Program-made: the position numbers and the translations under genes
Part shown: piece by piece, positions 1-57,639 of the stretch
How the letters are laid out: the number at the start of each line of letters is the position of its first letter
Position numbering within the stretch: the first letter of the stretch is position 1
From: a virus
Lineage: Duplodnaviria; Caudoviricetes
Strand: one strand, 5' to 3'
DNA length: 57,639 nucleotides
Virus record (IMG/VR): IMGVR_UViG_3300018083_000005
Location: 1 to 57,639 of that record
Notes under the pieces: model-generated
The model's input: the letters and a program-made list of their open reading frames with translations, nothing else
Told to the model about the DNA's origin: nothing
Databases searched by the model: none

Positions 1-123
1 AGCCACACAAAATAGTGCAGCATGGTGTTACCTCCCAGGCTTATGACCGAAGATGGTACACAGTATGGCAACTAGCAGAATGTACGCTAGTACCAGTACC
101 AGCCCAATCATGGCCGACAAACG
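1..123. repeat. 123-bp direct terminal repeat (copy 1), probably circular assembly overlap
   Basis: Bases 1-123 are identical to 57517-57639. Confidence 0.97.
28..111 (-). CDS. 27-aa single-pass membrane peptide
   Basis: MIGLVLVLAYILLVAILCTIFGHKPGR; ATGA overlap with upstream ORF; its 3' end carries the GGGAGGT RBS of the next ORF. Confidence 0.55.
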   Translation of the reverse strand: MIGLVLVLAYILLVAILCTIFGHKPGR

Positions 124-209
124 CTAGGCCACGTGACTTCACGCGGATTCTGCGGTCGATCCCAAAGCGTGTACCAGAGAATCTGTTGGCAAATCTTTGA
201 AACCTTCAT
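108..209 (-). CDS. 33-aa hypothetical early protein
   Basis: MKVSKICQQILWYTLWDRPQNPREVTWPSVCRP preceded by ACCAAGGGAG RBS (217-226). Confidence 0.55.
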   Translation of the reverse strand: MKVSKICQQILWYTLWDRPQNPREVTWPSVCRP

Positions 210-270
210 TTTGTAACTCCCTTGGTGGTGTTAGGTAGGATGCTTAACTTCAGTGTTACCCCTACGATGC

Positions 271-302
271 GAAGTGCCGAAGTGCCGAAGTGCCGAAGTG
301 CC
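271..302. repeat. tandem repeat (GAAGTGCC)x4
   Basis: Four exact 8-bp copies directly after the stop of the 302-496 gene. Confidence 0.95.
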
Positions 303-496
303 TAGCTAGCAGGAACAGCCTTGAGCGTGACCTCCAGGCGCGGATTGTCGGCATTGATGCCGAATCCAGCCAAGTCGCGCTTGTCGAGGTAAAGCGACGG
401 AATACGTGCGACCTCAAACGAGTTCTCCTGCACGATCTCGCCAAAGACGACCTTCTGAGGAGTCGTCTTGACCATTGAAAGCGTCAGCTTCGTCAT
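302..496 (-). CDS. small hypothetical early protein (64 aa)
   Basis: MTKLTLSMVKTTPQKVVFGE...; AAGGGAGG RBS and a promoter-like site directly upstream. Confidence 0.8.
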   Translation of the reverse strand: MTKLTLSMVKTTPQKVVFGEIVQENSFEVARIPSLYLDKRDLAGFGINADNPRLEVTLKAVPAS

Positions 497-520
497 TGTG
501 TACACCTCCCTTCTAGTGGT

Positions 521-539
521 AGTGTAGCCTACGTGTCAA
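521..539 (-). promoter_or_regulatory. short-spacer promoter-like site TTGACA-N7-TACACT
   Basis: Minus strand TTGACAcgtaggcTACACT, about 7 nt upstream of the RBS of 302-496. Confidence 0.75.
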
Positions 540-548
540 ATCGTAGGA

Positions 549-582
549 TTTGCAAGGTAATCATTTCTGATTACCTTGCAAA
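549..582 (-). terminator. perfect 15-bp hairpin with GAAA loop (terminator or processing stem)
   Basis: TTTGCAAGGTAATCA-TTTC-TGATTACCTTGCAAA; loop reads GAAA on the minus strand. Confidence 0.55.
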
Positions 583-1023
583 CCTTACGGGGTTGTGCCG
601 ACCAGCTTGTTATCCTTGGTACGGCAGTGTCGGCATGTACGCAGGAAGTAGAGTTTACCGTCTGCGTATGCGTACAGATGACCGCGCATACCAGGGATGA
701 AAGCATTACCCCTGGCAACACACTTGCAAGGTGCGTAAAGCAGCTTTGTCACGGAAACCTCCGTAGTTGTATTGCAAGTTAGGTATACTGAAAGCCCGGC
801 TTTGCGAAACTTCCAGTTTGTTCTACTGAAAATCCGCAAAATAGGCCGTATACCTAGTAGATGACCTAGTAACTACTGGTAAAGAGCTTTACCAGCCTAG
901 AAGACCCTACGAGATTCGGGGAGTCTCTGTTAGGTGTTGCATACGACAAACATTCGCCAAAAACATGCCCATTTGCAGGGAAAGCTCGTATATCAAACAT
1001 TCCCGCAAACTTCAAACTTTACA

Positions 1024-1044
1024 AAGCGAACGTCTGTTCGCTTT
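1024..1044. promoter_or_regulatory. palindrome containing CGAAC-N4-GTTCG (LexA/Cheo-box-like, or terminator of 1053-1319)
   Basis: aagCGAACgtctGTTCGcttt, core at 1027-1040. Confidence 0.4.
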
Positions 1045-1052
1045 TGGCCTGT

Positions 1053-1319
1053 CTACTGCCACTGAAACTTCAGAAGTTCCTTTATGTTTGCAGGCTTGCG
1101 TCCCCTGCCACCGATGTGCTTGGCGCACATCCTGTGCTTGGTAGTGCCGTTAGGGTTCTTAGTCACAAGAACCGGCTCCTTGCAGCCCTTGACCCTGCAG
1201 TGTTCCAGCGCCACGTGCCGTAGCAGGATGGTCTGTGCAGACTCTCCTGTGACGCGCTTAGCCTTCATGACCGCGTTGCCACGGGGACTTGCAAAGAGAG
1301 GCTCAGCCTTCTTGTACAT
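1053..1319 (-). CDS. small basic protein with Cys/His (zinc-binding-like) motif
   Basis: C-x4-C ... C-x2-H pattern; ACCGAGGGAGG RBS; own promoter-like site. Confidence 0.75.
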   Translation of the reverse strand: MYKKAEPLFASPRGNAVMKAKRVTGESAQTILLRHVALEHCRVKGCKEPVLVTKNPNGTTKHRMCAKHIGGRGRKPANIKELLKFQWQ

Positions 1320-1345
1320 GGTGCCTCCCTCGGTTGCCTACTTGC

Positions 1346-1364
1346 AGTGTAGCAGGCCTGTCAA
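1346..1364 (-). promoter_or_regulatory. short-spacer promoter-like site TTGACA-N7-TACACT
   Basis: TTGACAggcctgcTACACT upstream of 1053-1319. Confidence 0.75.
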
Positions 1365-1421
1365 ATCCCGTAGATTTCGGGTTAGCCGATATTTCCGGGT
1401 TTGTTCTGCCGTGCTAATCGC

Positions 1422-1440
1422 ATGCTACAGGCAGTGTCAA
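1422..1440 (-). promoter_or_regulatory. short-spacer promoter-like site TTGACA-N7-TAGCAT
   Basis: TTGACActgcctgTAGCAT. Confidence 0.6.
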
Positions 1441-1449
1441 ATGTTGTAT

Positions 1450-1480
1450 TGCCCGTGCTACCCCTGCCCGTGCTACCCCT
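1450..1480. repeat. 15-bp tandem duplication TGCCCGTGCTACCCC x2
   Basis: Direct repeat in the non-coding control region. Confidence 0.85.
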
Positions 1481-1537
1481 GCCTGCCTGCCGTGCCTAGC
1501 CTCCCTCCCTCGGTTGCGATCCGGACTTGCACACCGC

Positions 1538-1556
1538 AAGGTGACAGGCCTGTCAA
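1538..1556 (-). promoter_or_regulatory. short-spacer site TTGACA-N7-CACCTT containing perfect palindrome TGACAGGCCTGTCA
   Basis: Weak -10; palindrome at 1542-1555. Confidence 0.5.
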
Positions 1557-1600
1557 ATGTGCCTATGTGCAGGGCTTTCATACGTGCAGACTTGCAACAT

Positions 1601-1619
1601 TTGACAGACCTGCTTTACT
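1601..1619 (+). promoter_or_regulatory. short-spacer promoter-like site TTGACA-N7-TTTACT (divergent, rightward)
   Basis: TTGACAgacctgcTTTACT upstream of the ACCGAGGGAGG RBS of 1662-2306. Confidence 0.65.
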
Positions 1620-1661
1620 TAGTCCTGCAGGAACAATCCTGCACCGACCGAGGGAGGCAAC

Positions 1662-2306
1662 ATGCTTTCATTCTGGTACCAGACCCAAACGGCAGGCGGG
1701 ACTTCCGCACTGCCGGGGATGGTCGAGAGTGTGCAGGACTGGAAGTCTCACACTCCCCTGCAAGTCTCACTCCGGCAGGCAGGACTGAGCGCCGCAGTCG
1801 AGCGCCGCATGCGACGCGACACCATCCTGCAGGCACGGCAGGCCGAGACTGAGCGCCGGTATGCCGTCCGGTACGCACTAGCCGCGCTGAGCGCCATCCT
1901 GCCGGGGATCGAGCGCGACCCCTGCCGATCGGTAGGCGAGCAGTTGCAACGCCGCTACGACGGGCTGAGGCAGGCACGGCGCGAGACTGAGGCAGTCATG
2001 CGGAGTGAGCCGGACGGCAGCACCCCGGCTCTTGCGATCCGCGCTCCAGGGGCGATCAATGGGCAAGAGGCTAGGTACTCCCGTCGGTGGCAGTCGAGCA
2101 GTCGGGCCTACCTTGCGACGCTGGAGGATGAACGCGGGCAGCTACTCGACTGGCAGTGCTACCGGGTGATGCCGGACGGGTCGCGCATCATGGTCGAGAC
2201 TGAGCGCAAGAGCGCCAAGAGCCGGAGCGCCAAGAGCGCCAAGTCCGACCGGCAGGCAAGGCTTCGCGCCGCTGCCGGAACGATCCGGATGGCTGAGCAG
2301 GACTGA
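1662..2306 (+). CDS. Arg/Ala-rich hypothetical early protein
   Basis: 214-aa ORF with strong RBS, own promoter-like site and downstream terminator; KSAKS repeats near the C-terminus. Confidence 0.75.
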   Translation: MLSFWYQTQTAGGTSALPGMVESVQDWKSHTPLQVSLRQAGLSAAVERRMRRDTILQARQAETERRYAVRYALAALSAILPGIERDPCRSVGEQLQRRYDGLRQARRETEAVMRSEPDGSTPALAIRAPGAINGQEARYSRRWQSSSRAYLATLEDERGQLLDWQCYRVMPDGSRIMVETERKSAKSRSAKSAKSDRQARLRAAAGTIRMAEQD

Positions 2307-2322
2307 CGGCAGGCCGAAAGAC

Positions 2323-2351
2323 AGCGGGGAGGGACTGTATCCCTCCCCGCT
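2323..2351 (+). terminator. intrinsic terminator-like hairpin
   Basis: AGCGGGGAGGGA-ctgta-TCCCTCCCCGCT right after the 2306 stop. Confidence 0.75.
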
Positions 2352-2488
2352 TGCGAATCGAGCTACCGTTGTCCAAAAACTACATGTGGTGAATAATCGT
2401 GTTGCCTATTCAGCAATCACTTGTGGCGATAAGTACAAGCCCTGGGCAACACCTACGATGACCCCACAGAGAGGAGGTAACCATTCAC

Positions 2489-2824
2489 ATGTCCATTAAC
2501 GATGATCTTGGATTGAACGACGAGGAGTCTGCACGACTAAAGGAACTGAGCGACGCGCTTCAGTCGGAGTTTCATGAAAACCAATCAAATTCAGACGGGA
2601 CGCGCAAAAGTGCATTGCAGGATATTGAGGATTTGCGCGCAGACTTCTTGGCTGCAATTAAACACGTGACTCGTCACGCGCAGAGTGATGCCCTCAAAGC
2701 GAAGGTTGCTATGTGGGGCTACGAGAAGTTGCTTGAACAGGGTAAGGCGAGTGTTGACCCGATCAGGGAACTTATCGAAGGCATGGAAAGCGCGAGGCAA
2801 ACTGTTAAGACTACTAAGGACTAG
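2489..2824 (+). CDS. putative terminase small subunit
   Basis: First gene of the rightward operon, AGGAGGT RBS, 111-aa helical protein; function inferred from position only. Confidence 0.5.
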   Translation: MSINDDLGLNDEESARLKELSDALQSEFHENQSNSDGTRKSALQDIEDLRADFLAAIKHVTRHAQSDALKAKVAMWGYEKLLEQGKASVDPIRELIEGMESARQTVKTTKD

Positions 2825-2834
2825 GAGGTAACTA

Positions 2835-3479
2835 ATGGCATCATTGACTGCTACCCCGAATCCGGGCGCAGTAGGTACGCCTGTAACACTTTTGGGAGAA
2901 GGCTTTGCAAACTCCACAGAGGTCATTGTTGAGATTGCTGGCGCTGGTTTCAAGTCGGAAATTGTGTCGTCCGGTGCAGGAGCGTTTAGTTCGGCAGGTT
3001 TGGCAGATCACGCCACTGTGACGCTCACATCGACAGGTAACGCGGCCACGTCTGAAACGGTCACACTAGGTACACAGGTCTATACGCTTAGGTCGGGTAC
3101 GAACACGTTGCTGCCTAACGAGATTAGGCTAGGTGCTGCAGCGACCGATACGCTCGACAATATCAAGGCGGCTGTGAACAATGCTGCAGGCGAGGGCGTA
3201 ACCTACGGACTTGGTACGCTGAAGAATGCTGACGTGTTTGCAGGGCCGAAGACGGCTACCACGATTATCTTCTATGCACGTAAGCCCGGTACGATCGGTA
3301 ACAGCATTGTTTCGACTGAAACCCTGACAACCAATGCGTTTGGTGCGGGTACGCTTACAGGAGGCGCTGCTGCGCTTGCTAAGGCACTTGATTGGACGCC
3401 TGCAGATGAAGGAACCTTTAGAGTCACTGCGACGGATGGAACGAACTCAGCTGCGCTCGACGTGAGAATCTTCACTTAA
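2835..3479 (+). CDS. virion structural protein (Thr/Gly/Ala-rich, Ig-like)
   Basis: Beta-rich composition, AGGAGGT RBS, inside structural operon. Confidence 0.7.
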   Translation: MASLTATPNPGAVGTPVTLLGEGFANSTEVIVEIAGAGFKSEIVSSGAGAFSSAGLADHATVTLTSTGNAATSETVTLGTQVYTLRSGTNTLLPNEIRLGAAATDTLDNIKAAVNNAAGEGVTYGLGTLKNADVFAGPKTATTIIFYARKPGTIGNSIVSTETLTTNAFGAGTLTGGAAALAKALDWTPADEGTFRVTATDGTNSAALDVRIFT

Positions 3480-3488
3480 ACGTAAATC

Positions 3489-3953
3489 ATGGCTGATGGC
3501 GTAACCCTACCACTAAGCGGCGCTGGCGATGTTACAGCGATTGTTGCAACCGACGACGCTGGTGCATTTGGGCAGATACAGTTAATTGGATTTGCTGTAC
3601 AATCGCCACAAGTTCAGATACTTCAATCGGTTAACTTGGCTGCGGGTGTCAATGTTGATTTGACGGCTGCAGATATTACTACAGGCAAGCTAGGACGTTT
3701 GCTTGGTGCAGATATAGGTTGTTCTGTGCCGATTCGATGTGACCTACAAACTATTAGCGGCGCACGGACTACGCGAACCACGGTTTACACAAGGGAAGGG
3801 CAGACCTTCCCGTGGCGAGTGCCGATGGGCGGTAAATGGATTGAACTTGCAGGAGGCGCTGGCAAGGCTTTTGGCGCTTCGATTACAAACCTCGACGCGG
3901 CTCAAGCTGCCGATGTACGTGTAATTCTCTATTGGGATGAGGCAAATCCGTAA
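3489..3953 (+). CDS. virion protein, paralogue of the C-terminal domain of 4638-6254
   Basis: Shares G[CA]SVP..GQT..TNLDA..AAD pattern with the C-terminus of 4638-6254. Confidence 0.7.
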   Translation: MADGVTLPLSGAGDVTAIVATDDAGAFGQIQLIGFAVQSPQVQILQSVNLAAGVNVDLTAADITTGKLGRLLGADIGCSVPIRCDLQTISGARTTRTTVYTREGQTFPWRVPMGGKWIELAGGAGKAFGASITNLDAAQAADVRVILYWDEANP

Positions 3954-4252
3954 TGGCTGATGTTCGCGCAAAGAAAGCTAAGGTTGCTCCAACTAGTAAG
4001 CCTAAGAAACCCAGAGCACCGCGTAAGCTCTATACGCTTACTGCTGATGAACTGCTTGAGTACCAAAACAGGCACAGGTTGCTCTTGACAAAGCAGATGG
4101 AGTTCCATGCAGCTAGTAACTATATGGATATATACCAGAACGCACTAATTGAGGAACACGGACTCCCGATCAAGTTTAACCTCAACATCGAAACTGGCAT
4201 TGTTACCGAGGTGGGGGTGGAGGAACCTAATGCCCAAAATGGTCGTGTATGA
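3953..4252 (+). CDS. hypothetical protein, possible fibre chaperone
   Basis: TAATG-coupled; begins MADVR. Confidence 0.7.
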   Translation: MADVRAKKAKVAPTSKPKKPRAPRKLYTLTADELLEYQNRHRLLLTKQMEFHAASNYMDIYQNALIEEHGLPIKFNLNIETGIVTEVGVEEPNAQNGRV

Positions 4253-4418
4253 ACTTTTTGAGGTAGAGGCCAAGTCGCCCGAAGCTGCAAAGGAAGCAGT
4301 CCAAAAGAAGTCGAAGAAGAATTCCGTGATCGTAGCGGCTTCTAGTCTAAATGAACTGGCGCACCCGGTTCACCTAGCCGAAGCTCAAGACAAGTTCGGC
4401 TCTGACGATGGCAGATAA
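4230..4418 (+). CDS. small hypothetical protein
   Basis: Start reassigned to ATG 4230 (MPKMVVYELF), behind GGAGG. Confidence 0.65.
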   Translation: MPKMVVYELFEVEAKSPEAAKEAVQKKSKKNSVIVAASSLNELAHPVHLAEAQDKFGSDDGR

Positions 4419-4638
4419 AGGCCCAGGCCCACAGGAGCTAGTCCGGAAGCGGGTCACCGCTGAAATCAAACGCCTTGAGTTTATGATTGAGTCACAGGAG
4501 CTTGAGGTTATGGAAACGTTCGACAAGATCGAACGACTCAAGGAAAACATCGAGGCGTCTAAAAAGGAGATTGAGAAACAGGAGGGCAACTTGGAAGCTA
4601 TCGATAAGGACAACCCTGAAGGGGGTGAAGAAGCCTAA
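4408..4638 (+). CDS. coiled-coil protein
   Basis: E/K-rich heptad pattern; coupled to the next gene by TAATG. Confidence 0.75.
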   Translation: MADKGPGPQELVRKRVTAEIKRLEFMIESQELEVMETFDKIERLKENIEASKKEIEKQEGNLEAIDKDNPEGGEEA

Positions 4639-6254
4639 TGGCTGACGTTCGCGTACTGCCTGACGTAAAGATTTCGGATGCAACTACACCATCCCAACAG
4701 GTTGCTGTCGATGCTTCCGGCCGCCTATCCGTCAACCTAACTGCATCATCTGCAACTGTCACTGTCGATTCGGAGCTACCAGCGGCATCAGCACTATCGT
4801 CGGATGCTGTTGCTAACCCGACTACTTCGACAATAGGATCGCATAACTATACGTATAACGGTACCAACTGGGATCGTCAGAGAAGTGCTGCTGCTGCACA
4901 GGATACAACTGGTACAGGAATTGCAGCGGCGGGTATCCTTGCACAGCTTGACGATGCTGCAACCGCGACGGTTACTGAGAACCAGTTTGCACCTGTGCGC
5001 CTTTCGTCCAGAAGGGCGCTGCTGGTTGAAGGTGTAGCGTCCGGTACAAACCTCAATGTTGCAATTGCGGCATCTTCCGCAACGGTAACGGTTGATACGG
5101 AACTTCCGGCTGCAGCGGCGCTTTCAGATACGACGGCTAACCCGACAACTGCAATGATCGGTGCGGCTGGCATGTTGTGGGACGGCTCTACGAACTGGAT
5201 TAGAGCGAAGTCTGCAGCTACGCTTGCTGATGCCCTTGCGAACCCTGGTTCTGGGCTTTCACAGAGTCAGGTGTTTCTCATGGGTTACAACGGTACGACA
5301 TGGGATCGCGTTAGAACTGCAAACACTGGTCGTCTGCAAGTTGACGTGATTACTGGTGGTGGCGGTACTCCCGCCAACATCATCGTTGACAATGCTGCCT
5401 TTACCGATGGTACTACCTCAATCGGTATCGCAGGATTTATCTTCGATGAAACTGCTGGTACTGCACTTACCGAGAATGACGGTGCCGCTGCACGTGTGGA
5501 TTCCAAGCGCGCACAGGTCATGGTCATTGAAGATGCGACGACTCGCGGACAGCGATCTGCGGTAGATGCATCTGGACGTTTGAGTGTTAACCTTACGGCA
5601 TCGTCCGCAACTGTGACGGTTGATACCGAGCTTCCCGCCGCCGCAGCTTTGTCGGATACGACTGCTAACCCCACTACTTCCATGATCGGCTCTGCCGGAA
5701 TGTTGTGGGATGGTACGACTAACTGGATCAGGGCCAAGAGTGCTGCTACTTTGGCTGATGCACTCGCTAACCCCGGTGCAGGTTTGGGTCAACAGCAAGT
5801 GTTCCTGATGGGTTACAACGGAACCACGTGGGATCGTGTTCGCACTGCTAACACAGGACGCTTGCAGGTCGATGTTATTACGGGTGGCGGTACGAACACG
5901 CCGACCGCGCCTAACCCGAACTACAACACTGCAGCGTCTATTGCGGCAGGCTCTACGTCGAACCACGATACTGCCGACTTCGGTGCAGCTACGAAAGCTG
6001 TTCGCTCTGTGATCATGGGTGCTTCGGTGCCGATGAAGGGTGAGCTTCAGTATGTTGACAACGCAGTTGGTACGACGCTGGCAGTGTTCTTCACTGCTGC
6101 AGGACAGACTCAGACGTTCAAGCCTGAGCATCCTGACTACTGGAAGCACACGTTTTCTGCAACTGCAGGACTCGACGCTTTCAGACTAATCCGCACAAAC
6201 CTCGATGCGTCTGAAGCTGCTGACCTTTACAGCATGGTCATGCACGAAGGCTAA
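4638..6254 (+). CDS. repeat-containing fibre protein (head or collar fibre-like)
   Basis: 538 aa, Ala/Thr-rich, repeated YNGTTWDR / GRLxVxx units, ~100-aa internal duplication (about 5067-5366 vs 5595-5891). Confidence 0.8.
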   Translation: MADVRVLPDVKISDATTPSQQVAVDASGRLSVNLTASSATVTVDSELPAASALSSDAVANPTTSTIGSHNYTYNGTNWDRQRSAAAAQDTTGTGIAAAGILAQLDDAATATVTENQFAPVRLSSRRALLVEGVASGTNLNVAIAASSATVTVDTELPAAAALSDTTANPTTAMIGAAGMLWDGSTNWIRAKSAATLADALANPGSGLSQSQVFLMGYNGTTWDRVRTANTGRLQVDVITGGGGTPANIIVDNAAFTDGTTSIGIAGFIFDETAGTALTENDGAAARVDSKRAQVMVIEDATTRGQRSAVDASGRLSVNLTASSATVTVDTELPAAAALSDTTANPTTSMIGSAGMLWDGTTNWIRAKSAATLADALANPGAGLGQQQVFLMGYNGTTWDRVRTANTGRLQVDVITGGGTNTPTAPNPNYNTAASIAAGSTSNHDTADFGAATKAVRSVIMGASVPMKGELQYVDNAVGTTLAVFFTAAGQTQTFKPEHPDYWKHTFSATAGLDAFRLIRTNLDASEAADLYSMVMHEG

Positions 6255-6263
6255 TAGATAATA

Positions 6264-6287
6264 GGGGCAGGGAAACCTGCCCCCTTT
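6264..6287 (+). terminator. intrinsic terminator
   Basis: GGGGCAGG-GAAA-CCTGCCCC followed by CTTT. Confidence 0.8.
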
Positions 6288-6302
6288 ACATAATGGAGAT
6301 AT

Positions 6303-7163
6303 ATGGCGGACGTTAGGCCAAGCCCACAATCGCAGGGTTATGTATGGGATGGGTCAGCATGGCAGCCTGTTACAAGTATTGCTGCTATGGCTACTGCACC
6401 CAATACAACGACTGCTCCAACAGTGCCGATTTTGGGAGTTGGCCCTGGCTTTGATATCAAGGCCGATCCAGCCAACCTCGGTACTGCGGCTAACTCTGCG
6501 ATCACTCGCAATGTCGATGGTGCAGACATGGCTATGTATTATGTCGGCACTGGTACAACAGGTACACTTACCTTTGAAGTCACGGCTGATGATACAAACT
6601 GGGTCGGCGCAGAGTTTATGGAAGAACCAGTTGGTATTGGTTTAACAGGAACCAATCCAATTCCTGTAGCTGGCAAGGTCTATCGAGTTAAGCTATCCGG
6701 ATGGCGACAGCATAGAGTTCGTACTGTTACGACGCTTGGTGCTACAGTTGCAATAAAAACGACTCAGCACTTCGGCTACCCGGCTGCCAATCCCGCACCC
6801 CACGAAATATCCTTTGCATATGTTAATAAAGTTGTGCAGACTACAACGACACAGACAGGATCAGATATTTGGTCGCCTGCATCGGGTAAGCGCATCGTTG
6901 TTACCTTTATTCAGATTCAGGCTGGTGGTACAACTGCGGGTACAGTGCAGGTTTGGTTTGGTCTAACTGCTGATACCACTTATTCACGTGGTACAGATCG
7001 TGCAATCTTCGATGGTGAGTTTGCACCATCGGCTACACTTAAGCCGGGTTGGTCAGCGGTAGGTCAGCCACTCACTCACGGTATCCCCGACGAGGAAATC
7101 CACCTGACTACATCTGCTGCTATTAACCCATTGACAGTTAACGTGTGGGGATACGAAGTATAA
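6303..7163 (+). CDS. virion protein with two beta-sandwich-like domains
   Basis: Begins MADVR, YVWDGSAWQ fibre motif, GGAG RBS. Confidence 0.75.
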   Translation: MADVRPSPQSQGYVWDGSAWQPVTSIAAMATAPNTTTAPTVPILGVGPGFDIKADPANLGTAANSAITRNVDGADMAMYYVGTGTTGTLTFEVTADDTNWVGAEFMEEPVGIGLTGTNPIPVAGKVYRVKLSGWRQHRVRTVTTLGATVAIKTTQHFGYPAANPAPHEISFAYVNKVVQTTTTQTGSDIWSPASGKRIVVTFIQIQAGGTTAGTVQVWFGLTADTTYSRGTDRAIFDGEFAPSATLKPGWSAVGQPLTHGIPDEEIHLTTSAAINPLTVNVWGYEV

Positions 7164-7181
7164 TTAGAACGGAGAAAATAG

Positions 7182-7604
7182 ATGGCGACATTTGCGATCT
7201 TCTATAAGGAGCAAGACCTCACTGCGATAGCAGCGTGGGCGACTTCTCCTGATCTAATTACAGGAGCAGAACGCAACTACGCCAATCGTCTTTGGAACGG
7301 GGGATTGAATCAATGGGCCTCTGCCCCTCAAGCAGCACAGGATACAAACGAAGCCTGCGTAATCATTCCGTTTGAACCAATCCCAGGTGAGATTGACCCC
7401 GATGCAACTTGGAGTCAACTTCCTGATGGTAAGTGGCTCGTTTGTGATCCGACCATGCGCCGTATTGTAATATCTGGTACGCAAGTTTCTAAGGCACAGA
7501 CGGTGGCGTGGCTACGGCAACTTGCAGTCAATCATCCAAACGCAATCTACATGGATGCTATTGCAGAAGATGTGCAGAACACGGCAAAGGAGCCGTATCC
7601 GTAA
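7182..7604 (+). CDS. hypothetical protein
   Basis: 140-aa ORF with GGAG RBS in operon. Confidence 0.75.
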   Translation: MATFAIFYKEQDLTAIAAWATSPDLITGAERNYANRLWNGGLNQWASAPQAAQDTNEACVIIPFEPIPGEIDPDATWSQLPDGKWLVCDPTMRRIVISGTQVSKAQTVAWLRQLAVNHPNAIYMDAIAEDVQNTAKEPYP

Positions 7605-8819
7605 ATGGCAAGATTGATCACCGGCGGATTTGAGTGGAATAGTATCTACGCGGATGCATCGCCCTATGTCACTGGTACTGCAACGATTGCGGCTGCTGCT
7701 GCACGAACAGGATCGTATGGCCTGCGACTAGGTGATAGCCAGTTTATTGGATACACGATTCCAGGGGCAGTTGTGTCTCGCACGTATTTTCACCGTTTTT
7801 ATCTTAGAACGAGTGCTGCTCCTGCTGTAGCTTCACGACTCTGGGTTGCATCTGACCTTTCAAGTGGACTTGATCCGTTTCTAAGACTCAATACTGACCT
7901 AACCCTTCAGGCCATGTACGACACTAATAGTCCTGTAGCCCTTGGCTCACCGTCTGCTGCACTTTCGACAAATACTTGGTATCGGATCGAGTGTTCCTAT
8001 CGAATAAATACCAGCACGAACGATGACGCCTTCGAAGTTCTGATTGACGGCACATCTTTGGCGTCGTCTACCACGCTAAACCTTGGAACTGGTGCCATCG
8101 TCCGCTTTGCTATTGGCTCTAGCGCCCAAGCTCACGGCGTAAATCTTGACTTCGACGATATAGCTGTCAACGATGATCAGGGTGCTAGTCAGAACTCTTG
8201 GCCGGGGTCGGGGAACGTCGTCTTGTGTCTCCCCATCTCCGATTCTCAGGATGGATCATGGACAGGCGGTGCAGGTGGCACAGGTATTGACCTTTCGCTC
8301 GCAGTAAAGAACACCCCTCCGACGGGTACCGCGACAGAAACGGATACAACGCAGATAGAATCTATTGATGCGTCTGGTGATAACGCCACCGACGAGTACC
8401 GCGCTAATCTCACAACATATACCAATGCTGGTATTGGAGGAAGCGATACCATTACCCTGATCCAACCTATGTGTATCCATGGCGAGGACGTGGGGACGGG
8501 CACGAAGACTGGATCATTAGGATTGCAAGCAAATCCTTCTCAGACCTATGCCACCTTTACATATGCTGATGATATTGGGGCGCTAGCAACGTTTGGTGGT
8601 GCTTTCGATACAAACTGGAAAACTAAAAATGGTGCCCCTGTTTACGCACCGTCAGTCACTCTGGGGTCGTCGCCAGTTCTTGCAGTTCGTAAAACGGATG
8701 CAGGTACTCGCGTTGCATCGGTATGCGCTATGGGTTTGTACGTAGACTATATTCCCGCTGCTGGTGGCGCGACAGAAGACGTATTTCCATATGTCGGCGG
8801 CGGATACTTTCCTACTTAG
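7605..8819 (+). CDS. virion protein with lectin/LamG-like N-terminal domain
   Basis: GFE...ARTGSYGL...TNTWYRIE...FDDIAVND pattern typical of concanavalin-like domains in phage fibres. Confidence 0.7.
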   Translation: MARLITGGFEWNSIYADASPYVTGTATIAAAAARTGSYGLRLGDSQFIGYTIPGAVVSRTYFHRFYLRTSAAPAVASRLWVASDLSSGLDPFLRLNTDLTLQAMYDTNSPVALGSPSAALSTNTWYRIECSYRINTSTNDDAFEVLIDGTSLASSTTLNLGTGAIVRFAIGSSAQAHGVNLDFDDIAVNDDQGASQNSWPGSGNVVLCLPISDSQDGSWTGGAGGTGIDLSLAVKNTPPTGTATETDTTQIESIDASGDNATDEYRANLTTYTNAGIGGSDTITLIQPMCIHGEDVGTGTKTGSLGLQANPSQTYATFTYADDIGALATFGGAFDTNWKTKNGAPVYAPSVTLGSSPVLAVRKTDAGTRVASVCAMGLYVDYIPAAGGATEDVFPYVGGGYFPT

Positions 8820-8827
8820 GAGTAAAT

Positions 8828-9265
8828 ATGCAGAAGCCACTTATTGCAGGTATAGCTGTCGGTATTATTCTACTTATTAGTGGTGGAGCTACAGCCGTTC
8901 AGTTAAGTGCAAATTCGACGGCGATCAATCCTGCACTTGGCGCACCCCCCGTGAGAGTTGTATCTGTTAGTGATACTGCTATTCAACTGGACTATGGGCC
9001 GTCGCAACCTGGCCCATTCAAAGCAGGTGTAGCAAAGGCAACGTCACTGGTAATTAACTGGCCCGCATCAATAGATACACTTCATCCAATAGGTCTTACA
9101 TACACAGTTGTCAAGGATGGCGTAGTTATCAATTCAGGACTCGTCGGTAACTCTATTAAAGTAAGTTTTTCTCCAAAGATACGTTCATTCAGATTTTGTG
9201 TTAAAGCTGTAAACTCTGCAGGTATATCCTCGCCGTTTGGTTGTACAACTTTTACAGGACAGTAA
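8828..9265 (+). CDS. secreted or membrane-anchored fibronectin type III-like protein
   Basis: Start at ATG 8828 after AGGAG; hydrophobic N-terminus; W-PAS-D...Y-V...F-VKAVNSAG FN3 signature. Confidence 0.7.
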   Translation: MQKPLIAGIAVGIILLISGGATAVQLSANSTAINPALGAPPVRVVSVSDTAIQLDYGPSQPGPFKAGVAKATSLVINWPASIDTLHPIGLTYTVVKDGVVINSGLVGNSIKVSFSPKIRSFRFCVKAVNSAGISSPFGCTTFTGQ

Positions 9266-9657
9266 TGTATGATGCGGATACTCTGCTACAAAGATGGCTT
9301 GCAGATGAATCCGATCGCGCAGAACGTGCATGGGATAATCTAATCAATGCGATACGTAAAGCTCCAAATATTCCACTACATGATCTAGATAAATGGATTG
9401 AACTCAATCATCAACTGCCCCGTACAGGGCGGGATGATCGTAGACCAAGACCGAAGATCGTGGACAAACTAACTAAGAGACAAGAGCAGGTATTGCAGAT
9501 GTATGCCAGTGGTCTATCCCGTGAGGAGATTGGTCAGAGACTCGGGATATCTCCTGAGACAGTGAAGAATCACTTTGCTAGAGCGCGTTATAGACTAGGA
9601 GCATTGACTTCTGCAAATGCTGTTGCCATTGCTATACGAGAAGGTTTCATTAAATAG
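9265..9657 (+). CDS. LuxR/GerE-family HTH protein
   Basis: LTKRQEQVLQMYASGLSREEIGQRLGISPETVKNH...LGA...AVAIAIREG; start at TAATG overlap. Confidence 0.9.
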   Translation: MYDADTLLQRWLADESDRAERAWDNLINAIRKAPNIPLHDLDKWIELNHQLPRTGRDDRRPRPKIVDKLTKRQEQVLQMYASGLSREEIGQRLGISPETVKNHFARARYRLGALTSANAVAIAIREGFIK

Positions 9658-9867
9658 ATGCCTCTACTACTCCTTTGGCATCCGAGAGTCACGCATGCTG
9701 TTGTTGTTCCGCTGGAACTGGAAATCGTTGGTTATACACGTAGATGGACAGTTGCAGAACCACGCAGAAGATGGGCTGTTACTGGCTATACGCAACGCTG
9801 GCAAGTTATCGTATATGCGGCCCGATGGGTCATAATGGAAGCTAGGAGGGTGCTATGGAAGTTATAA
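9658..9867 (+). CDS. small protein with repeated RRWxV motifs
   Basis: Fills the operon gap; MPLLLLW start; repeated GYT-x-RW units. Confidence 0.65.
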   Translation: MPLLLLWHPRVTHAVVVPLELEIVGYTRRWTVAEPRRRWAVTGYTQRWQVIVYAARWVIMEARRVLWKL

Positions 9868-10175
9868 AGAAGGGTTCGGTGGAGTCACTCCTAGTTGCTC
9901 TGGGTGACAGGCTGAACAACATTACTACACTTAGTGGGGTGACTAATCTGAAGTTCGATACCAAGAAAAAGTCAGACAACAGTGCCATCGAGACTAACAA
10001 GACGGTCGTACTAGATGCTGACTATCCTATGACCGCTATTTGTGAAATCGATTCTACTCTCGCTGGTTACGATATTACTCCTGACGATGCAGAATTCAAA
10101 CTGTACGTCAAATACACGGCTGGTACTGAGGCTCCTATCCTTGGGCCACTGTACTTTAGAGTGGAGGATGACTGA
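9855..10175 (+). CDS. BppU-N-like Ig-fold virion adaptor
   Basis: IKKG...L-D...LSG...F...Y-KY...F-V-D pattern resembling BppU N-terminal domains; AGGAGG RBS. Confidence 0.55.
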   Translation: MEVIKKGSVESLLVALGDRLNNITTLSGVTNLKFDTKKKSDNSAIETNKTVVLDADYPMTAICEIDSTLAGYDITPDDAEFKLYVKYTAGTEAPILGPLYFRVEDD

Positions 10176-10384
10176 TGACTAAAACTGAGGAAGTAGAAGC
10201 TGATAGAGAAGTCATCAGGGTCATGGAGTGGCGAGCAGGCTGGTTACGCGCTGGCGGGTTTACTAAGCGTAATGCTAACCTCCTCGCATGTAGTAACATC
10301 GACTGGCGCTATGCGAATAAAGTCCTGAAAGATGCCCTCGACAAAGGTTACGATCAAGATTTCGTAATGACACTTATCTCATGA
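10175..10384 (+). CDS. small conserved hypothetical protein
   Basis: V-x-WR-xx-L-xAG-F...A-xx-LA...ID pattern; coupled to both neighbours. Confidence 0.7.
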   Translation: MTKTEEVEADREVIRVMEWRAGWLRAGGFTKRNANLLACSNIDWRYANKVLKDALDKGYDQDFVMTLIS

Positions 10385-11781
10385 TCGATCCAGAACGCAA
10401 AGCGTACATCTTCAATGAGTTGGGCTATACGGCCCATTCGCCTAAGCAACAGGCTATCCATGATTCCGATGCGCGGTTCAAGGTACTCGCCTGTGGCCGT
10501 CGTTATGGAAAGACCACCTTCGGCGGTAATGAATTAACTGCGGCTCTCATGGACTATGACGATCCCGGCTGGTACTGGATCGTCGGCCCGAAGTACACAC
10601 TAGGTGAAAAGGAATTCCGCGTCGTCTTCGCCAACATCATACGCAAGCTCAAGCTAGGTGCCAAAGTCAAGAAGTCGTATAACGTCAAGCAAGGCGACAT
10701 GGTTATCGAAATGCCGTGGGGTTCGATCCTTGAGGTCAAGTCGGCTGAGCGGCAGGACACCCTGCTAGGAGAAGGTCTGTCCGGCGTCGTCATGGCCGAG
10801 GCTGCGCGGCATACCTCAGAGACATGGGAACAGTATGTACGTCCTGCGCTGGCAGACAAGCGTGGATGGGCCATCTTCGCATCTACCCCTCGCGGCTACA
10901 ACTGGTACCAGGGATTATGGATGCTTGGTCAGAATCGACTCATGCATCCTCAGTACGAATCGTGGCGCTTGCCCTCATGGGAGAATCCCATCGTTTATCC
11001 CGGTGGGCGTGAAGACCCTGAGATAATTGAACAGGAACAGCGTGTATCTCCTCAGTGGTTCGCACAGGAGCTTGCGGCTGAGTTCACAGCATACGCTGGC
11101 AAGATTTACGATGAATTCGATCAGAACATTCACGTCAAGCATATCGAGTACAACCCACTATGGACAAACGTGTGGGCATTGGACTACGGATGGACAAACC
11201 AGTTTGTCTGTCTAGACGTAATGATCGATCCAGAGGATAACTTTCATGTATGGCGCGAATACATGGTAACAGAGAAGACCACGTTTGAGCATGCTGGTCT
11301 ACTCCTGAAGCGTTCAGACAATCCACCTGATTACCATGTCGATTGGGGAGGAGGCGATCCTAGAGGCCCGGATCAAGCAAACACCATTGCGATAATCACT
11401 GGTGTCCAGATTTACAGCAGTGATATTGGTGAAGGTAATGCTCATGAATCGTGGACGCTCGGTGTCGAACATGTTAAGCAGCTACTCAAGGTGCAACCTA
11501 ATGGTTTGCCTAAGCTGACCATTGATCCTTCCTGTGTAAATCTTATTCGACAGATGGATCAGTTGCATGCCCCTGATCCCAAAGAAGGCAAGAATGCCCC
11601 TGAAGGTCAACATAAGCATGATGATCACGGGCCTGATGCACTTCGTTACTTGGTCGGTCAGTATTTCGAGTCGGGCGCAGGATCATCCCTGGGCGATATC
11701 TACGGTAAGGGCATGAGGCAGACCGAAGCCATGACGTTTTTCCAAAATAATTCGCCAATGGCAAGGAATGCAAGATTTTGA
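10381..11781 (+). CDS. terL: terminase large subunit
   Basis: Walker A GRRYGKT, Walker B VVMAEAA, coupling motif STP, nuclease LDYG and DDHGPDALRY. Confidence 0.97.
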   Translation: MIDPERKAYIFNELGYTAHSPKQQAIHDSDARFKVLACGRRYGKTTFGGNELTAALMDYDDPGWYWIVGPKYTLGEKEFRVVFANIIRKLKLGAKVKKSYNVKQGDMVIEMPWGSILEVKSAERQDTLLGEGLSGVVMAEAARHTSETWEQYVRPALADKRGWAIFASTPRGYNWYQGLWMLGQNRLMHPQYESWRLPSWENPIVYPGGREDPEIIEQEQRVSPQWFAQELAAEFTAYAGKIYDEFDQNIHVKHIEYNPLWTNVWALDYGWTNQFVCLDVMIDPEDNFHVWREYMVTEKTTFEHAGLLLKRSDNPPDYHVDWGGGDPRGPDQANTIAIITGVQIYSSDIGEGNAHESWTLGVEHVKQLLKVQPNGLPKLTIDPSCVNLIRQMDQLHAPDPKEGKNAPEGQHKHDDHGPDALRYLVGQYFESGAGSSLGDIYGKGMRQTEAMTFFQNNSPMARNARF

Positions 11782-13265
11782 GTACGATCACAGATGCAGA
11801 GCTAGTTGAGTTTGTCCTAGAGCATCCCGAATATACGGGGCTGGTAATTACGCCTGAGCGTAAGCCTTCACTCTGGGACAGGATCAGTGGTAATCAAGCC
11901 ACGGCAACTACTGATCCACGGAGAGTCGTCAGCGGTACTTCATACGCTGCCAAAGGGTCAATCAGTACGAAGGCTGTTGGAGTCGAGCTAGGTTCATCGC
12001 GTGGCGGACTTCTCCGCGATGTGGTGCCTGCACTAGCCGCTCGCAACCAGGCGTTCGCAATATATGACGAAATGGCTAACGGCGATGGTGCCGTTGACGT
12101 TTCTCTCCGCGCTGCAAAGATGCCCGTCATGGGAGCCAACTACTTCGTAGAGGCTTTCGATGAATCAGAGGAAGCGGCGGTCATTGCAGAATTCGTAGAG
12201 TACAATCTTCTTGAAGGTTCTAACTCTCCATTCTTGAACGTGTTGGAGGATATCCTCCGCATGTATGAATTCGGTTATTCGGTACTGGAAAAGGTATACG
12301 AGGAGCGCGAATGGTCGCCCCGCAAGACGGGAGCTAATCGGCGCAAATACACGATGCTGCGGAAGCTGTCTCCTCGTCCTACCCCGACTATCAAGGAGAT
12401 AGTCTATGACAACAACGGTGGGCCTGTTGAATTTGTACAGGCTGCTGTACAAGCCGATGGTAAGCCTATCGATAAGAAAATTCCAATCGAAAAGCTTGTC
12501 GTCTTCACTCACAATAGGAAGGGTGGAAATCTGGAAGGGAAGTCCCTCCTGAGAACCGCCTATCGTTCATGGTACTTCAAAACCAATCTATACAATATTG
12601 ACGGTATCCAGAAGGAACGTCATGGTATGGGCTTCCCGGTTGTTGAGCTTCCGCCAGGATACAAGGATGACGACGTTACGGCTGCAGTCGAGCTTGTTCG
12701 GAACATTCGCACGAATGAACATGGTGGTGCTGTTATTCCGCCCAAGTGGGTTCTCAGATTCCTTGAACTGCCGGGACAGCCTGTGAACGTTCTTGAATCG
12801 ATTGAACACCATAACGGTCAGATCATGCTCAATACCATGACCCAATTTCTGCTACTCGGAATCTCCGGGGCGGGGGGTGGACGTGCTACTTCTGGATCAC
12901 AGCAGGACATGTTCAACAAGTCACTACGCTATGTGGCTAACCAAATCTGTGAATCGATCAACCTCTACTGCATCCCCTACTTGGTGGGTTATAATTTCAC
13001 GACGGACAAGTTTCCGAAGCTTCGGGCGCGTAACCTAGGTGAAACGAAAGACCTGCAACAGTGGGCGTCTGCAATGGCGAACCTCAAGGGACAGGGACTT
13101 GTCAACTGGACACCTGAAACTGAGGAATGGGTGCGAGAAGTGATTGATGCACCACTCACGCCGGGTAAGCCTCCTGTGGAGGGGTCAACGGCCTCTCAAA
13201 AAGGTAACGTGACTTCACAGAACGACGGCAATAGCAATGCCGCTACGGATAACGCGGAGGGTTAA
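11778..13265 (+). CDS. portal protein (Mu gp29/DUF935-like)
   Basis: Follows TerL; FGYSVLE, GKSLLRTAY..WYFK, ERHGMG motifs. Confidence 0.92.
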   Translation: MSTITDAELVEFVLEHPEYTGLVITPERKPSLWDRISGNQATATTDPRRVVSGTSYAAKGSISTKAVGVELGSSRGGLLRDVVPALAARNQAFAIYDEMANGDGAVDVSLRAAKMPVMGANYFVEAFDESEEAAVIAEFVEYNLLEGSNSPFLNVLEDILRMYEFGYSVLEKVYEEREWSPRKTGANRRKYTMLRKLSPRPTPTIKEIVYDNNGGPVEFVQAAVQADGKPIDKKIPIEKLVVFTHNRKGGNLEGKSLLRTAYRSWYFKTNLYNIDGIQKERHGMGFPVVELPPGYKDDDVTAAVELVRNIRTNEHGGAVIPPKWVLRFLELPGQPVNVLESIEHHNGQIMLNTMTQFLLLGISGAGGGRATSGSQQDMFNKSLRYVANQICESINLYCIPYLVGYNFTTDKFPKLRARNLGETKDLQQWASAMANLKGQGLVNWTPETEEWVREVIDAPLTPGKPPVEGSTASQKGNVTSQNDGNSNAATDNAEG

Positions 13266-14992
13266 TGAAGGACTACTCACAGATTGTCACAAAGGTAACA
13301 TCTACACCATGGATGATTACGCCTACATCCTTGCGGATGATTCTCGACATTCTCGACCAGCACATGTCGGGTAACCATAAAATTGAGCAGGGTATGTTCG
13401 ATGTGGGTGAAAGCAATGCTCCACTAGCCATGCGAGTAGGCTCTGTGGGGGTTTTGTCCCTGAGTGGGCCGATCTTCCCGAAGGCGAACATGATGACGGA
13501 AATGAGTGGAGCTACATCGCTTCAGCAGTTCCGTAACGAGTTCAATGGACTCCTACATGATGATGCAGTCAAGTCCATTCTACTCGACATTGATTCGCCT
13601 GGTGGACTTAGCGATATGGTTGACGAGATGGCTACAGAGATTCATGAGGCTAATAGCATTAAGCCTATTATCTCAGTTGCCAATACCGCAGCTAATTCCG
13701 CAGCGTACTATCTTGCATCGCAGGCTAGCAAGATGTACGTGACTCCATCAGGACAGATTGGTTCAATCGGTACGTTTATGGTACATACCGATGAAAGTCA
13801 GGCACGTGAGCAGAAGGGTGTAAAGCAAACGATTATCAAAGCCGGTCGCTTTAAGGCTATTCCGTTTGAGCCTCTTACACCTGAATCTGAGGATCATCTA
13901 CAGAGCCTAGTTGATCAGACCAACGATAAGTTTGTGAGTGCAGTTGCGCGTGGTCGCGGCGTAGATGATCAGTATGTTCGTGAAAACTTCGGTGAAGGTG
14001 GAATCGTCAGTCCTGATCATGCTCTTGAAGTAGGCATGATTGACGGTATCTATACCTTCGATGAAGTCCTTGACAGTATGAGTCTACCAGTTGGAGGTGG
14101 TGCATCGGCATATCAGACTAGCCTAGTGGTTCCGATGATTAGTGGAACTATTACCAGTCCACTAACTGTTACGACTTCGGGTACTGGTATTGATTGGCCT
14201 GATACTTGGGGCATCCCTGGTCGTAAGCAATATGACGCTGGTAAGGAACACTCGGAACCCGGCACAGGACAGGGAGGCGAACCTACTCCACGGGAGTCTC
14301 CAAATAAGGATGATAAAGCCATCGAAGGAGGATGGAGGCGCGATCCGCCACCTATTGCATATGAGGAACAGGAGGAAAGTGCAGTGAATAGAGCATGGAT
14401 GGAGGCTAGGGCCACCGTACTCGGAATCGATTTTGATGACGAGACTTCGGATGAAGGTCTTGCCAATGAGATTCAGGCGCGCATCGAAGAAATCGTTGTG
14501 CCTCTGAATACTGCTACGGCTGATGCCGTTAAGCAGCGTGAGTTTGCAGATCAGTACCCTGAGCAGGCAGCACTTCTCAATAAGCTCAAGGCTGATCAGG
14601 CTGCAACTGAGGCTCACACGTTCGCAGAGAGCTTTGCACGTTTTGAGGGTGAGAAGAAGGGTTACTCGACTCTCGTTCGTGACAAGATCGAAGAAGCACA
14701 CAAGAGTGTTGCACTTCGGCAGTTTTCGCATGATGATCTAAAGGAACTTCTCGACCTTACGACTTCCAAGGAAGCCGTTGTGGAGTGGGGCGAGACTGGT
14801 TCATCGCGTGAGGGCGAGCAGACGAGCAACGTTGCTCCTACGCGCAACTTCGTTGAGGATCGCAAGCAGTTCGCTGAGCTTGTTAGGAGTGCAATGACTG
14901 AGGACAATCTGACTCAGGCGGCTGCAATTGCTCATGTTTCAGAACAGAATCCTGAGCTTGCACAGGCATATCTTACCGGGCACGTTAAGTAG
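13265..14992 (+). CDS. S49 head maturation protease fused to scaffold domain
   Basis: LDIDSPGG, ANSAAYYLAS, GSIG motifs; acidic helical C-terminal part. Confidence 0.93.
   Translation: MKDYSQIVTKVTSTPWMITPTSLRMILDILDQHMSGNHKIEQGMFDVGESNAPLAMRVGSVGVLSLSGPIFPKANMMTEMSGATSLQQFRNEFNGLLHDDAVKSILLDIDSPGGLSDMVDEMATEIHEANSIKPIISVANTAANSAAYYLASQASKMYVTPSGQIGSIGTFMVHTDESQAREQKGVKQTIIKAGRFKAIPFEPLTPESEDHLQSLVDQTNDKFVSAVARGRGVDDQYVRENFGEGGIVSPDHALEVGMIDGIYTFDEVLDSMSLPVGGGASAYQTSLVVPMISGTITSPLTVTTSGTGIDWPDTWGIPGRKQYDAGKEHSEPGTGQGGEPTPRESPNKDDKAIEGGWRRDPPPIAYEEQEESAVNRAWMEARATVLGIDFDDETSDEGLANEIQARIEEIVVPLNTATADAVKQREFADQYPEQAALLNKLKADQAATEAHTFAESFARFEGEKKGYSTLVRDKIEEAHKSVALRQFSHDDLKELLDLTTSKEAVVEWGETGSSREGEQTSNVAPTRNFVEDRKQFAELVRSAMTEDNLTQAAAIAHVSEQNPELAQAYLTGHVK
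14384..14992 (+). CDS. nested in-frame scaffold protein (internal start)
   Basis: GGAGG at 14371-14375, in-frame GTG 8 nt later; same arrangement as lambda C/Nu3. Confidence 0.55.
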   Translation: MNRAWMEARATVLGIDFDDETSDEGLANEIQARIEEIVVPLNTATADAVKQREFADQYPEQAALLNKLKADQAATEAHTFAESFARFEGEKKGYSTLVRDKIEEAHKSVALRQFSHDDLKELLDLTTSKEAVVEWGETGSSREGEQTSNVAPTRNFVEDRKQFAELVRSAMTEDNLTQAAAIAHVSEQNPELAQAYLTGHVK

Positions 14993-15008
14993 AGAGAGGA
15001 GGAAATAA

Positions 15009-15407
15009 ATGCCTGCTAGTGTTACCGCGAACTACCTTCAGCACAAGGGATACAATGCTGCTGCGGCCTTGACGAAGTTTCGCGCTGTCAAGTTTTCTGC
15101 GGCTGAGACTGTAACCCCTGTGACTGCTATCACTGACACTATTGCTGGTATCGTCCAGCATGATGTGACTTCGGGAGAAATCCTGAAGGGCAAGGGTGCA
15201 TCGATTGCAGTCGAAGGCGATTCAATCATGGAAGCTGCAGGCGCAATTGCTATCGGCGTTCAGGTTTGTCTTGCCGCCGATGGTCGTGCGCTTACTCGTA
15301 CAACTGGCAACCGCATCATCGGCCATTGTGTTGAAGCTGCATCCGGTGCAGGGAAATTCTGCCGTGTGCATCTTTCACTCGATGGTGATGTTGCTGGAAC
15401 TGCGTAA
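15009..15407 (+). CDS. capsid decoration/cement protein (DUF2190-like)
   Basis: 132 aa, Ala/Gly-rich, EAAGAIAIG...DGRA motif, directly before the capsid gene. Confidence 0.85.
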   Translation: MPASVTANYLQHKGYNAAAALTKFRAVKFSAAETVTPVTAITDTIAGIVQHDVTSGEILKGKGASIAVEGDSIMEAAGAIAIGVQVCLAADGRALTRTTGNRIIGHCVEAASGAGKFCRVHLSLDGDVAGTA

Positions 15408-15427
15408 GGAAGGGGTGATTTAGAGTC

Positions 15428-16432
15428 ATGATGTATGATCCTGGTACTCTGTACTCCGACCCCATCCTTACGGATTTCTCGGTCGGGTACGCCAATCCCT
15501 CTTTTGTGGGATTGAGGATGATGCCACAGGCTGCTGTTAATACACAGTCTGGTAGGTATCGCGTTTTCGATAGAAGCAAGCGTGTTCGTTTCTTCTCAAG
15601 GCGTGAGCCTGGTACGGTCGCCAATGAAGTGCGCGGAGGCCGCTGGTCTGAAGACACGTTCAAGACTGTTGAGCATTCACTTCAGGCCGCTGTCGCAGAC
15701 GAGGAAAGGCAGGAGCTTAATTCTCAGGGTGGACTCGCCAATGCAACTTTCGGTGGCGCGTTGCAGCTTGACCCCGAGCAGGATGCTGCTGAACTCGTCA
15801 ATAGTTCACTTCAGCTTGAGCATGAACTTGCTGTTGCTGCATTGCTTAGGAACACTGCAACATATCCCGTTGGCAATACTGTCACCCTCGCGGCGGCAGA
15901 TCAGTGGGATAACTATGCGGGTGCAACTTCTGACCCGTTGAAGATCGTTCAGGCCGCTGTTCGTAAGATTCAAAGCCTGATCGGTATTGCACCGAATCGT
16001 ATGCTTATCGGTAGCATCGGCGTCGGTTGGCTTGCTGAGCATCCTGACGTTGTTGCTCGTTTCGCCGGACTCAGCCTTGCTGATCCGGAGGCGTGGAAGA
16101 TTCTCACTGGCTTTGAAGGTGAGATGGTTCTCGTCGGTGACGATAGGTACAACGATAACGATATTCAGGAAGCAACTGAGTCGGCATTGTTTGCGTGGGG
16201 CAAGGACGTTATCCTCGCATACGTGCAGCCTGACATGCAGTTGAACGACCTGTCATTCGGAAAGACTTTCGCACAAATCTATCCGGATGGTTCGACTAAG
16301 CCGACTGATCGTTGGCGTGAGGAGGAGCGCAAGTCTGACCTCGTTCGCACGTCTTGGAAGTACGATCTAAAGGTCACGTCGTCGGTTGCAGGCTACTTGA
16401 TCAAGGACGCCTTCAGTTCGACCGCTTGGTAA
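15428..16432 (+). CDS. major capsid protein
   Basis: DPILTDFSVGY, W...SDP, PN-M motifs of gpE/Mu-like HK97-fold capsids; position. Confidence 0.92.
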   Translation: MMYDPGTLYSDPILTDFSVGYANPSFVGLRMMPQAAVNTQSGRYRVFDRSKRVRFFSRREPGTVANEVRGGRWSEDTFKTVEHSLQAAVADEERQELNSQGGLANATFGGALQLDPEQDAAELVNSSLQLEHELAVAALLRNTATYPVGNTVTLAAADQWDNYAGATSDPLKIVQAAVRKIQSLIGIAPNRMLIGSIGVGWLAEHPDVVARFAGLSLADPEAWKILTGFEGEMVLVGDDRYNDNDIQEATESALFAWGKDVILAYVQPDMQLNDLSFGKTFAQIYPDGSTKPTDRWREEERKSDLVRTSWKYDLKVTSSVAGYLIKDAFSSTAW

Positions 16433-16441
16433 TAGGAGAGG

Positions 16442-16831
16442 ATGCAAATGGCTAAGTTCTACGTTTGGAGTACGATCCATAACGGGGGTGAAGTTGGCGA
16501 AGTCACTTCACCTATTGGTCAAAAGAAGACTGTTCTACTTAGTAGGAACACTCTCGATGTTGGTAGCGAAGTGACCAAGGCTAAGTCAGGGCTGTCGGAT
16601 GATGAATGGGACGCGATGATCGAAGGTGGATCGATTCGTCCCTATCCTATGCCTGCCGACGCTGACGAATATACTTCGCCTGCACAGGCCGTCATCAGGA
16701 GTCTAGTTACACAATCGGGTGACTTTGATCAGAACATTCTCATGGAGCTTGCTCTGACTCAGCCTCTACCTGAGAATCCTCCCGCCGATGAAGCAAAGGA
16801 AGTTGAAGCTAAGCCGGTCGGAGTCAAGTAG
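16442..16831 (+). CDS. hypothetical head-associated protein
   Basis: AGGAGAGG RBS; between capsid and adaptor genes. Confidence 0.75.
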   Translation: MQMAKFYVWSTIHNGGEVGEVTSPIGQKKTVLLSRNTLDVGSEVTKAKSGLSDDEWDAMIEGGSIRPYPMPADADEYTSPAQAVIRSLVTQSGDFDQNILMELALTQPLPENPPADEAKEVEAKPVGVK

Positions 16832-16833
16832 CA

Positions 16834-17265
16834 ATGGCGATTGTCGATGATCCAGATGTGCAAGTTCATCTGCCATACGACAAACTGAAGATAGAGGAAA
16901 TCCCTGACGATCTAGCAAAGTGTAAACTAGACACTGAGCGGATCGTCAGGGGCTACCTCGCAGGGGTCATTCCGGCCGCTACGATGGCACTATGGACTGC
17001 CCCTACTAATGTACCGGAAGTAATCCGTGCGGCTGCTGGTCGCCTCTGTGCTGCTCTTATTTATCGTACACGGTATTCGGAGCAGTCACTAGATGATCCA
17101 CAGTTCGCACAGAATAAGTACGACGAAGCAATGGCAATGCTACAGGGCATCATTGATGGTAGTATTATCGTTGATGGTGTTGTAACTGTTCAGTTTGACA
17201 ACACGTACTTCTGGCCCAATGATTCTACTGGTGAGCCAGTGTTCACGATGGATGGTCGGTATTGA
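16834..17265 (+). CDS. head-tail adaptor (Mu gp36-like)
   Basis: V-GYL...P-VI...Y..YDEAMAML-GI-DG pattern. Confidence 0.8.
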   Translation: MAIVDDPDVQVHLPYDKLKIEEIPDDLAKCKLDTERIVRGYLAGVIPAATMALWTAPTNVPEVIRAAAGRLCAALIYRTRYSEQSLDDPQFAQNKYDEAMAMLQGIIDGSIIVDGVVTVQFDNTYFWPNDSTGEPVFTMDGRY

Positions 17266-17837
17266 GTTCTATCACTTTTACCTGGGAGCCTAATCCTGCT
17301 GTCTTTGCACGTAGTTTAGAAGCTGTTGCAGTTGCACTTGAAAATCGTGTACCGCCGCTTATGGCTGCAAGTGAGGAGCTACAGGCTAGTATCAGGGAAC
17401 GGTTTGAAACTGGTACTGATCCCGAAGGTAACGCATGGAAAGAGTGGTCTGAATCATATAGGCCAGTTGCAGAAGCGTATCCTAATATCGGTATTCTCCG
17501 ACAGACGGATGCTCTGATGGAAGCAGCTAGTTCTTCAGAGGCCACGATAGTGACACACGATACGGTTTTCTATAAGACTACGGCGTTGCCTTCATATGGA
17601 CTTGAGCATGAATCAGGGGCGGAAGATCGTAGTCCTCCCTTGCCACAGCGATCATTTCTCGGCCTGTCCGATGAATCTGTACTGAAAGTCTATGGTCTGT
17701 TCACTGAGTGGTTTGACGCGGCTATCAGCCTTTATCCTACTTCCACAGGAAGGATTGGTGCCCGACACTCCATTCGTGGTGCAACAGGCTTCGTATCTCG
17801 TTCCTCTGTCGGTCGAGGGCCATTGCCTAAGCTCTAA
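17262..17837 (+). CDS. virion morphogenesis / tail completion protein (Mu gpG-like)
   Basis: RF-xx-xDPEG-xW, IL-xT-xL, LPQRSFLGLS motifs. Confidence 0.85.
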   Translation: MSSITFTWEPNPAVFARSLEAVAVALENRVPPLMAASEELQASIRERFETGTDPEGNAWKEWSESYRPVAEAYPNIGILRQTDALMEAASSSEATIVTHDTVFYKTTALPSYGLEHESGAEDRSPPLPQRSFLGLSDESVLKVYGLFTEWFDAAISLYPTSTGRIGARHSIRGATGFVSRSSVGRGPLPKL

Positions 17838-18292
17838 TGGCACAGGATTACTATGATATCCTACAACCCTTTGATTTCATCGTTGACCTACTTAACGATA
17901 ACAAGGCAACCCTGGGCCTTCGCTACATTGCTCAGAATGATGAGGAACTTATCCCACAGTATCCCGCTGTGTTGGTTCAGACAGATCGGACAGATACGCA
18001 ACAGCATGCTACGGGACAATTTCTCAAACAGTTCTACCTTGACCTGTGGGTTTTTCACGCAGAGCTAACGGTAGGTAGGGCGACTCGTTCACGTAAGGAT
18101 ATTGAACTGGCAACAGCAATTCGACACCTGCTCCACACAAACTACACGCAGAATGGTCATATCATCTTTGGATTTGTGAATGGTGAGAACCCTGGGATAG
18201 CTGCAAGGATCATCGGGGGTAGTCTCTCCACCATAGTTACAACTCGGCTAACGTGGGTTGGTGAAAATCGAGTGCCCTACGAAGTTGGATAG
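17837..18292 (+). CDS. putative tail terminator
   Basis: Size, YPAVLV motif and position before tail tube. Confidence 0.65.
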   Translation: MAQDYYDILQPFDFIVDLLNDNKATLGLRYIAQNDEELIPQYPAVLVQTDRTDTQQHATGQFLKQFYLDLWVFHAELTVGRATRSRKDIELATAIRHLLHTNYTQNGHIIFGFVNGENPGIAARIIGGSLSTIVTTRLTWVGENRVPYEVG

Positions 18293-18303
18293 CAGGAGGA
18301 TCA

Positions 18304-18543
18304 ATGGCATACAAGTTGGAAGTGGATCATCCCGATTTCCCAAAGGATTGGGAATTCGATATGGATGGTGTTCTCGTCAAGAATGGTGGTTCTGCAACAT
18401 TGACTGAGGAAGACGAGCTAGCCATCTTTAATCGAAGTGGTGGACTCACAGTTAAACAGGTCTTTGGGCACAAAGATGTACCCGACTATATCAAGTTGAC
18501 GGGTACAAAAGCGTCCGATGTGAAAGAAGGGGGTGACACTTAA
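18304..18543 (+). CDS. small hypothetical tail-region protein
   Basis: AGGAGG RBS; TAATG-coupled to tail tube. Confidence 0.75.
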   Translation: MAYKLEVDHPDFPKDWEFDMDGVLVKNGGSATLTEEDELAIFNRSGGLTVKQVFGHKDVPDYIKLTGTKASDVKEGGDT

Positions 18544-19538
18544 TGCCTGCTGGACTAGGTGGAGGCGGTAAGGTAGGTATCGCCTTTGAAACTACTATGG
18601 GCACATATGTTGCCCCAACGATCTTCGTTCCGATTCTCAGTGAATCTCTGATGTACAACGAAGATAAGTATTACTCTGAGCAGATTCGTCAGCAGACGGT
18701 TGTTTCTGACGTGAAGCAGAGTTTCTACCATGTCGAAGGCGATATCGAAATGGAAGTCGATCCTACTAACCTCCCATATTGGATGTACGCTTCCCGACAC
18801 ACAATTGCTAAGTCGGCTGGCCCTCCGTATACCTACACGTATACGCCGTCGTCGGCTGGTTCTGCAAGCACAGCGGCGGGTACGACGACTCCTAAGACGC
18901 TCTCAATTACTATCGTTCGTAACAGCGTCGTGTTCGGCTATACAGGCTGTGTCGTCGGTAGCTTTGAATTCGTCCTGGGTATGGACGACGGTGTACTTCG
19001 CTGCACTATGAGTGTTCTCGGCCTAGCCGAAGCAGTGCAGTCGGCTCCGTCGCCTTCGTGGTCTGCACCCGATCTACTTGGTGCCGCCGCGCATCAGGTG
19101 TATCTTGCCGCGTCCGCCGCAACGCCTACGTTCGGCGCTGCAGATACGGGATTTAATGGATTCACATTCCGTGCTAACTACAATGCAGAGGCACAGAACA
19201 GAATCAATACGCTCAGGTCGGCAAGCTATATCAGCTACGGGATCACGGAAGCCGAGATTGAGTCGGAGCTTGACTTCCTCACCCGTACTGACTATGACAA
19301 CATGGTTGCCAATACTACCCGTGCTGTCAAGCTTGAGTCGGCTAACGGTGGAGCTACATTCGCCGCTGGTTCGTCAGGCGTGAAGCTGCAGGGTAACAGA
19401 GTCAGCTATGACACCTACGAGGTTGGCCTTGAAGGAATGGGTGACCTGATCATGGCAGGATTCACTGGTCGCTGTGTCGGTATTACGTCTGGTAACCCCT
19501 ATCAGATCGAAGTCAAGTCAACTGCGAATATCACGTAA
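18543..19538 (+). CDS. major tail (tube) protein
   Basis: GIAFETT-G-Y-AP, SES, V-GDIE, YTGC-V motifs; followed by terminator and chaperones. Confidence 0.9.
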   Translation: MPAGLGGGGKVGIAFETTMGTYVAPTIFVPILSESLMYNEDKYYSEQIRQQTVVSDVKQSFYHVEGDIEMEVDPTNLPYWMYASRHTIAKSAGPPYTYTYTPSSAGSASTAAGTTTPKTLSITIVRNSVVFGYTGCVVGSFEFVLGMDDGVLRCTMSVLGLAEAVQSAPSPSWSAPDLLGAAAHQVYLAASAATPTFGAADTGFNGFTFRANYNAEAQNRINTLRSASYISYGITEAEIESELDFLTRTDYDNMVANTTRAVKLESANGGATFAAGSSGVKLQGNRVSYDTYEVGLEGMGDLIMAGFTGRCVGITSGNPYQIEVKSTANIT

Positions 19539-19548
19539 GAAAAACAGG

Positions 19549-19572
19549 CGGGGCTACCTTCGGGTAGCCCTG
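19549..19572 (+). terminator. hairpin with UUCG tetraloop
   Basis: CGGGGCTACC-TTCG-GGTAGCCCTG after tail tube. Confidence 0.8.
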
Positions 19573-19591
19573 TCGCTCACAAGGAGAGAGC

Positions 19592-20044
19592 ATGCCTAAA
19601 GCAACAATCAGCACCGAGACAGTTCGTAAGGAACTGAAGACGTGTCCAGGTGGATTCGTGGAGCTTCGTCAGCTTTCCTGGGCCGAAATGATGAAGCGAC
19701 GTGATATCGCTTCTCGCATGTATGCAGACGTTTCCACCAAGCAAGGCAATGCCACGCCGGAAACGATCCGTCAGTATATGGAAGTCGTCAATGTTGCGAT
19801 CATGGAGTTTGAATTCAAGAACTGCATCGTCGATCACAACCTTGAGAATGACGATGGTGTACTACTCGACTTCAGCAATGCCATGTCGCTTCAGATTCTC
19901 AATCCGAAGATCGGTTCCGAGATTGATCGTTATATCGAGGAACTGAATCAGGAGGATGAAACCTCTGTAGTCCCTTTGGAGAAGCAGCTTACCTCATCCT
20001 TGCTGGATGGGGAGAGGCCGCAAGTCGAAAGTATGACAGACTAA
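19592..20044 (+). CDS. tail assembly chaperone (gpG equivalent)
   Basis: Between tube and tape measure; V-LR-L, IVDHNL-xDDG motifs. Confidence 0.85.
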   Translation: MPKATISTETVRKELKTCPGGFVELRQLSWAEMMKRRDIASRMYADVSTKQGNATPETIRQYMEVVNVAIMEFEFKNCIVDHNLENDDGVLLDFSNAMSLQILNPKIGSEIDRYIEELNQEDETSVVPLEKQLTSSLLDGERPQVESMTD

Positions 20045-20256
20045 CAGTACGAGAAGCGTACAAATGGATACATATTGGCACCGTGTGCAAGACGCTCCAT
20101 GTTTTGCCACGGGCAGGTGGCGTCCTAGATCAACCGGGGAATGAAATGCTGTACCTCGGGGCGATCTTGGACGCCTTTGCCAATTATGAAGACCTAGAGT
20201 CGCGTCGTTCTGACGCACGTAGAAAGAATCGCCAGAGGACGGAGGCTGCGCCCTGA
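19592..20256 (+). CDS. tail assembly chaperone, -1 frameshift product (gpGT equivalent)
   Basis: Slippery C CCT TTG at 19972-19978; the -1 frame is open to TGA 20254-20256 and encodes HVLPRAGGVLDQP. Confidence 0.85.
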
Positions 20257-23200
20257 TGGTACGCGGTGGGGAAATGATGCTGATTATCAGGGCGCAGGAC
20301 TATGCCTCGCGTACCGTTCATAAAATCTCTGGTGAAATCGCTGGTATGCAGCGTATGCAGCGTATACAGGCACGTGCCCAAAAACAGTATCTTCCCGCGT
20401 TGCGGCAGGAAGCACAGTTGTATAAGAATCTTGCATATGCAGAAAATGCATGGAGAACGGGTGCGGCAAAGTCAAACGCTGTTCGATTCAACACTACTAG
20501 AGCAGGTCGAGTCCTACGTAGGGAACTTGTAGCTGCGGAGAATGCCTGGAAATCGTTTGGCAGAACGATGCAGGTTCCTGCCGGATTGAATAACATCAGG
20601 AACAATATTAAAGCTATTGACCAGCTTGCACTAGCTATCAGAAGGCTTGATGCGGAGAGATTGCATAGGATAGGTTCGGCCATGTCCGGCATCGGTCGGA
20701 CAATGCAGCTATTCGGTGCCGTAGGCACGTTAGCATTCGGTCTAGCTGCCAACTCATTTGCAAAGTTCTCGGCAAGCGCGGCAACCGCTGGTACTCAGAT
20801 GCGCGACCTTGGTGGGACGGTCGCACAGGCGGTAGCGCGCTCCAAACAGCTTCAGGAAGCCATCCTAGACATGAGTATGCAGTTTCCAATTAGTGCACAA
20901 GACATGACCGATGCTGCATACGAAATCTTCTCGTCCATGAACCTCATGCACAACGGGGTCATGAACGTGAATGCTGGCCTCAAGCTACTCGCTGTGGCAA
21001 ACAAGGCAGCGGTAGCAGGAGGAGTCGATCTGAAGGAAGCTACCAATGCAATGATCGTTGCTCTCAACATCTTCGACCCGCAACTCAAGAATGTTAAGGG
21101 CACCATGGATGAGGTCTTCAACATTGTGCGATTTGGTAAGATTAGGCTTGACGACCTTTCTCACGTGTTCACGCAGTTTGCATCGGCGGCTCATGCAGGC
21201 GGTATGTCTCTGAAAGAGGTTGGTGCAGCTTTCGCAACGCTGACTCTATTCCAAGACCCAGGTAAAGCTTCTGCTGGACTTGGACGACTGATCGAACTTC
21301 TACGTACACCAGCTTTCCGCGAGGGACTTGACAAACTCGTTGGTGTCAAGGTTATCGCACCTGATACGGGTAAGATGAAGCCACTGCTCAACATCTTTAA
21401 AGAGATTATCAAGGCTCGTCCTGAACTGGCTGCGTCACGAAAAGCTGCTATCGACTTCTTCATCGAACTTACGAAAGCGTCAGGTAAGACGAAGGCGGGT
21501 ATCCAGGGCACTGTGCAGGCACGTCGTGCTTTTGAGACTTTTGCTACGCATATGGGTACGTTTGCCGATACGGTCAAGAATGTCAATGATAACTACGACG
21601 AAATGAATAAAGCATTTACGTCGCGTATGGCCGATCCAGGTGTTCAGTGGGAACTGTTCAAGAATCGACTTAAGGCACTCGTACTTGTTATCGGACAGCA
21701 AGTCCTGCCAGTCTTCATTCAGATTGGTCAGTGGATTGCCAGTGCGATCCAGTGGTTCAAGGGTCTAAATAATGGTACCAGTGGAACCATCATACGCTTT
21801 GCTGCCTGGGCTTCTGTAGGCACATTGCTAGCAGGCATTCTCCTGAGCATGTCCGGATCAGTCGTTCAGCTTATAGCGACAATGGCTTTGCTGCGAATCG
21901 CCGCACTTGAGACTGGCGCTGCTTTCATTACTATGAGAACCGCATTGATTGCATCCGGAATCGGCGCGATCATTGTTGCTTCAGGAATAGCAGCCGTTAT
22001 GGTTATGAAACATTGGGATCAAGTTCGCGCATACTTCCACGCATGGTGGGATGATATAGGTGCAGGCTTTAGCCATTTGTGGGCCGATCAAGTTAGTAAA
22101 GCAAAAGGTGCGGTTGGTCTTATTGTTGGCGTATTTGGTCGTATGAGAGAGAAGATGGGTCTGGGCGATCAGACCTCTCGATTTGGTCAAAGACTTGTGG
22201 ATCAAGCCAACAAAGAACTAGATGAGCGTAGTGATACATTCTTGGACAATTATAACAAGTGGCTGAAAATCTATAAGAAACAGCGCGGGAAGCCAGGTAT
22301 GGATTGGCTCAAGGACTTCAAGCGTATCACGGGCGAGTTCGATGGTAAGATGCTTTCGGACGAGTATAAGAAATGGGCTAACTCCGTATCCGACAGCACC
22401 TACACTGCAGCACAGCAGGCGAAGGATCATGCTCAGGCTGTTAAGCAGGCTACGGACAACATGCAGCAAACGATCAAGACTGCGACAACCAACTTGATCA
22501 ATCAGTATGAGACTTTGCAGACGGCTAATCAATCAGCACTCGGTGGTCTATTCCAAGGCCCAACAATGGGCGGTATCCTCGGCAACGTATTCAAGAGCAT
22601 TAATGACAACCTTCGCCAGTTCGGTGTTCAGATTCAGGTGCCATTCAACATCCTGAAGCAAGACCTGGATCAGTCTGTCATGTACTTCAAGCGATGGCGT
22701 CAGGATATCACTCAGTTGATCAAGCGCGGTGTACCATATGAAATGGTATCGCAGCTACAGGCAATGGGGCCAGAGGGTATTCCTATTATTGAGGGTTTGC
22801 TTGCGGCACCCAAGGGTCAATTCCGCGCTATCGTCAAGACATATAAGCAGGGGCAGGCTCTTACCGACAAGGCCACCAAAGAAGACATGAACCGTAAGCT
22901 CAAGTATTGGGAGAGCTTCGGTAAGGATGCTGCATGGGCAACCATCATGGGTATCATCAGCAATCCGAAGAACGTCAAGATTCAGAAGATGTATGAGGAC
23001 TACGTGAAGAACACGTATGGCTCCATCCTGAAAAAGACTTTCCAAGATGATGTTGCCGAATACATGGCTAACGCACTTGCGATGGCGAAAGCTCAAGCAG
23101 CGGCGGCGAATCTCATGCCGACCAAGATGCCCAATCTATTTGCTCCTACACCGAAATCTACTCTCGCCAATATGACACCGCAGCAACTCACGGCTACCTA

Positions 23201-23528
23201 TAAACAAAATGCAAAAAAGCTGCAGACAGCCTTGAGCTTCGTAGGCCCACTAACAAAGAAACAGCAGACAAGCTTGGCTAACCTTCGGCATCGTCGGCAA
23301 GCGATCCTGGCTGAGTACCGACATGATGCTGCACCCGCTGCACGGCGTCAGATGGCGCGGCAACGTAGTCAGGGTCGTGAGGTCTACACGATCACGTATG
23401 AGGGTGACACCATCCATATTAAAGCGGACGGTGCGACTGTGGCATCGGTTACCCGAGCCTTGCAAAAGAAACACTTTAAGCAAAAGAGCAAGCATAAGAA
23501 GGGTACAGTAGCGGGGAAAATCGGTTAA
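20256..23528 (+). CDS. tape measure protein
   Basis: 1090 aa, helical, TP901-like core, IIRAQDYAS N-terminus, central hydrophobic segment. Confidence 0.95.
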   Translation: MVRGGEMMLIIRAQDYASRTVHKISGEIAGMQRMQRIQARAQKQYLPALRQEAQLYKNLAYAENAWRTGAAKSNAVRFNTTRAGRVLRRELVAAENAWKSFGRTMQVPAGLNNIRNNIKAIDQLALAIRRLDAERLHRIGSAMSGIGRTMQLFGAVGTLAFGLAANSFAKFSASAATAGTQMRDLGGTVAQAVARSKQLQEAILDMSMQFPISAQDMTDAAYEIFSSMNLMHNGVMNVNAGLKLLAVANKAAVAGGVDLKEATNAMIVALNIFDPQLKNVKGTMDEVFNIVRFGKIRLDDLSHVFTQFASAAHAGGMSLKEVGAAFATLTLFQDPGKASAGLGRLIELLRTPAFREGLDKLVGVKVIAPDTGKMKPLLNIFKEIIKARPELAASRKAAIDFFIELTKASGKTKAGIQGTVQARRAFETFATHMGTFADTVKNVNDNYDEMNKAFTSRMADPGVQWELFKNRLKALVLVIGQQVLPVFIQIGQWIASAIQWFKGLNNGTSGTIIRFAAWASVGTLLAGILLSMSGSVVQLIATMALLRIAALETGAAFITMRTALIASGIGAIIVASGIAAVMVMKHWDQVRAYFHAWWDDIGAGFSHLWADQVSKAKGAVGLIVGVFGRMREKMGLGDQTSRFGQRLVDQANKELDERSDTFLDNYNKWLKIYKKQRGKPGMDWLKDFKRITGEFDGKMLSDEYKKWANSVSDSTYTAAQQAKDHAQAVKQATDNMQQTIKTATTNLINQYETLQTANQSALGGLFQGPTMGGILGNVFKSINDNLRQFGVQIQVPFNILKQDLDQSVMYFKRWRQDITQLIKRGVPYEMVSQLQAMGPEGIPIIEGLLAAPKGQFRAIVKTYKQGQALTDKATKEDMNRKLKYWESFGKDAAWATIMGIISNPKNVKIQKMYEDYVKNTYGSILKKTFQDDVAEYMANALAMAKAQAAAANLMPTKMPNLFAPTPKSTLANMTPQQLTATYKQNAKKLQTALSFVGPLTKKQQTSLANLRHRRQAILAEYRHDAAPAARRQMARQRSQGREVYTITYEGDTIHIKADGATVASVTRALQKKHFKQKSKHKKGTVAGKIG

Positions 23529-24008
23529 ATGCTATCAATGGTACGCATATGGAATGCTCCACTTAGCTCGTCGTGTTTGCTCAACGAGACTAATCCTGTG
23601 CGCTTTCCTGTGAAGGGGTTTACGTGGACTCAGCCGACCAAGGGCGATGCGCTTCCGAAGATGGAGGAGCCGGGTCAGCATTTTAGGTTTAGCGATGTTG
23701 ACGTTATGGCTCTGAATATGGAAGGCGATATAGTAGGTAACAGTACGAGTGACTATTGGGTAAATCGCAAAGAGCTACTTGCAGTAGTAATTCCGCAGCC
23801 ATCCTATCTACACTTGTACAGATTCCATTCCCGACTGGATGTTAAGGTCGATGGCGACTCTGAAACATACTACTGTTATGTGATTCTCAAGGAACATGAA
23901 GAACCTATGTCCACAGCCGGATACTCTGTGTCTCCATTCCAGTTCCAGTGGGAGAACGTCTTTGGATACTGGCGGAAACTATCCAACAATGCAGTCGCCT
24001 TAATCTAG
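23529..24008 (+). CDS. putative distal tail protein
   Basis: Immediately after TMP; N-x-F-x-YW C-terminal motif. Confidence 0.6.
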   Translation: MLSMVRIWNAPLSSSCLLNETNPVRFPVKGFTWTQPTKGDALPKMEEPGQHFRFSDVDVMALNMEGDIVGNSTSDYWVNRKELLAVVIPQPSYLHLYRFHSRLDVKVDGDSETYYCYVILKEHEEPMSTAGYSVSPFQFQWENVFGYWRKLSNNAVALI

Positions 24009-24018
24009 GAGGGAAGTA

Positions 24019-24186
24019 ATGGCACAATCAGTAGCGCAGCAACTAACGGTGTCAATGCCCGTTCCACAGGAATTGAATATTGAGCCTTCGGAGAACAGTT
24101 CTCAAGCTCAGGCACTAACTGTTTCAATGGGAACGGGCTATATCATCGTCAATATCAATCCAGCCCAACGGCTTCCGGTAGACTGA
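24019..24186 (+). CDS. 55-aa hypothetical protein (below ORF-track cutoff)
   Basis: AGGAGG RBS; MAQSVAQQLTVSM...QAQALTVSM internal repeat. Confidence 0.7.
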   Translation: MAQSVAQQLTVSMPVPQELNIEPSENSSQAQALTVSMGTGYIIVNINPAQRLPVD

Positions 24187-24188
24187 AT

Positions 24189-24677
24189 ATGGCTAACTTT
24201 ACATTTAATGTAGCTCTCGGTCGTGAGGTAGAATACTACCAGCGCGTCGATGGTAATGATCCTGCCGCTTCTGCTCTTATCGGAGTGGTTCTTAGGCTGG
24301 CGCTTATCGAATCTGATACGATCCTAAAGGATTACGATACGCTATCCGCCATTCTTGCGGCTGCTAACGACGAGGCAACTAACTCTGGATACGCTCGTAA
24401 GACGTGGACTGACGCTGACCTAACAGCGTACTCAGTTGATGATGCCAATGATCGTACACAGCTTTTCTTGCCTACGCCGATTACTTTTGCGACCATCGGT
24501 TCAGGAGATACATGGGCGAAGCTACTCGTCTGCTATGACAACGATACTGGCGCGGGTACAGACGCGAATATCATTCCAATTACCGCCCATGATCTACTGT
24601 TCCAAGGTTCGTATGTTGTGCCCAATGGTACGAATATTACGATCACCAATACTACTGGCTTCACGATTTGCAACTAG
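24189..24677 (+). CDS. minor tail / fibre adaptor protein
   Basis: EAT-xGYARK...D-xNDR...PNG-xIT pattern common in actinophage minor tail proteins. Confidence 0.7.
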   Translation: MANFTFNVALGREVEYYQRVDGNDPAASALIGVVLRLALIESDTILKDYDTLSAILAAANDEATNSGYARKTWTDADLTAYSVDDANDRTQLFLPTPITFATIGSGDTWAKLLVCYDNDTGAGTDANIIPITAHDLLFQGSYVVPNGTNITITNTTGFTICN

Positions 24678-25895
24678 ATGTTCCGTATCCGCCATCTGAA
24701 CCACGTAGGGGGTCTTGTTGCCGAGCATCAGATGGTCGGAGGGACGCTTAGTTATAGCTTTCGTGCTGGACAACCTGGCGACATTTCATATCAGCTAGCG
24801 AATAGCATTGGCGGTATTACACGCGATGCTTTCGCGCCCTACTATACTGACTTCATGCTGCAGTATCAAAATCCCGCTGGTGGTAGCTATCAAAATATCA
24901 TGGGCGGTATTCACGTCCCTGTGAATCTGAAGAACGACGAGGATGCTATCAATATCGCTGGTAAGGATTGGTCGCACTGGCTTGAGCAACCCTACTGGTT
25001 TCCATTCTATGCAATAGACTATACTAATGGTACTGCTATGCAGCAAATGATAGATGCTAGCCGAACATACACCGCAGGTATAACGGAGACTGTTGCGGCA
25101 GTAGCATTCTATCCACCAATATTGCAGGCACAGATTATTTCAAAACTGATCCTAAATACACAACCCACAGGACGACCTGCTTCGGGTAGTTATCCAGGTT
25201 TGACAGGCGGTAACTATGTCCCTATCAATGCAGTATTCAACGACTTCTCCGGTTCTGCACAGTTTACTAATAGTTCGCTAATCATTCAGTTCCAAGATCA
25301 GACTACAGTTCTTCAGCATATAAATAACATCGCCGCCTTCGATGAGCCTTATGGATTCGATTGGACAATGAATCCGGATAAGACAATGGAGTTCTTTGGC
25401 CCACGTAAGGAAAGGAAATACGCGCCTGATCCAATCTGGACTATTTCCAAGGATCAAATCATTGGTGGTCTAGATGAAAACCCCATGTTGGAATTGGACT
25501 GGACTAACAACGGGCCACTAGCCTCACATCTTGTCGGAGTGTCGAACGGCAGTCCTGGTGCATGGTGGCATAAGCGCGATCAGGACAGTGTGAATCGATA
25601 TAGAGAATGGCTGCGTATCGAAACCCTCGGGGATCAGTATTGGCGAGGGCCAGATATGCGCCATGCGCTCGACGGTCTGGACTATCTACACCCACAGAAG
25701 GACTTGCGTATCGTCGTCCTACCTTCCCTACTGACCGATGGGTTCAAGAACCACATCGGGGATGTTGTACGTGTCAAGTGGGACTTTCCATACTATCATG
25801 AAATCAACGCCTACTACTGGATTAATGAGCAGACGTATGACAGTGACGGTGAGGAATGGAAACTGACCCTGGGGTTGCAGCAAATCTATGACTAA
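24678..25895 (+). CDS. minor tail (hub) protein
   Basis: 405 aa, GFDW and IGDVVRV motifs; position. Confidence 0.75.
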   Translation: MFRIRHLNHVGGLVAEHQMVGGTLSYSFRAGQPGDISYQLANSIGGITRDAFAPYYTDFMLQYQNPAGGSYQNIMGGIHVPVNLKNDEDAINIAGKDWSHWLEQPYWFPFYAIDYTNGTAMQQMIDASRTYTAGITETVAAVAFYPPILQAQIISKLILNTQPTGRPASGSYPGLTGGNYVPINAVFNDFSGSAQFTNSSLIIQFQDQTTVLQHINNIAAFDEPYGFDWTMNPDKTMEFFGPRKERKYAPDPIWTISKDQIIGGLDENPMLELDWTNNGPLASHLVGVSNGSPGAWWHKRDQDSVNRYREWLRIETLGDQYWRGPDMRHALDGLDYLHPQKDLRIVVLPSLLTDGFKNHIGDVVRVKWDFPYYHEINAYYWINEQTYDSDGEEWKLTLGLQQIYD

Positions 25896-27771
25896 CAGTA
25901 AATGGTTTGGTAACTCTGATGCCGATGTTATCGGTGATTTACAGCGTCGTATTTCGACGGTAGAATCCTATGCTACTGACCTAGAGCGTAAGATCGCAAA
26001 CTTCGATTCGCCACAGCCTATCTCACGTGTCGATCCAGTTACCTATTTGAATCCCTTTGAGGGCCAACGCGCCATCGATCCCGCCGATGAGCAGCATATG
26101 TGGTACTCAAACGGAGAATGGCGCAAGGCTGGTGGCTTCGGCATCTATGAGATTAAAGTCTTCGATGATACGTTTGTAGTTACCACGGGCGATGATAAAT
26201 TCATCTGGCCGATCCCTCATGAGCTTGACGATGGACAGATCATTGAGGTTGAAGCGGCCGTAACTACAGCGGGTTCTGGTACCACTACCATTGCAATCCG
26301 TAAGGGGACAGCAGGTACAGCAGGCTCCGATATTCTATCCACGAATATCACAATTGATTCCGGAGAGTATAACTCCAAGGATGCCGCTACCCAACCTGTA
26401 GTAATTGATCCTACGATTGCTACGTGGGGTCAACATCTACATATCGATGTGGATGCCGTAGGCTCAGGGGCAAAGGGTCTGTGTGTCATGGTGACCCTGG
26501 TTCCCTCCAACCTCGCAAGCATCGTGCTAGCAGGAGCGCAAGGGCCAGCAGGAGGAATCACAGACTGGACAGGGCAGTGGGTAACTGCAACCGGGTATAC
26601 CGTAAACGAAGCTGTCTCTAACAACGGTAGTAGCTACGTTGCAATCGTAGACCACACTTCAGGGGCAACGAGCGAACCAGGGGTAGGAGCGAATTGGGAA
26701 GACTTCTGGATGCTTCTCGCAGAGGGAAGCTCCGGGGGTTCGGGTATGTCCACGCCTGTTACCCAGACTGCCCACGGTTTAGCGGTTGGTGACATAGTAC
26801 GTTTCGATGGTACAAACTATGTAAAGGCTCAAGCTGATACGGAAGCCCATGCTGAAGTTGTCGGACTAGTATCAGTAGTTGGTGGAGCAAACGATTTCAC
26901 CCTTGTCATGGGCGGCGACATTACCGGACTTACGGGCCTGACCTCGGGAAGTGTCTATTACCTCAGTCCGACGACTGCAGGAGCTTTGACGACTACTGAG
27001 CCGACGACTATTGGGCAGGTATCCAAGCCGCTACTCGTTGCACATTCTACGACTACAGGGTTCCTGTTCAACATGCGCGGGGTTGTCGTCCCGACGCCTA
27101 TCGAAGTCGGTCAGTCACAGGCCGATGGTTGGACACGTAGCTACGCGGAAACTTGGACATACGCGAGCGCCACAACATTCACTGTGGCTGGTGATCAGAC
27201 TGTGAAGTTCTCCAAGGGTACGCGGATTAAGCTAACACAGTCAACAGTCAAATACTTCATTGTCTCGGCAAGCTCGTTCAGCGCGGGAGTTACGACAGTT
27301 ACTATCACCGGGGGTACCGACTATACACTTGCCAATGCAACGGTCAGCGATAACTACTACTCATATGAGGCAAATCCACAGGGCTATCCGGGGACGTTCA
27401 ATTATACACTGGCTTGGACTTCAACGGGAACCGCTCCCTCTTTCGGCAACGCCGCTGTCGTCTCTCGTTTCAGTATGGTTGGAAATATCTGCCGAACTGA
27501 GTTCTTCATCACGTTTGGTTCCACGACTACCTTCGGCACCGGCTCATACCGCTTCTCCGCGCCTATCACTATCGCAAAATACGCCGCTGGCTCGGCGTGG
27601 GCCGTCGATCAGGGTACGTCCTTTCGGTCGGGGCTTGTTTTCGTCGACACCGGCAACAACGTCATTCGGATTCTAAGCGTTGCCGACGCCGCTGATGAGT
27701 GGGCAGCGACTGTTCCGAACACTTGGGCAAACACCGACCTCATCGTTGTCACAGCGACGTTTGAAATTTAA
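25888..27771 (+). CDS. tail fibre / receptor-binding protein
   Basis: N-terminal coiled coil, short GxQGPxG, CBM5/12-like W...Y...V..NGSSY...H.S...PG...W module, C-terminal adaptor plus tip. Confidence 0.85.
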   Translation: MTNSKWFGNSDADVIGDLQRRISTVESYATDLERKIANFDSPQPISRVDPVTYLNPFEGQRAIDPADEQHMWYSNGEWRKAGGFGIYEIKVFDDTFVVTTGDDKFIWPIPHELDDGQIIEVEAAVTTAGSGTTTIAIRKGTAGTAGSDILSTNITIDSGEYNSKDAATQPVVIDPTIATWGQHLHIDVDAVGSGAKGLCVMVTLVPSNLASIVLAGAQGPAGGITDWTGQWVTATGYTVNEAVSNNGSSYVAIVDHTSGATSEPGVGANWEDFWMLLAEGSSGGSGMSTPVTQTAHGLAVGDIVRFDGTNYVKAQADTEAHAEVVGLVSVVGGANDFTLVMGGDITGLTGLTSGSVYYLSPTTAGALTTTEPTTIGQVSKPLLVAHSTTTGFLFNMRGVVVPTPIEVGQSQADGWTRSYAETWTYASATTFTVAGDQTVKFSKGTRIKLTQSTVKYFIVSASSFSAGVTTVTITGGTDYTLANATVSDNYYSYEANPQGYPGTFNYTLAWTSTGTAPSFGNAAVVSRFSMVGNICRTEFFITFGSTTTFGTGSYRFSAPITIAKYAAGSAWAVDQGTSFRSGLVFVDTGNNVIRILSVADAADEWAATVPNTWANTDLIVVTATFEI

Positions 27772-27774
27772 CTA

Positions 27775-28413
27775 ATGAGTGCAATTGAATTCTCACCCAA
27801 TGCAGTATCTCTCGACGGTTGGCTTGCCGCTGGCGAAACCTTCACCTACGCAAGCTCTACTACTTTTACTGTGGCAGGGGATCGGACGGTACGTTACTCA
27901 AAAGGCACAAGAATCAAACTCACCCAGAGTACGGTTAAATACTTCGTGGTTACTCTCTCCGCATTTTCTGCCGGGGTGACAACAGTTACTATCACGGGCG
28001 GCACCGACTATACACTTGCAAACGCGGTAGTCAGTGATCCATTCTATTCCTATGCAGCAAATCCCCAGGGCTACCCCAGGGGCTTTAACTATACTCCGAC
28101 GTTCACGGGGTTTTCTGCAAACCCGGCCACATCTGTTTACTTCTCCGTTCAAGGAACGGTTGTCACCTGTGTATTCTATCCTGGTTCAAATGGAACGAGC
28201 AACGCGAACTCGCTTACTATGTCTTTGCCCATCGCGGTAGGCTCAGGAGTGTGGACTGCGATGCGCGGATTCGACAACGGCGTAGATGTAACGAACTCTG
28301 CGATGGGTCTTCCAAGTGGCTCTACGCTCACGGTCTACAAGGATTGGGCCGGTGGCGGCTGGACTACCTCGGGAGCCAAGCAAGCGTCCGGCACGATCAC
28401 GTACATAATGTGA
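27775..28413 (+). CDS. stand-alone receptor-binding module, paralogue 2
   Basis: First ~105 aa nearly identical to the corresponding part of 25888-27771; divergent C-terminal tip. Confidence 0.85.
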   Translation: MSAIEFSPNAVSLDGWLAAGETFTYASSTTFTVAGDRTVRYSKGTRIKLTQSTVKYFVVTLSAFSAGVTTVTITGGTDYTLANAVVSDPFYSYAANPQGYPRGFNYTPTFTGFSANPATSVYFSVQGTVVTCVFYPGSNGTSNANSLTMSLPIAVGSGVWTAMRGFDNGVDVTNSAMGLPSGSTLTVYKDWAGGGWTTSGAKQASGTITYIM

Positions 28414-28419
28414 GCTAAT

Positions 28420-29055
28420 ATGAGTGCAATAGAAGTCATACGAGAACGTGGCGACGGTTGGATATACGCCGACGAAACACTGACCTATGCCAGCGCGACT
28501 ACTTTCACTGTCGCGGGTGATAGAACAGTCCGTTATTCCAAAGGTACTCGGCTTAAGCTAACGCAATCAACAGTCAAATACTTCGTCGTTACCTTATCTT
28601 CTTTCTCAGCCGGGGTGACCACGGTTACCTTCACAGGAGGTACGGACTACACACTTGCCAATGCTACTATCAGTGATCCGTTCTATTCATATGCTACAAA
28701 CCCACAAGGGTATCCGACCTACTTTAACTACACTCCAACATGGGGAGGATTCTCTACCGCTCCGGCACTTGGAGGCGGGATGTGCAGGTTCTCAGTTGTT
28801 GGAGGAGTATGTTTCTATATGGCTCATTTCAACACATCTGGAACCAGCAACGCTACTAGCTTGACGGCTTCTATCCCCGTCACTAACGCAAGCTTTGGTC
28901 AGTACCCCGTCACCCGCATACAGGACAATGGAACTTACTCCTTCGGAATGTGCGAGGTTACTTCTGTACTCACATTCTTCAAGGATGGAAGCGGTACAGG
29001 CTTCACAGCTAGCGGGTCAAAGAACGCTTGGTGGGGAGTGTCCTACATCATCTAA
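28420..29055 (+). CDS. stand-alone receptor-binding module, paralogue 3
   Basis: Same conserved DGW..ET.TYAS...KGTR.KLTQSTVKYF...NPQGYP..FNYT segment; third distinct tip. Confidence 0.85.
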   Translation: MSAIEVIRERGDGWIYADETLTYASATTFTVAGDRTVRYSKGTRLKLTQSTVKYFVVTLSSFSAGVTTVTFTGGTDYTLANATISDPFYSYATNPQGYPTYFNYTPTWGGFSTAPALGGGMCRFSVVGGVCFYMAHFNTSGTSNATSLTASIPVTNASFGQYPVTRIQDNGTYSFGMCEVTSVLTFFKDGSGTGFTASGSKNAWWGVSYII

Positions 29056-29711
29056 TGGCTGATATTCGACAGAGTAGTGTAATCCAGGATGATTTCAACC
29101 GTGTTGAAAACCCTCTATCACATGGTGGAGACTGGACTAACCCGGATACCTTCTGGAACCCACTAGAGGCAAACGGAAGTCAAGCACGAATTTCAACAGG
29201 AGTGTATTGTAACTCGGCCTGGACTTCAGAGGCATTATCGGGTGACAACGCCGAATGTTGGGCTTGGACAAAAGGTGGTAACTCTCCATCCCATGCGTGG
29301 GGCTTTCATCTATATACAACATCCAGTGTCGGCGGTAGTGGTGCATCCGATGGATACTTCTGGCGGATGGAGATTACAACGGGCGGCGGTACCTGCTATA
29401 TGTACAGACTGGACAACAATGCAGGAACAATCCTCGACACAGAGACTTCCAATCCCGGTACAGGGGGCGATTGGTACGGCCTTATTCGTCGCGTTGGAAC
29501 AACTCTGGAAGGATGGGCCTCCGGTGATTCCACAGGAGCTACCGGCTGGACACAATTCTTGAGTGCATCCGATGGTACCTATACTGGCCCGATGTATGCT
29601 GGTCTTAGCTGTGCAGGCTCACTGTTGGGGTTTGATTACTTCGGCTTCGGGAAGCAGATCAATCGCCCACAGATTTATCGCATAGTACGTGGTCAGATCA
29701 CAGTCGGATAG
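29055..29711 (+). CDS. lectin-like virion protein
   Basis: Start at TAATG overlap (MADIRQ); DDFNR...W, R-G-T, DGTYTG...G...FD-F-xG beta-sandwich pattern. Confidence 0.7.
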   Translation: MADIRQSSVIQDDFNRVENPLSHGGDWTNPDTFWNPLEANGSQARISTGVYCNSAWTSEALSGDNAECWAWTKGGNSPSHAWGFHLYTTSSVGGSGASDGYFWRMEITTGGGTCYMYRLDNNAGTILDTETSNPGTGGDWYGLIRRVGTTLEGWASGDSTGATGWTQFLSASDGTYTGPMYAGLSCAGSLLGFDYFGFGKQINRPQIYRIVRGQITVG

Positions 29712-29723
29712 GGGGAAGACTGT

Positions 29724-30188
29724 ATGAGTACAATACTCGCCATCGTTATCACTAGTATTCTCGGGCCTTGTGTACTGATGTTACTTACTGGTCATCAGCG
29801 TAGCAAGGAAAAGCAAGAAGATTGGCGACGAGAAGATATAGTTGCAGAGAAAGCAGCAGAGGCAGCAAAGTTGCTCCTAGCGGAGAACAAGAAGGTTGCT
29901 GCTAGTGCTAAGGAGGCTAGTGGTAAACTAGACGCGATCCATATACTTGTCAATTCAAACATGACAGCAGCAATGGAAGCACAGCTAGTTGCATTACAGG
30001 GACAACTAGTGGTAATGAATCGTTTAGCTAAAATTGAAGACCCGACCGTTAATGAGCAAGCTGCTATTAATGTCGTCCAGAAGCAGATTGCAGAACTTAC
30101 CGCAACAGTACGGGATCGCCTAGCTGCTACTACCAAAGTTGAGCAAGCAGAAGTAGCAGAAAAAGCAGCAGCACAGGGGGGCGAGTGA
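29724..30188 (+). CDS. membrane-anchored coiled-coil protein (lysis-associated)
   Basis: N-terminal TM segment, IH-LVNS motif, coiled coil. Confidence 0.7.
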   Translation: MSTILAIVITSILGPCVLMLLTGHQRSKEKQEDWRREDIVAEKAAEAAKLLLAENKKVAASAKEASGKLDAIHILVNSNMTAAMEAQLVALQGQLVVMNRLAKIEDPTVNEQAAINVVQKQIAELTATVRDRLAATTKVEQAEVAEKAAAQGGE

Positions 30189-30388
30189 AAACGGTCATTT
30201 TATCTTATCCCAATGGAGTTCATAGAGAGGAATTGTTGGCAGGAATCCCTCGCAAGGGTGACCATCTTCAACTGCCAAACGGTCGTGACTATAAAGACTA
30301 CATAGTAGAACAGGTTACTTTTTTACCTGCTCAGACAGGTGACCCTGAGCCATCTGTAATGCTGACAATTCGGGAATATCCGACTTGA
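30185..30388 (+). CDS. small hypothetical protein
   Basis: GTGA overlap; IPRKGD motif. Confidence 0.7.
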   Translation: MKTVILSYPNGVHREELLAGIPRKGDHLQLPNGRDYKDYIVEQVTFLPAQTGDPEPSVMLTIREYPT

Positions 30389-30558
30389 GTAAGCAAAGCA
30401 TAGCTATGGTAATCGCAATTGGAATAACGATTGTGTGAGTAGCGGCGATCATTGGAGGTATCATCCGCAGAGATTGGACGGCTCTTAACACCATTACGCC
30501 AGTTATGCTCACTGTGTGCGGTTGGCTTTATATCCGGCGAAACGGCAACGGAAAATAG
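30385..30558 (+). pseudogene. two-TM holin-like ORF interrupted by in-frame TGA (30436-30438)
   Basis: MSKQSIAMVIAIGITIV*VAAIIGGIIRRDWTALNTITPVMLTVCGWLYIRRNGNGK; fills the operon gap exactly. Confidence 0.65.
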
Positions 30559-30566
30559 GAGAGAAC

Positions 30567-30638
30567 ATGCTTTGGACAATCTTGATCATCTTGCTAATAG
30601 TCATAGCTGCAATCTGGATCGTTAACCACCTACGCTGA
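30567..30638 (+). CDS. 23-aa membrane peptide
   Basis: MLWTILIILLIVIAAIWIVNHLR; AGGAG RBS; TGATG overlap with endolysin. Confidence 0.75.
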   Translation: MLWTILIILLIVIAAIWIVNHLR

Positions 30639-31462
30639 TGCTTACCGAGAGACAAGTTCCCTATACAGGGCCATACGGTCTAACGACAGGGCCATACAAG
30701 TCGCGTGGGCCTACGGCAGAAGCGTGTAAACGCTTCATGGGTCGTATCGGACTTATGGATTGGCATGACTATGATCGGCATTGGAATGCCACACTTGGCG
30801 CTGCCATGGCGAAATACAAGAAGAAGCATGGTCTGTCTGCCGATCCGTCGTATGGCAAGTTGGTATGGGCTGTTATGCGCTCACAGAAGGTTCCATCGGG
30901 TCGTCCCAATGCGGGAGAATATGCCTTCGACTTCTATGCGCGAAAGCTGATTCAAGACGAAGCCCGTGTAACCTCTGATTCAGAGATTATGGATCAAGTG
31001 CAGTATCACATTCGCCAATTCTGGCTCAAGGCAATCGCTCACAATGAAATCTGGCACTACGATCAGGGTAGACCAAAGGATACAACCGTAGACCCTGAAA
31101 AGGGTGGATACTCTGACTGTTCAATGATGGTCATTCAGGCTGTGCGCTATGCCTGGACTATGACGGATCATGAGACTCTTGATCCTGCAAAGTGGAAGTT
31201 CACAGGATGGGGCAATACAGACTGGTACGAAGATGATTGGCCCAGAATTGGTCAGCCTTATCGCATAGGTGACCTAGCTCATTTCCAAAATGAGCGGCAC
31301 GTAATCCAATGCATTAAGGAGGGAAATGTCGATACAGCACAATGGGGTTCAAATGGATCGGAGAGAGCGCCAGAGCTAATTGGTTCGCTTCGTAGTTACT
31401 ATCGCTATCCAGATGAATTCATGTTCGTCGTCAGACCACAACTAATACCGGAGGAGTCATAA
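30638..31462 (+). CDS. endolysin: peptidoglycan-binding domain plus NlpC/P60-like peptidase
   Basis: AM-xYKKKHGL-xD-xxYG-xxW PG-binding-like motif; SDCS catalytic Cys, GDL, HV. Confidence 0.8.
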   Translation: MLTERQVPYTGPYGLTTGPYKSRGPTAEACKRFMGRIGLMDWHDYDRHWNATLGAAMAKYKKKHGLSADPSYGKLVWAVMRSQKVPSGRPNAGEYAFDFYARKLIQDEARVTSDSEIMDQVQYHIRQFWLKAIAHNEIWHYDQGRPKDTTVDPEKGGYSDCSMMVIQAVRYAWTMTDHETLDPAKWKFTGWGNTDWYEDDWPRIGQPYRIGDLAHFQNERHVIQCIKEGNVDTAQWGSNGSERAPELIGSLRSYYRYPDEFMFVVRPQLIPEES

Positions 31463-31710
31463 TGCTAGAACCACATTGGGTACAGTTCCATGATGGTGCA
31501 GGTAACTCATTCCCCATGCTCGTCACGCAACATGGTGCAGAGGAGCATGTAGGTGGTGCAGTGTTCTGTGCAGAGTCGCCGCCTGAGAGCGATGCAGGAC
31601 TACAGGAAGGTTGGAATAACCGCGTTCATATCGGACGTGGTGATGTAAGCAAGGGAGCTTCGTGGTCACCTATCGACGGCGTTGATCCCGGCGACGTAGA
31701 GGAGGGCTAA
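31462..31710 (+). CDS. small hypothetical protein
   Basis: GGAGGAG RBS, coupled both sides. Confidence 0.75.
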   Translation: MLEPHWVQFHDGAGNSFPMLVTQHGAEEHVGGAVFCAESPPESDAGLQEGWNNRVHIGRGDVSKGASWSPIDGVDPGDVEEG

Positions 31711-32105
31711 TGTCAATCGCTGCTCAAGGTTGGGTTAAAGCAGGAGTCGCATTGATCATGGCGATCCTTGCGGCTTTGACCGTTGCACTTACGGGCAAGA
31801 CCGACATTGGAGATATCGACACGCAAACGTGGTTGATTGCTCTAGGCGCAGTTCTCGCGTCTGGTGCGTTGGTAGCATTCGTAGACAACGTGCCTGGTAT
31901 CTACGGTGGGGCAATCAAATCGTTCATCGGCGCAGCGGGTGCATTCGTTACAGCACTCGTCCCGGCATTCGATGATCGTGTGGTTTCACAGCTAGAGCTA
32001 CTGACGGCAGTTAGCGCATTCGTCGCAGCACTAGCATTGGTGTACCAGATTCCACAGCCGCCTGAGTCGAATCCTGCACCATCTTCACCCACTGATGGGG
32101 GCTAA
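31710..32105 (+). CDS. holin-like protein (four TM, internal duplication)
   Basis: Two K-A/S...-D...-W/L-...-[VI]P units, strongly hydrophobic. Confidence 0.8.
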   Translation: MSIAAQGWVKAGVALIMAILAALTVALTGKTDIGDIDTQTWLIALGAVLASGALVAFVDNVPGIYGGAIKSFIGAAGAFVTALVPAFDDRVVSQLELLTAVSAFVAALALVYQIPQPPESNPAPSSPTDGG

Positions 32106-32198
32106 ATGAACATCAATATCAGTATTGATACCTTGTTGCTCGTCGGTATCTTTGTAGTCTTGCTGATTGCTGCAATCAGCGACAGCGTGAGCCTCTAG
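32106..32198 (+). CDS. 30-aa membrane peptide
   Basis: MNINISIDTLLLVGIFVVLLIAAISDSVSL abutting the holin stop. Confidence 0.65.
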   Translation: MNINISIDTLLLVGIFVVLLIAAISDSVSL

Positions 32199-32215
32199 AA
32201 CATCAGGGGCTAACG

Positions 32216-32308
32216 GGATCAAGGCCATAGAGGGCAAACGACCAAGTAGCGGTCGGCTCGGTGCTGCAACCTTGATCCATGGTAATGCGCTGCTCTAGCG
32301 TTGCCAGG
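32216..32308 (+). ncRNA. candidate structured RNA after the lysis genes
   Basis: GGATCAAGG...CCTTGATCC closing stem, inner CGACC/GGTCG hairpin, then TGGTAATGC/GCGTTGCCA hairpin whose G-U pairs work on the + strand. Confidence 0.45.
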
Positions 32309-32315
32309 GTGAGGC

Positions 32316-32354
32316 ATAGGGGGTACCCGTTTCTCTCCTGCGGGTACCCCCTAT
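32316..32354. terminator. terminator between the convergent arms
   Basis: ATAGGGGGTACCCG...CGGGTACCCCCTAT 14-bp stem. Confidence 0.85.
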
Positions 32355-32394
32355 TAATTCACTAGGCGTCGGCCAATCAATAGTAACCACCCCC

Positions 32395-32901
32395 TTACCA
32401 CTGCATCTTCTCCCATATTTGATCTACTTCCAACATTTCAAACGTCAACTCATCATGATTGAAGTATTGACCACCGGCTCCAAAGTTGGCCCACTGCAAT
32501 AGATGCCGGGTCGCATCCCGCCCGTGCTGCATGCCAACCTTGTAGCAGCCGATCTTCTTTAGCTCATCATCCTTATAGAATGACTTGCCTGTTGAGGGTG
32601 ATTGCTTACTTGCAAGTATGATAGGTTCATGTCTCTCAATGAACAGTTCGATTATTCCTATCATCTTAACAGGAGTCAGGTCTAGCCCTGCTCTGGCATA
32701 GTTGCGGTACTGGAAATCCTCGTAGATGATGTTCGCATGGTCTTCTGTAGAACTAAGGAAATCCGACAGCAAAATGTACAGTTCTTGGAGCGTATACTTC
32801 TGCTCATGGGGTGCTAAGTACAGTATTTCCGACTCGTCGCGCTTCACCCCAAAGCATACTCCTGTGGTGATACCTGGATCAAGTGCAATTATTGATTCCA
32901 C
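32395..32901 (-). CDS. RuvC-like Holliday junction resolvase
   Basis: IIALDPGITTG, IIYEDF, HGRDA acidic motifs. Confidence 0.85.
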   Translation of the reverse strand: MESIIALDPGITTGVCFGVKRDESEILYLAPHEQKYTLQELYILLSDFLSSTEDHANIIYEDFQYRNYARAGLDLTPVKMIGIIELFIERHEPIILASKQSPSTGKSFYKDDELKKIGCYKVGMQHGRDATRHLLQWANFGAGGQYFNHDELTFEMLEVDQIWEKMQW

Positions 32902-33138
32902 TCAGGAACCGCCCCCTTCACCGGACGCCTGTGCGCCGTTCTGACGGGCCTCCCCGCGTTCCGGCCCGTAGTCCGCAAAGTCCCTCGGAGCCTGGGAGGG
33001 AGCCGCCTGCGCTCGCCCTGTGGACGACAGCCGCTCAGCTTCTACCCGGTCGGCAGCGGCCAGGATGCCCTCGTTCCAGAAGGTCTTGGCTTGCATGATA
33101 TCTAGATAAACATGCGTTGGATCGCGTGTATCTTTCAT
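32902..33138 (-). CDS. hypothetical protein
   Basis: MKDTRDPT... after GAGG RBS. Confidence 0.6.
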   Translation of the reverse strand: MKDTRDPTHVYLDIMQAKTFWNEGILAAADRVEAERLSSTGRAQAAPSQAPRDFADYGPERGEARQNGAQASGEGGGS

Positions 33139-33434
33139 CTTTTCCTCTCGTCGCTCCATGAAAACGATACACCATCTGCGGGTGAAGTGTAAACATGGTC
33201 GCCTTCGTGTAAGTTCTTACGTTGACATGTCTCACCATATCTTGTTCGGGCAACACACAGACCTTCTGAACGCTGATCCGCTCCGCGCAAAAATACACGA
33301 AAGGCGAGTCGGCATCCTTGGCACAAATCGATTTCGCTGTCGTCCTTACCCCATTCGATTTGAACTGAAGCATACTCCTCGCCGGGGATTACTGCTTCGC
33401 ATCTGTCACACAATCTTGTCTGTGTGATACTCAT
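33135..33434 (-). CDS. zinc-binding protein (CDRC...EIDLCQGC)
   Basis: Two CxxC pairs plus C-terminal C/C/H/H; ATGA overlaps. Confidence 0.7.
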   Translation of the reverse strand: MSITQTRLCDRCEAVIPGEEYASVQIEWGKDDSEIDLCQGCRLAFRVFLRGADQRSEGLCVARTRYGETCQRKNLHEGDHVYTSPADGVSFSWSDERKR

Positions 33435-33733
33435 TCCGCACTTTCCCAATAGTCGGCAGCGATACCAGTATCAGGTGCCGGTTCAGTTCCCAGTGCTTTG
33501 TCGAGAGCAACAAGGGCGCGGCCTAGATTAGTACCCGGTACAAATTCTGCTCCATACTCGACCGCATCTTCTGCCGTCTCTAACACTTCCACGATCTGTG
33601 GAAGCGCAGTACGGCGGAAGTCGCGTATGTCGGAAGGTGTCCCTCCGGGCTGGTCGTAATGCCACGGAGCCGCGAAACTCTCAGCCATGATTGCCTTTAG
33701 TTTTTCGCTTGCACTCACTTTGCTTCTCCCCAT
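33431..33733 (-). CDS. hypothetical protein
   Basis: 100-aa ORF in operon. Confidence 0.65.
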   Translation of the reverse strand: MGRSKVSASEKLKAIMAESFAAPWHYDQPGGTPSDIRDFRRTALPQIVEVLETAEDAVEYGAEFVPGTNLGRALVALDKALGTEPAPDTGIAADYWESAE

Positions 33734-36180
33734 GTAGGGCCGACACCGAATTCTGCTACGAATGGCAGTGTCCAGCCTAGTTCGTCAAGGGCCACAGAGG
33801 ACATTACTTGTTCGCAGACTGTAGAGTATTCTTCGATGTACGCCTGCTCAACGTCTGCAACGATTGAGTCGTGAACCAGAATGCAAATTGAAGCCCTGGA
33901 TCGATCGATTTCATCAGCAAGCCTAATTGCAGCACAGAGGGTGAGGTCGGACGCAGTGCTTTGCGGATAGAAGTTAATTCCTTCCCGGTAAGCAGCTTGG
34001 AGGTTTTCACGTGTAAGTAGATGGAACCGTCTTTTTCGCCCGAAAGGTGAAACGAGTACATGCTTGGTTTTGACTTCACGTCTTACTTCATCCTCCCATT
34101 CCTCTACACCTTTGAATGTTTGCCACACCCATGCTATGTAGGGTTCTGCTAGTCGTTTAGGAATACCGTGCTTCTCTTGGAATGTATCCGCACTCTGCCC
34201 ATAGAATACACCGAAGTTTACGTTTTTGCAGGTCGAGTATTGCTCGTCAGTATAGTCTGCCCCAAAGAACTTGGTTGCAGTCTCCCTGTGGAGTGATAGG
34301 TTGTTACGGTAAATTCGTGTAAGCTCTGTATCGCCCGAAAACTGAGCGATACATCGAAGTTCCGCCTGCGAGAAGTCTGCTTGTACAATTTGTCGGCCAG
34401 GAGAGGCGCGAAATAGTTTACGGATATCCGGCAGTCCCTCTTTCGACCGCGTGATATTTTGCAAGTTAGGTTTACTAGACGAGAGCCGCCCACTGTTCGT
34501 GCCATGTAGGTTGAGCTGAGTGTAAATCCGAGAATCTTCATCTAGCTCTGCTCTTTGGATGAGTCCGACGAGGTACGTCCCATCTTGTTTGACAAGTTTT
34601 TGGTAGCGGTCGTAAGATTCTGTAAAGCTAATGTAGAACTTCTTGCGTTCGTCGCTATCCTCCGCAGTGACAGAGCGTACAATGTTGCCTTCACGTTGAA
34701 CCACTGTCTCTCCCCGAAACTTAAATCGTCCTTCGATGATTTCTTTTCGTGCTGAGTCATCGATACTCCTCTCTGGGTTGGGCATGTTCTTCAGTGGCTT
34801 ACGCTTCTGCATCGCATGCTTGATACCCCATACGTCATAGTACAGATGCGACATTTGCTTAGGCGATCCGACATTGAGCAATGGATTACCGGCATGCTGC
34901 TGTAGCTGCTTGGCAATCTCCTCTAACTCAGGCAGTACCTCAAACTCATGGATATCACCAGCGCGTACAGAATCATAGATCATGCCGTCCAGTTCTACAT
35001 CGGTGCAAAAGCTATTACCTCGTAATAGTAGGTGGCTATAGGCCCGGAGTACATCGTCTCTTTCTGCGCGAGGGTACTGCTCCCCGAAAAGTTGGAAAGT
35101 GCCGCCAACGTCCATTCCCGCATACCTATAGAATTCATCGTAGTCTGTGACGACTCCGGATTTCTTGGCCGCTTCAACAGCAGGACTGGAATAATGAGGC
35201 CATCCAAAAGTATCCATGAGTAGATAGTCGAGGCCATGTACCCCAATTCGCTCGTCCGTACCATTACGTTCATCGAGCGCATATGAGAGGAGCATAGTGT
35301 CATGATCTACTCTGGCTTCGATTCCGTAGGTGTGACGTAGGATTTTAGTGTCAAACTTACCGCCGTGATAGATGAAAACTCGCCCTTGCTCATTTCGTAG
35401 GACGTTGGAAAGATCCTTAATTGCATCCGGGGATCGCCAAGCTCCACCGCGCTCGCCACATACAATGGCATTGCTTCCGTCAATAGAGAATTGGACGCTA
35501 ATAAGAGTTGCTTTGTGAGATAGTCCGCCTCTGGATTCGATATCGACAGCGATATGTCCTTGGTACCGTGCCAAATCTCTAAGCGTTCTTCTAATTTCTC
35601 CAACATCTTCGATTACCTCTACTATTGGCAGGGTGGGGGGAGGTAGCGGATTGAACGCTCTTTGGAAGTCCCTTTTAAGGTCGGGGAATTTTGAGTCGTC
35701 GTGGAGGACGATTGCAGGGTTGTTAGTTGCCACCACCGTCCTGCCTCCGATGCTATGACGATATCCCCTATATCTTGAGATAGAGCCTCGTCCAATAAGG
35801 AGCTTAACTGCTTCATCTCCCGCCGCGACAACTGTATCAATACCTCGGAGTTCGTGTTCCAGACGAGGAGCGCAGGCTTTAATGGCTTCTGGCGGAATTT
35901 TCCCATCTGGTGCCACACAGAGAACAGTGTTAGTAAGAAGAACTTGCTCACGTTTCACCCCATTCATTCCGAGTAGGTAGTCCATGATCTTGCCACTACC
36001 ATACTGGCTTGCAAATGGCTCTCCCGCGATGACTTCAGGCTTGCCCGGTGAGCGCGAAACCACGGCACCCCGCACAGGGTGCATGGTGGGCTTCCGGGTC
36101 TTCACGCAGGGTGCATCTGCGAGAGGACATTCATGACATAGTGCGTGTGGTGCTTTAGCTGCTACTGCCGATGTAGCCAT
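33715..36180 (-). CDS. polA: family A DNA polymerase with N-terminal UDG-like domain and 3'-5' exonuclease
   Basis: VDIES / KFD / YAGMD exo motifs; SGRLSS..PNLQNI, DFSQAELR, KNVNFGVFYG, VHDS; N-terminal family-4 UDG fold with four Cys. Confidence 0.97.
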   Translation of the reverse strand: MATSAVAAKAPHALCHECPLADAPCVKTRKPTMHPVRGAVVSRSPGKPEVIAGEPFASQYGSGKIMDYLLGMNGVKREQVLLTNTVLCVAPDGKIPPEAIKACAPRLEHELRGIDTVVAAGDEAVKLLIGRGSISRYRGYRHSIGGRTVVATNNPAIVLHDDSKFPDLKRDFQRAFNPLPPPTLPIVEVIEDVGEIRRTLRDLARYQGHIAVDIESRGGLSHKATLISVQFSIDGSNAIVCGERGGAWRSPDAIKDLSNVLRNEQGRVFIYHGGKFDTKILRHTYGIEARVDHDTMLLSYALDERNGTDERIGVHGLDYLLMDTFGWPHYSSPAVEAAKKSGVVTDYDEFYRYAGMDVGGTFQLFGEQYPRAERDDVLRAYSHLLLRGNSFCTDVELDGMIYDSVRAGDIHEFEVLPELEEIAKQLQQHAGNPLLNVGSPKQMSHLYYDVWGIKHAMQKRKPLKNMPNPERSIDDSARKEIIEGRFKFRGETVVQREGNIVRSVTAEDSDERKKFYISFTESYDRYQKLVKQDGTYLVGLIQRAELDEDSRIYTQLNLHGTNSGRLSSSKPNLQNITRSKEGLPDIRKLFRASPGRQIVQADFSQAELRCIAQFSGDTELTRIYRNNLSLHRETATKFFGADYTDEQYSTCKNVNFGVFYGQSADTFQEKHGIPKRLAEPYIAWVWQTFKGVEEWEDEVRREVKTKHVLVSPFGRKRRFHLLTRENLQAAYREGINFYPQSTASDLTLCAAIRLADEIDRSRASICILVHDSIVADVEQAYIEEYSTVCEQVMSSVALDELGWTLPFVAEFGVGPTWGEAK

Positions 36181-36389
36181 GTCTTCCCTGTACAGTCCTT
36201 ACCACAAGCCGTCTTATCATTATAGTCGTAATGCGGGATATGGAGTAGACCAGATCGTATGTTGAATATCCAAAGATACTTCTCAGAATAGTATACTTGA
36301 GTTTTTCCACAAGCTACGCATCTATCCTTGACAGCGTAGACTACATCGTTGTACTCGTCGCGGACTGATATCAGGGTGTCTACGGCCAT
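36162..36389 (-). CDS. small Cys-containing hypothetical protein
   Basis: MAVDTLISVRDE...CVAC...TACG. Confidence 0.6.
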   Translation of the reverse strand: MAVDTLISVRDEYNDVVYAVKDRCVACGKTQVYYSEKYLWIFNIRSGLLHIPHYDYNDKTACGKDCTGKTWLHRQ

Positions 36390-36490
36390 AATTGCCAAAC
36401 CACTAACATGAGTAGTGCCCAGAATATGAAGCTGATAAATAGCGCAAACCAGCAACCAACTTCGGGTGGATATTTTTGGTACTTACTCAC
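36380..36490 (-). CDS. 36-aa membrane peptide
   Basis: MSKYQKYPPEVGCWFALFISFIFWALLMLVVWQLWP, overlapping both neighbours. Confidence 0.55.
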   Translation of the reverse strand: MSKYQKYPPEVGCWFALFISFIFWALLMLVVWQLWP

Positions 36491-36707
36491 CAGTCTTGTC
36501 GATCTTCATGAAGTTGCTGAAATACTTGTCAATGATTTCCTCTGCATTATGCTTCTGGGTGTACTGCTCGGATTGGGCGATAGGCTCACCGTTGTTTGCG
36601 ACCAGACGGAAGTAGTAGTGAGTCTCAAACGTAGGCTTGCGAACTAGCAGTTGCCAGGTCTTCTTTTCGATGATTGCCTTACCCTGTGGGATGATAACTT
36701 CAGTCAT
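36483..36707 (-). CDS. YegP/DUF1508-family protein
   Basis: YYFRLVANNGEPIAQSEQYTQKHNAEE signature; GAGGAG RBS. Confidence 0.85.
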   Translation of the reverse strand: MTEVIIPQGKAIIEKKTWQLLVRKPTFETHYYFRLVANNGEPIAQSEQYTQKHNAEEIIDKYFSNFMKIDKTGE

Positions 36708-36708
36708 G

Positions 36709-37062
36709 TCACTCCTCGTAGTATTGGGATTCCGGGGGCATGGGCACGATATCGTCATACAGGTGTGGGATGCCTAGTCCTGTAATCAGTTTGTCGGCGG
36801 ATGACTGTGAGATAGGCTCTCCACGTAGTGCCGCTGCAACTGTGCGCTCTGATAGGTTACAGCGAGCGGCAATAGCACCAAGAGACTCATGGTTATCGAT
36901 AGATTGTTGTATAAACGGGATCAGCGGTCTACTATCCACTGCGCTCTTTCCGAGAGAGGGAGAATACATCCTTCGATGTATGAATTCAATACGAACGTCA
37001 AGTATCCTTCGTAGTTCCTTGAGTTGCCGCATTTCAGCTTGGAGTAGATCAATCTCTTTCAT
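36709..37062 (-). CDS. XRE-like HTH DNA-binding protein
   Basis: SLGAIAARCNLSERTVAAALRGE...ADKLITGLG; N-terminal coiled coil. Confidence 0.75.
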   Translation of the reverse strand: MKEIDLLQAEMRQLKELRRILDVRIEFIHRRMYSPSLGKSAVDSRPLIPFIQQSIDNHESLGAIAARCNLSERTVAAALRGEPISQSSADKLITGLGIPHLYDDIVPMPPESQYYEE

Positions 37063-39305
37063 ACTCCTATAGGCCAATACGTTTTGGCCTTCCCTTTGCG
37101 TTGGAAGCTCATCATGTTACGCTGCACTAGGGTATCCTCAATTATGTCCATGACACGTGCGTTCAGACGATGATGCCTCATAACGTCACCACGCATTATA
37201 CCCGGACGCTTTTCGACCATCTTGTACACTGCTATCGTCTTCGACTCGTCTGACGTAATACCGGAGTTCTGGATCAGGTCTACTGCATGCTTACCCCATT
37301 TCTGTATGTAGTAGGCTGCATTGAGAAGATCGTCTAACGTGCCCTCTATCTTATAATCCTTTGGCTCCTGCCGGGATGCGGCAAACAGCATGGACAGCTT
37401 GATCATGGACGTGAACATACGGGTGAACATCGGGAGTGCCTTATCTGACTCTGACGAGTCTGATGCGGCCTCTGTGAGTTGTTGCTCCATGAGCGCCGCA
37501 CGTTCATAGAACGCAGGTGGAAACGACACCATTATGTCTGGTGTGGAAATCATCTTCTGCCCATCGTGAAGCTCCACCGTTACCTGTTGGTCTGTATACA
37601 TGTTGTAGTAGGAGCGGAAGGTAGACAGTAGATCGGTTCGTTTATCTGTCTTCTCTCCTGCTGGCGGATCGACCCCAAACTTGAGATTGGCAGTGTCTTG
37701 GTGCCCACGCATGATCAGGAACCGTGGTATGAATCCCGATGCAAAGTATGATTCTTCTATTAACGAGAACATCTTGTTTGGTACGCCGCCGCCAAAGAAG
37801 ATGAAGATAGGCTCACTGACTACAAATGATTCTCTACGGAGCTTACGTACCATGTACTTTGGTACGTCATACATCTTCGTCATCATTTCAGGCAACGATG
37901 CTAGATACTCCTTGCGATTGATAGCGTCAAAGAATCCCGTTACCTCGTCCCGGTAGAAGATAGACACCATCTTAGGACGGAGCGCGAGCGATGCCATCAG
38001 ACCTTCAGCGGTAGCGTCACTCGCAAGTATCAAGTCTCGGTCTACGTCCATTACAAAGTCCATTGCCATATCCATAGCTGTCGTCTTGCGTGTAAGAGAA
38101 GTCTCACCGAGAATCATGGCCCACAGATTAGGGACTATCGACTGCCCTCGGGAGCGAGGTAAGCGTACAGTGGTCGCCATGAGCGCAGACATGACAATGG
38201 AGCAGGAGATTTCATGGAAGTCAGGAACGGCATCTGTCACGTCCTTGGCCCACTCCATGTAATCGTCAATGATCGTGGGCTTAAGTAGCGATTCCTCTTT
38301 TGCCGAAAGTAGGGCTGGCATAACGAGGCTTTTATGATCCGAGAGTAGAACCTCAAGAGACTTCTGTTCTAGCTCGGCCTTGATAATCTCCCGCCATAGG
38401 TGAGAGTCGGGCCTCCCGTCACGCTCATACTTGTTGCATTTTGCATTCTTTGCGATTACATATACTTCCTCGGCTGTCATGCCGAGTTCAAAACATAGCA
38501 AAAGGAGTCGCCACAGAGCGCCTGACCAATCGCTAACAGGCTCCTCTGTGTAGTACCGTGCAAAGATCGTCGCTAGCTCTTTATGTCGAAGCTGCTCCTG
38601 ATACCGATAGATGATCATGTCGGCAGAAGGCAGGTTCTCAACATTGGGCAGTTTTATATCGGGAACATCGGAAGTGCCGTCGGGTTGTGGCAATAGATCG
38701 AACGTAGAGCTAGGGATAGCTAGCTCAATTTTCGCCAACAGCCGCACAGATGGAGGTTCTTCCATCTGGTACTTATAGTTGTACGTGCCAGGTACACGTA
38801 GTAGCTGTGTGTTATCCCATCCCGACTTGTCTACACCCAGATTGGCATAGAAGTAGGCAAGACGCTTTGAATAGTTCTCCGCAATAGTCGGATCAATCTT
38901 GTGGTCGAGTCGCCATATCGCTTGATAGCGATGCGGAGAGGATTCGATCACACACTGTGGGGGGTGTTCAAGCTGATCGGGGCGGCAAGCGTCCAGGTCG
39001 GCCCATACTAGGTTTTGGGGGATGGCGTTAGCTTTCACACGTTTCTTTGCCGACATGATGTTCACACAAAAGTACACGTTGTGCGTCATGGTTACACTGT
39101 CGATGAATTCCACAGCGGACTCTTTCTCTGACGGCCATGCAAAGAATCTCTCATTGAACGTGTCTCGCTTAGCTGGTGGTCTTGTAGTAGCCAAGACGAG
39201 GTACCCTTCGTCGTATCTAAACAGGTACTCAAAGAACGCGAGCAAGCTAGCGCGCTTCTCCTCATCGGTGACAGAGTGCATGATTGTAAAGACACAAAAG
39301 GGCAC
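37059..39305 (-). CDS. RepB-type primase fused to DUF3987-like helicase
   Basis: VWADLD, IESSP-RYQAIW, LLRVPGTYN; C-terminal G...RKTT and RDE motifs. True start uncertain (possibly ATG 39282). Confidence 0.88.
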   Translation of the reverse strand: MPFCVFTIMHSVTDEEKRASLLAFFEYLFRYDEGYLVLATTRPPAKRDTFNERFFAWPSEKESAVEFIDSVTMTHNVYFCVNIMSAKKRVKANAIPQNLVWADLDACRPDQLEHPPQCVIESSPHRYQAIWRLDHKIDPTIAENYSKRLAYFYANLGVDKSGWDNTQLLRVPGTYNYKYQMEEPPSVRLLAKIELAIPSSTFDLLPQPDGTSDVPDIKLPNVENLPSADMIIYRYQEQLRHKELATIFARYYTEEPVSDWSGALWRLLLLCFELGMTAEEVYVIAKNAKCNKYERDGRPDSHLWREIIKAELEQKSLEVLLSDHKSLVMPALLSAKEESLLKPTIIDDYMEWAKDVTDAVPDFHEISCSIVMSALMATTVRLPRSRGQSIVPNLWAMILGETSLTRKTTAMDMAMDFVMDVDRDLILASDATAEGLMASLALRPKMVSIFYRDEVTGFFDAINRKEYLASLPEMMTKMYDVPKYMVRKLRRESFVVSEPIFIFFGGGVPNKMFSLIEESYFASGFIPRFLIMRGHQDTANLKFGVDPPAGEKTDKRTDLLSTFRSYYNMYTDQQVTVELHDGQKMISTPDIMVSFPPAFYERAALMEQQLTEAASDSSESDKALPMFTRMFTSMIKLSMLFAASRQEPKDYKIEGTLDDLLNAAYYIQKWGKHAVDLIQNSGITSDESKTIAVYKMVEKRPGIMRGDVMRHHRLNARVMDIIEDTLVQRNMMSFQRKGKAKTYWPIGV

Positions 39306-39323
39306 CCCTTGTTAGGGGTGCCC
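39296..39323 (-). terminator. intrinsic terminator after SSB gene
   Basis: GGGCACCCC-loop-GGGGTGCCC followed by TTTT on the minus strand. Confidence 0.75.
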
Positions 39324-39336
39324 CTAGTGCATTACG

Positions 39337-39849
39337 TCAGACCAGTAGGCCGGATTCTGCAGTTGCGGCCGAACCAGCAGGCTTGAAGCCTTCGATATCG
39401 TTCACGTACTTGTCATTCGCCTTATCGAACTTCTTGCGGACGATCACCGTAAGCTCACGACCGATCAGTTCCTCGGTCGAAGGCATATGATAACCCTTCT
39501 TCTGCCAATCCTCACCGATTGCAGTAAGGAAGTTAGCCATACGATTCTTCATGGACTGTGCCTTGGTTGCATCGTAGTCCGCAGGTGGCACAAACAGATT
39601 AGTCCAACCAGCGTACACGTTGGCAACCTTCTGGCCGTCACGATCCTCCTCACCGTCATTCACCTGGATACCAAGAGAAAGATACGGTGTGGCATGCGGC
39701 AGTGCCTTCATGCCGTCGATGTTGTCAGTGGACTTCCACTCTGCCTTCGCCACGTGTGCTTCGTAGCGTCCCGAAGGAATAGCGGGGAAGCCGATTGCAT
39801 CTGGATCGGCACCTGTCAAATCTAGGGTGCCATCGAAAAGATCACTCAC
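39337..39849 (-). CDS. single-stranded DNA-binding protein (DUF669-like)
   Basis: IPSGRYEA-V...ELIGR-L-V...N-IEGF pattern; adjacent to Sak4-like ATPase. Confidence 0.8.
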   Translation of the reverse strand: MSDLFDGTLDLTGADPDAIGFPAIPSGRYEAHVAKAEWKSTDNIDGMKALPHATPYLSLGIQVNDGEEDRDGQKVANVYAGWTNLFVPPADYDATKAQSMKNRMANFLTAIGEDWQKKGYHMPSTEELIGRELTVIVRKKFDKANDKYVNDIEGFKPAGSAATAESGLLV

Positions 39850-40622
39850 TTGGACTCTCCTTCATTTGTTGTTGCGAGCTTAGACCACAAACTAGGAACG
39901 GTCGGATCGACTTCGACTGCATCGAACGCGCCAGTCCTATCCTTAGCGATTGCAGTCTCGGTCTTTTGAAACTGCATATATCTCGTTACTCCGTCGCCAT
40001 TGCTCTCCGCTCTGTAGTAGCCGACTATATCAAGAAACCCCGGAATGTCAATACGGAGCTTCCCTACCAGCTTCGGGAACACAATCATCTTCATGTTGTT
40101 ATCACGGTCAGAAGACGAGTGACAGTTGAAGATGGTATTACATGGTAGGTCACGGAACGCACGTACTAGCTGTCGCATATGCGTAGACGACTTACCATAC
40201 CCTCGCTGATCCGGTACGTCTGGATCGATCTTATCATTCACCTTGCTAAACTCTTTCATTACTTCAACAAGGTCGAGTGCCTGTAGCTCACTCAGTGTAT
40301 CGATCCCGATTGTACCATAGGGGAATTTCTTACCATCGGAAGGAATGGCATTGAACAATTCACGGTAGGCTGCGACCAACTGCTTGACCGACCGTACTTG
40401 GATAACGTCAATATCCTTGCGATGCCGTAGCGTCGAGATACCACCATCGATATCGATGATACACAATGGTGACGTTGCCTTATGATCCTGTGCTGTACCC
40501 AGGAAATACGTCTTCCCTACTCCCGGCTCCCCGTACAGCATCATATTGAGCCACGTGATTGATTCGGCAGGGGGTAGAGCGCCTAGCCTCTCCTTCAATT
40601 CTGCGGTTGCTATATTATTCAC
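39846..40622 (-). CDS. Sak4-like (AAA_24) recombination ATPase
   Basis: YGEPGVGKT Walker A, IDTLSE, FRDLP, D-VGY, AKDR; start uncertain (GTG 40622 or ATA 40613). Confidence 0.9.
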   Translation of the reverse strand: MNNIATAELKERLGALPPAESITWLNMMLYGEPGVGKTYFLGTAQDHKATSPLCIIDIDGGISTLRHRKDIDVIQVRSVKQLVAAYRELFNAIPSDGKKFPYGTIGIDTLSELQALDLVEVMKEFSKVNDKIDPDVPDQRGYGKSSTHMRQLVRAFRDLPCNTIFNCHSSSDRDNNMKMIVFPKLVGKLRIDIPGFLDIVGYYRAESNGDGVTRYMQFQKTETAIAKDRTGAFDAVEVDPTVPSLWSKLATTNEGESK

Positions 40623-40794
40623 CCCCTTCCGGCTCACCGAAGTGGTACTCGTTGTAGTAACCTTTGCAGAATTCGCAATAGGTCAAATCCTGTTGTGGGG
40701 GAGGAGCGCCCGATTTAACGAGTCCCAAATCCTCCCCCACAGCTTGCTCAGCGACGAATTCATCTTCGCTGATAACTTCAAACAGTTCAGTCAT
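40615..40794 (-). CDS. 59-aa protein with LFEVISEDEF motif and CxxC
   Basis: MTELFEVISEDEFVAEQAVGEDLGLVKSGAPPPQQDLTYCEFCKGYYNEYHFGEPEGGE; just under the ORF-track cutoff. Confidence 0.7.
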   Translation of the reverse strand: MTELFEVISEDEFVAEQAVGEDLGLVKSGAPPPQQDLTYCEFCKGYYNEYHFGEPEGGE

Positions 40795-40882
40795 CGTCTT
40801 TGAAGAACTCGTTGATAGCAGGTGTTAGTAGGATACCTACGAAGACACCAATTGCGAACGGTATGAAGAAATCCCAGGTCAC
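40787..40882 (-). CDS. 31-aa membrane peptide
   Basis: MTWDFFIPFAIGVFVGILLTPAINEFFKDDD; GTGA overlap. Confidence 0.55.
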   Translation of the reverse strand: MTWDFFIPFAIGVFVGILLTPAINEFFKDDD

Positions 40883-41067
40883 CGTAGTGTACGATCCGTT
40901 CTAATGATCGCGGCTGATGAAAGCATATTCAACTCGCGCTCAAGAACCTGAGCATGATGCAAGTCTACAAATTCAGCTTGCCATACATCTTCGGGATTCG
41001 TGATCTTAACCTGGAATCCTTCTGCCTGACAGATATCGATACATGCTCTGATCATTTGGTGTGTCAT
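40879..41067 (-). CDS. hypothetical protein
   Basis: MTHQMIRAC...; TAATG overlap with exonuclease. Confidence 0.65.
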   Translation of the reverse strand: MTHQMIRACIDICQAEGFQVKITNPEDVWQAEFVDLHHAQVLERELNMLSSAAIIRTDRTLR

Positions 41068-42338
41068 TATCGATCCCTGTTCACTTCGTAGCCGTCTGCG
41101 AGCATGCCTTGCCAGTCGCTTCCGTCGTCGGCGGCGATGCATGGTGACCTAAACGCACACTGCAGACAGCGGAACTCTCCTGTGGGATTTGGGTACACGG
41201 CAGGGCTGTTAAGCATTTCCTTAGCAATCATGACTAGATGCTCACCCGTCGCATAGACTTCGTGAGGATTGCGAGTCACTAGGTCACGCTGGATAAACAG
41301 GCTGTCGCCCATTTCACACAGATACGTGTAGTAAGCCTGTGCCTTGTCGTTATTGCGGAACCAGTGTTCTCGGTCTGTATTGCCAAGGATAGCTGCTTGG
41401 AATAGCTCAGCCGTGGTGCCCTCCGTTGCACGGGCCACAGAGAGCAGACCATTCTGCAGCACTGTGGGAGGCTTCGGGAAGTTCTTACGGAGTGCGTTGT
41501 AGATCACACGATCCACCATCTGCCCCGCCCATGGGTAGTCATGCATTTCTGACTCCATGATGGTAGCCCACAGATAGTTACTGCACTGTTCGTCCTTCTC
41601 AAGTTTCTTGAAGTAGTCTTCGTCAATCCTTACAGCAGTTTTATGGTCAATAATACCATACTTGTTCTGTTCGGGGAAGAATACGATAGCGTCACGTTTT
41701 CCACGTGCGTGTACCTCACACTTGTGTCCATAGTTGGGACTGTCCTCACGTATGTCCACCGCCTCAAACCCGAGGGGGATGGAGTACGTGGACTCAGCGG
41801 CGACCACAACAAACTCGTCATTCTTTTCGGCATACTCCTTGTAGAAGGTGAGCATCCCGATCCCTAGTTCTTTGTGGGCCTCAAAATCCTCTTGGACAAG
41901 TTCAATGTTAGGTAGCATTTCCTTCAGACCACGGATATGCCATGTCTTATGCAGTGTGTCTACGTTGCCTGGATCACCGATCCATTCGCCTCCATAGCGC
42001 GGCGACACGTCATACGTGAGGTCTAGCCATTCCTCTGTCACCATACCGCCATCCCACTGATATTCAAACCACGTCAGGAATGACTCGACAGGATCGTGTC
42101 GAAGGATCGGATCGTAATACTTCTCTAGTGCGTAGTGGATTCCGGTACCGAACCACAGAGGCATATTGATACCGTGAACCTCAACCTTCCGACGTAGGTT
42201 GGTTCGGCTTGGACTCGTCCAGTCCCAATACCGCCTACATCGTTTGAAACTTGCAACGTCTGAGCCGTGGATAGGGATAATATCCCACTTGGACGGAATC
42301 CACGGTGGACTAGTAATGATTTCAGTTTCGGGTGCCAT
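41067..42338 (-). CDS. Cas4/RecB-like PD-(D/E)XK exonuclease
   Basis: FKRCRR, GTGIH-ALE, GKRD...IIDHKT, Q-xxY, C-xx-CAFRSPC; start moved to ATG 42338 because the listed TTG is the -35 hexamer. Confidence 0.9.
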   Translation of the reverse strand: MAPETEIITSPPWIPSKWDIIPIHGSDVASFKRCRRYWDWTSPSRTNLRRKVEVHGINMPLWFGTGIHYALEKYYDPILRHDPVESFLTWFEYQWDGGMVTEEWLDLTYDVSPRYGGEWIGDPGNVDTLHKTWHIRGLKEMLPNIELVQEDFEAHKELGIGMLTFYKEYAEKNDEFVVVAAESTYSIPLGFEAVDIREDSPNYGHKCEVHARGKRDAIVFFPEQNKYGIIDHKTAVRIDEDYFKKLEKDEQCSNYLWATIMESEMHDYPWAGQMVDRVIYNALRKNFPKPPTVLQNGLLSVARATEGTTAELFQAAILGNTDREHWFRNNDKAQAYYTYLCEMGDSLFIQRDLVTRNPHEVYATGEHLVMIAKEMLNSPAVYPNPTGEFRCLQCAFRSPCIAADDGSDWQGMLADGYEVNRDR

Positions 42339-42375
42339 CACCCTCCGTTCAGGTTGCTCTCCCTTGGAACGATCT

Positions 42376-42404
42376 ACCCTATCAAACGACGGGGCTTGTG
42401 TCAA
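42376..42404 (-). promoter_or_regulatory. canonical sigmaA-type promoter TTGACA-N17-TAGGGT
   Basis: 17-bp spacer, TG extension, upstream of the recombination/replication operon. Confidence 0.75.
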
Positions 42405-42417
42405 GGGGTTGGTTGTC

Positions 42418-42621
42418 TTATTTCAATATCCCTTTTCTGAATCCAATAGCAACGGCGTGTGTAATATTCTTTGCCTGTAGCTCATAGAGTATTTGTGTTC
42501 TATGGAATTTCACTGTCTGTGGAACAATCCACAGCTTATCAGCAGTCTGTCGTAGTCCCAGACCTTGTGCTGCACACTGAAGAACCTCTAGCTGTCTCGG
42601 TGTTATTGGATTGCTGACCAT
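42418..42621 (-). CDS. stand-alone LuxR/GerE-family HTH protein
   Basis: ITPRQLEVLQCAAQG...ADKLWI..QTVKFH...L.AKN..HAVAIG. Confidence 0.9.
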   Translation of the reverse strand: MVSNPITPRQLEVLQCAAQGLGLRQTADKLWIVPQTVKFHRTQILYELQAKNITHAVAIGFRKGILK

Positions 42622-43550
42622 ACTGCCTTCACGTGTTCGGATGTAGAAGTCTCTCCAAGGTACAGACTTGCACCCTTGAGGTACTTGATTTTGTTGAGTT
42701 CATCGGTAACTTGCTGCGGCGTAGGATTGCAGTTCGGATAGTAGCCTACCGTGGGGAAGATTTTGCTGCTGGCCTGAAAGCCGAGAATCTTGCCGACCAC
42801 TACCTTACCCGTCTTGTAGTCCATGAGTGCCCTCTGTGGGTTGACCACCATGTATAGATAGTTGCCTTCCCACTTAGGAACGACAGTCAAACGGTACAAC
42901 TTAGTCGAGTGCAGGTCTTTGACAACTGTATTCGTACCACCGTCCCAGGACACCATACGTGCCCAATGTTTCTCTGCAATTCCGGCCACCTGGATTCTGT
43001 AGTCCCATCCGACGTGCATCTGCTTGGGTAGGTAGACGGAAACATACAGTGCTTTCGGCGTGTAGGCTTCCGGTGGCCCTGCCAGTGTAGGATCAAGCCA
43101 GTACGCCTGTGGAGCGAACGTGAAACCTCCACGTTCAAAGGTGCGGAAGTCCATGTTGTAGATTTCCGCAGGCGTCGAGGGATGTGAGAGTATCTTGGGC
43201 TTCGGGCCGATCTTCGGATTCAGCATTAGACGAGGAACCAGCACAGAGGCTTTCCACTTGCCTGTACTCTCGTAGGCTTTCTCGGCATTGAACAGCATAC
43301 CATCGAAATCGTAGTTGGCTGCTATCCAATCAGCATTGTCTGCATCCTCCTCTGGATCGTTACAGACCAGCCACGGTAGAAACTTGACATTGGGTAGTCG
43401 TCGTCGCCACTCAGCCCACTCTTTCCTATTGTGTTGCACAGAGGATTGATCAGGTGCCATGATCGGCGCAACCCAATTGATCTGAGCAGCTAGTCCTACA
43501 AATCTCTCCAAGTCCTCAAGCATATTGAAAAAGATACCGTTACCCTGCAT
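42603..43550 (-). CDS. putative glycoside hydrolase-like (TIM-barrel) protein
   Basis: PW...FDGMLFNAE and PQAYW motifs recall GH18/GH25-like barrels; assignment tentative. Confidence 0.5.
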   Translation of the reverse strand: MQGNGIFFNMLEDLERFVGLAAQINWVAPIMAPDQSSVQHNRKEWAEWRRRLPNVKFLPWLVCNDPEEDADNADWIAANYDFDGMLFNAEKAYESTGKWKASVLVPRLMLNPKIGPKPKILSHPSTPAEIYNMDFRTFERGGFTFAPQAYWLDPTLAGPPEAYTPKALYVSVYLPKQMHVGWDYRIQVAGIAEKHWARMVSWDGGTNTVVKDLHSTKLYRLTVVPKWEGNYLYMVVNPQRALMDYKTGKVVVGKILGFQASSKIFPTVGYYPNCNPTPQQVTDELNKIKYLKGASLYLGETSTSEHVKAVWSAIQ

Positions 43551-43701
43551 CGGTCACCCCCATACTTTTGACTTTGATCATAGGTATCAGCATTGCGAGT
43601 AGAAGTGCAAATACTACAAAGGTGCGAACTGGCGACCAATGCGGCCACCATAGCAATGATTGAGCAAAGACAAGAATGATCCAAGCTGTAACTGCCGTCA
43701 T
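43540..43701 (-). CDS. 53-aa two-TM membrane protein
   Basis: MTAVTAWIILVFAQSLLWW...FVVFALLLAMLIPM. Confidence 0.55.
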   Translation of the reverse strand: MTAVTAWIILVFAQSLLWWPHWSPVRTFVVFALLLAMLIPMIKVKSMGVTDAG

Positions 43702-43865
43702 TTATTCGGCTTCGTATCTTGGGAGCGTTCTTCAGTCAGCCGACGCTCGTATTCCAACGCGACGTCGATGCACTTCTCGCGGTGTTCGAGGACCAGCTTG
43801 GTCATCTCCAGCACCATCCATGCCGTCGCAGCATCGGGGTAGTCCGGCTCGACGTTTTCAGTCAT
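43698..43865 (-). CDS. small hypothetical protein
   Basis: MTENVEPDYPDAATAW... after GAGGA RBS. Confidence 0.6.
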   Translation of the reverse strand: MTENVEPDYPDAATAWMVLEMTKLVLEHREKCIDVALEYERRLTEERSQDTKPNK

Positions 43866-44109
43866 GGCTGTCCTCTTGGAAAGAGGCTGCGGGTTCCTCG
43901 TCTCCGTAGTAGGTCTCGAAGAAGTAGTCGCCACCCGGCTCGGTGCAGTCCTCGCAGAACCGCACCTTGCCGTCAGAGGCACCGAAGATGCCAGCGATGA
44001 TGTCATCGACCTCGGGATTCGCGTCTGTCTTCAAGAACCCGGCTGTCGTGTCGAAGATGAAGCGGTCGCCTACCTCAATCTCGCGATTGCACCCAACGCA
44101 GCGGATCAC
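43858..44109 (-). CDS. zinc-ribbon protein
   Basis: CVGC...FCEDC. Confidence 0.7.
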   Translation of the reverse strand: MIRCVGCNREIEVGDRFIFDTTAGFLKTDANPEVDDIIAGIFGASDGKVRFCEDCTEPGGDYFFETYYGDEEPAASFQEDSHD

Positions 44110-44447
44110 GACTCAGACCTCGAAGCTGGAGATCGTTCTGCGAAGCAGCCGTGAATGTGCTCAGTGGCTTCGCAGTAGCGCGTGCCGTCACATTCGGGTT
44201 CGGTCTTCCACGTCTTCGGAACGCTCGCTGGAATGGACGCGGCCTTCAGCACACCGTTGATCTGCCACGCGAGGCCCTCGTCAGCGAAGTCAGCCTCCGT
44301 CCACTCTGTCTCCCTGTAGACACGACGCAGCGTCTCGATGGCGGTATCGAACTGCTCTATGAGGGCGCGGTAGTCGCGGAGCAGTACGTAGCGCTCGCTG
44401 CCGCCAGTGATGATAGGAACCGAATGTGGTTTGTGTTCCGTGGTCAT
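44106..44447 (-). CDS. hypothetical protein
   Basis: MTTEHK...; C-terminal C-x5-C...H-H-GC motif. Confidence 0.7.
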   Translation of the reverse strand: MTTEHKPHSVPIITGGSERYVLLRDYRALIEQFDTAIETLRRVYRETEWTEADFADEGLAWQINGVLKAASIPASVPKTWKTEPECDGTRYCEATEHIHGCFAERSPASRSES

Positions 44448-44689
44448 GCGTACCACTTCTCCACGCGATTCCAGGACTCGATCAGTTCTTCGGCTTCGCG
44501 CTTCCAGAGTGTTGGATCAGCACTCGCCGCCTGTGCGAGAACTCGTATGGCCTCGATGAGAAGATCATCCGCGCGGGAATGGTCGATTTCGACATCACCA
44601 CGACCTACCGCCAGCGATCTCATGTCTGAGCGCACCTCGTAGAGCGTTCGCACGAGCGGACTCTTTGACACGTTCGATTCACTTTGCAT
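44444..44689 (-). CDS. hypothetical protein (DxExxHxxAD...KWYA pattern)
   Basis: DVEIDHSRADDLL...VEKWYA motif seen in small phage proteins. Confidence 0.75.
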   Translation of the reverse strand: MQSESNVSKSPLVRTLYEVRSDMRSLAVGRGDVEIDHSRADDLLIEAIRVLAQAASADPTLWKREAEELIESWNRVEKWYA

Positions 44690-44834
44690 TGAGCACCTTC
44701 TTTAGTTTGATTCTGAATTCTTTTGCTTGTGGACTCTTATCTTTACGCAGTGCTTCACGTAAGGCAATTGCCTCTGAGTCTGTAAGTATTGCATAGATCA
44801 ATTCCGGTTGTGCCCTACTACGAAGTATGTTCAT
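44679..44834 (-). CDS. 51-aa basic hypothetical protein
   Basis: Fills the gap after the helicase; GGAG RBS. Confidence 0.5.
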   Translation of the reverse strand: MNILRSRAQPELIYAILTDSEAIALREALRKDKSPQAKEFRIKLKKVLNAK

Positions 44835-44836
44835 CA

Positions 44837-46345
44837 CTAATCTCCGAATATCTCGTCAAACCATTTGCCTTTGGTATCGAGCTTGGTCTTGACATAACCA
44901 TCGACTGTCTTATCTGCGTTGATGTAGATTACTTCACAAGCGTGTTCTTGTCCGGGTCTGTAAACCCGTCCGATTGCCTGCATCATGTCCTTGGGCGACC
45001 ACGATCTATCCAGAAAGATGAGGTACTGAGCACAGGAAAGGTTAATGGACTCCCCACCAAGCGCCAGAGTAGATAGAAAGACTTGGTATTCTGGCTTCCG
45101 AAATAGATCGTGCCAGATTCGATAGCGTTCTGATTCACTATGATGCTGCTCCATATGCAAGTAACCAATTTTGGCCTTATCCAATCTGACCTTGAGTAGC
45201 TTAAGTGGGTCTTTGAAGTTACTGAATACCACCACCTTCTGCTCAGGTTCGTCAAGCTCCTCTAGAATCTTCATAACATCATCGAGCTTGGACGATGGCT
45301 CAACCAGTTCGATATCCGTAACCATACGATTCTGCTTGGCATCGAATGCGTGATTGACCACGTTCGGTGTAGCCACACAGATTTGGCGTAGTCGGTTGAG
45401 CTGACTCAGGACATTGGGTGAGGATAGCGTAGCACCCTTCTGATCCATCGTCCGCAGTACCGTCTTGATTTCACTGTACATCTTCCGCTGTACTGCGTTC
45501 AACTCTGTAGCGTGTACAGTCTCAATCGGCTTCTCGATACCTCTGTGGACTTTCGCCATCGTGTGTCGAGGACCAAGCTGCTTACGTAGCGCACGAAATT
45601 CATCTACTCTGTGTGGCAAGATGCCTCGGATGAATCTGAACCCTCTGGCATCCATGTACTGATCGCAGAAGTAGTTGCGAAACGACCAGTAACTCTTGTA
45701 TTCATTAGGACTCAAGAAGTTCAACAGGCTCCACATTTCTGCAGGGTTGTTGACGAATCCCGTACCCGTCATGATGTGCCTATTGGTAGAGCGTAGCCTC
45801 TTGATATTGCGTGTCCACTGTGCCTTTGGATTCTTCAGCCTGTGAGCTTCATCAGCTAGGATCATATCCCAATTGATTGTCTTCAGCTTGTCGAATACGC
45901 CGATACCATCCTTAGATTTCTTGGCCGAATTGGTATTGGCAGCAGTAGTGAACACGTCATAGTGTGCGAGTACCACCATCGGGTGATTATGTCGGCCACT
46001 CTTGATAGTGTACAGTAGCTCATTGATAGTGGTCGGACTCTCAAAGTCCTCAATGCGTAGTGTGGCATCGTGGATACCTAGATTGTACAGTTCCCACGAT
46101 TCCGGCAGGCATCGATAGAAGTCTGAGAAGTACGCACCCTTGCCCATCTTGGACGTAATGATGAGCGCGTTCTTTACTCGTTTCTTTTGGAGCAGCCACA
46201 AACCCGTACTGGTTTTGAAGCACCCCATCTGTGACCAGTTAGCCGAGTAGGGCATAGGCGAGAGATAGCGCAAATCCTTCTCTTGCCAAGCTCTGCGTTC
46301 GTATTGACTCTCGGTTATCAGGTCTTCAAACAGTAGATCAGTCAA
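44837..46345 (-). CDS. SNF2-family helicase
   Basis: MGCFKT, DEAH, TGT...N, GESINL, QAIGRVYRPGQ. Confidence 0.95.
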   Translation of the reverse strand: MTDLLFEDLITESQYERRAWQEKDLRYLSPMPYSANWSQMGCFKTSTGLWLLQKKRVKNALIITSKMGKGAYFSDFYRCLPESWELYNLGIHDATLRIEDFESPTTINELLYTIKSGRHNHPMVVLAHYDVFTTAANTNSAKKSKDGIGVFDKLKTINWDMILADEAHRLKNPKAQWTRNIKRLRSTNRHIMTGTGFVNNPAEMWSLLNFLSPNEYKSYWSFRNYFCDQYMDARGFRFIRGILPHRVDEFRALRKQLGPRHTMAKVHRGIEKPIETVHATELNAVQRKMYSEIKTVLRTMDQKGATLSSPNVLSQLNRLRQICVATPNVVNHAFDAKQNRMVTDIELVEPSSKLDDVMKILEELDEPEQKVVVFSNFKDPLKLLKVRLDKAKIGYLHMEQHHSESERYRIWHDLFRKPEYQVFLSTLALGGESINLSCAQYLIFLDRSWSPKDMMQAIGRVYRPGQEHACEVIYINADKTVDGYVKTKLDTKGKWFDEIFGD

Positions 46346-46367
46346 TCTACCTCCCTTGGTTTACCTG

Positions 46368-46829
46368 TCAACCATGTATCATAGCAAGCGCCTCTGGAAT
46401 TGTCAAGCCCTGCTTCTGTAACGATTTGAATTTGAGGTACGCTGTGTGACAGGACTTATTTTCGTTTCGTTTGTGGAACAGAGCGCCGTCTTTAGCACCC
46501 TTTATCGGTTTCCTACAGGCTTGACATATCGGACGAGCTAGCTCTGTTACGGCGTCCCTGGCTTGAGTGAATGTGTAGCCTCTGACAACCATGAGCAATT
46601 CTATCTCGTCTGCATGTTTGGTTAACCAAAGCTCTTGCCGACAAGTACGGCACGTAGTACGATAAAGGTCGCTCCCTTGAAGCACAGTACCACAGTGAAT
46701 GCATTTTGCTCGGTGATCTATTTGATCTGAACACTCAGCACACCAGCCAGTATCGTAGTTAAAATTGAGATACGAAACCCAATCCCCGCAAGAGGTACAT
46801 AGTTCCTCTAGGTCGGGAATTGCAGACAA
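46368..46829 (-). CDS. multi zinc-ribbon protein
   Basis: Five CxxC pairs. Confidence 0.8.
   Translation of the reverse strand: MSAIPDLEELCTSCGDWVSYLNFNYDTGWCAECSDQIDHRAKCIHCGTVLQGSDLYRTTCRTCRQELWLTKHADEIELLMVVRGYTFTQARDAVTELARPICQACRKPIKGAKDGALFHKRNENKSCHTAYLKFKSLQKQGLTIPEALAMIHG
46378..46406 (-). promoter_or_regulatory. canonical promoter TTGACA-N17-TATGAT
   Basis: 17-bp spacer with TG extension, just upstream of the helicase RBS. Confidence 0.75.
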
Positions 46830-46875
46830 CTACCAGGGCTTGCGATCTATCTTTCTAGAACGAAACCATCGGCGC

Positions 46876-47448
46876 TTACGCGCCCCCGCAACCCCATGCT
46901 CCGTAGCCAAAGCGAGAATAGACGTTAAGGGCAGCCTGGTATTGCTGTCTGGGTGTAGCGAGATAGGCTTCGGAAGGCGCACCGGCTGGCTTGTATCCGT
47001 CCCACGTGGAATTAGCGAAACCGAATGCTCCCTGATAGGCACCACTATTCCAGTCCCATCTTGAAGCTCCTGGCCCTGTACCACCTTGATATCCTGTTTC
47101 ACAGCGAGCTATCCTTTGCCATTTGGAGGGGAGCCATTGCCACCATGCGTAATGGTAAATCCACTTGGTATACTGTTCGTGATAGGCATGGGCTTGACCT
47201 CGCCAAGATGTAACCACGAAGCGTTTATAGGCACAAGCGTGCTTCCTGCGCTCTGGGTAGTATGTAGGACTTCGTGCATCACCTAGCTCCTTTTGATAGT
47301 ACCAAACCTTAGCACGGTAGTAGACTATGGCTTTTTCTGCCGATCTGCACGTTACTACTTTGACTTTTTCCTGGGGCTTTCGCTGTTGGCTATCGCCGCT
47401 ACCTACGAACAGCAGCGCGACCAGTATGGCAGCTAGTCCTAGCAGGAT
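46876..47448 (-). CDS. rpf: secreted resuscitation-promoting factor (Rpf transglycosylase domain), non-canonical start
   Basis: WQRIARCETG...W.WNSG.YQG.F.F...TW..Y...A..AT..QQ..AA...G.GAW.C; frame open 77 codons upstream of the listed GTG through a signal-peptide-like ILLGLAAILVALLFVG to ATC/CTG behind AAGGAG. Confidence 0.85.
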   Translation of the reverse strand: MLLGLAAILVALLFVGSGDSQQRKPQEKVKVVTCRSAEKAIVYYRAKVWYYQKELGDARSPTYYPERRKHACAYKRFVVTSWRGQAHAYHEQYTKWIYHYAWWQWLPSKWQRIARCETGYQGGTGPGASRWDWNSGAYQGAFGFANSTWDGYKPAGAPSEAYLATPRQQYQAALNVYSRFGYGAWGCGGA

Positions 47449-47476
47449 TCCTTCTCCTTGTTAGTTTACATGACCT

Positions 47477-47571
47477 CACGGGCGAAGGATGGACTATCCA
47501 CTTTTCTGCACGGGGATGGGTGCAGTGGGGAGATGGGTAGGATAGTCCATCCTCTTTATCGTTTGCCCGTG
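47477..47571 (-). ncRNA. long-stem RNA element with C-rich loops directly upstream of rpf RBS
   Basis: CACGGGC/GCCCGTG plus AGGATGGACTATCC/GGATAGTCCATCCT stems enclosing CCCATCTCCCC and a TGCAC-CCATCCCC-GTGCA hairpin. Confidence 0.6.
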
Positions 47572-47574
47572 GAA

Positions 47575-47658
47575 TTAAAACGAAGGAGAGGGACACGTAA
47601 CAGCTTGTTTAAAGCCGATGCATGCCCCTCTCCTGAGCGTGTACCAAGGGAGGTACAT
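47575..47658 (-). ncRNA. candidate ~85-nt anti-RBS small RNA
   Basis: Starts about 6 nt after a canonical -10; 5' hairpin UGUACC-UCCCUU-GGUACA; 3' 14-bp hairpin followed by UCGUUUU. Confidence 0.6.
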
Positions 47659-47663
47659 GCCGC

Positions 47664-47692
47664 ACGGTAGCACGTAAATCCCTAGTTGTCAA
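47664..47692 (-). promoter_or_regulatory. canonical promoter TTGACA-N17-TACCGT
   Basis: 17-bp spacer with TG extension. Confidence 0.75.
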
Positions 47693-48062
47693 GCCTTTTT
47701 CGTGCAATCCTATGTTCGCCATCTACTTGCGTCAGACCTACTCCCTTTACATCTGCATCGAAGTAAGGTAGGAAGCCTGCTGCAATATCAGGGTCATATT
47801 CCCAATCAATCTTGAGTGTCATGTTCATCGTCTGCGGAGGTACTCCTGTTTTCCTCCATGTTGCCAACAGACGAGCAATGATGAAACCTTGCATTAGATC
47901 GACGGTATCTTCGACACCCTCCCGACTAAAGGTTTTACCATCTTCAGGATTGGCTACCTTGATCTGGAAGGCCATTTCATCTGGGAAGTTAGGTTCCTGT
48001 GCTTTCGCATAGAAAGCATCGGCGTCCATACCACCATCCTGTGTGCTGTTTTCAAGTGACAT
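47682..48062 (-). CDS. hypothetical protein
   Basis: 126-aa ORF in operon. Confidence 0.75.
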   Translation of the reverse strand: MSLENSTQDGGMDADAFYAKAQEPNFPDEMAFQIKVANPEDGKTFSREGVEDTVDLMQGFIIARLLATWRKTGVPPQTMNMTLKIDWEYDPDIAAGFLPYFDADVKGVGLTQVDGEHRIARKRLDN

Positions 48063-48231
48063 CGTCGTAGACCACTATCTTATCGTAGCCCTTCACGTAA
48101 ATCTGCTTCATCTTCACGATGTAGACTTCGTGACCGGGCCTGTCGGGGTCGGTAACAATTCTACCTGTGTCCTCGTCAGGGATCGAACGGTAGTGACCCT
48201 TGACCTTAATGATCTTAGTTCGCTTTGCCAT
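48052..48231 (-). CDS. 59-aa protein with VKGHYR motif
   Basis: MAKRTKIIKVKGHYRSIPD...IYVKGY; AAGGGAGGT RBS. Confidence 0.75.
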   Translation of the reverse strand: MAKRTKIIKVKGHYRSIPDEDTGRIVTDPDRPGHEVYIVKMKQIYVKGYDKIVVYDDVT

Positions 48232-48314
48232 ACTTACCTCCCTTATTCCTGGAGAAAATCCGCGAGGAAATTCCTGTTGTCAGAATGGAAAACGCTTAGG
48301 CAGCTTCTAGAGCT

Positions 48315-48401
48315 TTAGCAGCCTCGTTGACCAATTCCCAGGATTATTGATACAATCAGTGTTGCAAGAATCAGGAAACGACCGTCCCATACCCAACTCA
48401 T
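48315..48401 (-). CDS. 28-aa membrane peptide
   Basis: MSWVWDGRFLILATLIVSIILGIGQRGC; ATGA overlap. Confidence 0.55.
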   Translation of the reverse strand: MSWVWDGRFLILATLIVSIILGIGQRGC

Positions 48402-49375
48402 CGTCTGAAGTTGAAGACTCGGCGCTCTGAGATAATGAGCGGCTTGTCTTCTGGGCCTTTGATATATTCGTAGATGTATGTCCAGTGCCAGCCATTCTTG
48501 TCGGGCTGCTTGCGCCAGTGACCTCGCACGATCCACCTTCTCGACCACGGCACAAGTGGGGCATCCGGGTCTGGTTTACATGCGGACTTGCGCCGTAGAG
48601 TTATCAGTGTGATCAATCGCTCTGGCGCATTAGTCCAGTCACGTGCATATCGTCTGCGGGTAGCACGATCCGGCGTGATCTTGATAGGCTCACCGATCTT
48701 CTGTGCTGCGAGGATATTCAGTGCTGCAAATAGTGTAAGTACACCATCCACTAGCTCACTACCCTGTGGATTGCCAGAAGCCTTCCCAGGACGTACTGTG
48801 TCGCCAGCGCGTAGCACGTAGTAGTGACTCAGGGACATGGGCGGTATGGGAATGTCATCCCTTATGAGCATGGGGATGATCTTGCTATTGAACGCATCGC
48901 CAGGATCGTTCATATCAGTCCAGAAGCACAGGACTAGAGCCGTATCAACTTCATCCCCATCCCGACTTGCACGAACACTGCACCACGATAGTGCCGAAAC
49001 GCCCATTTCCAAGCCGTTTCTATCCACACCGTGCATGGATTCCTCAAACATGCAGAATCCTATTGGGCACAGTAGCGTGTGTGGATCGAATACGTACTCG
49101 TCCGGCAAATCATGGGCTGCTTGCAACATGATGTGCTGCATATCTGTGGTGACGTACATCGTGTCTCCACGCCAAAGCATTTCATTAATGTTGCGCGTCA
49201 GGATATATACATCGTGGGCTATCTGAGCAGGTGATGCTGGCATTCCTGCACTTACTTCCTTACGCAAGATGTTGTTAAAGAAGTTCATGGTGAACGCCTC
49301 ACCTATATCAGCCTGATGCCACTTCAGCAAATCCATCTGAGTATCGAGCGCACGTTGCCAACCGTTATTTTGCAT
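48398..49375 (-). CDS. phage protein with C-terminal VRGHWR motif
   Basis: RWIVRGHWRKQ...YIKGPEDKP; function unknown. Confidence 0.85.
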   Translation of the reverse strand: MQNNGWQRALDTQMDLLKWHQADIGEAFTMNFFNNILRKEVSAGMPASPAQIAHDVYILTRNINEMLWRGDTMYVTTDMQHIMLQAAHDLPDEYVFDPHTLLCPIGFCMFEESMHGVDRNGLEMGVSALSWCSVRASRDGDEVDTALVLCFWTDMNDPGDAFNSKIIPMLIRDDIPIPPMSLSHYYVLRAGDTVRPGKASGNPQGSELVDGVLTLFAALNILAAQKIGEPIKITPDRATRRRYARDWTNAPERLITLITLRRKSACKPDPDAPLVPWSRRWIVRGHWRKQPDKNGWHWTYIYEYIKGPEDKPLIISERRVFNFRR

Positions 49376-49637
49376 GGCTAGCCTCGGCCATGTACCAGCC
49401 GACTTGTACGCCGGTCATGAAGATAGCGCACTCATGAGAAACTATCTCAATAACAGTTTCGTGCGTTACGTCCATACCAGAATCGGCCATGCGACGTAAC
49501 GTGATATCACAGTAGTCGTCAATGAGTTTCTGCACAACACCTTGCACCATGTAGTCCGCAAGGTGGCGCTCAAAATCCTCACCATTAGTTGACTGTGCTT
49601 TATTCACAGCCTCTTTTGCTTCGTCCCACGTGAGCAT
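49365..49637 (-). CDS. hypothetical protein
   Basis: ACCAAGGGAGGT RBS. Confidence 0.8.
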   Translation of the reverse strand: MLTWDEAKEAVNKAQSTNGEDFERHLADYMVQGVVQKLIDDYCDITLRRMADSGMDVTHETVIEIVSHECAIFMTGVQVGWYMAEASHAK

Positions 49638-49663
49638 AGAGTACCTCCCTTGGTTTCACGCGG

Positions 49664-49738
49664 TTAAGCTCCGTCGTCGTCGCCGTCGTCCGGTGTAGGC
49701 TCCCAAGGCTCAGGAGCAGGCTCAACTTCCCAACGCAT
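49664..49738 (-). CDS. 24-aa acidic Pro/Trp peptide
   Basis: MRWEVEPAPEPWEPTPDDGDDDGA; AAGGGAGGT RBS; first ORF after a promoter-like site. Confidence 0.7.
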   Translation of the reverse strand: MRWEVEPAPEPWEPTPDDGDDDGA

Positions 49739-49776
49739 ATGTAACCTCCCTTCAGTAACTTGAAGTTACGAAAGTC

Positions 49777-49795
49777 AGTATACCACACGTGTCAA
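49777..49795 (-). promoter_or_regulatory. short-spacer promoter-like site TTGACA-N7-TATACT
   Basis: TTGACAcgtgtggTATACT. Confidence 0.8.
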
Positions 49796-49801
49796 GACAA
49801 T

Positions 49802-49859
49802 TGTGGGGCTAGAGGTTGCCGTCACCCCGCTAGAGGAGATTATTTCCTCTAGCCCCACA
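49802..49859 (-). other. 14-bp inverted-repeat stem with alternative inner pairing
   Basis: TGTGGGGCTAGAGG...CCTCTAGCCCCACA with a second CCTCTAGC copy inside (minus strand). Confidence 0.7.
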
Positions 49860-49862
49860 CTT

Positions 49863-50015
49863 TTAGTGCATCAGCATGTCCTGCCGAAGCAGGATGCCGA
49901 AGTTCTGGTAGATAATGAGAATGAACATGGCGTCCACGTAGTCCTGCTCGCTTTCAAACGAGGCAAGGAACTCGGGCCTGTTGTAATACTGCAACTGCCA
50001 CATGTCAATTCTCAT
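49863..50015 (-). CDS. small hypothetical protein
   Basis: MRIDMWQLQYY...; weak RBS. Confidence 0.5.
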   Translation of the reverse strand: MRIDMWQLQYYNRPEFLASFESEQDYVDAMFILIIYQNFGILLRQDMLMH

Positions 50016-50027
50016 TTCGGTGTTAGT

Positions 50028-50068
50028 TGGGGAGTGTAGCAAACCGTTGCTTTTCACTACACTCCCCA
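50028..50068 (-). other. 16-bp stem-loop after 50084-50422
   Basis: UGGGGAGUGUAGUGAA/UUUGCUACACUCCCCA; G-U pairs work on the minus strand. Confidence 0.7.
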
Positions 50069-50083
50069 TTCTACGAGTCTAGC

Positions 50084-50422
50084 TTAGCTCTCGTCCGCAA
50101 CTGCGGTGTTCTCAAGGAACACCATGCCGACGATACCCTTCTCGTCGTTAGCGCCACGCGAGGACACCTTGATCGTGTCAAGTCCGTCCGGTGCGTTCTT
50201 GGAATCCTTCGCATTCTTCAGCGCCGTAGCGACCGAGGAAGACTTCTTCCCATTGAACACGCCCCGATTCATCGGGATACGTGCGTAACGCTTACCACCA
50301 GCGTGAAAGGACTGAAGCACCTTAGTGTAAAGGCCGCGCTCAGCCGAGCCGCCGCCTCCCTCAGACCTCCACTCGTCTGCCGAAATCTCCTCAAAGAGAT
50401 TATCGACTGCCGTATCGCTCAT
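50084..50422 (-). CDS. putative small DNA-binding protein with LFEEISADEW motif
   Basis: Start at ATG 50422 after AAGGAGAG; RG-Y...L..F...SV...L...A...VFL pattern. Confidence 0.75.
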   Translation of the reverse strand: MSDTAVDNLFEEISADEWRSEGGGGSAERGLYTKVLQSFHAGGKRYARIPMNRGVFNGKKSSSVATALKNAKDSKNAPDGLDTIKVSSRGANDEKGIVGMVFLENTAVADES

Positions 50423-50447
50423 TGTCTCTCCTTCGTTTGTTGGTGCA

Positions 50448-50924
50448 TTAGGTACTGCTCTTTGCCTTGGACGTGCCAAGTCTTTTACCTCCCTCAATCG
50501 CATCTAACCGGGCCTTAATTTCAGTAAGCTCCCGGTCGAAGCTCAAAATGAAACCGTTTATGTCTACTCCCTGTAACCTCCTTTGCAAGTCTTTGACCTG
50601 TTGACGGACTGTATCAAGCTCTGTGGGTTTTGTCAAGCGTTTCTCGTAAATACCCACATACTCGTCGTATTCAGGCTTGTGGCGCAGCAGTATCACTGAG
50701 CCTTGCCGACCTGAACCACGCTTTACCTGTTCAATACAGCCCATCGCTGTGAGGGCGTCGAATATCTTTGTGTAATAGCCCTGACTCACGCCGATAGCGC
50801 GGAAGGCTTCGACCTTCGATCCCTCAAACTTTAGTGTACCACCGTTGTCAAGTGGAGCGGCACGTTTTTCAAGCTCGTCGTACATGTGAGCCATGTGAGT
50901 GAAGATAGCCGGAATGTCACTCAT
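50448..50924 (-). CDS. winged-helix protein with C-terminal coiled coil
   Basis: FRAIGVSQGYYTKIFDALTAMGCIEQVKRG. Confidence 0.75.
   Translation of the reverse strand: MSDIPAIFTHMAHMYDELEKRAAPLDNGGTLKFEGSKVEAFRAIGVSQGYYTKIFDALTAMGCIEQVKRGSGRQGSVILLRHKPEYDEYVGIYEKRLTKPTELDTVRQQVKDLQRRLQGVDINGFILSFDRELTEIKARLDAIEGGKRLGTSKAKSST
50608..50636 (-). promoter_or_regulatory. internal canonical promoter TTGACA-N17-TACAGT
   Basis: 17-bp spacer, TG extension; could drive 50084-50422. Confidence 0.6.
50833..50851 (-). promoter_or_regulatory. intragenic short-spacer site TTGACA-N7-TACACT
   Basis: TTGACAacggtggTACACT inside 50448-50924. Confidence 0.6.
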
Positions 50925-51390
50925 TACTCTTTAGCCACTCCTCTAGGAACTCGTCCCGTGCGGCCTTAGCCAATTCCTTAGTGGGGAAGTATCCCACGTG
51001 TCGAGTCTTCCCGCCGACCGATATTGACGCTTGCCATGGATTTTCGATCTTGTCAGGCTTGAGCTTGATCCCTGTGTCGGGGTTATCTTCGTACCGTCGT
51101 CGGATATTCTCGGCATTCGGTAGAAAACGCAAATTCTCTTTCTGATTGTCTAGACCGTTAGTATTGATATGATCGATAACCATACCACGTGGTGCATTTC
51201 CCATAACTAGCTGATGCATGAGAATTGTATTGCGCGAAGACCCTCCGAATACCGTTTGAGCATACATTACATCACTTTCCCGCACACGCATCGGATACCA
51301 CTTTAGCCGAGACAATAGTGGGAAATCTTCGTCGTCCACTTTTGCAAACAGTGCGAGTATCAAACTCTCTCCAACAACAATCTGTTTCAT
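50917..51390 (-). CDS. HNH endonuclease with AP2 domain
   Basis: VDDED, MHQLVM, DHINTNGLDNQKENLR, W-ASI...VGYF-T-ELA-xAR. Confidence 0.93.
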   Translation of the reverse strand: MKQIVVGESLILALFAKVDDEDFPLLSRLKWYPMRVRESDVMYAQTVFGGSSRNTILMHQLVMGNAPRGMVIDHINTNGLDNQKENLRFLPNAENIRRRYEDNPDTGIKLKPDKIENPWQASISVGGKTRHVGYFPTKELAKAARDEFLEEWLKSNE

Positions 51391-51686
51391 ACCTTATCCG
51401 TCCCCGCGACAAAGCAATCCCTGCAGACGAACAAGCCTTCTCTGATTTCAAAGACATGTCGCACCGGATACTTCTTTCGTATTTCTATTTGCTCCGGGGA
51501 TAGCATCTTCTGTGTTTCTTTATGACCGACAACTGTACACCAGCCCGGAATTGTGGGCAGAGTAAACCATACAGTTTGAATTCTCGGCTCAGTGACAAGA
51601 TCACGCTTAGTACGCGAAATTGATTCCTTACGGAATTCGTCCCCACTGATTACTTCAAAGAGAGAGTCTTGCTCTGCCTCACTCAT
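51387..51686 (-). CDS. protein with LFEVISGDEF motif and C-terminal CxxC
   Basis: GAGGA RBS; WC...H...CRDC. Confidence 0.8.
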   Translation of the reverse strand: MSEAEQDSLFEVISGDEFRKESISRTKRDLVTEPRIQTVWFTLPTIPGWCTVVGHKETQKMLSPEQIEIRKKYPVRHVFEIREGLFVCRDCFVAGTDKV

Positions 51687-51833
51687 TTGTTTCCTCTAGC
51701 TCGGCCTCGTATTCTAGTCTGGACTGTTGACATAGACTAAGCAACTCGTTACCTCGCGCTATGTATTTATCCCTTCGCTCTAGTTCTTTTACTAGGCGAG
51801 CAAGACGCCTTTCATATGCGATAGCAGCGAATC

Positions 51834-52163
51834 TCACTTCTCGCTATCCTCAAAGTTGAAGTTGAGGATTTTGCTCAGCTTCACGTAACCCATAGGTGCG
51901 TATGCACCATCGGCTCGTTTGAGCAGGATTTGCTCGTAGTCATCGATGATCTTGCTATGGAAGATAATCCCATAGGTAATGTTGAATCGATCACCATTGA
52001 GGACTACCGTATCTTTCTTTGCCTTCACAGCAGTCTGAAGCTGTGACATAGCAATAGGATTAAGCCACTCGACACGATCCCTATGCTTATGATCGAACAC
52101 GTCAGCCTCCCTACTAGAGACTGTATCAGGCGGCGACCAATGAGACTTAGCTAGTTCTTTCAT
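51834..52163 (-). CDS. hypothetical protein
   Basis: GGAGGAG RBS, TAATG overlap. Confidence 0.8.
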   Translation of the reverse strand: MKELAKSHWSPPDTVSSREADVFDHKHRDRVEWLNPIAMSQLQTAVKAKKDTVVLNGDRFNITYGIIFHSKIIDDYEQILLKRADGAYAPMGYVKLSKILNFNFEDSEK

Positions 52164-52345
52164 TACTCCTCCGTTGACGAGGGTAGGAAGTTAATTGTCT
52201 TAGCACCCTCTATGCATTCAGGGTTATCGTTGCAATACCTAACATTCTGTTGTATAGGAACGCTACCCATGTACCTAGTGGTACTGTACACAGATATCTG
52301 AGCGTCCTCACGTACTTTGCCACACACGTGACATTTCCATGTCAT
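52163..52345 (-). CDS. small zinc-binding protein
   Basis: WKCHVCG-xR-D-xISV...NVRYCNDNP-C. Confidence 0.8.
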   Translation of the reverse strand: MTWKCHVCGKVREDAQISVYSTTRYMGSVPIQQNVRYCNDNPECIEGAKTINFLPSSTEE

Positions 52346-52764
52346 TAGCTAGCCTTCAAGAGTGGATCGGTGCAGACCCATTCGACTTCTTCCTCGACAA
52401 TCTCCGGGGAATAGTGAGCGGCATGCACGATCTTGTTTCCTGTCTTGACTGCCTTGCACACAACCTCACGCGCAACACTCATACGAAGATTCAACTTCGT
52501 ACCGAATTGCCTAGAGATTGTAAGCTGTGTACCCTGGTAATCCTTTTTCACAGGCTTCAGAATGCGAACCATCTGCTTCGTGATGGATTTCTTTTCCTTC
52601 GCACTCAGTTGCTCAAAAGTCTGCCGCTGGTAGTACGGTAGATAAATCGTAGCAGCCAGCGTAATATCATTTACGGGCATTTCGACTCCCCTATCTTCAA
52701 GGAAATCAGCAAGCTCCCGTAGGGATTCCACTAGGGCATCCCTCTCCTTATACCTCATCTTCAC
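52345..52764 (-). CDS. hypothetical protein
   Basis: LRELADFLE...REVVC...VEW-C-PLL; ACCAAGGGAGGT RBS. Confidence 0.85.
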   Translation of the reverse strand: MKMRYKERDALVESLRELADFLEDRGVEMPVNDITLAATIYLPYYQRQTFEQLSAKEKKSITKQMVRILKPVKKDYQGTQLTISRQFGTKLNLRMSVAREVVCKAVKTGNKIVHAAHYSPEIVEEEVEWVCTDPLLKAS

Positions 52765-52910
52765 TTACCTCCCTTGGTTCTGGAAACCATTTGGATTCTA
52801 GGATACGCTCGATATCATCTTGCATATCCAACATTTTGTTGTGAATGATAATTACGTAGATAATCAGGATTGCTATACCGATATCCTGTATTGCATCGAC
52901 TAGATCACCA

Positions 52911-53288
52911 CTAACGGTAGGCATCGAAGCTCCTGTTGATTAGTTCATCCTTCATGATGAAATTCTCAAGCTCCATGTCTGCCTGCTTCACGATCCTAGC
53001 CCACGGCACATGGATACCACACGCCTTTGTGAATCCACCTTGTCCAGACTTGCGAATATCAAACTCATGTTCATACAAGATTCCAGCTTCACTCAGGAAA
53101 TAATCACGGAACGGATAGTCTCCGGATGTAGTAGCGGTAGTACCATCATGCTCAAATACCCACCATCCCGCTTCGTACTGTCCGGCTGATGCATCGGGGT
53201 AGACACGATCTTCTAGCGTTACCGTGATCTTACCACCCTTGTCAAGCCGACATATAAGCGTTTCACCAGCTTCAGGCACCGGAACCAT
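52911..53288 (-). CDS. hypothetical protein
   Basis: 125-aa ORF in operon. Confidence 0.7.
   Translation of the reverse strand: MVPVPEAGETLICRLDKGGKITVTLEDRVYPDASAGQYEAGWWVFEHDGTTATTSGDYPFRDYFLSEAGILYEHEFDIRKSGQGGFTKACGIHVPWARIVKQADMELENFIMKDELINRSFDAYR
53227..53245 (-). promoter_or_regulatory. intragenic short-spacer site TTGACA-N7-TAAGAT
   Basis: TTGACAagggtggTAAGAT inside 52911-53288. Confidence 0.6.
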
Positions 53289-53484
53289 CCCCTCTGATTA
53301 GCCTAGTAGTTGGCTGCTCACAGAAGAATGGTTTATCGTTACCAGCGTAATGAGCCATCATCCCTGTGACTCCTCCACACTTACTGCAGTGATAATGGTT
53401 TGAATCACCAGCAGGACAATGTGCATAGCCTGCATTGCAGATCATTACACCAGGCTCAATCTTGGTGGCTTTCTCGTATGTCAT
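53272..53484 (-). CDS. small Cys/His-rich protein
   Basis: MTYEKATK...HYHCSKCG. Confidence 0.65.
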   Translation of the reverse strand: MTYEKATKIEPGVMICNAGYAHCPAGDSNHYHCSKCGGVTGMMAHYAGNDKPFFCEQPTTRLIRGDGSGA

Positions 53485-53497
53485 TATAGTCCGGATG

Positions 53498-53665
53498 TTA
53501 TTCATCCTCTGCCCCGAATTCAAAGTCGTCACGCATGCGATCATAGACCGCTTGCTTGATTTCGTCGTCGGTCATGTCGGCCATCGGAGAATCAAAGTCG
53601 TTCTCCTCTGCCCAGACGCGAGGAGCTTCCTCTTGCCAGTTGTCTCTGTAGTCTTCGATAGGCAT
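53498..53665 (-). CDS. 55-aa highly acidic protein
   Basis: 20 of 55 residues are D/E; ACCAAGGGAG RBS. Confidence 0.75.
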   Translation of the reverse strand: MPIEDYRDNWQEEAPRVWAEENDFDSPMADMTDDEIKQAVYDRMRDDFEFGAEDE

Positions 53666-53680
53666 GTATCTCCCTTGGTT

Positions 53681-53793
53681 TGTGGAGAGTGTACGGATCA
53701 GGTGAAATCCTGACGAGGCCAGTTTTCAGTCATGGGACGCAGGGCTTCAATCCTGCACGACGACGATTTAGACCTTGACGTACACTCTCCACA
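53681..53793 (-). ncRNA. structured intergenic RNA element with 15-bp closing stem
   Basis: TGTGGAGAGTGTACG...CGTACACTCTCCACA enclosing GCAGG/CCTGC and TCAGG/CCTGA hairpins. Confidence 0.6.
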
Positions 53794-53806
53794 CTTAATT
53801 GACTGT

Positions 53807-54814
53807 TTAGGCAGTCACGTCCGCGAGAACCTTCAAGACCACTTCATCCTCGGCACCATTCTTGCCGTTGATCAGGTTCTCCATATTCCTGACCTGACGC
53901 GGGACACCCTTCCGGATCGTGCCCATGTGAAGTCTCCACGTATTGTACGCGGCGCTGACTCCAAAGGCCGTACCCCTCCACGGTGCAACGCGCAGGTCAT
54001 TGTTGTACAGATTCACAATGTCCGCTCGCTTATGCTCAGCCTTGGTCATTGCGATCTTGCTAAGATCATCATTCACGGGAATCATGATCTGAAGGTGCTT
54101 GAGAAACTGCTCGTCAGACACCTTCCATGCTGTAAGGTTAGCAACCTCCTGAGCAAACTCGTCGGACATTTCATGCACGATCTGCAATGCCTCACGTGCA
54201 TCGTTAATCCGATAGCCTGAATACTTGGTATGCTTAACCTTGAACTGCTGACCCTCCTCGCCAAGCGCCATATCCCTAGTGTTATCACACACAACGTCTG
54301 TGCGAACACGCTTGAAGGTTGTGGCGAGCGTACCATCGAAACTGGTAGCCGCGAGAAGATTCGGGCGAAACTCCACGCCTTCCGGCGTAGTGATGTTCTC
54401 AGGAACCTCGACAGAAACCCATGCCTGACCGCCCATCCTGAGAAGACCCGCCGAACCGATGCCAAGATCATCGTCCAGAATGGTTGCAACATTCTCAAGC
54501 AGCCACTCCTGGTACTGATGACCCCGGTAGCCATCCTTGAAGACTCCGAGGACTACCCCGTTATCGTCACGGACGACAGCCTTGCGGCCGGGAATCTCCA
54601 CGTACTCGCCATTCTGCTTGCGAATGTACATGGGAGAATCCACAACCTCAAAGTTGAACAGACGACGTAGAACGTCGTCCACCGGAACCGGGCCGACATA
54701 ATGGTTTGACTCGATACCCTGAAGCTCCTGGCGATAGTGCCAAGCATTTCCACGCTTCTCGGTATAACCGATAAGAGTGTTCAGGTTGAGCCACTCCATT
54801 GACTCTCGGCTCAT
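53807..54814 (-). CDS. DUF932 / TIGR03299 phage-plasmid protein
   Basis: AWH, AVVRDD...LGV...Y..HQ, SAG-L-xG, TSFDG, VVCDNT, KHT, GTAFG motifs. Confidence 0.92.
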   Translation of the reverse strand: MSRESMEWLNLNTLIGYTEKRGNAWHYRQELQGIESNHYVGPVPVDDVLRRLFNFEVVDSPMYIRKQNGEYVEIPGRKAVVRDDNGVVLGVFKDGYRGHQYQEWLLENVATILDDDLGIGSAGLLRMGGQAWVSVEVPENITTPEGVEFRPNLLAATSFDGTLATTFKRVRTDVVCDNTRDMALGEEGQQFKVKHTKYSGYRINDAREALQIVHEMSDEFAQEVANLTAWKVSDEQFLKHLQIMIPVNDDLSKIAMTKAEHKRADIVNLYNNDLRVAPWRGTAFGVSAAYNTWRLHMGTIRKGVPRQVRNMENLINGKNGAEDEVVLKVLADVTA

Positions 54815-54850
54815 ACTTACCTCCCTTGAGTAGTTTGACCGTATGCTTTC

Positions 54851-54869
54851 ATTATAACATACGTGTCAA
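54851..54869 (-). promoter_or_regulatory. short-spacer promoter-like site TTGACA-N7-TATAAT
   Basis: TTGACAcgtatgtTATAAT, both hexamers perfect consensus. Confidence 0.8.
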
Positions 54870-54879
54870 GGGACAGTTT

Positions 54880-54998
54880 CTCACGCTGACCCCACTGAGG
54901 TACCGAGTGCCAGCCGATGCTGGTCGGGGTATAATTGCTCCCACCCGATACCTCAGTGCGGCCAGCGACCGCACACTCCCTGCGAACAGCCACAGGAG
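54880..54998 (-). ncRNA. candidate ~115-nt ncRNA with its own promoter
   Basis: 5' CUG-UUCG-CAG hairpin then a ~25-bp helix (54884-54967) whose G-U pairs work on the minus strand; no credible ORF. Confidence 0.65.
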
Positions 54999-55000
54999 CA

Positions 55001-55029
55001 ATCTTACCACAGTTTACCACTTGTGTCAA
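55001..55029 (-). promoter_or_regulatory. dual-spacing promoter: TTGACA-N7-TAAACT and TTGACA-N17-TAAGAT
   Basis: A 10-bp near-duplication GTGGTAAACT/GTGGTAAGAT provides a -10 at both spacings. Confidence 0.8.
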
Positions 55030-55033
55030 GTCT

Positions 55034-55219
55034 CTACTTGAGCTTGCTAAGTATCTGACCAAGCAGGTAAGCATCCTGACGGGCCTGATCACGAATAGGC
55101 CGCGCTGTGTGAGTATCACGGGCGACACTATCCTGATTCTTTTGCACCCACTGGATAGCGTCACGAACCTGATCAAACTCTGCAGGCGTAAAAGTTACGC
55201 TGATACGAGCTTCTGCCAT
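55034..55219 (-). CDS. small hypothetical protein
   Basis: MAEARISVTFTPAEF...; AAAGGA RBS. Confidence 0.75.
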   Translation of the reverse strand: MAEARISVTFTPAEFDQVRDAIQWVQKNQDSVARDTHTARPIRDQARQDAYLLGQILSKLK

Positions 55220-55285
55220 CTGAAATCCTTTCCTAAATGTTTGGGTTATTGAACGTGTGTAGCCGCGCCGCAAAGCAGTCGCTTA

Positions 55286-55354
55286 CTACGTGCGGCTAAT
55301 AGCTACCAGTATCCCTATAAAGACAAGCGCGAATACGAATACCAGGAACCACAT
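55286..55354 (-). CDS. 22-aa membrane peptide
   Basis: MWFLVFVFALVFIGILVAISRT; TAATG overlap. Confidence 0.55.
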   Translation of the reverse strand: MWFLVFVFALVFIGILVAISRT

Positions 55355-55602
55355 TAGTCCGCAATACCCTCAATATCAGGGGCGAGTAGGCCACTGATTT
55401 CGGCGGTATCATCGTAGTTAAACACGAACGGATGCTTGTATGCATCGGCCGCGTTACTAAACTCAAGACCCTCGTACAAAAACTTGGCCTGACCAGTATC
55501 GTCGTTAGTACACGTGACTGTAAACTTACCGCCCTTCACAGTCATACGCATAACAATACCAGGCCAGCCAAGCAGAGGGCGCTCTGCAAAAGTACCCTGC
55601 AT
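55354..55602 (-). CDS. hypothetical protein
   Basis: ACCAAGGGAG RBS. Confidence 0.8.
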   Translation of the reverse strand: MQGTFAERPLLGWPGIVMRMTVKGGKFTVTCTNDDTGQAKFLYEGLEFSNAADAYKHPFVFNYDDTAEISGLLAPDIEGIAD

Positions 55603-55627
55603 AACTTCTCCCTTGGTAGGTTACTAC

Positions 55628-55963
55628 TTAGATAGAAATGGCGTATGGTTTCTTGATGATGGTAGGTTGCCACTCATCATAGAGTGATACCCATGTTTCA
55701 TGGATGAATGTCTCTTTGGAATCCTCATACTTTTCACGCTTTTGGAACACCCATCCGACAGCAATAACACCATCGTTAGTATCCTGGTAGACTTTGGATA
55801 CGCAACGTCCGTGTTCCTTCTGCGATGCGCGGAAGATATCTCCTACGGTTGCATCCTCACCCATATAGGTATCGGCAAGGTCTTGAACCAGAGGCTCACA
55901 CATGTGATAACGCTTTTCCTCGTTTCCGTTTTCTTGCATGATATGATTTTCGACAATCTTCAC
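55628..55963 (-). CDS. hypothetical phage protein
   Basis: GRCVSKVY...VGWVFQKR..YED...ETWV; start at GTGA overlap. Confidence 0.8.
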   Translation of the reverse strand: MKIVENHIMQENGNEEKRYHMCEPLVQDLADTYMGEDATVGDIFRASQKEHGRCVSKVYQDTNDGVIAVGWVFQKREKYEDSKETFIHETWVSLYDEWQPTIIKKPYAISI

Positions 55964-56193
55964 TCGATCACACCCTTGTATTCGGTTGCGATTGACCATC
56001 CGTCTGTGCCATACCAGTCGATATAACCACGCTTCTCGTCACGTTCGGGGATGGTCATATGGTAGTAAATCTTGATGGAATCAAAGTGTGTCTTACCCTT
56101 CAATGACAATCCCGATGGATATTCGATGGTACGAATATCCACGTTCTTATCATCGAGGTACTCGACAAGTCTTTTACGCTGCTCGCCTGTCAT
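55960..56193 (-). CDS. hypothetical protein
   Basis: MTGEQRKRL...; GGGAGG RBS, ATGA overlap. Confidence 0.75.
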   Translation of the reverse strand: MTGEQRKRLVEYLDDKNVDIRTIEYPSGLSLKGKTHFDSIKIYYHMTIPERDEKRGYIDWYGTDGWSIATEYKGVIE

Positions 56194-56777
56194 GCTGCGA
56201 AGTCCTCCCTTGAATAGCCCCACTCGCTAATCATACGCTCTTGTTCTGCGGGGTCGTTGCACTTACATGATCCATCGGCACGGTAGTGATCCGGCGAGAT
56301 AATCACGTGCGGACATGACATGATATCAGACTGTTTCATCTGATACTGTGAAACTCCCGCATGGTTCGACAAGTCTACTAGCCAGTCACCTTCATGACAC
56401 TTGCAGATTGAGTTCGCATACGCGGGGTACATCATGCTTCCCACGTTGCGGTATCCAGTCTCCTCAAACTTATTCTCAAAGTCCTCGGAACCTTTGTAGT
56501 CTGCCCACATAGTCTTGATACGGGCATCCGGTTCACGCTTGAAGATTGCACGCATGAAATCTCGGTGTCCGTGCCAACAAACGGCATACACTCTACGATC
56601 AGGACTAAATCCCGATGCGGAAGTTCGCTGGTAGATATGGTTACCATTCCTCTTTTCTCCAGCCGGGCGTAGCGTAAATCTCAGTGCTCGCCCATCCTCA
56701 CGCATGCTGTAGAGTGACACGCTGACTTCATCTGCGATGATCTGCAGTTGAGTCTCGTTCACTCTCCATACTTTCAT
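56190..56777 (-). CDS. hypothetical phage protein
   Basis: CWHGHRDFM and CPH-I..P-HYR-DGSC-CND motifs; TACCAAGGGAGGTA RBS. Confidence 0.85.
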   Translation of the reverse strand: MKVWRVNETQLQIIADEVSVSLYSMREDGRALRFTLRPAGEKRNGNHIYQRTSASGFSPDRRVYAVCWHGHRDFMRAIFKREPDARIKTMWADYKGSEDFENKFEETGYRNVGSMMYPAYANSICKCHEGDWLVDLSNHAGVSQYQMKQSDIMSCPHVIISPDHYRADGSCKCNDPAEQERMISEWGYSREDFAA

Positions 56778-56812
56778 GGTACCTCCCTTGGTAGATTTGT
56801 TTGCGCGTTTCA

Positions 56813-57225
56813 TTCAACGTGCCGCGCCCCACGTTATCTCCGTCTTTTTGGAGGGCCACTATCTCTAATACGGTGGTGTCCATATCCGAAGATATGTGCG
56901 GAATTCCATTCCCCATCCGCAGGTTCACGTATCAGAGGTTGCCATTATTCGGCATAGGGAGTCGGCTAGTGGTCATTTTTACGGTGTGCGTTTTGGACAC
57001 GCTACCAACCACGAAATCACGTTACTCCCTATGCACTCTTTGAATCCTGAGTGGTACTGATACTAGTAGGTTACGATCCTAGGTTCTCAGCCCTTTACAG
57101 TGCAGGATTCTATGAGATAGTAGGAACGGGCTGAGGTGAGTCGAACCCTTTATTTTGGCCCCGCCTAACCGTAGGCTTCCCTTCGTCGAGACAAACACCT
57201 ACTATCTCATGCAATCCAGCAAAGT
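56813..57225 (-). ncRNA. candidate large structured non-coding RNA (~410 nt)
   Basis: No credible ORF; three long closing stems (57112-57210, 57042-57110, 56952-57034) and five consecutive hairpins including C(UUCG)G at 56881-56896. Confidence 0.65.
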
Positions 57226-57228
57226 TAC

Positions 57229-57450
57229 TTATCGGTTTTCTTTGGTCATGTACTCACAGACACCATTCGTGAAGTCTGTATCACGTAGGTATCCGTAATC
57301 ATACAGTCCGTGCTTAAGAGGGACGCGGATTCTTGTGGGCATTCTAACCCACGTGCGTACCTTTCCATTCACGTACCATCGCGCTCCATCGCGTGAGTCT
57401 ATAAGACTCTCACGATACTGTAGTTCACGCGCTTCCTCTAGGGTAATCAT
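57229..57450 (-). CDS. hypothetical phage protein
   Basis: W-VNGKV-TW...R-RVPLK-GLY-YGY; GGAGG/GAGGA RBS. Confidence 0.85.
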   Translation of the reverse strand: MITLEEARELQYRESLIDSRDGARWYVNGKVRTWVRMPTRIRVPLKHGLYDYGYLRDTDFTNGVCEYMTKENR

Positions 57451-57539
57451 CGTTCCTCATCCTCCTTCACTATGGAAGTTGAGATTGTGTTGTTAGCCGA
57501 GTAGTCTAGTAGACTTAGCCACACAAAATAGTGCAGCAT
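57447..57539 (-). CDS. 30-aa hypothetical peptide starting within the terminal repeat
   Basis: GGGAGGT RBS; ATGA overlap with 57229-57450; links the left-end ORFs to the right end. Confidence 0.5.
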   Translation of the reverse strand: MLHYFVWLSLLDYSANNTISTSIVKEDEER

Positions 57540-57639
57540 GGTGTTACCTCCCAGGCTTATGACCGAAGATGGTACACAGTATGGCAACTAGCAGAATGTA
57601 CGCTAGTACCAGTACCAGCCCAATCATGGCCGACAAACG
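57517..57639. repeat. 123-bp direct terminal repeat (copy 2)
   Basis: Identical to 1-123. Confidence 0.97.

What the first reader, a model, noticed from the sequence alone, without database searches (positions are those of the whole stretch)
521..55029. A promoter class with TTGACA only 7 bp from the -10 box, one helical turn shorter than normal
Seen: ten sites of form TTGACA-N7-hexamer, oriented with local transcription: 521-539 TACACT, 1346-1364 TACACT, 1422-1440 TAGCAT, 1538-1556 CACCTT, 1601-1619(+) TTTACT, 49777-49795 TATACT, 50833-50851 TACACT, 53227-53245 TAAGAT, 54851-54869 TATAAT, 55011-55029 TAAACT. The last T is invariant, most have the TGn extension, five sit just upstream of an RBS, and I see no conserved hexamer at the normal -35 position. 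All lie in the early/control region. The TTGACA copies I checked in the virion arm lack the partner hexamer. Ordinary TTGACA-N17-TAnnnT promoters also exist (42376, 46378, 47664, 50608), and 55001-55029 has a -10 at both 7 and 17 bp. Established: sigma70/SigA needs about 17 bp, and cluster A mycobacteriophage stoperators contain a CTTGACA core. Inference, three models: (a) extended -10 promoters with a sigma4-like HTH site at about -25, read by a phage protein or repositioned sigma4; (b) a pseudo-palindromic operator TGACA-N4-TGTCA (perfect at 1542-1555) whose right half has merged with TGnTA; (c) an unrecognised host promoter architecture. I know of no described 7-bp-spacer class.
Basis: partly seen in the sequence, partly recalled or inferred. 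Interest (0 to 1): 0.88.

Follow-up and report, generated by a model that had tools for sequence, protein, structure and literature searches.

The report
Short-spacer promoters shared by phage and bacteria
This uncultured phage carries promoter-like sites whose TTGACA box sits 7 bp rather than 17 bp from the -10 box, and the same layout turns up in bacterial chromosomes, so it looks like an overlooked way of building a bacterial promoter.

Summary
In the window, TTGACA-Nk-TAnnnT has two sharp peaks: k=7 (9 sites) and k=17 (6 sites), against about 0.46 expected per spacing. Across nine related viral contigs the peaks are 29 and 30. With a TGn extension they are 16 and 22, and nearly nothing falls elsewhere.

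N7 sites are co-oriented with genes and often lie 20-38 nt before an RBS and ATG. They have no canonical -35. Nine of 29 have TAG at the predicted start.

N7 is confined to one phage subclade. More distant relatives have only N17.

The decisive result is that the same architecture occurs in bacterial genomes. N7 makes up 39.6% of N5-N9 sites in 401 Chloroflexota, 37.3% in 151 Acidobacteriota and 28.5% in 151 Pseudomonadota, against 20% if spacing were uniform. A conserved N7 site lies upstream of rho in four Chloroflexota genomes, and others lie in two CRISPR leaders and in IS605 copies.

Best reading: this is a host-native, non-canonical promoter class that the phage exploits. How the proximal TTGACA acts is unresolved: shifted-register sigma-4 docking, an early pause, or a separate factor. 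No transcription start data could be obtained. I found no description in print.

The parts
521..539 (-). N7 site: TTGACA-cgtaggc-TACACT. It has no TG extension and has TAG at the predicted +1. The ATG of ORF 302-496 lies 24 nt after the hexamer, behind a GGGAGG RBS.
1346..1364 (-). N7 site: TTGACA-ggccTGc-TACACT, with TAG at the predicted +1. The ATG of ORF 1053-1319 lies 26 nt downstream. This is the first leftward gene of the divergent control region.
1422..1440 (-). N7 site: TTGACA-ctgcctg-TAGCAT, with the TG displaced by one base. It is the upstream tandem partner of the 1364 site.
1538..1556 (-). TTGACA followed by CACCTT, so it has no -10. It contains the exact palindrome TGACAGGCCTGTCA (1542-1555). 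It is a candidate operator rather than a promoter.
   Evidence: family D7
1601..1619 (+). N7-like site: TTGACA-gaccTGc-TTTACT, with an imperfect -10. It is the only such site facing the + arm. The ATG of ORF 1662-2306 lies 42 nt downstream.
49777..49795 (-). N7 site: TTGACA-cgtgTGg-TATACT. An RBS and ATG lie 38 nt downstream.
50833..50851 (-). N7 site: TTGACA-acggTGg-TACACT, inside ORF 50448-50924. The position is kept in G002, and in G001 as TTGCCA. This could be an internal promoter or a coding coincidence.
53227..53245 (-). N7 site: TTGACA-agggTGg-TAAGAT, inside the 5' part of ORF 52911-53288.
54851..54869 (-). N7 site: TTGACA-cgtaTGt-TATAAT. The ATG of the DUF932 gene (53807-54814) lies 36 nt downstream. 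The orthologous site in G001 has a different spacer.
55001..55029 (-). Dual site with one TTGACA and TGgTAAACT at N7 plus TGgTAAGAT at N17. The N17 arrangement is kept in G001 and G002. It is followed by a structured non-coding stretch of about 140 nt.
19312..19330 (-). TTGACA-N7-TAGTAT, antisense inside the virion arm, with no TG. Probably a chance match; about 0.5 is expected per spacing.
42376..42404 (-). Canonical N17 promoter with a TGa extension, before the PD-(D/E)XK nuclease gene.
46378..46406 (-). Canonical N17 promoter with a TGc extension, before the SNF2 helicase gene.
47664..47692 (-). Canonical N17 promoter with a TGc extension, followed by the conserved hairpin GTACCTCCCTTGGTAC.
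50608..50636 (-). Canonical N17 promoter with a TGa extension inside ORF 50448-50924. It is conserved in G001, G002, G003 and G005.
9265..9657 (+). Gene for a 130-aa protein with a C-terminal sigma-70 region-4 / GerE-type HTH.
   Evidence: GerE 1.4e-13, Sigma70_r4_2 3.7e-12, Sigma70_r4 8.6e-08; phrog_3282 'sigma factor'
42418..42621 (-). Gene for a 67-aa stand-alone GerE/LuxR-type (sigma-4-like) HTH protein. It is a paralogue of 9265-9657.
   Evidence: 39% identity over 66 aa
1320..1661 (.). Divergent control region between the leftward and rightward arms. The contig is circular by a 123-bp terminal repeat. The region holds four TTGACA sites.

Best explanation
The N7 sites are genuine promoters of a non-canonical but host-native architecture. 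Each has a -10 hexamer TAnnnT, usually with the TGn extension, and is predicted to start about 7 nt downstream, often at a conserved TAG. Each also has a -35-type hexamer (C)TTGACA exactly one helical turn closer, at -25 to -20, and no hexamer at the normal -35 position. The phage did not invent this layout. Bacterial chromosomes, most clearly in Chloroflexota and Acidobacteriota, use it for their own genes. One subclade of these phages uses it for its first leftward genes and keeps canonical N17 promoters for the replication genes. I infer that the host primary-sigma holoenzyme, without a phage factor, serves both classes. I further infer that the proximal TTGACA is a sigma region-4 type site used in a register shifted by 10 bp, acting as a docking or tethering site on the same DNA face. 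The sequence data show the architecture, its conservation and its presence in bacteria. Promoter activity, the start site and the identity of whatever reads the TTGACA are all inferred.
For: 1. Spacing is bimodal and exact. The window gives 9 at N7 and 6 at N17, against 0.46 expected.
2. Nine related contigs give 29 at N7 and 30 at N17, with 1-7 at every other spacing. With TGn the counts are 16 and 22, with 0-2 elsewhere.
3. TTGACA-N7 is the top or a top hexamer/spacing dyad found de novo in G006, G000 and G004.
4. Orthologous sites keep the hexamers and the spacing while the spacer changes.
5. Twelve of 29 N7 sites have an RBS and start codon within 70 nt. The figure is 9 of 28 for N17 sites and 6.8% for random positions.
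6. Several sites leave no room for another -10 before the RBS.
7. TAG lies at positions 6-8 after the hexamer in 9 of 29 sites by my count. Chance expectation is about 0.5.
8. A canonical-position -35 is no better than random in 29 phage and 31 host N7 sites.
9. The upstream flank C-TTGACA is shared by the N7 and N17 sites, which suggests the same kind of reader.
10. Thirteen of 29 N7 sites lack TGn yet keep TTGACA. This suggests TTGACA contributes to recognition.
11. In bacteria, TTGACA-N4-TGnTAnnnT gives 673 matches in 401 Chloroflexota, against 1699 for N5-N9 together. That is a 39.6% share, where uniform spacing would give 20%.
12. Acidobacteriota give 141 of 378 in 151 genomes, 37.3%. Pseudomonadota give 133 of 466 in 151 genomes, 28.5%.
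13. In five N7-rich Chloroflexota genomes, N5/6/7/8/9 are 7/23/78/32/9. N10-N14 together give 103 and N15-N19 together give 422. The same two peaks appear as in the phage.
14. A conserved TTGACA-N7-TATACT lies 280-380 nt upstream of rho in G263, G295, G068 and G043, with differing spacers and leaders. Rho identity was confirmed by Pfam for the G263 and G068 ORFs (L238, L242); for G295 and G043 it rests on N-terminal sequence likeness.
15. Other host N7 sites lie about 160 nt before two CRISPR arrays and before a class II aminoacyl-tRNA synthetase gene.
16. Further host N7 sites lie before an S21-like gene and 29-31 nt before the ATG of at least five IS605-type tnpB copies.
17. Phage relatives with terminase identity of 57% or less have N17 peaks but no N7 peak.
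Against: - No transcription start or expression data could be obtained, so promoter function is inferred for phage and bacteria alike.
- From established structural knowledge, which I recall rather than tested, sigma-4 on the beta-flap cannot reach -25 while sigma-2 holds the -10. The simple 'same holoenzyme reads both at once' picture therefore needs an unknown rearrangement or a sequential mechanism.
- The host is unknown. The best genomic terminase hit (65%) is a 13-kb contig binned in a Pyrinomonadaceae MAG. The rest of that genome has 0 N7-TGn sites.
- Part of the bacterial excess is not independent. It includes IS copies in G224, duplicated CRISPR leaders and orthologous sites shared by related genomes.
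- The five-genome histogram comes from genomes I picked for high N7 counts.
- N6 and N8 are also somewhat raised.
- The tool's control is a reversed pattern, which is not a perfect null.
- The weaker excess in Pseudomonadota could point to a generic cause.
- Two phage sites lie inside ORFs, and the four G004 sites lack TGn.
- The phage encodes sigma-4-like proteins that could be involved.
Confidence: 0.55

Rival explanations
1. These are extended -10 promoters with a built-in sigma-dependent early pause. Initiation uses only TGnTAnnnT. After RNAP has advanced about 10 bp, and before the nascent RNA displaces sigma-4 from the flap, sigma-4 comes into canonical register with TTGACA. Sigma-2 comes into register with the TAG... 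element at N18. The complex is tethered at about +11 to +16, and this acts as a checkpoint.
For: It needs no new geometry. The passages I read in PMC3326312 state that sigma-70 region 4 induces a pause at +14/+15 of the phage 82 PR' promoter through a -35-like element, and only while the RNA is short. PMC7876045 reports E. coli promoters with a second -10-like element about 11 bp downstream, on the same helical face. In the phage, TAG lies at N18 from TTGACA in 9 of 29 sites, and three sites have a full second -10 at N17. The modest N7 excess even in Pseudomonadota fits a property of the universal machinery. One conserved host example is rho, which has a long leader.
Against: Most host N7 sites have no -10-like element at N16-18. 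Only 5 of 31 do, mostly AT-rich IS copies, and 3 of 29 phage sites do. Thirteen of 29 phage N7 sites lack TGn. Under this model a bare, often non-consensus -10 would have to drive initiation alone. TTGACA is kept as strictly as in N17 promoters.
Confidence: 0.2
2. TTGACA at -25 is the site of a dedicated sigma-4-like HTH protein that activates or shuts off these promoters. The reader could be one of the phage GerE/LuxR-type proteins (9265-9657 or 42418-42621) or a host counterpart. This would resemble MotA/AsiA-type sigma appropriation or a repressor overlapping the promoter.
For: The phage encodes two sigma-4-like HTH proteins. N7 is confined to one phage subclade. The spacing is exactly 7 in the phages. 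In the control region the spacer GGCCTG / GACCTG recurs, and one copy is a perfect palindrome.
Against: The same architecture occurs in bacterial chromosomes, where no phage protein is present. Homologues of the GerE-like genes occur in N7-negative relatives (G005, G014, G016), and none was detected in N7-positive G003. The hexamer is invariant and identical to the host -35 across phages that share only 61% terminase identity, while the flanks and spacers drift. LuxR/GerE proteins usually bind as dimers to repeats (recalled), and only one hexamer is conserved here. In the early region, only DUF932 is found in all four N7-positive relatives that cover that region and in no N7-negative genome, and it has no known DNA-binding role. 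I scanned 40 window proteins with Pfam, not all ORFs.
Confidence: 0.12
3. The pattern is a by-product. Either two ordinary promoters overlap with a 10-bp offset, so that TTGACA belongs to a downstream N17 promoter, or a palindromic operator has merged with an extended -10, or composition and chance produce it.
For: Three phage sites do have a -10 at both N7 and N17. Site 1538-1556 is a perfect palindrome. IS and repeat copies inflate the bacterial counts.
Against: Only 3 of 29 phage and 5 of 31 host N7 sites have a second TAnnnT at N16-18. There is no canonical -35 upstream. Simulations give 0.46 per spacing with a maximum of 4, against 9 observed. Reversed-pattern controls give 0 in the window. 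No inverted TGTCA partner is present in the sites at 49.7-55 kb. The rho site is conserved across divergent genomes.
Confidence: 0.05

Closest known systems
Canonical sigma-70/SigA promoters (TTGACA-N17+/-1-TATAAT) and extended -10 (TGn) promoters
   Same: The hexamers are the same, as is the TGn extension and the upstream C flank of TTGACA. The distance from the -10 to the RBS and ATG is the same as for the phage's own N17 promoters.
   Different: The spacer is 7 bp, not 16-19, and no hexamer sits at the canonical position. A 2025 cross-phylum promoter survey scanned only 15-19 bp spacers, and 'Chloroflex' does not occur in its text. I saw this in passages of PMC12641261, so such sites would be invisible to that kind of model.
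Sigma-dependent promoter-proximal pause elements of lambdoid phages, and E. coli promoters with a second -10-like element one turn downstream
   Same: Promoter-like hexamers are used out of the canonical register. A -35-like element engages sigma region 4 during early elongation, and there is one helical turn of offset (passages of PMC3326312; PMC7876045).
   Different: Those elements act after initiation at otherwise canonical promoters. Here there is no canonical -35 at all, and the second -10-like element is mostly absent. For Devi et al. 2010, 'variably spaced promoter-like elements', I saw only the reference-list entry. The paper itself was not held, and what I know of its content is recalled.
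Phage T4 middle promoters (MotA box plus AsiA sigma appropriation) and Thermus phage P23-45 gp39 (recalled, not from any call)
   Same: A -10 element is combined with an upstream element that lies closer than -35, or -35 recognition is switched off in favour of extended -10 promoters.
   Different: Those systems need phage proteins and use a non--35 motif (T4) or no upstream motif (P23-45). Here the upstream element is the -35 consensus itself, and the architecture also occurs in uninfected bacterial genomes.
Cluster A mycobacteriophage stoperators
   Same: The motif contains CTTGACA, is repeated, and is oriented with transcription.
   Different: As I recall, stoperators are 13-14 bp sites conserved throughout and spread over the genome. 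Here only the two hexamers and their spacing are conserved, the spacer varies, and the sites cluster before genes in one region.

Membership tests
Canonical sigma-70-type (-35/-10) promoter | -10 hexamer TAnnnT | tested here: met
Canonical sigma-70-type (-35/-10) promoter | -35 hexamer 16-19 bp upstream of the -10 | tested here: not met
   The best hexamer at 16-18 bp is no better than at random positions in 29 phage and 31 host sites.
Canonical sigma-70-type (-35/-10) promoter | Transcription start about 7 nt downstream of the -10 | not testable with these tools
   No RNA run is listed for this sequence. The only indirect signs are TAG at positions 6-8 in 9 of 29 sites and the distance to the RBS.
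Extended -10 promoter | TG at -15/-14 immediately upstream of the -10, with no need for a -35 | tested here: met
Thirteen of 29 lack it.
Repressor operator / stoperator | A contiguous conserved or palindromic binding site | tested here: not met
   The spacer between the hexamers varies. Only 1538-1556 is palindromic.
Activator-dependent phage promoter (MotA/AsiA type) | A phage-encoded reader whose presence tracks the motif | tested here: inconclusive
   Two sigma-4-like genes were found, but their homologues do not track N7. N7 also occurs in bacterial chromosomes. I scanned 40 window proteins with Pfam, not all ORFs.
Sigma-dependent early pause element | A -10-like element in the initially transcribed region, in canonical register with the -35-like element | tested here: inconclusive
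   TAG lies at N18 in 9 of 29 phage sites. A full TAnnnT at N16-18 occurs in only 3 of 29 phage and 5 of 31 host sites.

The most novel reading that the evidence does not exclude
Bacterial RNA polymerase holoenzyme has a second, unrecognised register for the -35 hexamer, exactly one helical turn closer to the -10. It would be read by sigma region 4 or a sigma-4-like partner in an alternative position or step. Chloroflexota and Acidobacteriota use it for housekeeping genes such as rho and for CRISPR leaders and IS elements, other phyla use it more weakly, and a phage lineage has adopted it for its early genes. Promoter models restricted to 15-19 bp spacers would systematically miss this class.
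Probability: 0.3. Interest if true: 0.92.

Novelty: new variant of a known kind. Interest (0 to 1): 0.84.

Why it matters
Spacing of 17+/-1 bp between the -35 and -10 is textbook, and it is explained by the fixed geometry of sigma on the core enzyme. A conserved class with a 7-bp spacer in both phages and bacterial chromosomes would mean one of three things. There could be a new way for sigma region 4 to engage DNA. There could be a widespread built-in early-pause device. Or there could be an unknown general factor. Any of these would change how promoters are predicted in little-studied phyla and in their phages.

It also makes the question testable. The rho promoter of Chloroflexota and the phage promoters at 54869 and 1364 are concrete templates. 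The shared architecture is an additional, though weak, clue to the host of an otherwise unplaceable phage group.

Tried and rejected
- **DNA similarity.** Megablast of two window segments against isolated phages found no match. Protein-level neighbours are distant: terminase about 35% to Arthrobacter and Microbacterium phages, and Pol A about 29% to Bacillus phages.
- **tRNA and RNA families.** No tRNA genes. No Rfam family in the window.
- **Expression data.** No RNA holder is listed. All 24 runs listed are DNA metagenomes from soil, sediment, freshwater or groundwater.
- **Phage-factor hunt by phylogenetic profile**. Genes specific to N7-positive genomes are the DUF932 gene, the endolysin C-terminus, and 9658, 10175, 1053, 48398, 55354 and 56190. 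None has a recognisable DNA-binding or RNAP-binding family.
- **DnaA boxes.** Perfect boxes sit 4-5 bp upstream of TTGACA only in G006, not in the window.
- **First host test.** Five candidate genomes, searched without requiring TGn, showed no clear N7 excess: G009 10 against control 12, and G012 6 against 10. The signal appeared only with the TGn-anchored pattern and larger samples.
- **Intended Proteobacteria control.** The control taken through L074 turned out to sample a phylum of 0.5-2 Mb genomes. N7 gave 126 matches in 121 genomes. I did not run N5-N9 there, so no share can be given.
- **T-box leader.** Rfam did not confirm a T-box before the aminoacyl-tRNA synthetase gene, so I dropped that claim.
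- **CRISPR spacers.** Thirteen spacers from G255 gave only 12-16 nt chance matches to the phage contigs.
- **Sigma genes.** A census of sigma genes in G255 and G263 found several 316-417 aa region-4-bearing frames. This gave no lead on a special sigma.
- **Literature.** Five full-text searches found no description of a 7-bp-spacer class. Two earlier attempts failed on term syntax. Supplementary files were not consulted.

Full report
**What the window is.** The window is a complete uncultured virus record of 57,639 bp. Its first 123 bp repeat at the end, so the map is circular.
- A rightward arm (1662-32105) holds the terminase, portal, protease/scaffold, major capsid, tape measure, tail and lysis genes.
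- A leftward arm (32395-57450, continuing through 1-1319) holds a UDG-fused family A DNA polymerase, primase, an AAA_24 ATPase, a PD-(D/E)XK nuclease, an SNF2 helicase, a DUF932 protein and many small ORFs.
- The two arms diverge at 1320-1661.
- No isolated phage is similar at the DNA level, and protein neighbours are remote.

- Counting TTGACA-Nk-TAnnnT on both strands for k=0-30 gives 9 at k=7 and 6 at k=17, and 0-3 elsewhere.
- 300 Markov simulations give a mean of 0.46 and a maximum of 4 per spacing.
- All nine strict N7 sites are on the - strand. Eight of them follow local transcription. The ninth, 19312-19330, is antisense in the virion arm and is probably chance.
One is 1538-1556, which is the exact palindrome TGACAGGCCTGTCA followed by CACCTT. 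The other is 1601-1619(+), which has TTTACT.
- Eight of the ten have TG at -15/-14.

**The pattern is conserved in relatives.**
- I found related viral contigs through the DUF932 protein, the terminase and the polymerase, then fetched them whole.
- Over nine contigs the summed histogram has 29 at N7 and 30 at N17, with 1-7 at every other spacing.
- Requiring TGn gives 16 and 22, with 0-2 elsewhere.
- A search over all hexamers and spacings, made without assumptions, returns TTGACA at 7 as the top dyad in G006 and among the top in G000 and G004.
- At orthologous sites, such as the one before the DUF932 gene, the hexamers and spacing are kept while the spacer changes.
- N7 is confined to the contigs whose terminase is at least 61% identical to the window's: G000-G004 and G006.
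- Nineteen more distant contigs have 7 N7 matches in all, against 7 for the reversed control.
- Six complete distant genomes show N17 counts of 3-5 and N7 counts of 0-2. G005 has 5 at N17 and 0 at N7.

**The sites behave like promoters.**
- Twelve of 29 N7 sites and 9 of 28 N17 sites have an RBS and a start codon with an ORF of at least 30 aa within 70 nt. The figure for random positions is 6.8%.
- At several sites the GGGAGG RBS begins 9-20 nt after the N7 hexamer, so no other -10 can fit.
- Nine of 29 N7 sites carry TAG at positions 6-8 after the hexamer, by my count. That is where a start at A(+1) is expected.
- The hexamer at the canonical -35 position is no better than random.
- N7 and N17 sites share the C before TTGACA.
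- Thirteen of 29 N7 sites lack TGn. Among them are three tandem sites in G006 with weak -10 hexamers. This suggests the proximal TTGACA contributes to recognition and is not a mere decoration.

**Layout in the phage.**
- Following leftward transcription from the control region, the order is N7 at 1440, 1364 and 539, then across the origin to 55029 (dual), 54869, 53245 and 50851.
- Next come N17 at 50636, N7 at 49795, and N17 at 47692, 46406 and 42404.
- N7 sites therefore serve the first roughly 9 kb, which holds small genes and the DUF932 gene. N17 sites serve the replication genes.
- The only site facing the rightward arm is the imperfect N7-like site at 1601.

**Is a phage factor needed?**
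- The phage encodes two paralogous sigma-4-like GerE/LuxR HTH proteins, at 9265-9657 (130 aa) and 42418-42621 (67 aa).
- Their homologues are present in N7-negative relatives (G005, G014, G016), and none was detected in N7-positive G003.
- Of the early-region genes specific to N7-positive genomes, only DUF932 is found in all four relatives that cover the region. It has no known role in transcription.
- I scanned 40 window proteins with Pfam and 15 with PHROGs. I did not scan every ORF.

**The same architecture occurs in bacterial genomes.**
- A terminase-profile scan of one genome per species returned 53 loci. The best, at 65% identity, is a 13-kb contig binned in a Pyrinomonadaceae MAG. About 31 of the 53 carry Chloroflexota-type record titles at 26-50% identity over partial matches, some on large contigs or chromosomes (taxonomy).
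- I searched the TGn-anchored pattern TTGACA-N4-TGnTAnnnT and compared it with all five spacings N5-N9 taken together:

| Phylum sample | Genomes | N7 matches | N5-N9 matches | N7 share |
|---|---|---|---|---|
| Chloroflexota (even sample) | 401 | 673 | 1699 | 39.6% |
| Acidobacteriota | 151 | 141 | 378 | 37.3% |
| Pseudomonadota | 151 | 133 | 466 | 28.5% |

- A uniform share would be 20%. In Chloroflexota the other four spacings average 256 each.
- By my own arithmetic, treating sites as independent (which they are not entirely), these shares lie 20, 8 and 4.6 standard deviations above 20%.
- Some genomes stand far above the reversed control: G224 has 23 against 1, G215 has 21 against 3, G131 has 10 against 0 and G093 has 9 against 0.
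- I then chose five genomes for their high N7 counts, which is a selection bias. In them N5/6/7/8/9 are 7/23/78/32/9. N10-N14 together give 103, and N15-N19 together give 422.
- In the complete genome G255 the split is 1/3/14/2/2 for N5-N9 and 5/13/45/10/3 for N15-N19 by my count. This is the same bimodal pattern as in the phage.

**What the bacterial sites precede.**
- TTGACA-N7-TATACT lies 280-380 nt upstream of rho in G263 and G295, and in the more distant pair G068 and G043. The spacers (tttgtgt, tatatgc) and the leaders differ. The downstream ORFs of G263 and G068 have the Rho_N, Rho_RNA_bind and ATPase domains; those of G295 and G043 were recognised as Rho by their N-terminal sequence only.
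- By sequence alone, the same 19-mer or close variants recur in further genomes listed.
- In G255 an N7 site lies about 160 nt before the first repeat of each of two CRISPR arrays.
- Other sites lie before a class II aminoacyl-tRNA synthetase gene and other genes.
- In G215 and G224, sites precede an S21-like gene, a BioF-like gene and a kinase gene.
- At least five G224 sites are copies of one IS605-type tnpB promoter, with the ATG 29-31 nt downstream. Those copies are not independent counts.
- Only 5 of 31 host sites have a second TAnnnT at N16-18 from the TTGACA.

**Interpretation.**
N7 is a promoter architecture of the host lineage, and in weaker form of bacteria more widely. One phage subclade has adopted it, and its relatives use only N17.
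- The subclade also has its own endolysin C-terminal domain. That is compatible with a host difference, but I did not identify the host. Chloroflexota and Acidobacteriota are both candidates.
- How the proximal TTGACA works is not settled. From established structural knowledge (recalled), sigma-4 on the beta-flap cannot touch -25 while sigma-2 holds the -10. That leaves three options.
  - Sigma-4 could make a shifted-register contact at another step. RNAP might dock on TTGACA and then move one turn upstream to the -10. Alternatively sigma-4 might sit in a different position.
  - Sigma-4 could meet TTGACA after RNAP has advanced 10 bp, producing an early pause. There is a partial precedent in the passages I read from PMC3326312 and PMC7876045.
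  - A separate sigma-4-like protein could read the site.
- I favour a role in recognition for three reasons. Many N7 sites lack TGn. TTGACA is kept as strictly as in N17 promoters. Most sites have no second -10-like element.
- The margin over the pause model is modest.

**Novelty.**
- Five full-text searches found no description of a 7-bp-spacer class.
- A 2025 survey of promoters in 49 species scanned only 15-19 bp spacers, and 'Chloroflex' does not occur in its text (passages of PMC12641261).
- I did not read supplements.
- I file this as a new variant of the sigma-70-type promoter.

**Limits.**
- Everything here is sequence-based.
- There are no start-site data.
- The host is unknown.
- The bacterial counts include repeats and orthologues.
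- The reversed-pattern control is imperfect.
- Unpublished genomes G070, G259, G376 and G481 were part of the phylum samples.

Noticed in passing
window 55000-54870 (- strand), and the orthologous stretches in G001, G002, G003 and G006: A structured non-coding stretch of about 130-160 nt lies between the promoter at 55029 and the DUF932 gene. It has several hairpins, such as GTGCGG...CCGCAC. It is present in all relatives but variable in sequence, and it has no Rfam family.
   Followed up: partly
window 47655-47625 (- strand); G001 about 5500; G002 about 8760; G006 about 3180: A conserved hairpin, GTACCTCCCTTGGTAC, lies just downstream of an N17 promoter. Its loop or stem carries CCTCCC, the complement of the phage's GGGAGG ribosome-binding sites. 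It could be a translational or stability element.
   Followed up: no
G006 (L068) 47723, 48380, 48915 and 49258: Four perfect DnaA boxes (TTATCCACA) lie 4-5 bp upstream of TTGAC(A/G). Three of them sit at tandem N7 sites that lack TGn. This could be an origin or DnaA-dependent promoters. The window has none.
   Followed up: partly
window 540-1620: The control region is rich in TTGCA(A/G) / CTTGCA words. One forms a hairpin at 551-588 (TTGCAAGGTAATCA-tttc-TGATTACCTTGCAA). The same word recurs in the unrelated control region of G002 (54000-54100). It may be a binding site for a regulator or initiator.
   Followed up: no
window 268-300 and 1453-1490: There are two short tandem repeats. One is four copies of the 8-mer GTGCCGAA. 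The other is two copies of CCGTGCTACCCCTGC.
   Followed up: no
window 9265-9657 (+): A sigma-4-like protein gene lies a few small genes upstream of the large terminase gene. In many phages of Gram-positive hosts this position is occupied by late-gene activators (recalled). It may control a late promoter near 9.6-10.4 kb.
   Followed up: partly
window 27148-27390, 27835-28077 and 28474-28716: Three paralogous 243-nt segments, 69-73% identical, lie in consecutive tail-fibre-like genes (25888-27771, 27775-28413, 28420-29055).
   Followed up: no
window 33715-36180 (-): The family A DNA polymerase carries an N-terminal uracil-DNA-glycosylase-superfamily domain in the same frame.
   Followed up: no
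L227 and L228 (G255: 1532858 and 2565120): Two paralogous host N7 sites (TTGACAggcttgSTACAAT) are followed by similar sequence with no ORF of 60 aa or more within 300 nt. This may be a small RNA family. There was no Rfam hit.
   Followed up: partly
window 29724-32105: The lysis region holds a TM-plus-coiled-coil protein, a 274-aa protein with a PG-binding-like N-terminus and a Cys-containing C-terminal domain (no Pfam or PHROG hit), and a multi-TM holin-like protein. I recognised no lipoprotein outer spanin, so the host envelope type is undecided.
   Followed up: partly

Follow-up and report, generated by a model that had tools for sequence, protein, structure and literature searches.

The element described here lies on the minus strand of a 57,639-nucleotide stretch of viral DNA (the window), at positions 47575-47692, between an upstream 126-aa open reading frame and a gene encoding an Rpf-like transglycosylase (Table 1). 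The promoter that the original prediction had placed at the head of this region was found as described, with TTGACA, a 17-nt spacer ending in TGc, and TACCGT (minus-strand sequence); directly 3' of the -10 hexamer follows gcggc-AUG. TTGAC(A/G) was retained in 16 of 16 distinct lineages despite unrelated sequence upstream. The T1, A2 and T6 of the -10 hexamer and the TG extension are all present in the window and all conserved in relatives, in which the -10 has the form TAnnnT at a spacing of 17-18 nt (TACCGT, TAACGT, TAGCGT, TACGGT, TAGCTT, TACGTT, TACTGT and TACCCT). The hexamer of the element is weak in its middle positions. A generic promoter scan did not report this promoter because TACCGT fits TATAAT at only three of six positions, and a pattern scan returned look-alike promoters on the same strand at 42404, 46406, 50636 and 55029.

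The predicted transcript would start at 47658/7 and open with a hairpin, SL1, whose core was located as GUACC-UCCCUU-GGUAC at 47656-41, with U47657:A47640 as the sixth pair, in agreement with the structure that had been proposed. The GC-rich hairpin SL2, likewise foreseen as a 14-bp stem with a U-rich tail, pairs 47634-21 with 47584-97, encloses an inner hairpin and is followed by UUCGUUUU. SL2 and this tail form a putative, probably leaky, intrinsic terminator; a terminator scan made no call at SL2 because its loop is longer than 8 nt. The resulting RNA would be ~82 nt long, ending at ~47576. Folding gave an energy of -41.7 kcal/mol (z = -7.9), and none of 200 shuffles folded as well; the fold of a 95-nt stretch gave z = -5.9. 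A second long hairpin, SL3, follows and is transcribed only if the polymerase passes SL2. SL3-like C-rich domains were also seen in the relatives L002, L003, L004, L014 and L023 (z between -3.4 and -6.2). A search of positions 46000-49500 against Rfam 15, with E values up to 10, returned no family and two microRNA chance matches far under their gathering scores, and a tRNA scan found none.

Table 1. Features of the element, of the downstream gene and of the tagged genes in the window.
Feature	Position	Strand	Remarks
-35 hexamer TTGACA	47687..47692	-	Within the last codons of the upstream 126-aa ORF (stop TAG 47684-47682)
Extended -10 TGcTACCGT	47664..47672	-	TG at 47672-71, hexamer at 47669-64
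SL1, 5'-terminal hairpin of the predicted transcript, UGUACC-UCCCUU-GGUACA	47640..47657	-	Folds and 16-lineage alignment
Seed CCUCCCUUGG: loop UCCCUU and closing CC:GG pairs	47644..47653	-	Reverse complement of the RBS tag
SL2, GC-rich 14-bp stem with inner 6-bp hairpin	47584..47634	-	Folds
U-rich tail UUCGUUUU (6 of 8 U)	47576..47583	-	With SL2, putative intrinsic terminator
SL3, second long imperfect hairpin	47477..47571	-	Unpaired parts C-rich (CCCAUCUCCCCA, CCCAUCCCC); z = -6.4 in the window
Rpf-like transglycosylase gene, secreted or membrane, 189 aa	46876..47445	-	Pfam PF06737, E = 1.3e-8
RBS tag of SNF2-type helicase gene, AAACCAAGGGAGGUAG	46347..46362	-	TTG start 46345; 13 nt; duplex with seed -25.7 kcal/mol
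RBS tag of 195-aa gene starting at 56777	56779..56794	-	15 nt perfect against seed region; -30.7 kcal/mol
RBS tag of 90-aa gene starting at 49637	49641..49656	-	14 nt; -31.7 kcal/mol, best in genome
RBS tag of gene starting at 52764/52758	52765..52780	-	13 nt complementary
RBS tag of 55-aa ORF starting at 53665	53666..53681	-	15/16 complementary, into the start codon
RBS tag of 82-aa gene starting at 55602	55608..55616	-	
Tag copy at 5' end of PD-(D/E)XK nuclease mRNA	42359..42367	-	Right after promoter 42404-42376
Tag copy ahead of minus-strand start near the genome's left end	217..225	-	

The tag 9-mer CCAAGGGAG was matched nine times in the window against an expectation of 0.24, and none of 100 shuffles reached nine. 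Eight of these matches are on the minus strand and one, at 47644-47652, is on the plus strand; this reversed copy, which the original prediction had described as the only one in the right arm, proved to be the only one in the whole genome. All eight sense copies lie within translation-initiation or 5' mRNA regions, seven of them at Shine-Dalgarno spacing, 4-7 nt from a start codon. The eighth (42367), at the 5' end of the nuclease mRNA, lies 20 nt upstream of the start codon chosen for that gene and does not serve as its Shine-Dalgarno sequence. The helicase tag lies just downstream of that gene's own promoter at 46406-46378. Three of the nine copies (42367, 46359 and the reversed copy) are found directly downstream of sigma-70-like promoters.

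The complementarities between seed region and ribosome-binding sites that had been put forward were all recovered (Table 1), including the one of 11 nt at the gene starting at 54814. Predicted seed-tag duplexes range from -20 to -32 kcal/mol, compared to a median near -12. The seven top-pairing minus-strand start regions are all tagged, if two near-tags are included, at 1319 (CCGAGGGAGG) and 54814 (CAAGGGAGG); a single gene of the plus strand, at 1662 and with CCGAGGGAGG too, is among the top-pairing start regions as well. The suggestion that virion genes are spared held on the side of complementarity, the start regions of the virion arm being mostly poorer targets for the seed.

To follow the element in other phages, loci of relatives were fetched by means of the helicase protein and not by means of the motif, and those with a helicase identity of at least 61% and enough upstream DNA were considered assessable. 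The element was syntenic in 19 of 20 such relatives, 958-1909 nt upstream of the helicase gene, and was also present in the more distant relatives L011 and L029 (helicase identity of 41% and 42%, respectively). The one exception, L021, has AAAAGGGAGGCA tags but no element in the 1.9 kb upstream. In the distant relative L065 a C-rich stretch was observed together with a promoter and a terminator whose tail, UUUUGUCGUUUUU, is canonical.

Among these relatives SL1 starts 4-8 nt past the -10, and its CUCCC core is invariant in 16 lineages, while 14 different stem sequences occur in 17 lineages. In an ungapped alignment of SL1 from 16 lineages, 69.5% of the cells were paired, as opposed to 53.8% after shuffling; the covariation score was 0.433 (0.185 when shuffled, with none of 500 shuffles as high, and 0.11-0.20 in slid controls). 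The promoter and the C-rich loop are thus kept while the stem sequence varies, which indicates compensatory change. Transcripts from all 17 lineages folded with z values of -3.2 to -8.5; SL1 formed part of the minimum-energy fold in 14 of them, and a strong SL2-equivalent hairpin of different sequence was present in all 17, followed in most relatives by an interrupted U-rich tail. A covariance model search returned one sense copy per genome and missed L029, in which the loop has 4 nt; the alignment produced by this model was left out of the pair counts because the model also matched RBS tags on the opposite strand. The RNA locus of promoter, hairpin and terminator-like structure is thus a real and conserved one.

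Other search routes added little. A pattern scan of viral contigs for the promoter and CCTCCC returned 20 stretches, four of them already known and 16 from other phage groups; the latter have C-rich 5' ends and no matching tag class and, being selected by pattern, were not counted as support. With the Rpf-like protein as a search handle, only L065 and an unrelated GC-rich contig (L068) were added, and with the upstream 126-aa protein, which has only two homologues, no viral locus was obtained. A comparison with cultured phages found no DNA similarity, no cultured phage having a helicase protein of more than 30% identity, and no relative was found in the GTDB genomes.

Co-variation of seed and tag across relatives, which the original prediction had proposed as its decisive check, was borne out in two independent lineages (L004/L005 and L017), but was weak or absent in four others and contradicted by L016. 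Against locus medians of -8 to -12 kcal/mol, 12 of 16 lineages have a duplex of -20 to -29 kcal/mol between the seed and the start region of the helicase gene or of its immediate upstream neighbour. In L004/L005 a 1-nt deletion is common to the seed (CCUCCCUGG) and the tags: six of the eight GGGAG ribosome-binding sites read (C)CAGGGAGG and none reads CAAGGGAG, compared to nine CAAGGGAG and no CAGGGAG in the window. The mean matched extension of these sites was 2.50 with their own seed and 1.00 with a foreign seed; in the reciprocal test, 53 group-A tags gave 2.57 with their own seed and at most 0.75 otherwise. In L017 the change is U-to-A in one partner and A-to-U in the other; the seed CCUCCCUAGG and the helicase ribosome-binding site CCTAGGGAGG match perfectly over 10 nt. 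Single-site hints were obtained in L010 (CCCC vs GGGG) and L026 (A vs U), with 1-3 tags each and at most one position added. The seed of L016 has three extra C residues, and for the tag of this lineage the common seed is the better partner (extension 4, against 0 with its own seed). L011 and L029 have the hairpin and no recognisable tag class, and the flanks 3' of GGGAGG showed no co-variation with the seed. Tabulating the seed 9-mers by genome gave no information, as these words overlap with the generic Shine-Dalgarno sequence. A concerted change of the tags and the reversed copy would also be expected if a DNA-binding protein recognised them or if the repeats underwent gene conversion.

The best explanation for these observations, to which we assign a probability of about one half, is that the tagged early genes of an uncultured soil phage family are repressed by the element, which would act as an anti-Shine-Dalgarno RNA of the C-rich-loop kind. 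Host RNA polymerase would start at the extended -10 promoter, the activity of which is suggested by its conserved sequence, and the first nucleotides would fold as SL1, a structure backed by the compensatory changes, exposing the UCCCUU loop closed by CC:GG. SL2 and its U-rich tail may end most transcripts at ~82 nt, and the remaining transcripts would run through SL3 into the Rpf-like transglycosylase gene. The loop would nucleate pairing with the extended Shine-Dalgarno tag (A)CCAAGGGAGG(UA) ahead of ~8-10 early-region genes, including that of the SNF2-type helicase; the 10-15-bp duplex would presumably cover the Shine-Dalgarno sequence, outcompete the tail of the 16S rRNA and block binding of the 30S subunit. 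As the stable RNA accumulates, the tagged class may be shut off translationally, this direction of regulation being itself a part of the proposal, and untagged genes, among them the immediate downstream gene and the majority of virion genes, would escape. There is precedent both for Shine-Dalgarno regions being bound by C-rich or UCCC loops (PMC6486639; PMC12282133) and for a ribosome-binding site being bound by loops of c4 RNA (PMC12197685).

The element is situated ahead of the Rpf-like gene. This gene has a CTG start 7 nt after AAGGAG (relatives have TTG in the same place), and the only promoter visible in the promoter scan is that of the element. In many relatives SL2 is only 15-25 nt ahead of the Shine-Dalgarno sequence of the next gene, and in L006, L007, L008, L010, L016, L017, L026, L051 and L065 there is no room for a separate promoter; read-through is therefore obligatory, and a role as leader is at least as natural. 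Of the discrete, terminated RNA of the original prediction, the GC-rich stem and the U-rich tail are there, but the terminator cannot be tight, as the next gene lacks room for a promoter in many relatives. The predicted RNA would therefore also, or instead, be a 5' leader. The middle expression, the silencing itself, the host targets and the two-layer temporal programme of the original prediction found no support in this analysis. The single RNA data set located, a metatranscriptome run (X1), covered 7% of the sampled words, with contigs at 40000-40131, 47919-48056 and 50-55 kb and the element uncovered; such contigs are short and cannot show RNA ends.

If the leader role were the whole explanation, the element would act in cis on the Rpf-like transglycosylase operon as its 5' leader or attenuator, with SL1 as a 5' stabiliser or a cis anti-Shine-Dalgarno, SL2 as a regulated or leaky attenuator, and the complementarity to other tags as a secondary matter. 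The conserved order of promoter, SL1, SL2, Shine-Dalgarno sequence and gene and the lack of any other promoter found before that gene would agree with this, as would the pairing of the seed in cis with the next Shine-Dalgarno sequence in three of 17 minimum-energy folds (L008, L017 and L051). In addition, the predicted +1 is where SL1 begins, a position typical of stabilising 5' hairpins. We nevertheless consider this explanation unlikely. The downstream start pairs with the seed no better than a median start (-7.7 to -16 kcal/mol, compared to -20 to -29 for the tags; in the window, -10.5 against a median of -10.6), and it remains AACAAGGAG in L004, where the seed has changed; a stabiliser has no need of a conserved loop sequence. 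In L004/L005 and L017 the tags have changed along with the seed.

The arrangement also resembles that of lambda nut/boxB, in which a hairpin with a conserved loop comes immediately after an early promoter and ahead of a terminator. A phage antiterminator protein might recognise the loop of SL1 and let RNA polymerase pass SL2, and the order of promoter, hairpin with conserved loop and free stem, terminator-like hairpin and genes fits such a scheme. It was judged quite improbable, as it leaves unexplained both the exact complementarity between loop and tags and the change of the tags with the loop in two lineages; boxB loops, unlike SL1, are not known to be complementary to phage ribosome-binding sites, and the element is likened to nut/boxB by its architecture alone.

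Recognition at the level of DNA appears very improbable. Here a phage DNA-binding protein would recognise CCAAGGGAGG in either orientation, as an operator or stoperator, and the reversed copy would be an operator at +1 to +16. The tag copies directly downstream of sigma-70-like promoters, three of nine, are in keeping with this, and a concerted change of all copies fits an altered protein specificity; for the start-associated sequences (SAS) discussed below, Pope et al. (PMC3203893) left either a protein or an RNA open. Nevertheless, seven of the eight sense copies keep a Shine-Dalgarno spacing of 4-7 nt, the copy at 42367 being 20 nt before its start, and the reversed copy is inside an inverted repeat with compensatory arm change, which a DNA site does not need.

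It is hardly credible that nothing specific is encoded here, with hairpins that terminate transcription of the 126-aa gene and a reversed tag that arose by chance or is left over from an inverted duplication: the region does begin at the stop codon of the upstream ORF, and by 4^9 arithmetic a lone 9-mer is expected ~0.2 times per strand, so that chance could account for a single match, but promoter, loop and geometry are conserved in 21 contigs, the upstream ORF is almost without homologues (two matches) and the stems change compensatorily. Chance is excluded for the reversed copy because the element is conserved in relatives. Least tenable of all is the leaderless 27-aa peptide (MYLPWYTLRR...) for which an ATG lies at the predicted +1/+2 in the window, since a start codon occupies the homologous place in only two of 16 lineages (ATG in the window, GTG in L002), the two peptides (27 and 56 aa) diverge after 10 residues, neither L014 nor L017 has an ORF of 15 aa or longer there and the frames differ elsewhere; what relatives conserve is the complementarity.

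As an anti-Shine-Dalgarno RNA, the element would have counterparts among the C-rich-loop or UCCC sRNAs of Gram-positive bacteria (actinobacterial 6C/B11, LhrC, SprX and RsaE/RoxS), which have unpaired C-rich loop motifs, as does SL1. These RNAs are small, with a promoter and terminator of their own, and the element has conserved promoter and hairpin-plus-U-rich-tail motifs; several C-rich modules may occur in one of them, like SL1 and SL3 here. They pair with the G-rich Shine-Dalgarno regions of several mRNAs, long complementarity being unneeded, and the element is likewise complementary to several. The differences are that C-rich-loop sRNAs are chromosomal (apart from SprX, on mobile DNA) and act on host genes, whereas the element is carried by a virulent-looking phage; that the targets here have a dedicated extended tag with a perfect match of 10-15 nt; and that no sequence or structure match was obtained between the element and Rfam families (6C, RsaE and others).

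Among phages, P22 sar and lambda OOP are antisense RNAs like c4, and each of the three controls one immunity or lysogeny locus, whereas the seed of the element matches ~8-10 dispersed genes. In c4 of P1/P7, complementarity displayed in a loop blocks a ribosome-binding site (PMC12197685), and loop-displayed complementarity of this kind is seen here too. Shut-off of a whole class of early mRNAs at Shine-Dalgarno or initiation regions is described for the RegB endoribonuclease and the RegA repressor of T4, from which later genes escape as the recognised motif is absent (PMC3014915). The T4 effectors are proteins; the effector proposed here is an RNA, and its specificity would come from base pairing.

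The closest analogue is offered by the SAS of Cluster K mycobacteriophages (Pope et al. 2011, PMC3203893). In that study the SAS is a short asymmetric motif that holds a Shine-Dalgarno core, extends beyond the pairing reach of the 16S rRNA and occurs 3-7 bp before start codons, in the non-structural arm only and in one orientation (PMC3203893). The window tag is similar, with eight of eight sense copies on the minus strand and a spacer of 4-7 nt in seven of the eight. A single reversed copy is another property that the two have in common: at 47644-47652 in the window, and at 34871-34883 in Anaya (L054) and 534-546 in Adephagia (L069), where it occupies a loop of 10 nt, with GCGCGG/CCGCGC as the closing pairs, within conserved non-coding DNA. 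The SAS motif GGGATAGGAGCCC differs from the window tag, as do phage group and host, and the window is therefore an analogue and not a member.

In the literature of 2024-2025 the function of the SAS is still termed unknown, and no proposal of an anti-SAS RNA was found in the main texts consulted. Late transcription in Adephagia is reported to begin in the conserved intergenic region of genes 92-93. The lone reversed SAS sits in a hairpin of this region, so that the leader of the late transcript would carry an anti-SAS. The fold statistics of the Cluster K hairpin are weak (z from +0.8 to -3.2), and SAS and loop do not co-vary in the K6 phage Krueger, in which at least 17 SAS copies match the consensus but the homologous loop (UUCUCCCUUCCC) has drifted away. 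We suggest with considerable reserve that some phages mark a temporal gene class with an extended Shine-Dalgarno tag and keep one reversed copy in the loop of a non-coding RNA hairpin, so that one transcript could switch the class, which would also explain the SAS.

No publication on a tag-silencing RNA or on the anti-SAS idea was found in a search confined mainly to the main texts of openly accessible articles. Should the proposal hold true, the element would be an RNA counterpart of T4 RegA/RegB, a phage-encoded riboregulator acting on an entire class of that phage's genes by way of the ribosome-binding-site tag they have in common. The natural seed/tag pairs (of the window, L004 and L017 types) are orthogonal; they make the idea testable and are a potential synthetic translational switch. 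The role of the SAS, open since 2011, would then become an experiment on one hairpin loop.

The complete 57,639-bp virus record has direct terminal repeats, with virion genes on the plus strand of the left arm and the genes of DNA polymerase, primase and SNF2-type helicase in the right arm, on the minus strand. The original prediction of a promoter followed by hairpins was borne out by reading the minus strand, where the fold of 83 nt has a free energy of -41.7 kcal/mol (z = -7.9). The loops of SL3 may offer extra anti-Shine-Dalgarno seeds. In the window (47443-47445, minus strand) and in the relative L002 (about 6874), CTG is the apparent start of the Rpf-like transglycosylase gene that follows, 7 nt after a Shine-Dalgarno sequence; relatives have TTG at this place.

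Coordinates of the element and of related features (window positions unless a contig is named)
Feature	Position	Strand	Basis
-35 TTGACA	47692-47687	-	sequence
Spacer of 17 nt, TGc at its end	between -35 and -10	-	sequence
-10 TACCGT, then seven nucleotides to SL1	47669-47664	-	sequence
SL1 hairpin UGUACC-UCCCUU-GGUACA	47657-47640	-	sequence/fold
SL2, GC-rich 14-bp stem with inner hairpin	47634-47584	-	sequence/fold
Tail UUCGUUUU	47583-47576	-	sequence
SL3, structured domain between SL2 and next gene; internal and apical loops C-rich (CUCCCC-like)	47477-47571	-	fold
TTGACA-N14-TG(n)TAnnnT extended -10 promoter family, right arm	42376-42404, 46378-46406, 50608-50636, 55001-55029	-	pattern
Conserved non-coding region with reversed SAS, Cluster K	L054 34690-35070 (Anaya), L069 401-733 (Adephagia), L055-L062
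Promoter with C-rich 5' end or hairpin, other uncultured phage groups	L087 6907 (57,462-bp contig), L071, L076, L077, L079, L081, L083; L074, L080, L082, L088; L070, L078, L085

The SL1 loop and its closing CC:GG pairs (the seed) are the reverse complement of an extended Shine-Dalgarno motif (the tag). Over the whole window CCAAGGGAG occurs nine times against 0.24 expected, eight times on the minus strand and once on the plus strand (47644-47652). Seven of the eight sense copies are placed 4-7 nt upstream of a start codon, and the eighth, at 42367, lies at an mRNA 5' end, 20 nt before that gene's start. Two promoters of the N14 family (42404, 46406) have a tag copy within about 10 nt on their 3' side. 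About four tandem copies of an 8-nt repeat, CACTTCGG, were seen at about 270-300 (minus strand), within 75 nt on the upstream side of the left-end tag at 217-225.

When the seed was checked against start regions, the complementarity lengths predicted for the RBSs proved correct. Among the 96 start regions of the window, the best duplexes were those of 49637, 56777, 52758, 46345 (helicase), 1662, 53665, 1319, 54814, 56193 and 55602, with best-target energies of -21 to -32 kcal/mol compared to medians of about -12 to -13. Energies of -14 kcal/mol or lower were reached by 24 of 55 minus-strand regions and 12 of 41 left-arm plus-strand regions. The plus-strand gene 1662 and the minus-strand gene 1319 carry the same tag variant, CCGAGGGAGG; these two genes, fifth and seventh among the predicted targets, are divergent near the left end, and in their variant (ACCGAGGGAGGCA) a G stands in place of A, so that tag and seed form a G:U pair there. 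In 12 of 16 lineages the lineage's own seed gives a duplex of -20 to -29 kcal/mol with the start region of the helicase gene or of the gene immediately preceding it.

Relatives were retrieved via the helicase protein, and the motif was not used for their selection. The element was present in 19 of the 20 contigs with at least 61% helicase identity and sufficient upstream DNA, 958-1909 nt from the helicase gene, the sole exception being L021; ten more contigs were left out as too short for assessment. Recognisable versions were also found in L011 (41% helicase identity) and L029 (42%), and none in the contigs L027, L040, L041 and L053. The conservation set comprised 16 distinct sequences, plus L029. 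Throughout the distinct sequences the promoter is kept (TTGAC(A/G) -35, 17-18-nt spacer, TG-extended TAnnnT -10) despite an upstream gene that varies among lineages, the window's 126-aa protein having only two homologues. In L008/L009/L015 and in L014, the spacer of this promoter holds a sense-orientation, tag-like AAGGGAGG or AGGGAGG.

SL1 starts 4-8 nt past the -10, at the predicted 5' end; its loop core CUCCC does not vary among lineages, and its stem sequences do (GUACC, CAGCC, CUUACC, ACACC, CUAGA-ACC, ACCUAA-ACC, CCAU-AAACC, CUCGUUAG-UGCC). In an alignment left ungapped by design, which penalises lineages with shorter loops, 69.5% of SL1 cells were paired compared to 53.8% after shuffling. 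The covariation score was 0.433 compared to 0.185 shuffled, with none of 500 shuffles as high and slid controls at 0.11-0.20. Transcript-length folds reached significance in all 17 lineages (z from -3.2 to -8.5), SL1 being part of the minimum-energy structure in 14. Every lineage has a strong second hairpin of the SL2 type, of unrelated sequence, and six (the window, L002, L003, L004, L014 and L023) have a long third hairpin of the SL3 type with C-rich unpaired parts, again of differing sequence. Since promoter, loop and geometry are kept, the stems covary and the folds are significant, the element is a selected RNA structure. A chance match, or merely a terminator of the upstream gene, was rejected on conservation and structural covariation. 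The leaderless 27-aa ORF that had been offered as an alternative fared poorly, its start codon being at the homologous place in only two of 16 lineages, whose peptides diverge past 10 residues.

Co-variation of seed and tag across relatives, which the original prediction had named as decisive, was found in L004/L005 and L017, was weak or absent in L010, L026, L011 and L029, and was contradicted by L016. The L004/L005 seed is one U shorter (CCUCCCUGG), and six of the eight GGGAG RBSs there read (C)CAGGGAGG and none CAAGGGAG; the window has nine of CAAGGGAG and no CAGGGAG. In L017 the seed is CCUCCCUAGG and the one GGGAGG RBS, that of the helicase, reads CCTAGGGAGG. The matched extension upstream of GGGAG in tags of lineages with the window-type seed (n = 53) was 2.57 nt with that seed compared to at most 0.75 with others; L004/L005 tags (n = 8) gave 2.50 with their own seed and 1.00 with the window-type one, and the single L017 tag 4 and 1. 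L010 and L026, with 1-3 tags, gained at most one matching position each. The L016 seed has three extra C, and the L016 tag is better matched by the common seed; at L016 154-260 the SL1 stem (CCUCC-CCCCUU-GGAGG) sequesters the anti-Shine-Dalgarno, and the helicase RBS retains the common tag. In L011 and L029 the hairpins are present and no tag class was seen. The flank 3' of GGGAGG showed no co-variation. A concerted change of seed and tag could also be explained by a DNA-binding protein reading the site in both orientations, or by gene conversion among repeats.

Sequence anatomy, conservation, structural covariation, complementarity and partial co-variation form the basis on which we favour, at a probability of about one half, an anti-Shine-Dalgarno riboregulator. 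An RNA would be made from the element's own putative promoter, protected by the hairpin at its 5' end and probably terminated at SL2; its C-rich loop would nucleate pairing with the tag, and the extended duplex would mask the Shine-Dalgarno of the tagged early genes. The one RNA run that turned up in the search for transcripts has no contig on the element. Our main reservation concerns the architecture of the element. In nine relatives (L006, L007, L008, L010, L016, L017, L026, L051 and the distant L065) SL2 lies 15-25 nt upstream of the Shine-Dalgarno of the Rpf-like gene (PF06737), where a promoter does not fit; therefore SL2 must leak and the element also be a 5' leader. That it is purely a cis-acting leader is unlikely, because the downstream Shine-Dalgarno is a mediocre seed partner (-7.7 to -16 kcal/mol, the locus median) and does not track seed changes. 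A nut-like protein site, which we hold to be improbable, accounts for parts of the picture but fails to cover the free-stem hairpin and the tag complementarity together; a DNA-level site also explains parts, fails at the same point and is very improbable.

Cluster K mycobacteriophages have the closest genomic analogue, the start-associated sequence (SAS), described as a 13-bp asymmetric motif embedding the RBS in the non-structural arm, with a function left there as 'either RNA or protein' (PMC3203893) and still undefined in the 2024-2025 literature. The single reversed SAS copy of Anaya lies at L054 34871-34883, and that of Adephagia at 58,682-58,694 of its record, between genes 92 and 93. 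In all six phages folded this copy occupies a loop of 10-11 nt with GC closing pairs, with weak fold statistics; the Cluster K hairpin is given as GCGCGG-CCUCCUAUCC-CCGCGC. It lies within a non-coding region of about 330 nt, conserved in 182 records; further features of that region are a TAGACT -10-like box, which is conserved, and a hairpin that covaries (CGGCCCCGG/UUGGGGCCG). Late transcription of Adephagia, according to a published paper, 'appears to initiate' in the gene 92-93 interval. In the K6 phages Krueger and Bryler the loop has diverged and the SAS is unchanged; retention of the SAS consensus in Krueger speaks against a simple extension of the riboregulator model to Cluster K.

By mechanism, the proposed riboregulator is akin to sRNAs with C-rich or UCCC loops in Gram-positive bacteria, RsaE/RoxS among them. 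6C is described as a C-rich-loop sRNA (PMC6486639) and LhrC as a UCCC-motif sRNA (PMC12282133) of such bacteria; an Rfam search placed the element in no family. The c4 RNA of P1/P7, described as presenting loop sequences to an RBS (PMC12197685), is alike in this presentation but controls one locus. A strong promoter (TTGACA-N17-TAAGGT or TATAGT) with a C-rich 5' end (UUCCCCCCUCCCCC...) or a CCCCUCCCC hairpin and U tract directly behind it is present in other groups of uncultured phages. These matches were chosen by the search pattern itself, and their contigs showed no RBS tag class to match. Neither C-rich-loop anti-Shine-Dalgarno RNAs nor phage antisense RNAs are new; in the main texts of literature mainly outside subscription journals, we found no RNA by which a phage targets a tagged class of genes of its own, with natural seed/tag pairs that co-vary. 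The finding itself is real, and the mechanism that we infer is well motivated; its nearest parallel by function is T4 RegB/RegA, where the effectors are proteins, described as inactivating early mRNAs at their initiation regions (PMC3014915).

Follow-up and report, generated by a model that had tools for sequence, protein, structure and literature searches.

Comparison of divergent viral sequences assigns the 3' ~240 nt (57036-56798, minus strand) of a gene-free gap near one end of a 57,639-nt stretch of DNA from an uncultured phage (the whole of which was analysed, and which we call the window) to a conserved, undescribed RNA fold. We consider it very probable that the gap contains a real, conserved and hitherto undescribed structured RNA. 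The core of this fold, helices P1-P7 with a possible pseudoknot, P8, retains invariant loops and junctions (GAAUGGA, GACACC, AAAAAGAC, GGGCGCGG and AAACGCGCA) while the stems around them vary in sequence. A search of the whole window with the 4227 models of Rfam 15 gave no match at the gathering thresholds, GOLLD, ROOL, HEARO, raiA, tmRNA, YrlA, riboswitches and ribozymes included, and with E-values up to 10 the region 56600-57450 yielded only SNORD121A (18.1 bits against a threshold of 44). The homologous loci L016, L102 and L093 likewise gave only chance matches to snoRNA and lncRNA models of at most 15.5 bits.

The gene-free gap and its fold statistics

The gap spans 56778-57228 on the minus strand (451 nt), lies between a 73-aa gene upstream (57229..57450) and a 195-aa gene downstream (56190..56777), and is non-coding. 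It contains no long ORF and no match to a PHROG or Pfam family; the only ORFs wholly within it on the gene strand, of 34 and 39 aa, both lack a ribosome-binding site. All three forward frames of the core carry at least two stops each in the window, L016 and L102 alike, so that the conserved ORF across the region, which the initial annotation had named as the refuting case, is not found. That annotation had delimited a non-coding region of about 410 nt at 56813-57225; its non-coding character stands but its boundary has to be moved, because the ATG of the next gene lies at 56777-56775, behind the ribosome-binding site GGGAGG (56787-56782), and the stretch therefore reaches down to 56778. Homologues of the 195-aa protein in the records G003 and G001 align starting at this very methionine. 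The 195-aa gene itself matched no PHROG or Pfam family, whereas the 73-aa gene is conserved in 78 metagenome loci. The structural model of its product is a small β-barrel (pLDDT 89.3), for which comparison with the PDB gave no significant match, the best being Tudor-, SAWADEE- and Sm-like barrels (E at least 0.17, TM at most 0.49). We considered this protein as an RNA-binding partner of the element and dropped it, given these weak matches and the presence of the RNA without this gene in the record G008.

No intrinsic terminator, that is a G+C-rich hairpin followed by a U-run, is found on either strand of 56778-57228, nor does the minus strand show a promoter-like site anywhere from the contig end to domain 1. 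Elsewhere in the operon, two gaps begin with TTGACA-N16-18-TANNNT sites, which are followed by conserved structure. The gap is most likely read as minus-strand RNA together with the small genes around it; its "early" status would follow from position, as would the "processed sRNAs" that the initial annotation had offered as one reading. The elements of the gap lie ~400-850 nt from the contig end, where a 123-nt terminal repeat is found.

The gap is rich in complementary segments, with 14 complementary 8-mer pairs where 300 dinucleotide shuffles average 1.2. The longest complementary arm, of 13 nt, was reached by none of these shuffles, and the perfect 13-bp and 11-bp closing stems of the segments termed domains 1 and 3 are both real and above chance. 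The fold of the whole gap (-141.3 kcal/mol, z -2.95) was equalled by none of 100 shuffles. In raw fold energy the gap does not stand out from the rest of the genome, ranking only 177th of 520 windows of the same size, and the genome as a whole has 24 long inverted repeats, of which many lie in other operon gaps, compared with 3-10 in shuffles. By domain, the minus-strand z-scores are -3.61 for domain 1, -1.82 for domain 2, -3.63 for domain 3 and -2.60 for the P2-P5 domain, of which domain 2 taken alone is not above chance.

Conserved core of the element

The core recurs in two divergent contigs, L016 and L102, which together with the window are otherwise unalignable. A model of it, R2, which matches 56816..56963 (minus strand) from the 3' arm of P1 through P7, scores 132 bits on the window (E 6e-35), 147 on L016 and 152 on L102. 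The comparison rests on these three diverged sequences for the core and on two types for domain 3, numbers too few for a test of the R-scape kind. In a hand-made table of the core helices, with helices chosen by eye sequence by sequence, 142 of the 143 helix cells pair (138 Watson-Crick and four G-U, with no A-C and one other combination), and 22 of the 45 shared positions have changed on both sides. A model-fitted alignment, which leans towards structure because it was fitted to the model, gives 88% paired cells and double changes in 12 of its 28 pairs, versus 0-3 when partners are slid; this level of paired change was reached by none of 500 shuffles.

The organization of the core is nested. 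P2 (56943-56938 with 56859-56854; two positions with double changes across the three homologues) is continued by P3 (56937-56929 with 56871-56863; six such positions), and the two together (56854..56943) enclose the hairpins P4 and P5. P4 (56898..56920), with the stem GCGGA/UCCGC, has changed on both sides at four of its five positions, and its loop carries the GAAUGGA conserved in all three homologues. P5 (56881..56896), CAUAUC-UUCG-GAUAUG in the window, is replaced in L016 and L102 by a hairpin at the same place with an unrelated stem sequence, and next to it lies the unpaired, invariant GACACC (56875..56880). Beyond the enclosed domain follow P6 (56838..56853) and P7 (56816..56835), all of these features being on the minus strand. 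Each presents an invariant 8-nt loop, AAAAAGAC and GGGCGCGG respectively, on a stem with every cell paired in the model-fitted alignment (two of four pairs changed on both sides in P6, three of four in P7). Every stem and string named in the initial annotation was recovered at its position, and the five adjacent hairpins that it had described are indeed present, but they do not all stand side by side, since P4 and P5 are nested within P2 and P3.

Downstream of P7 the conserved 9-mer AAACGCGCA contains the string CGCGC (56803..56807, minus strand), the proposed 3' strand of a pseudoknot, P8, whose 5' strand would be the GCGCG of the P7 loop (56827-56823). Since the two strands are complementary but unvarying in all three homologues, this possible pairing is one that we infer from the sequences; a plain fold prediction favours instead a nested GCGCG/CGCGC helix. 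The 3' strand lies 15 nt before the GGGAGG of the window, and a second copy of it in L016 lies 14 nt before a GGGAGG. The initial annotation had proposed a different pseudoknot, between CUCAGCCC (57135-57128) in domain 1 and GGGCUGAG (57093-57086) in domain 2. This 8-bp complementarity, within 57086..57135 on the minus strand, is present, but an 8-bp complementary pair is held by 61% of 300 dinucleotide shuffles, and it therefore carries no weight on its own; the pseudoknot to which the data point instead is that of the P7 loop with the 9-mer ahead of the ribosome-binding site. Two further candidates were set aside: a pairing of GGACAC (overlapping GACACC) with the apical GUGUCC of domain 3, which is possible in the window and has no equivalent at the same place in L016 or L102, and a hammerhead-like CUGAGG of L016 and L102, which is absent from the window and is without an Rfam match.

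P1 encloses an insert, and the two together constitute domain 3 of the initial annotation (56952..57034, minus strand). A perfect 11-bp closing stem (57034-57024 with 56962-56952) is followed by stems of 6, 3 and 4 bp, with conserved unpaired stretches between them. At the centre of P1, GGGAGU/ACUCCC (57029-57024 with 56962-56957) recurs as the same six pairs in L016 and L102; like P8, it is invariant among the core homologues and hence gives no covariation signal there. A copy of domain 3 that is 82% identical occurs in five loci of another phage lineage (L024, L026, L027, L092 and L093; the L024 type), in which the P1 centre covaries to GGUAGU/ACUACC. Between the window and the L024 type, 97.8% of the cells of 24 pairs are paired, and seven of the 24 pairs have changed on both sides, as against none when the partner is slid by one to three columns. 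The model R1 scores 103 bits on domain 3 of the window.

The core signal is strand-specific. The helix cells of domain 3 and the core include six G-U as against no A-C combinations, the P2-P5 domain (56854..56943) folds with z -2.60 on the minus strand versus -0.84 on the plus strand, and the element is oriented like the flanking genes in all four contexts in which it occurs.

Modular composition and distribution

The 5' part of the gap behaves differently from the core, in that diverged homologues are lacking for the lineage-specific domains 1 and 2. Domain 1 (57101..57221, minus strand) is a long closing duplex around three small hairpins; its perfect 13-bp stem (57210-57198 with 57124-57112) extends to 24-nt arms that are 88% complementary. 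It scores better when folded as the plus strand (z -5.61) than as the minus strand (z -3.61), and its only copy beyond the window, at the locus L014, is 99% identical and thus too alike for covariation. Domain 2 (57042..57110, minus strand) has an 8-bp closing stem, GAAUCCUG/CAGGAUUC (57110-57103 with 57049-57042), around 53 nt, and GAAUCCUG has an alternative partner in the outer part of domain 1, the two pairings sharing 57103-57116. A single 169-nt contig from an RNA sequencing run carries 57042-57116 unchanged between unrelated flanks, and may owe its presence to DNA carry-over. Likewise, the P1 of this phage holds a 61-nt insert module, which occurs alone in another phage lineage. The undescribed large ncRNA of the initial annotation is thus borne out for the 3' ~240 nt, which have no Rfam match, no open frame and double changes in their stems; a single RNA of ~410 nt is not, considering that domains 1 and 2 are without diverged homologues, that modules occur separately and that domain 1 folds better on the plus strand.

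In L016 a promoter-like site, TTGACA-16-TGATAAGCT, ends a few bases before P1. In L102 there is an extra 3' domain, which is closed by a ~23-bp stem and followed by UUUAU, and the end of the core therefore still adjoins the ribosome-binding site. In G008, an otherwise unrelated record, the genomic setting is the same, the element being found among small genes whose operon runs divergently from the terminase gene. The genes downstream of the core are different in each homologue and belong to no known family, a situation unlike that of a classical riboswitch. Among the closest relatives of this phage, the 441-nt gap DNA was matched in none of three records, and the element is dispensable in that it is absent from these three. 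One relative, G001, has a different element with a 13-bp stem at the same place, followed by a U-run and a promoter-like site. A contig from a DNA sequencing run, of the form seen in G002, joins 56181 to 57238 via 252 other letters and lacks both the RNA and the 195-aa gene.

The family appears to be rare. A blastn search of the 50,697 phage records of INPHARED with the gap sequences of the window, L016 and L102 was without a match, and neither the 195-aa nor the 73-aa protein as a single query found a relative in IMG/VR, where relatives were recovered through a phrog_1221 neighbour and an alignment of the 73-aa family. A scan of eight viral records with R2 matched one, the already known L102 record, and a pattern scan of genome contigs gave eight matches, none confirmed by R1. 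Scans of viral contigs with a second core pattern (21 loci, 20 of them new) and a third (six loci, five new) gave no new locus confirmed by R2. The core is thus confirmed in only two IMG/VR records by pattern scans checked with R2, and domain 3 is present in three. Sequencing runs add 24 rows with the stretch or part of it, mostly DNA from sediment, soil and freshwater; two RNA-library rows hold 0.05 and 0.04 of the sampled words. The second RNA-library contig covers 57388-57517, in the upstream gene, again with DNA carry-over possible; the two RNA-library contigs cover 75 nt and 130 nt of the window, the core being outside both.

Possible modes of action and related phage RNAs

The reading that we favour, with confidence evenly divided for and against, is that of a modular, structured, cis-acting leader RNA of the early operon with a conserved, undescribed fold; to the cis-leader mechanism itself we give slightly less than even confidence. 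According to this proposal the gap would be a chain of separately folding modules rather than one indivisible RNA, and the core would work in cis, as a structured leader in the early message. Beside the ribosome-binding site, the conserved loops and P8 might form a platform for a protein or a small ligand, and such a partner would set the translation or stability of the downstream early gene or genes, with the long duplexes of domain 1 and P1 possibly serving as processing or stability sites. The proposal presupposes transcription of the gap, formation of the pseudoknot, action in cis and the existence of a partner. It is supported by the promoter-like site of L016, the lack of a terminator, the fixed distance of P8 from GGGAGG, the architecture of L102, the other gaps of the operon and the shared setting in G008. 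Against it count the lack of a promoter-like site ahead of domain 1 in the window, the diversity of the downstream genes, the absence of the element from the three closest relatives, the unremarkable raw fold energy and the better plus-strand fold of domain 1.

On the unlikely side, though to be taken seriously, is the production of one or more stable early ncRNAs, cut from the early transcript at the long duplexes and acting in trans on the host, for which the model would be the RNA of L5, D29 and StarStuff. The size, near-end position, orientation and absence of ORFs match that precedent as far as it is described in PMC5712189, the differing downstream genes would suit a free-standing RNA gene, and the duplexes of domain 1 (~22 bp) and P1 (11 bp) might be cut sites of the RNase III type; the ~23-bp stem and UUUAU of L102 also accord with it. 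However, the window shows no terminator-like site from the core to the start codon that follows it, the 9-mer AAACGCGCA is conserved at a fixed distance from the ribosome-binding site, and targets of the conserved motifs are not enriched in the phage genome (two for AACGCGCA versus 2.0 expected, three for GGGCGCGG versus 1.3). It is improbable that the gap is a mere row of unrelated hairpins with local roles in pausing or termination, RNase action or stabilization, and with no common fold or partner. Such a row would explain why domain 3 stands alone in the L024 type and domain 2 alone in the RNA-library contig, why G001 has another 13-bp-stem element in the same place, and why inverted repeats are so frequent in this genome. 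Yet three contigs that cannot otherwise be aligned share one order of helices, with P4 and P5 lying within P2 and P3, and five unpaired motifs are invariant amid changing stems, whereas simple stabilizers keep no loops.

An element acting at the level of DNA is very improbable, whether as an origin of replication, as a site for packaging or recombination, or as a small mobile element whose ends are inverted. Its patchy presence among close relatives and its proximity to the contig end with the terminal repeat would fit, and long inverted repeats could extrude as cruciforms; set against these are the bias towards G-U over A-C helix cells with the strand-specific fold signal of the core, the lack of iterons or direct repeats beyond two 8-nt chance pairs, and the absence of any visible target-site duplication at the G001 and G002 junctions. 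We attach hardly any probability to small peptides as the product, be it from a 13-codon GUG frame following the GGGAGU of P1 or from the 34- and 39-codon frames in domain 1. The string GGGAGU-AAC-GUG in P1 does resemble a ribosome-binding site with a start codon, and in the L024 type this frame also yields a peptide that begins similarly, but a 2-nt indel shifts the GUG frame between the two, and three of the five changed codons alter the residue, with all of those base changes compensated in the stem. Moreover, a start codon is missing at this place from L102 and the frame is a different one in L016, and the stops in every forward frame of the core tell against it too. As for domain 1 being a degenerate tRNA or tRNA-like element, this is close to refuted. 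The T-loop-like string GGUUCGACUC pointed out in the initial annotation is present at 57147-57138 and the closing stem does contain three hairpins, but ARAGORN predicted no tRNA and no tmRNA gene in the whole window, and the Rfam models for tRNA, tmRNA and YrlA gave no match at E-values up to 10. In addition, a closing stem of 13-22 bp, a would-be anticodon loop of 4 nt and a T stem of at most three pairs are at odds with a tRNA.

Returning to the leader reading, it lends itself to a wider and decidedly tentative generalization, which we hold to be unlikely as it stands: actinophage-like phages may build long early leaders from exchangeable structured RNA modules, much as domains are shuffled among proteins, and the P1-P8 core may be a new sensor or receptor RNA, or else the folded heart of a host-directed early RNA of the L5/D29 kind. 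As a sensor or receptor, the core could offer a pseudoknot platform, riboswitch-like or bound by a protein, and so time the translation of early genes. The invariant loops and the likely pseudoknot beside the ribosome-binding site offer a concrete structure to probe, to mutate and to use as bait for a partner. The element is a good lead rather than a finished discovery, because the family is rare so far, with three diverged copies of the core.

Long gene-free stretches are rare in phage genomes. To our knowledge, the fold and function of the best-studied actinophage example, the L5/D29 Pleft RNA, are still unknown; the comparable early non-coding stretch described here has a fold backed by paired mutations. 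[quoted passage not shown] 2017, PMC5712189). On that description this RNA is the closest analogue of our element, though not a homologue: with filters off, the best scores of R1 and R2 on L5 50300-52297 were 7.3 and 2.6 bits, respectively, indicating no homology to the L5/D29 RNA. Both regions, as far as that account extends, are ORF-free, ~450-500 nt long and found in siphoviruses of the actinophage type; they are placed close to the right end, on the early strand that reads leftward, and small genes of unknown function follow them. The L016 element, like the L5/D29 RNA as described, begins directly behind a promoter or promoter-like site, whereas in the window the element comes after two small ORFs and no such site was found.

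Other phage RNAs resemble the element in particular respects. GOLLD contains a variable part, and GOLLD and ROOL are likewise multi-domain structured phage RNAs with a conserved part beside variable ones; their Rfam models do not match our element, which is smaller, with a core of ~240 nt. In the mRNA leader of T4 gene 32, a pseudoknot operator near the ribosome-binding site is bound by protein for translational control. The likeness lies in a phage message that carries a hairpin-type pseudoknot a little ahead of a ribosome-binding site; P8, however, is only deduced from complementarity, and the genes downstream of it are not of one family. Phage T7 has RNase III processing hairpins between its early genes, which are similar to the present case in being long irregular duplexes in early-operon gaps, conserved in shape and not in sequence. 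By analogy, processing of the T7 type could explain domain 1 and other long stems, but not the loops and nested helices of the core.

The modules of the element also bear on catalogues of viral RNA structures. The candidate structured viral RNAs that Fremin, Bhatt and Kyrpides (2023, PMC10690425) derived from IMG/VR are described as 29-151 nt long and as requiring at least three distinct IMG/VR regions, and they include putative cis-regulatory structures upstream of genes; going by this description, they are the same kind of object from the same data source as our element. RNA modules are swapped between phages, and catalogues limited to short motifs of that size range, as described, would miss such swapping. 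Domain 3, with its three IMG/VR records, could be among the candidates of that set as it is described.

A conserved putative RNA core in an ORF-free gap

The most useful outcome of the analysis, going beyond the initial annotation, is that the gap between a 73-aa and a 195-aa gene appears to hold an RNA core of several helices, conserved and not previously described, together with exchangeable modules. The virus record is complete (57,639 nt, terminal repeat of 123 nt), and by PHROG matches its plus strand carries the genes for terminase, portal, capsid, tape measure and tail, and its minus strand those for DNA polymerase, primase, a Sak4-like protein, an exonuclease and a helicase. By one marker protein, the closest cultured relatives are Rhodococcus, Gordonia, Mycobacterium, Microbacterium and Streptomyces phages, every one of them below 60% identity. 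Both genes flanking the gap are on the minus strand; as the 195-aa gene begins at ATG 56777 behind GGGAGG, a start matching that of its homologues, and the 73-aa gene occupies 57229-57450, the gene-free interval is 56778-57228 (451 nt). The 73-aa protein is predicted to form a small β-barrel with one short helix (pLDDT 89); the model has no significant match in the PDB, where Tudor- and Sm-like folds rank first with E values no better than 0.17.

The only ORFs wholly within the gap on the gene strand have 34 and 39 codons and are without ribosome-binding sites. The conserved part of the region has at least two stops per forward frame in each of three homologues, and the window's single open reverse frame is interrupted in the two others. 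Rfam returned no family at gathering scores for the whole window, nor at E up to 10 for the region and its homologues, which fits the undescribed RNA proposed in the initial annotation. That annotation was largely right in what it observed, and its interpretation was partly borne out. All of its stems and sequence strings lie exactly where it placed them, and the dense structure it described is evident from 14 complementary 8-mer pairs in the gap against 1.2 expected, a 13-bp arm matched by none of 300 dinucleotide shuffles, and a fold z of -2.95 for the whole gap. On the minus strand z is -3.6 for domain 1 (57101-57221), -3.6 for domain 3 (56952-57034) and -1.8 for domain 2 by itself (57042-57110); by raw fold energy the gap ranks 177th of 520 windows, which is ordinary for this genome. 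The long-range 8-bp pairing between domains 1 and 2 is present, but it carries no weight by itself since 61% of shuffles hold one 8-bp complementarity, and the string likened to a T-loop is in no tRNA or tmRNA.

The core comprises the 3' ~240 nt (57036-56798, minus strand). L016, a 2-kb metagenome contig with a 73-aa homologue (62% identical) and a gene-free gap of 436 nt, can be aligned to the window in the central part of that gap, starting at the 3' arm of P1, and a pattern of three shared motifs detected a further locus, L102, which likewise lies in a 436-nt gap, in the IMG/VR record G008. Eight helices are common to the three, namely P1-P7 and a possible pseudoknot, P8; P4 and P5 correspond to the GCGGA/UCCGC and CAUAUC-UUCG-GAUAUG hairpins of the initial annotation. 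In a helix table extracted by coordinates, 138 of the 143 cells are Watson-Crick, four G-U, none A-C and one other, and 22 of 45 positions common to at least two sequences are changed on both sides, in helices chosen by eye. Because of that choice, we also derived an RNA model of the core (R2) from sequences aligned by MAFFT, and repeated the count on the alignment fitted to this model. In this alignment, which holds only three sequences and is biased towards the structure, the share of paired cells is 88% and both bases have changed in 12 of 28 pairs, versus 0-3 with slid partners and a count that none of 500 shuffles reaches. No base differs among the three sequences in the loops GAAUGGA, AAAAAGAC and GGGCGCGG or in the unpaired stretches GACACC and AAACGCGCA.

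Three observations lead us to read the element as acting as RNA rather than DNA, from the minus strand: the helices of domain 3 and the core have six G-U cells versus no A-C cells, the P2-P5 domain folds with a z of -2.6 on the minus strand versus -0.8 on the plus strand, and in every context the element runs in the direction of its neighbouring genes. R2 and a model of domain 3 (R1) found no further members in ~367 kb of loci, nor did R2 in eight viral records, and none of 33 other pattern hits in viral and prokaryote collections was confirmed. The known core set thus consists of the window (plus L014, a near-identical metagenome locus), L016 and L102. The record behind L102 is without the 73-aa gene and the marker protein, yet carries the RNA in a similar setting, among small unknown genes in an operon that diverges from the terminase gene.

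Modules around the core and arrangements in relatives

A metagenome scan with an alignment of the 73-aa protein gave 78 loci, in phage contigs of soil, sediment and water, with which the gap was then compared by blastn and nhmmer. L014 has a partial copy of the gap (99% identical), whereas domain 3 alone has an 82% identical match in L024, L026 and L027; a separate pattern scan adds the IMG/VR records behind L092 and L093 to this set, so that domain 3 is known from the window and the L024 type. In an alignment of three rows with two distinct sequences, and with the structure supplied by us, domain 3 has 24 pairs, 97.8% of cells paired, and seven pairs with both bases changed (five of them within the 11-bp closing stem), against none after a shift of the 3' partners by 1-3 columns. 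Its unpaired stretches are almost unchanged, as just two unpaired columns differ within the element. In the L024-type lineage domain 3 lies in a 206-nt gap ahead of a different gene.

Domains 1 and 2 are found only in the window's phage and its 99% twin, and we treat them as putative separate add-on modules. The segment 57042-57116 is unchanged in an RNA-library contig with unrelated flanks on either side, and GAAUCCUG (57110-57103) is complementary both to domain 1's outer arm and to the end of domain 2, with either of which it could pair. The plus strand gives domain 1 its best fold (z -5.6, better than on the minus strand), a G-U-rich hairpin of 13 pairs, and a weak promoter-like site there (57094-57121, TTTACA-16-GATAGT with TG) is directed into it; an antisense transcript of domain 1 is therefore possible. 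Instead of domains 1 and 2, L016 and L102 have one further domain of 150-190 nt, which separates the core from the ribosome-binding site.

Three related IMG/VR records (G001, G002 and G003) were retrieved via a neighbouring protein, and the 441-nt gap sequence is absent from all three. G001 keeps both flanking genes ~155 nt apart with a different element in between (L002 3660-3790), in which a 13-bp stem enclosing two hairpins (z -3.74) is followed by a U-run and then TTGACA-17-TAGAAT; the 195-aa homologue that this element precedes has an in-frame TGA. In G002, as in a metagenome contig, another small ORF replaces the RNA and the 195-aa gene, and in G003 the 195-aa gene directly follows a different ORF. 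These other arrangements at the locus indicate that the element is dispensable and patchily distributed.

Possible modes of action

Several points fit the core acting in cis as a leader. No terminator-like site was found between the core and the next gene, in L016 a promoter-like site ends immediately before P1, and promoter-like sites also open two further gaps of the operon, as described below. The distance from the 3' strand of P8 to GGGAGG is 15 nt in the window and 14 nt for the second copy in L016, and in L102 a ~23-bp stem closes the extra domain, so that the core end stays beside the ribosome-binding site. The A-rich stretch ahead of CGCGC would make a fitting third loop for a pseudoknot of the hairpin type. 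GGGAGU/ACUCCC, at the centre of P1, resembles a ribosome-binding site and its complement and is the sole stem invariant among the three sequences; this may reflect competition with the real ribosome-binding site, or merely shared descent. The downstream genes differ and belong to no known family, which speaks against a classical riboswitch. Systems for comparison include the leader of T4 gene 32 and the RNase III sites of T7.

The main rival to a cis-acting leader is a stable trans-acting RNA, cut from an early transcript. The closest precedent comes from phages L5, D29 and StarStuff, in which ~500 nt of non-coding DNA follow Pleft at the right end; the RNA made there is the most abundant of the early transcripts, is stable and host-toxic, and is processed into species of 100-500 nt (PMC5712189). 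Our element resembles the region so described in layout, but homology to it was not found. Domain 3 might be an entry in a catalogue of IMG/VR, which holds 10,006 candidate structured RNAs with motifs of 29-151 nt in at least three regions (PMC10690425).

Other structured regions of the genome

TTGACA-N16-18-TANNNT occurs at nine sites in the window versus 1.46 expected, eight of them on the minus strand, and TG often precedes the second hexamer. Two further gaps in the element's operon begin with such sites; structure is conserved in relatives for one of these two and for a third gap without such a site. The gap at 47218-47692, in the same operon (minus, ORF-free, ~460 nt), begins with the promoter-like TTGACA-N17-TACCGT (47692-47664), contains long hairpins, one with 14-bp arms (47486-47553), and is partly alignable to L002. 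The leader ahead of the phrog_1221 gene (54815-55033, minus) has TTGACA-17-TAAGAT with TG (55029-55001), followed by a highly stable structure, and is conserved in G001 (L002), where six predicted pairs are changed on both sides. A Y-shaped element closed by a 15-bp stem (53681-53793, minus) lies immediately before a small ORF that is unannotated and has a ribosome-binding site of its own; the element is 84% identical in G002 (L003), with two pairs changed on both sides. An apparent gap at 49789-50083 (minus) has two long hairpins (14- and 12-bp arms), and its middle part, 82% identical in L003 and L002, is readable as a small unannotated ORF from ATG.

Perfect inverted repeats of at least 10 bp number 24 in the window versus 3-10 in shuffles. 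The segment 1321-2400 has a G+C content of 57-68% versus ~50% elsewhere and the genome's most stable folds, on both strands; it contains several inverted repeats with 130-150-nt spacers and overlaps ORFs on both strands. Finally, a 243-nt repeat is present in three copies (69-73% identical) in consecutive tail-region genes (27148-28716), and a 95-nt repeat in two copies (79% identical) inside a 538-aa ORF (5268-5890).
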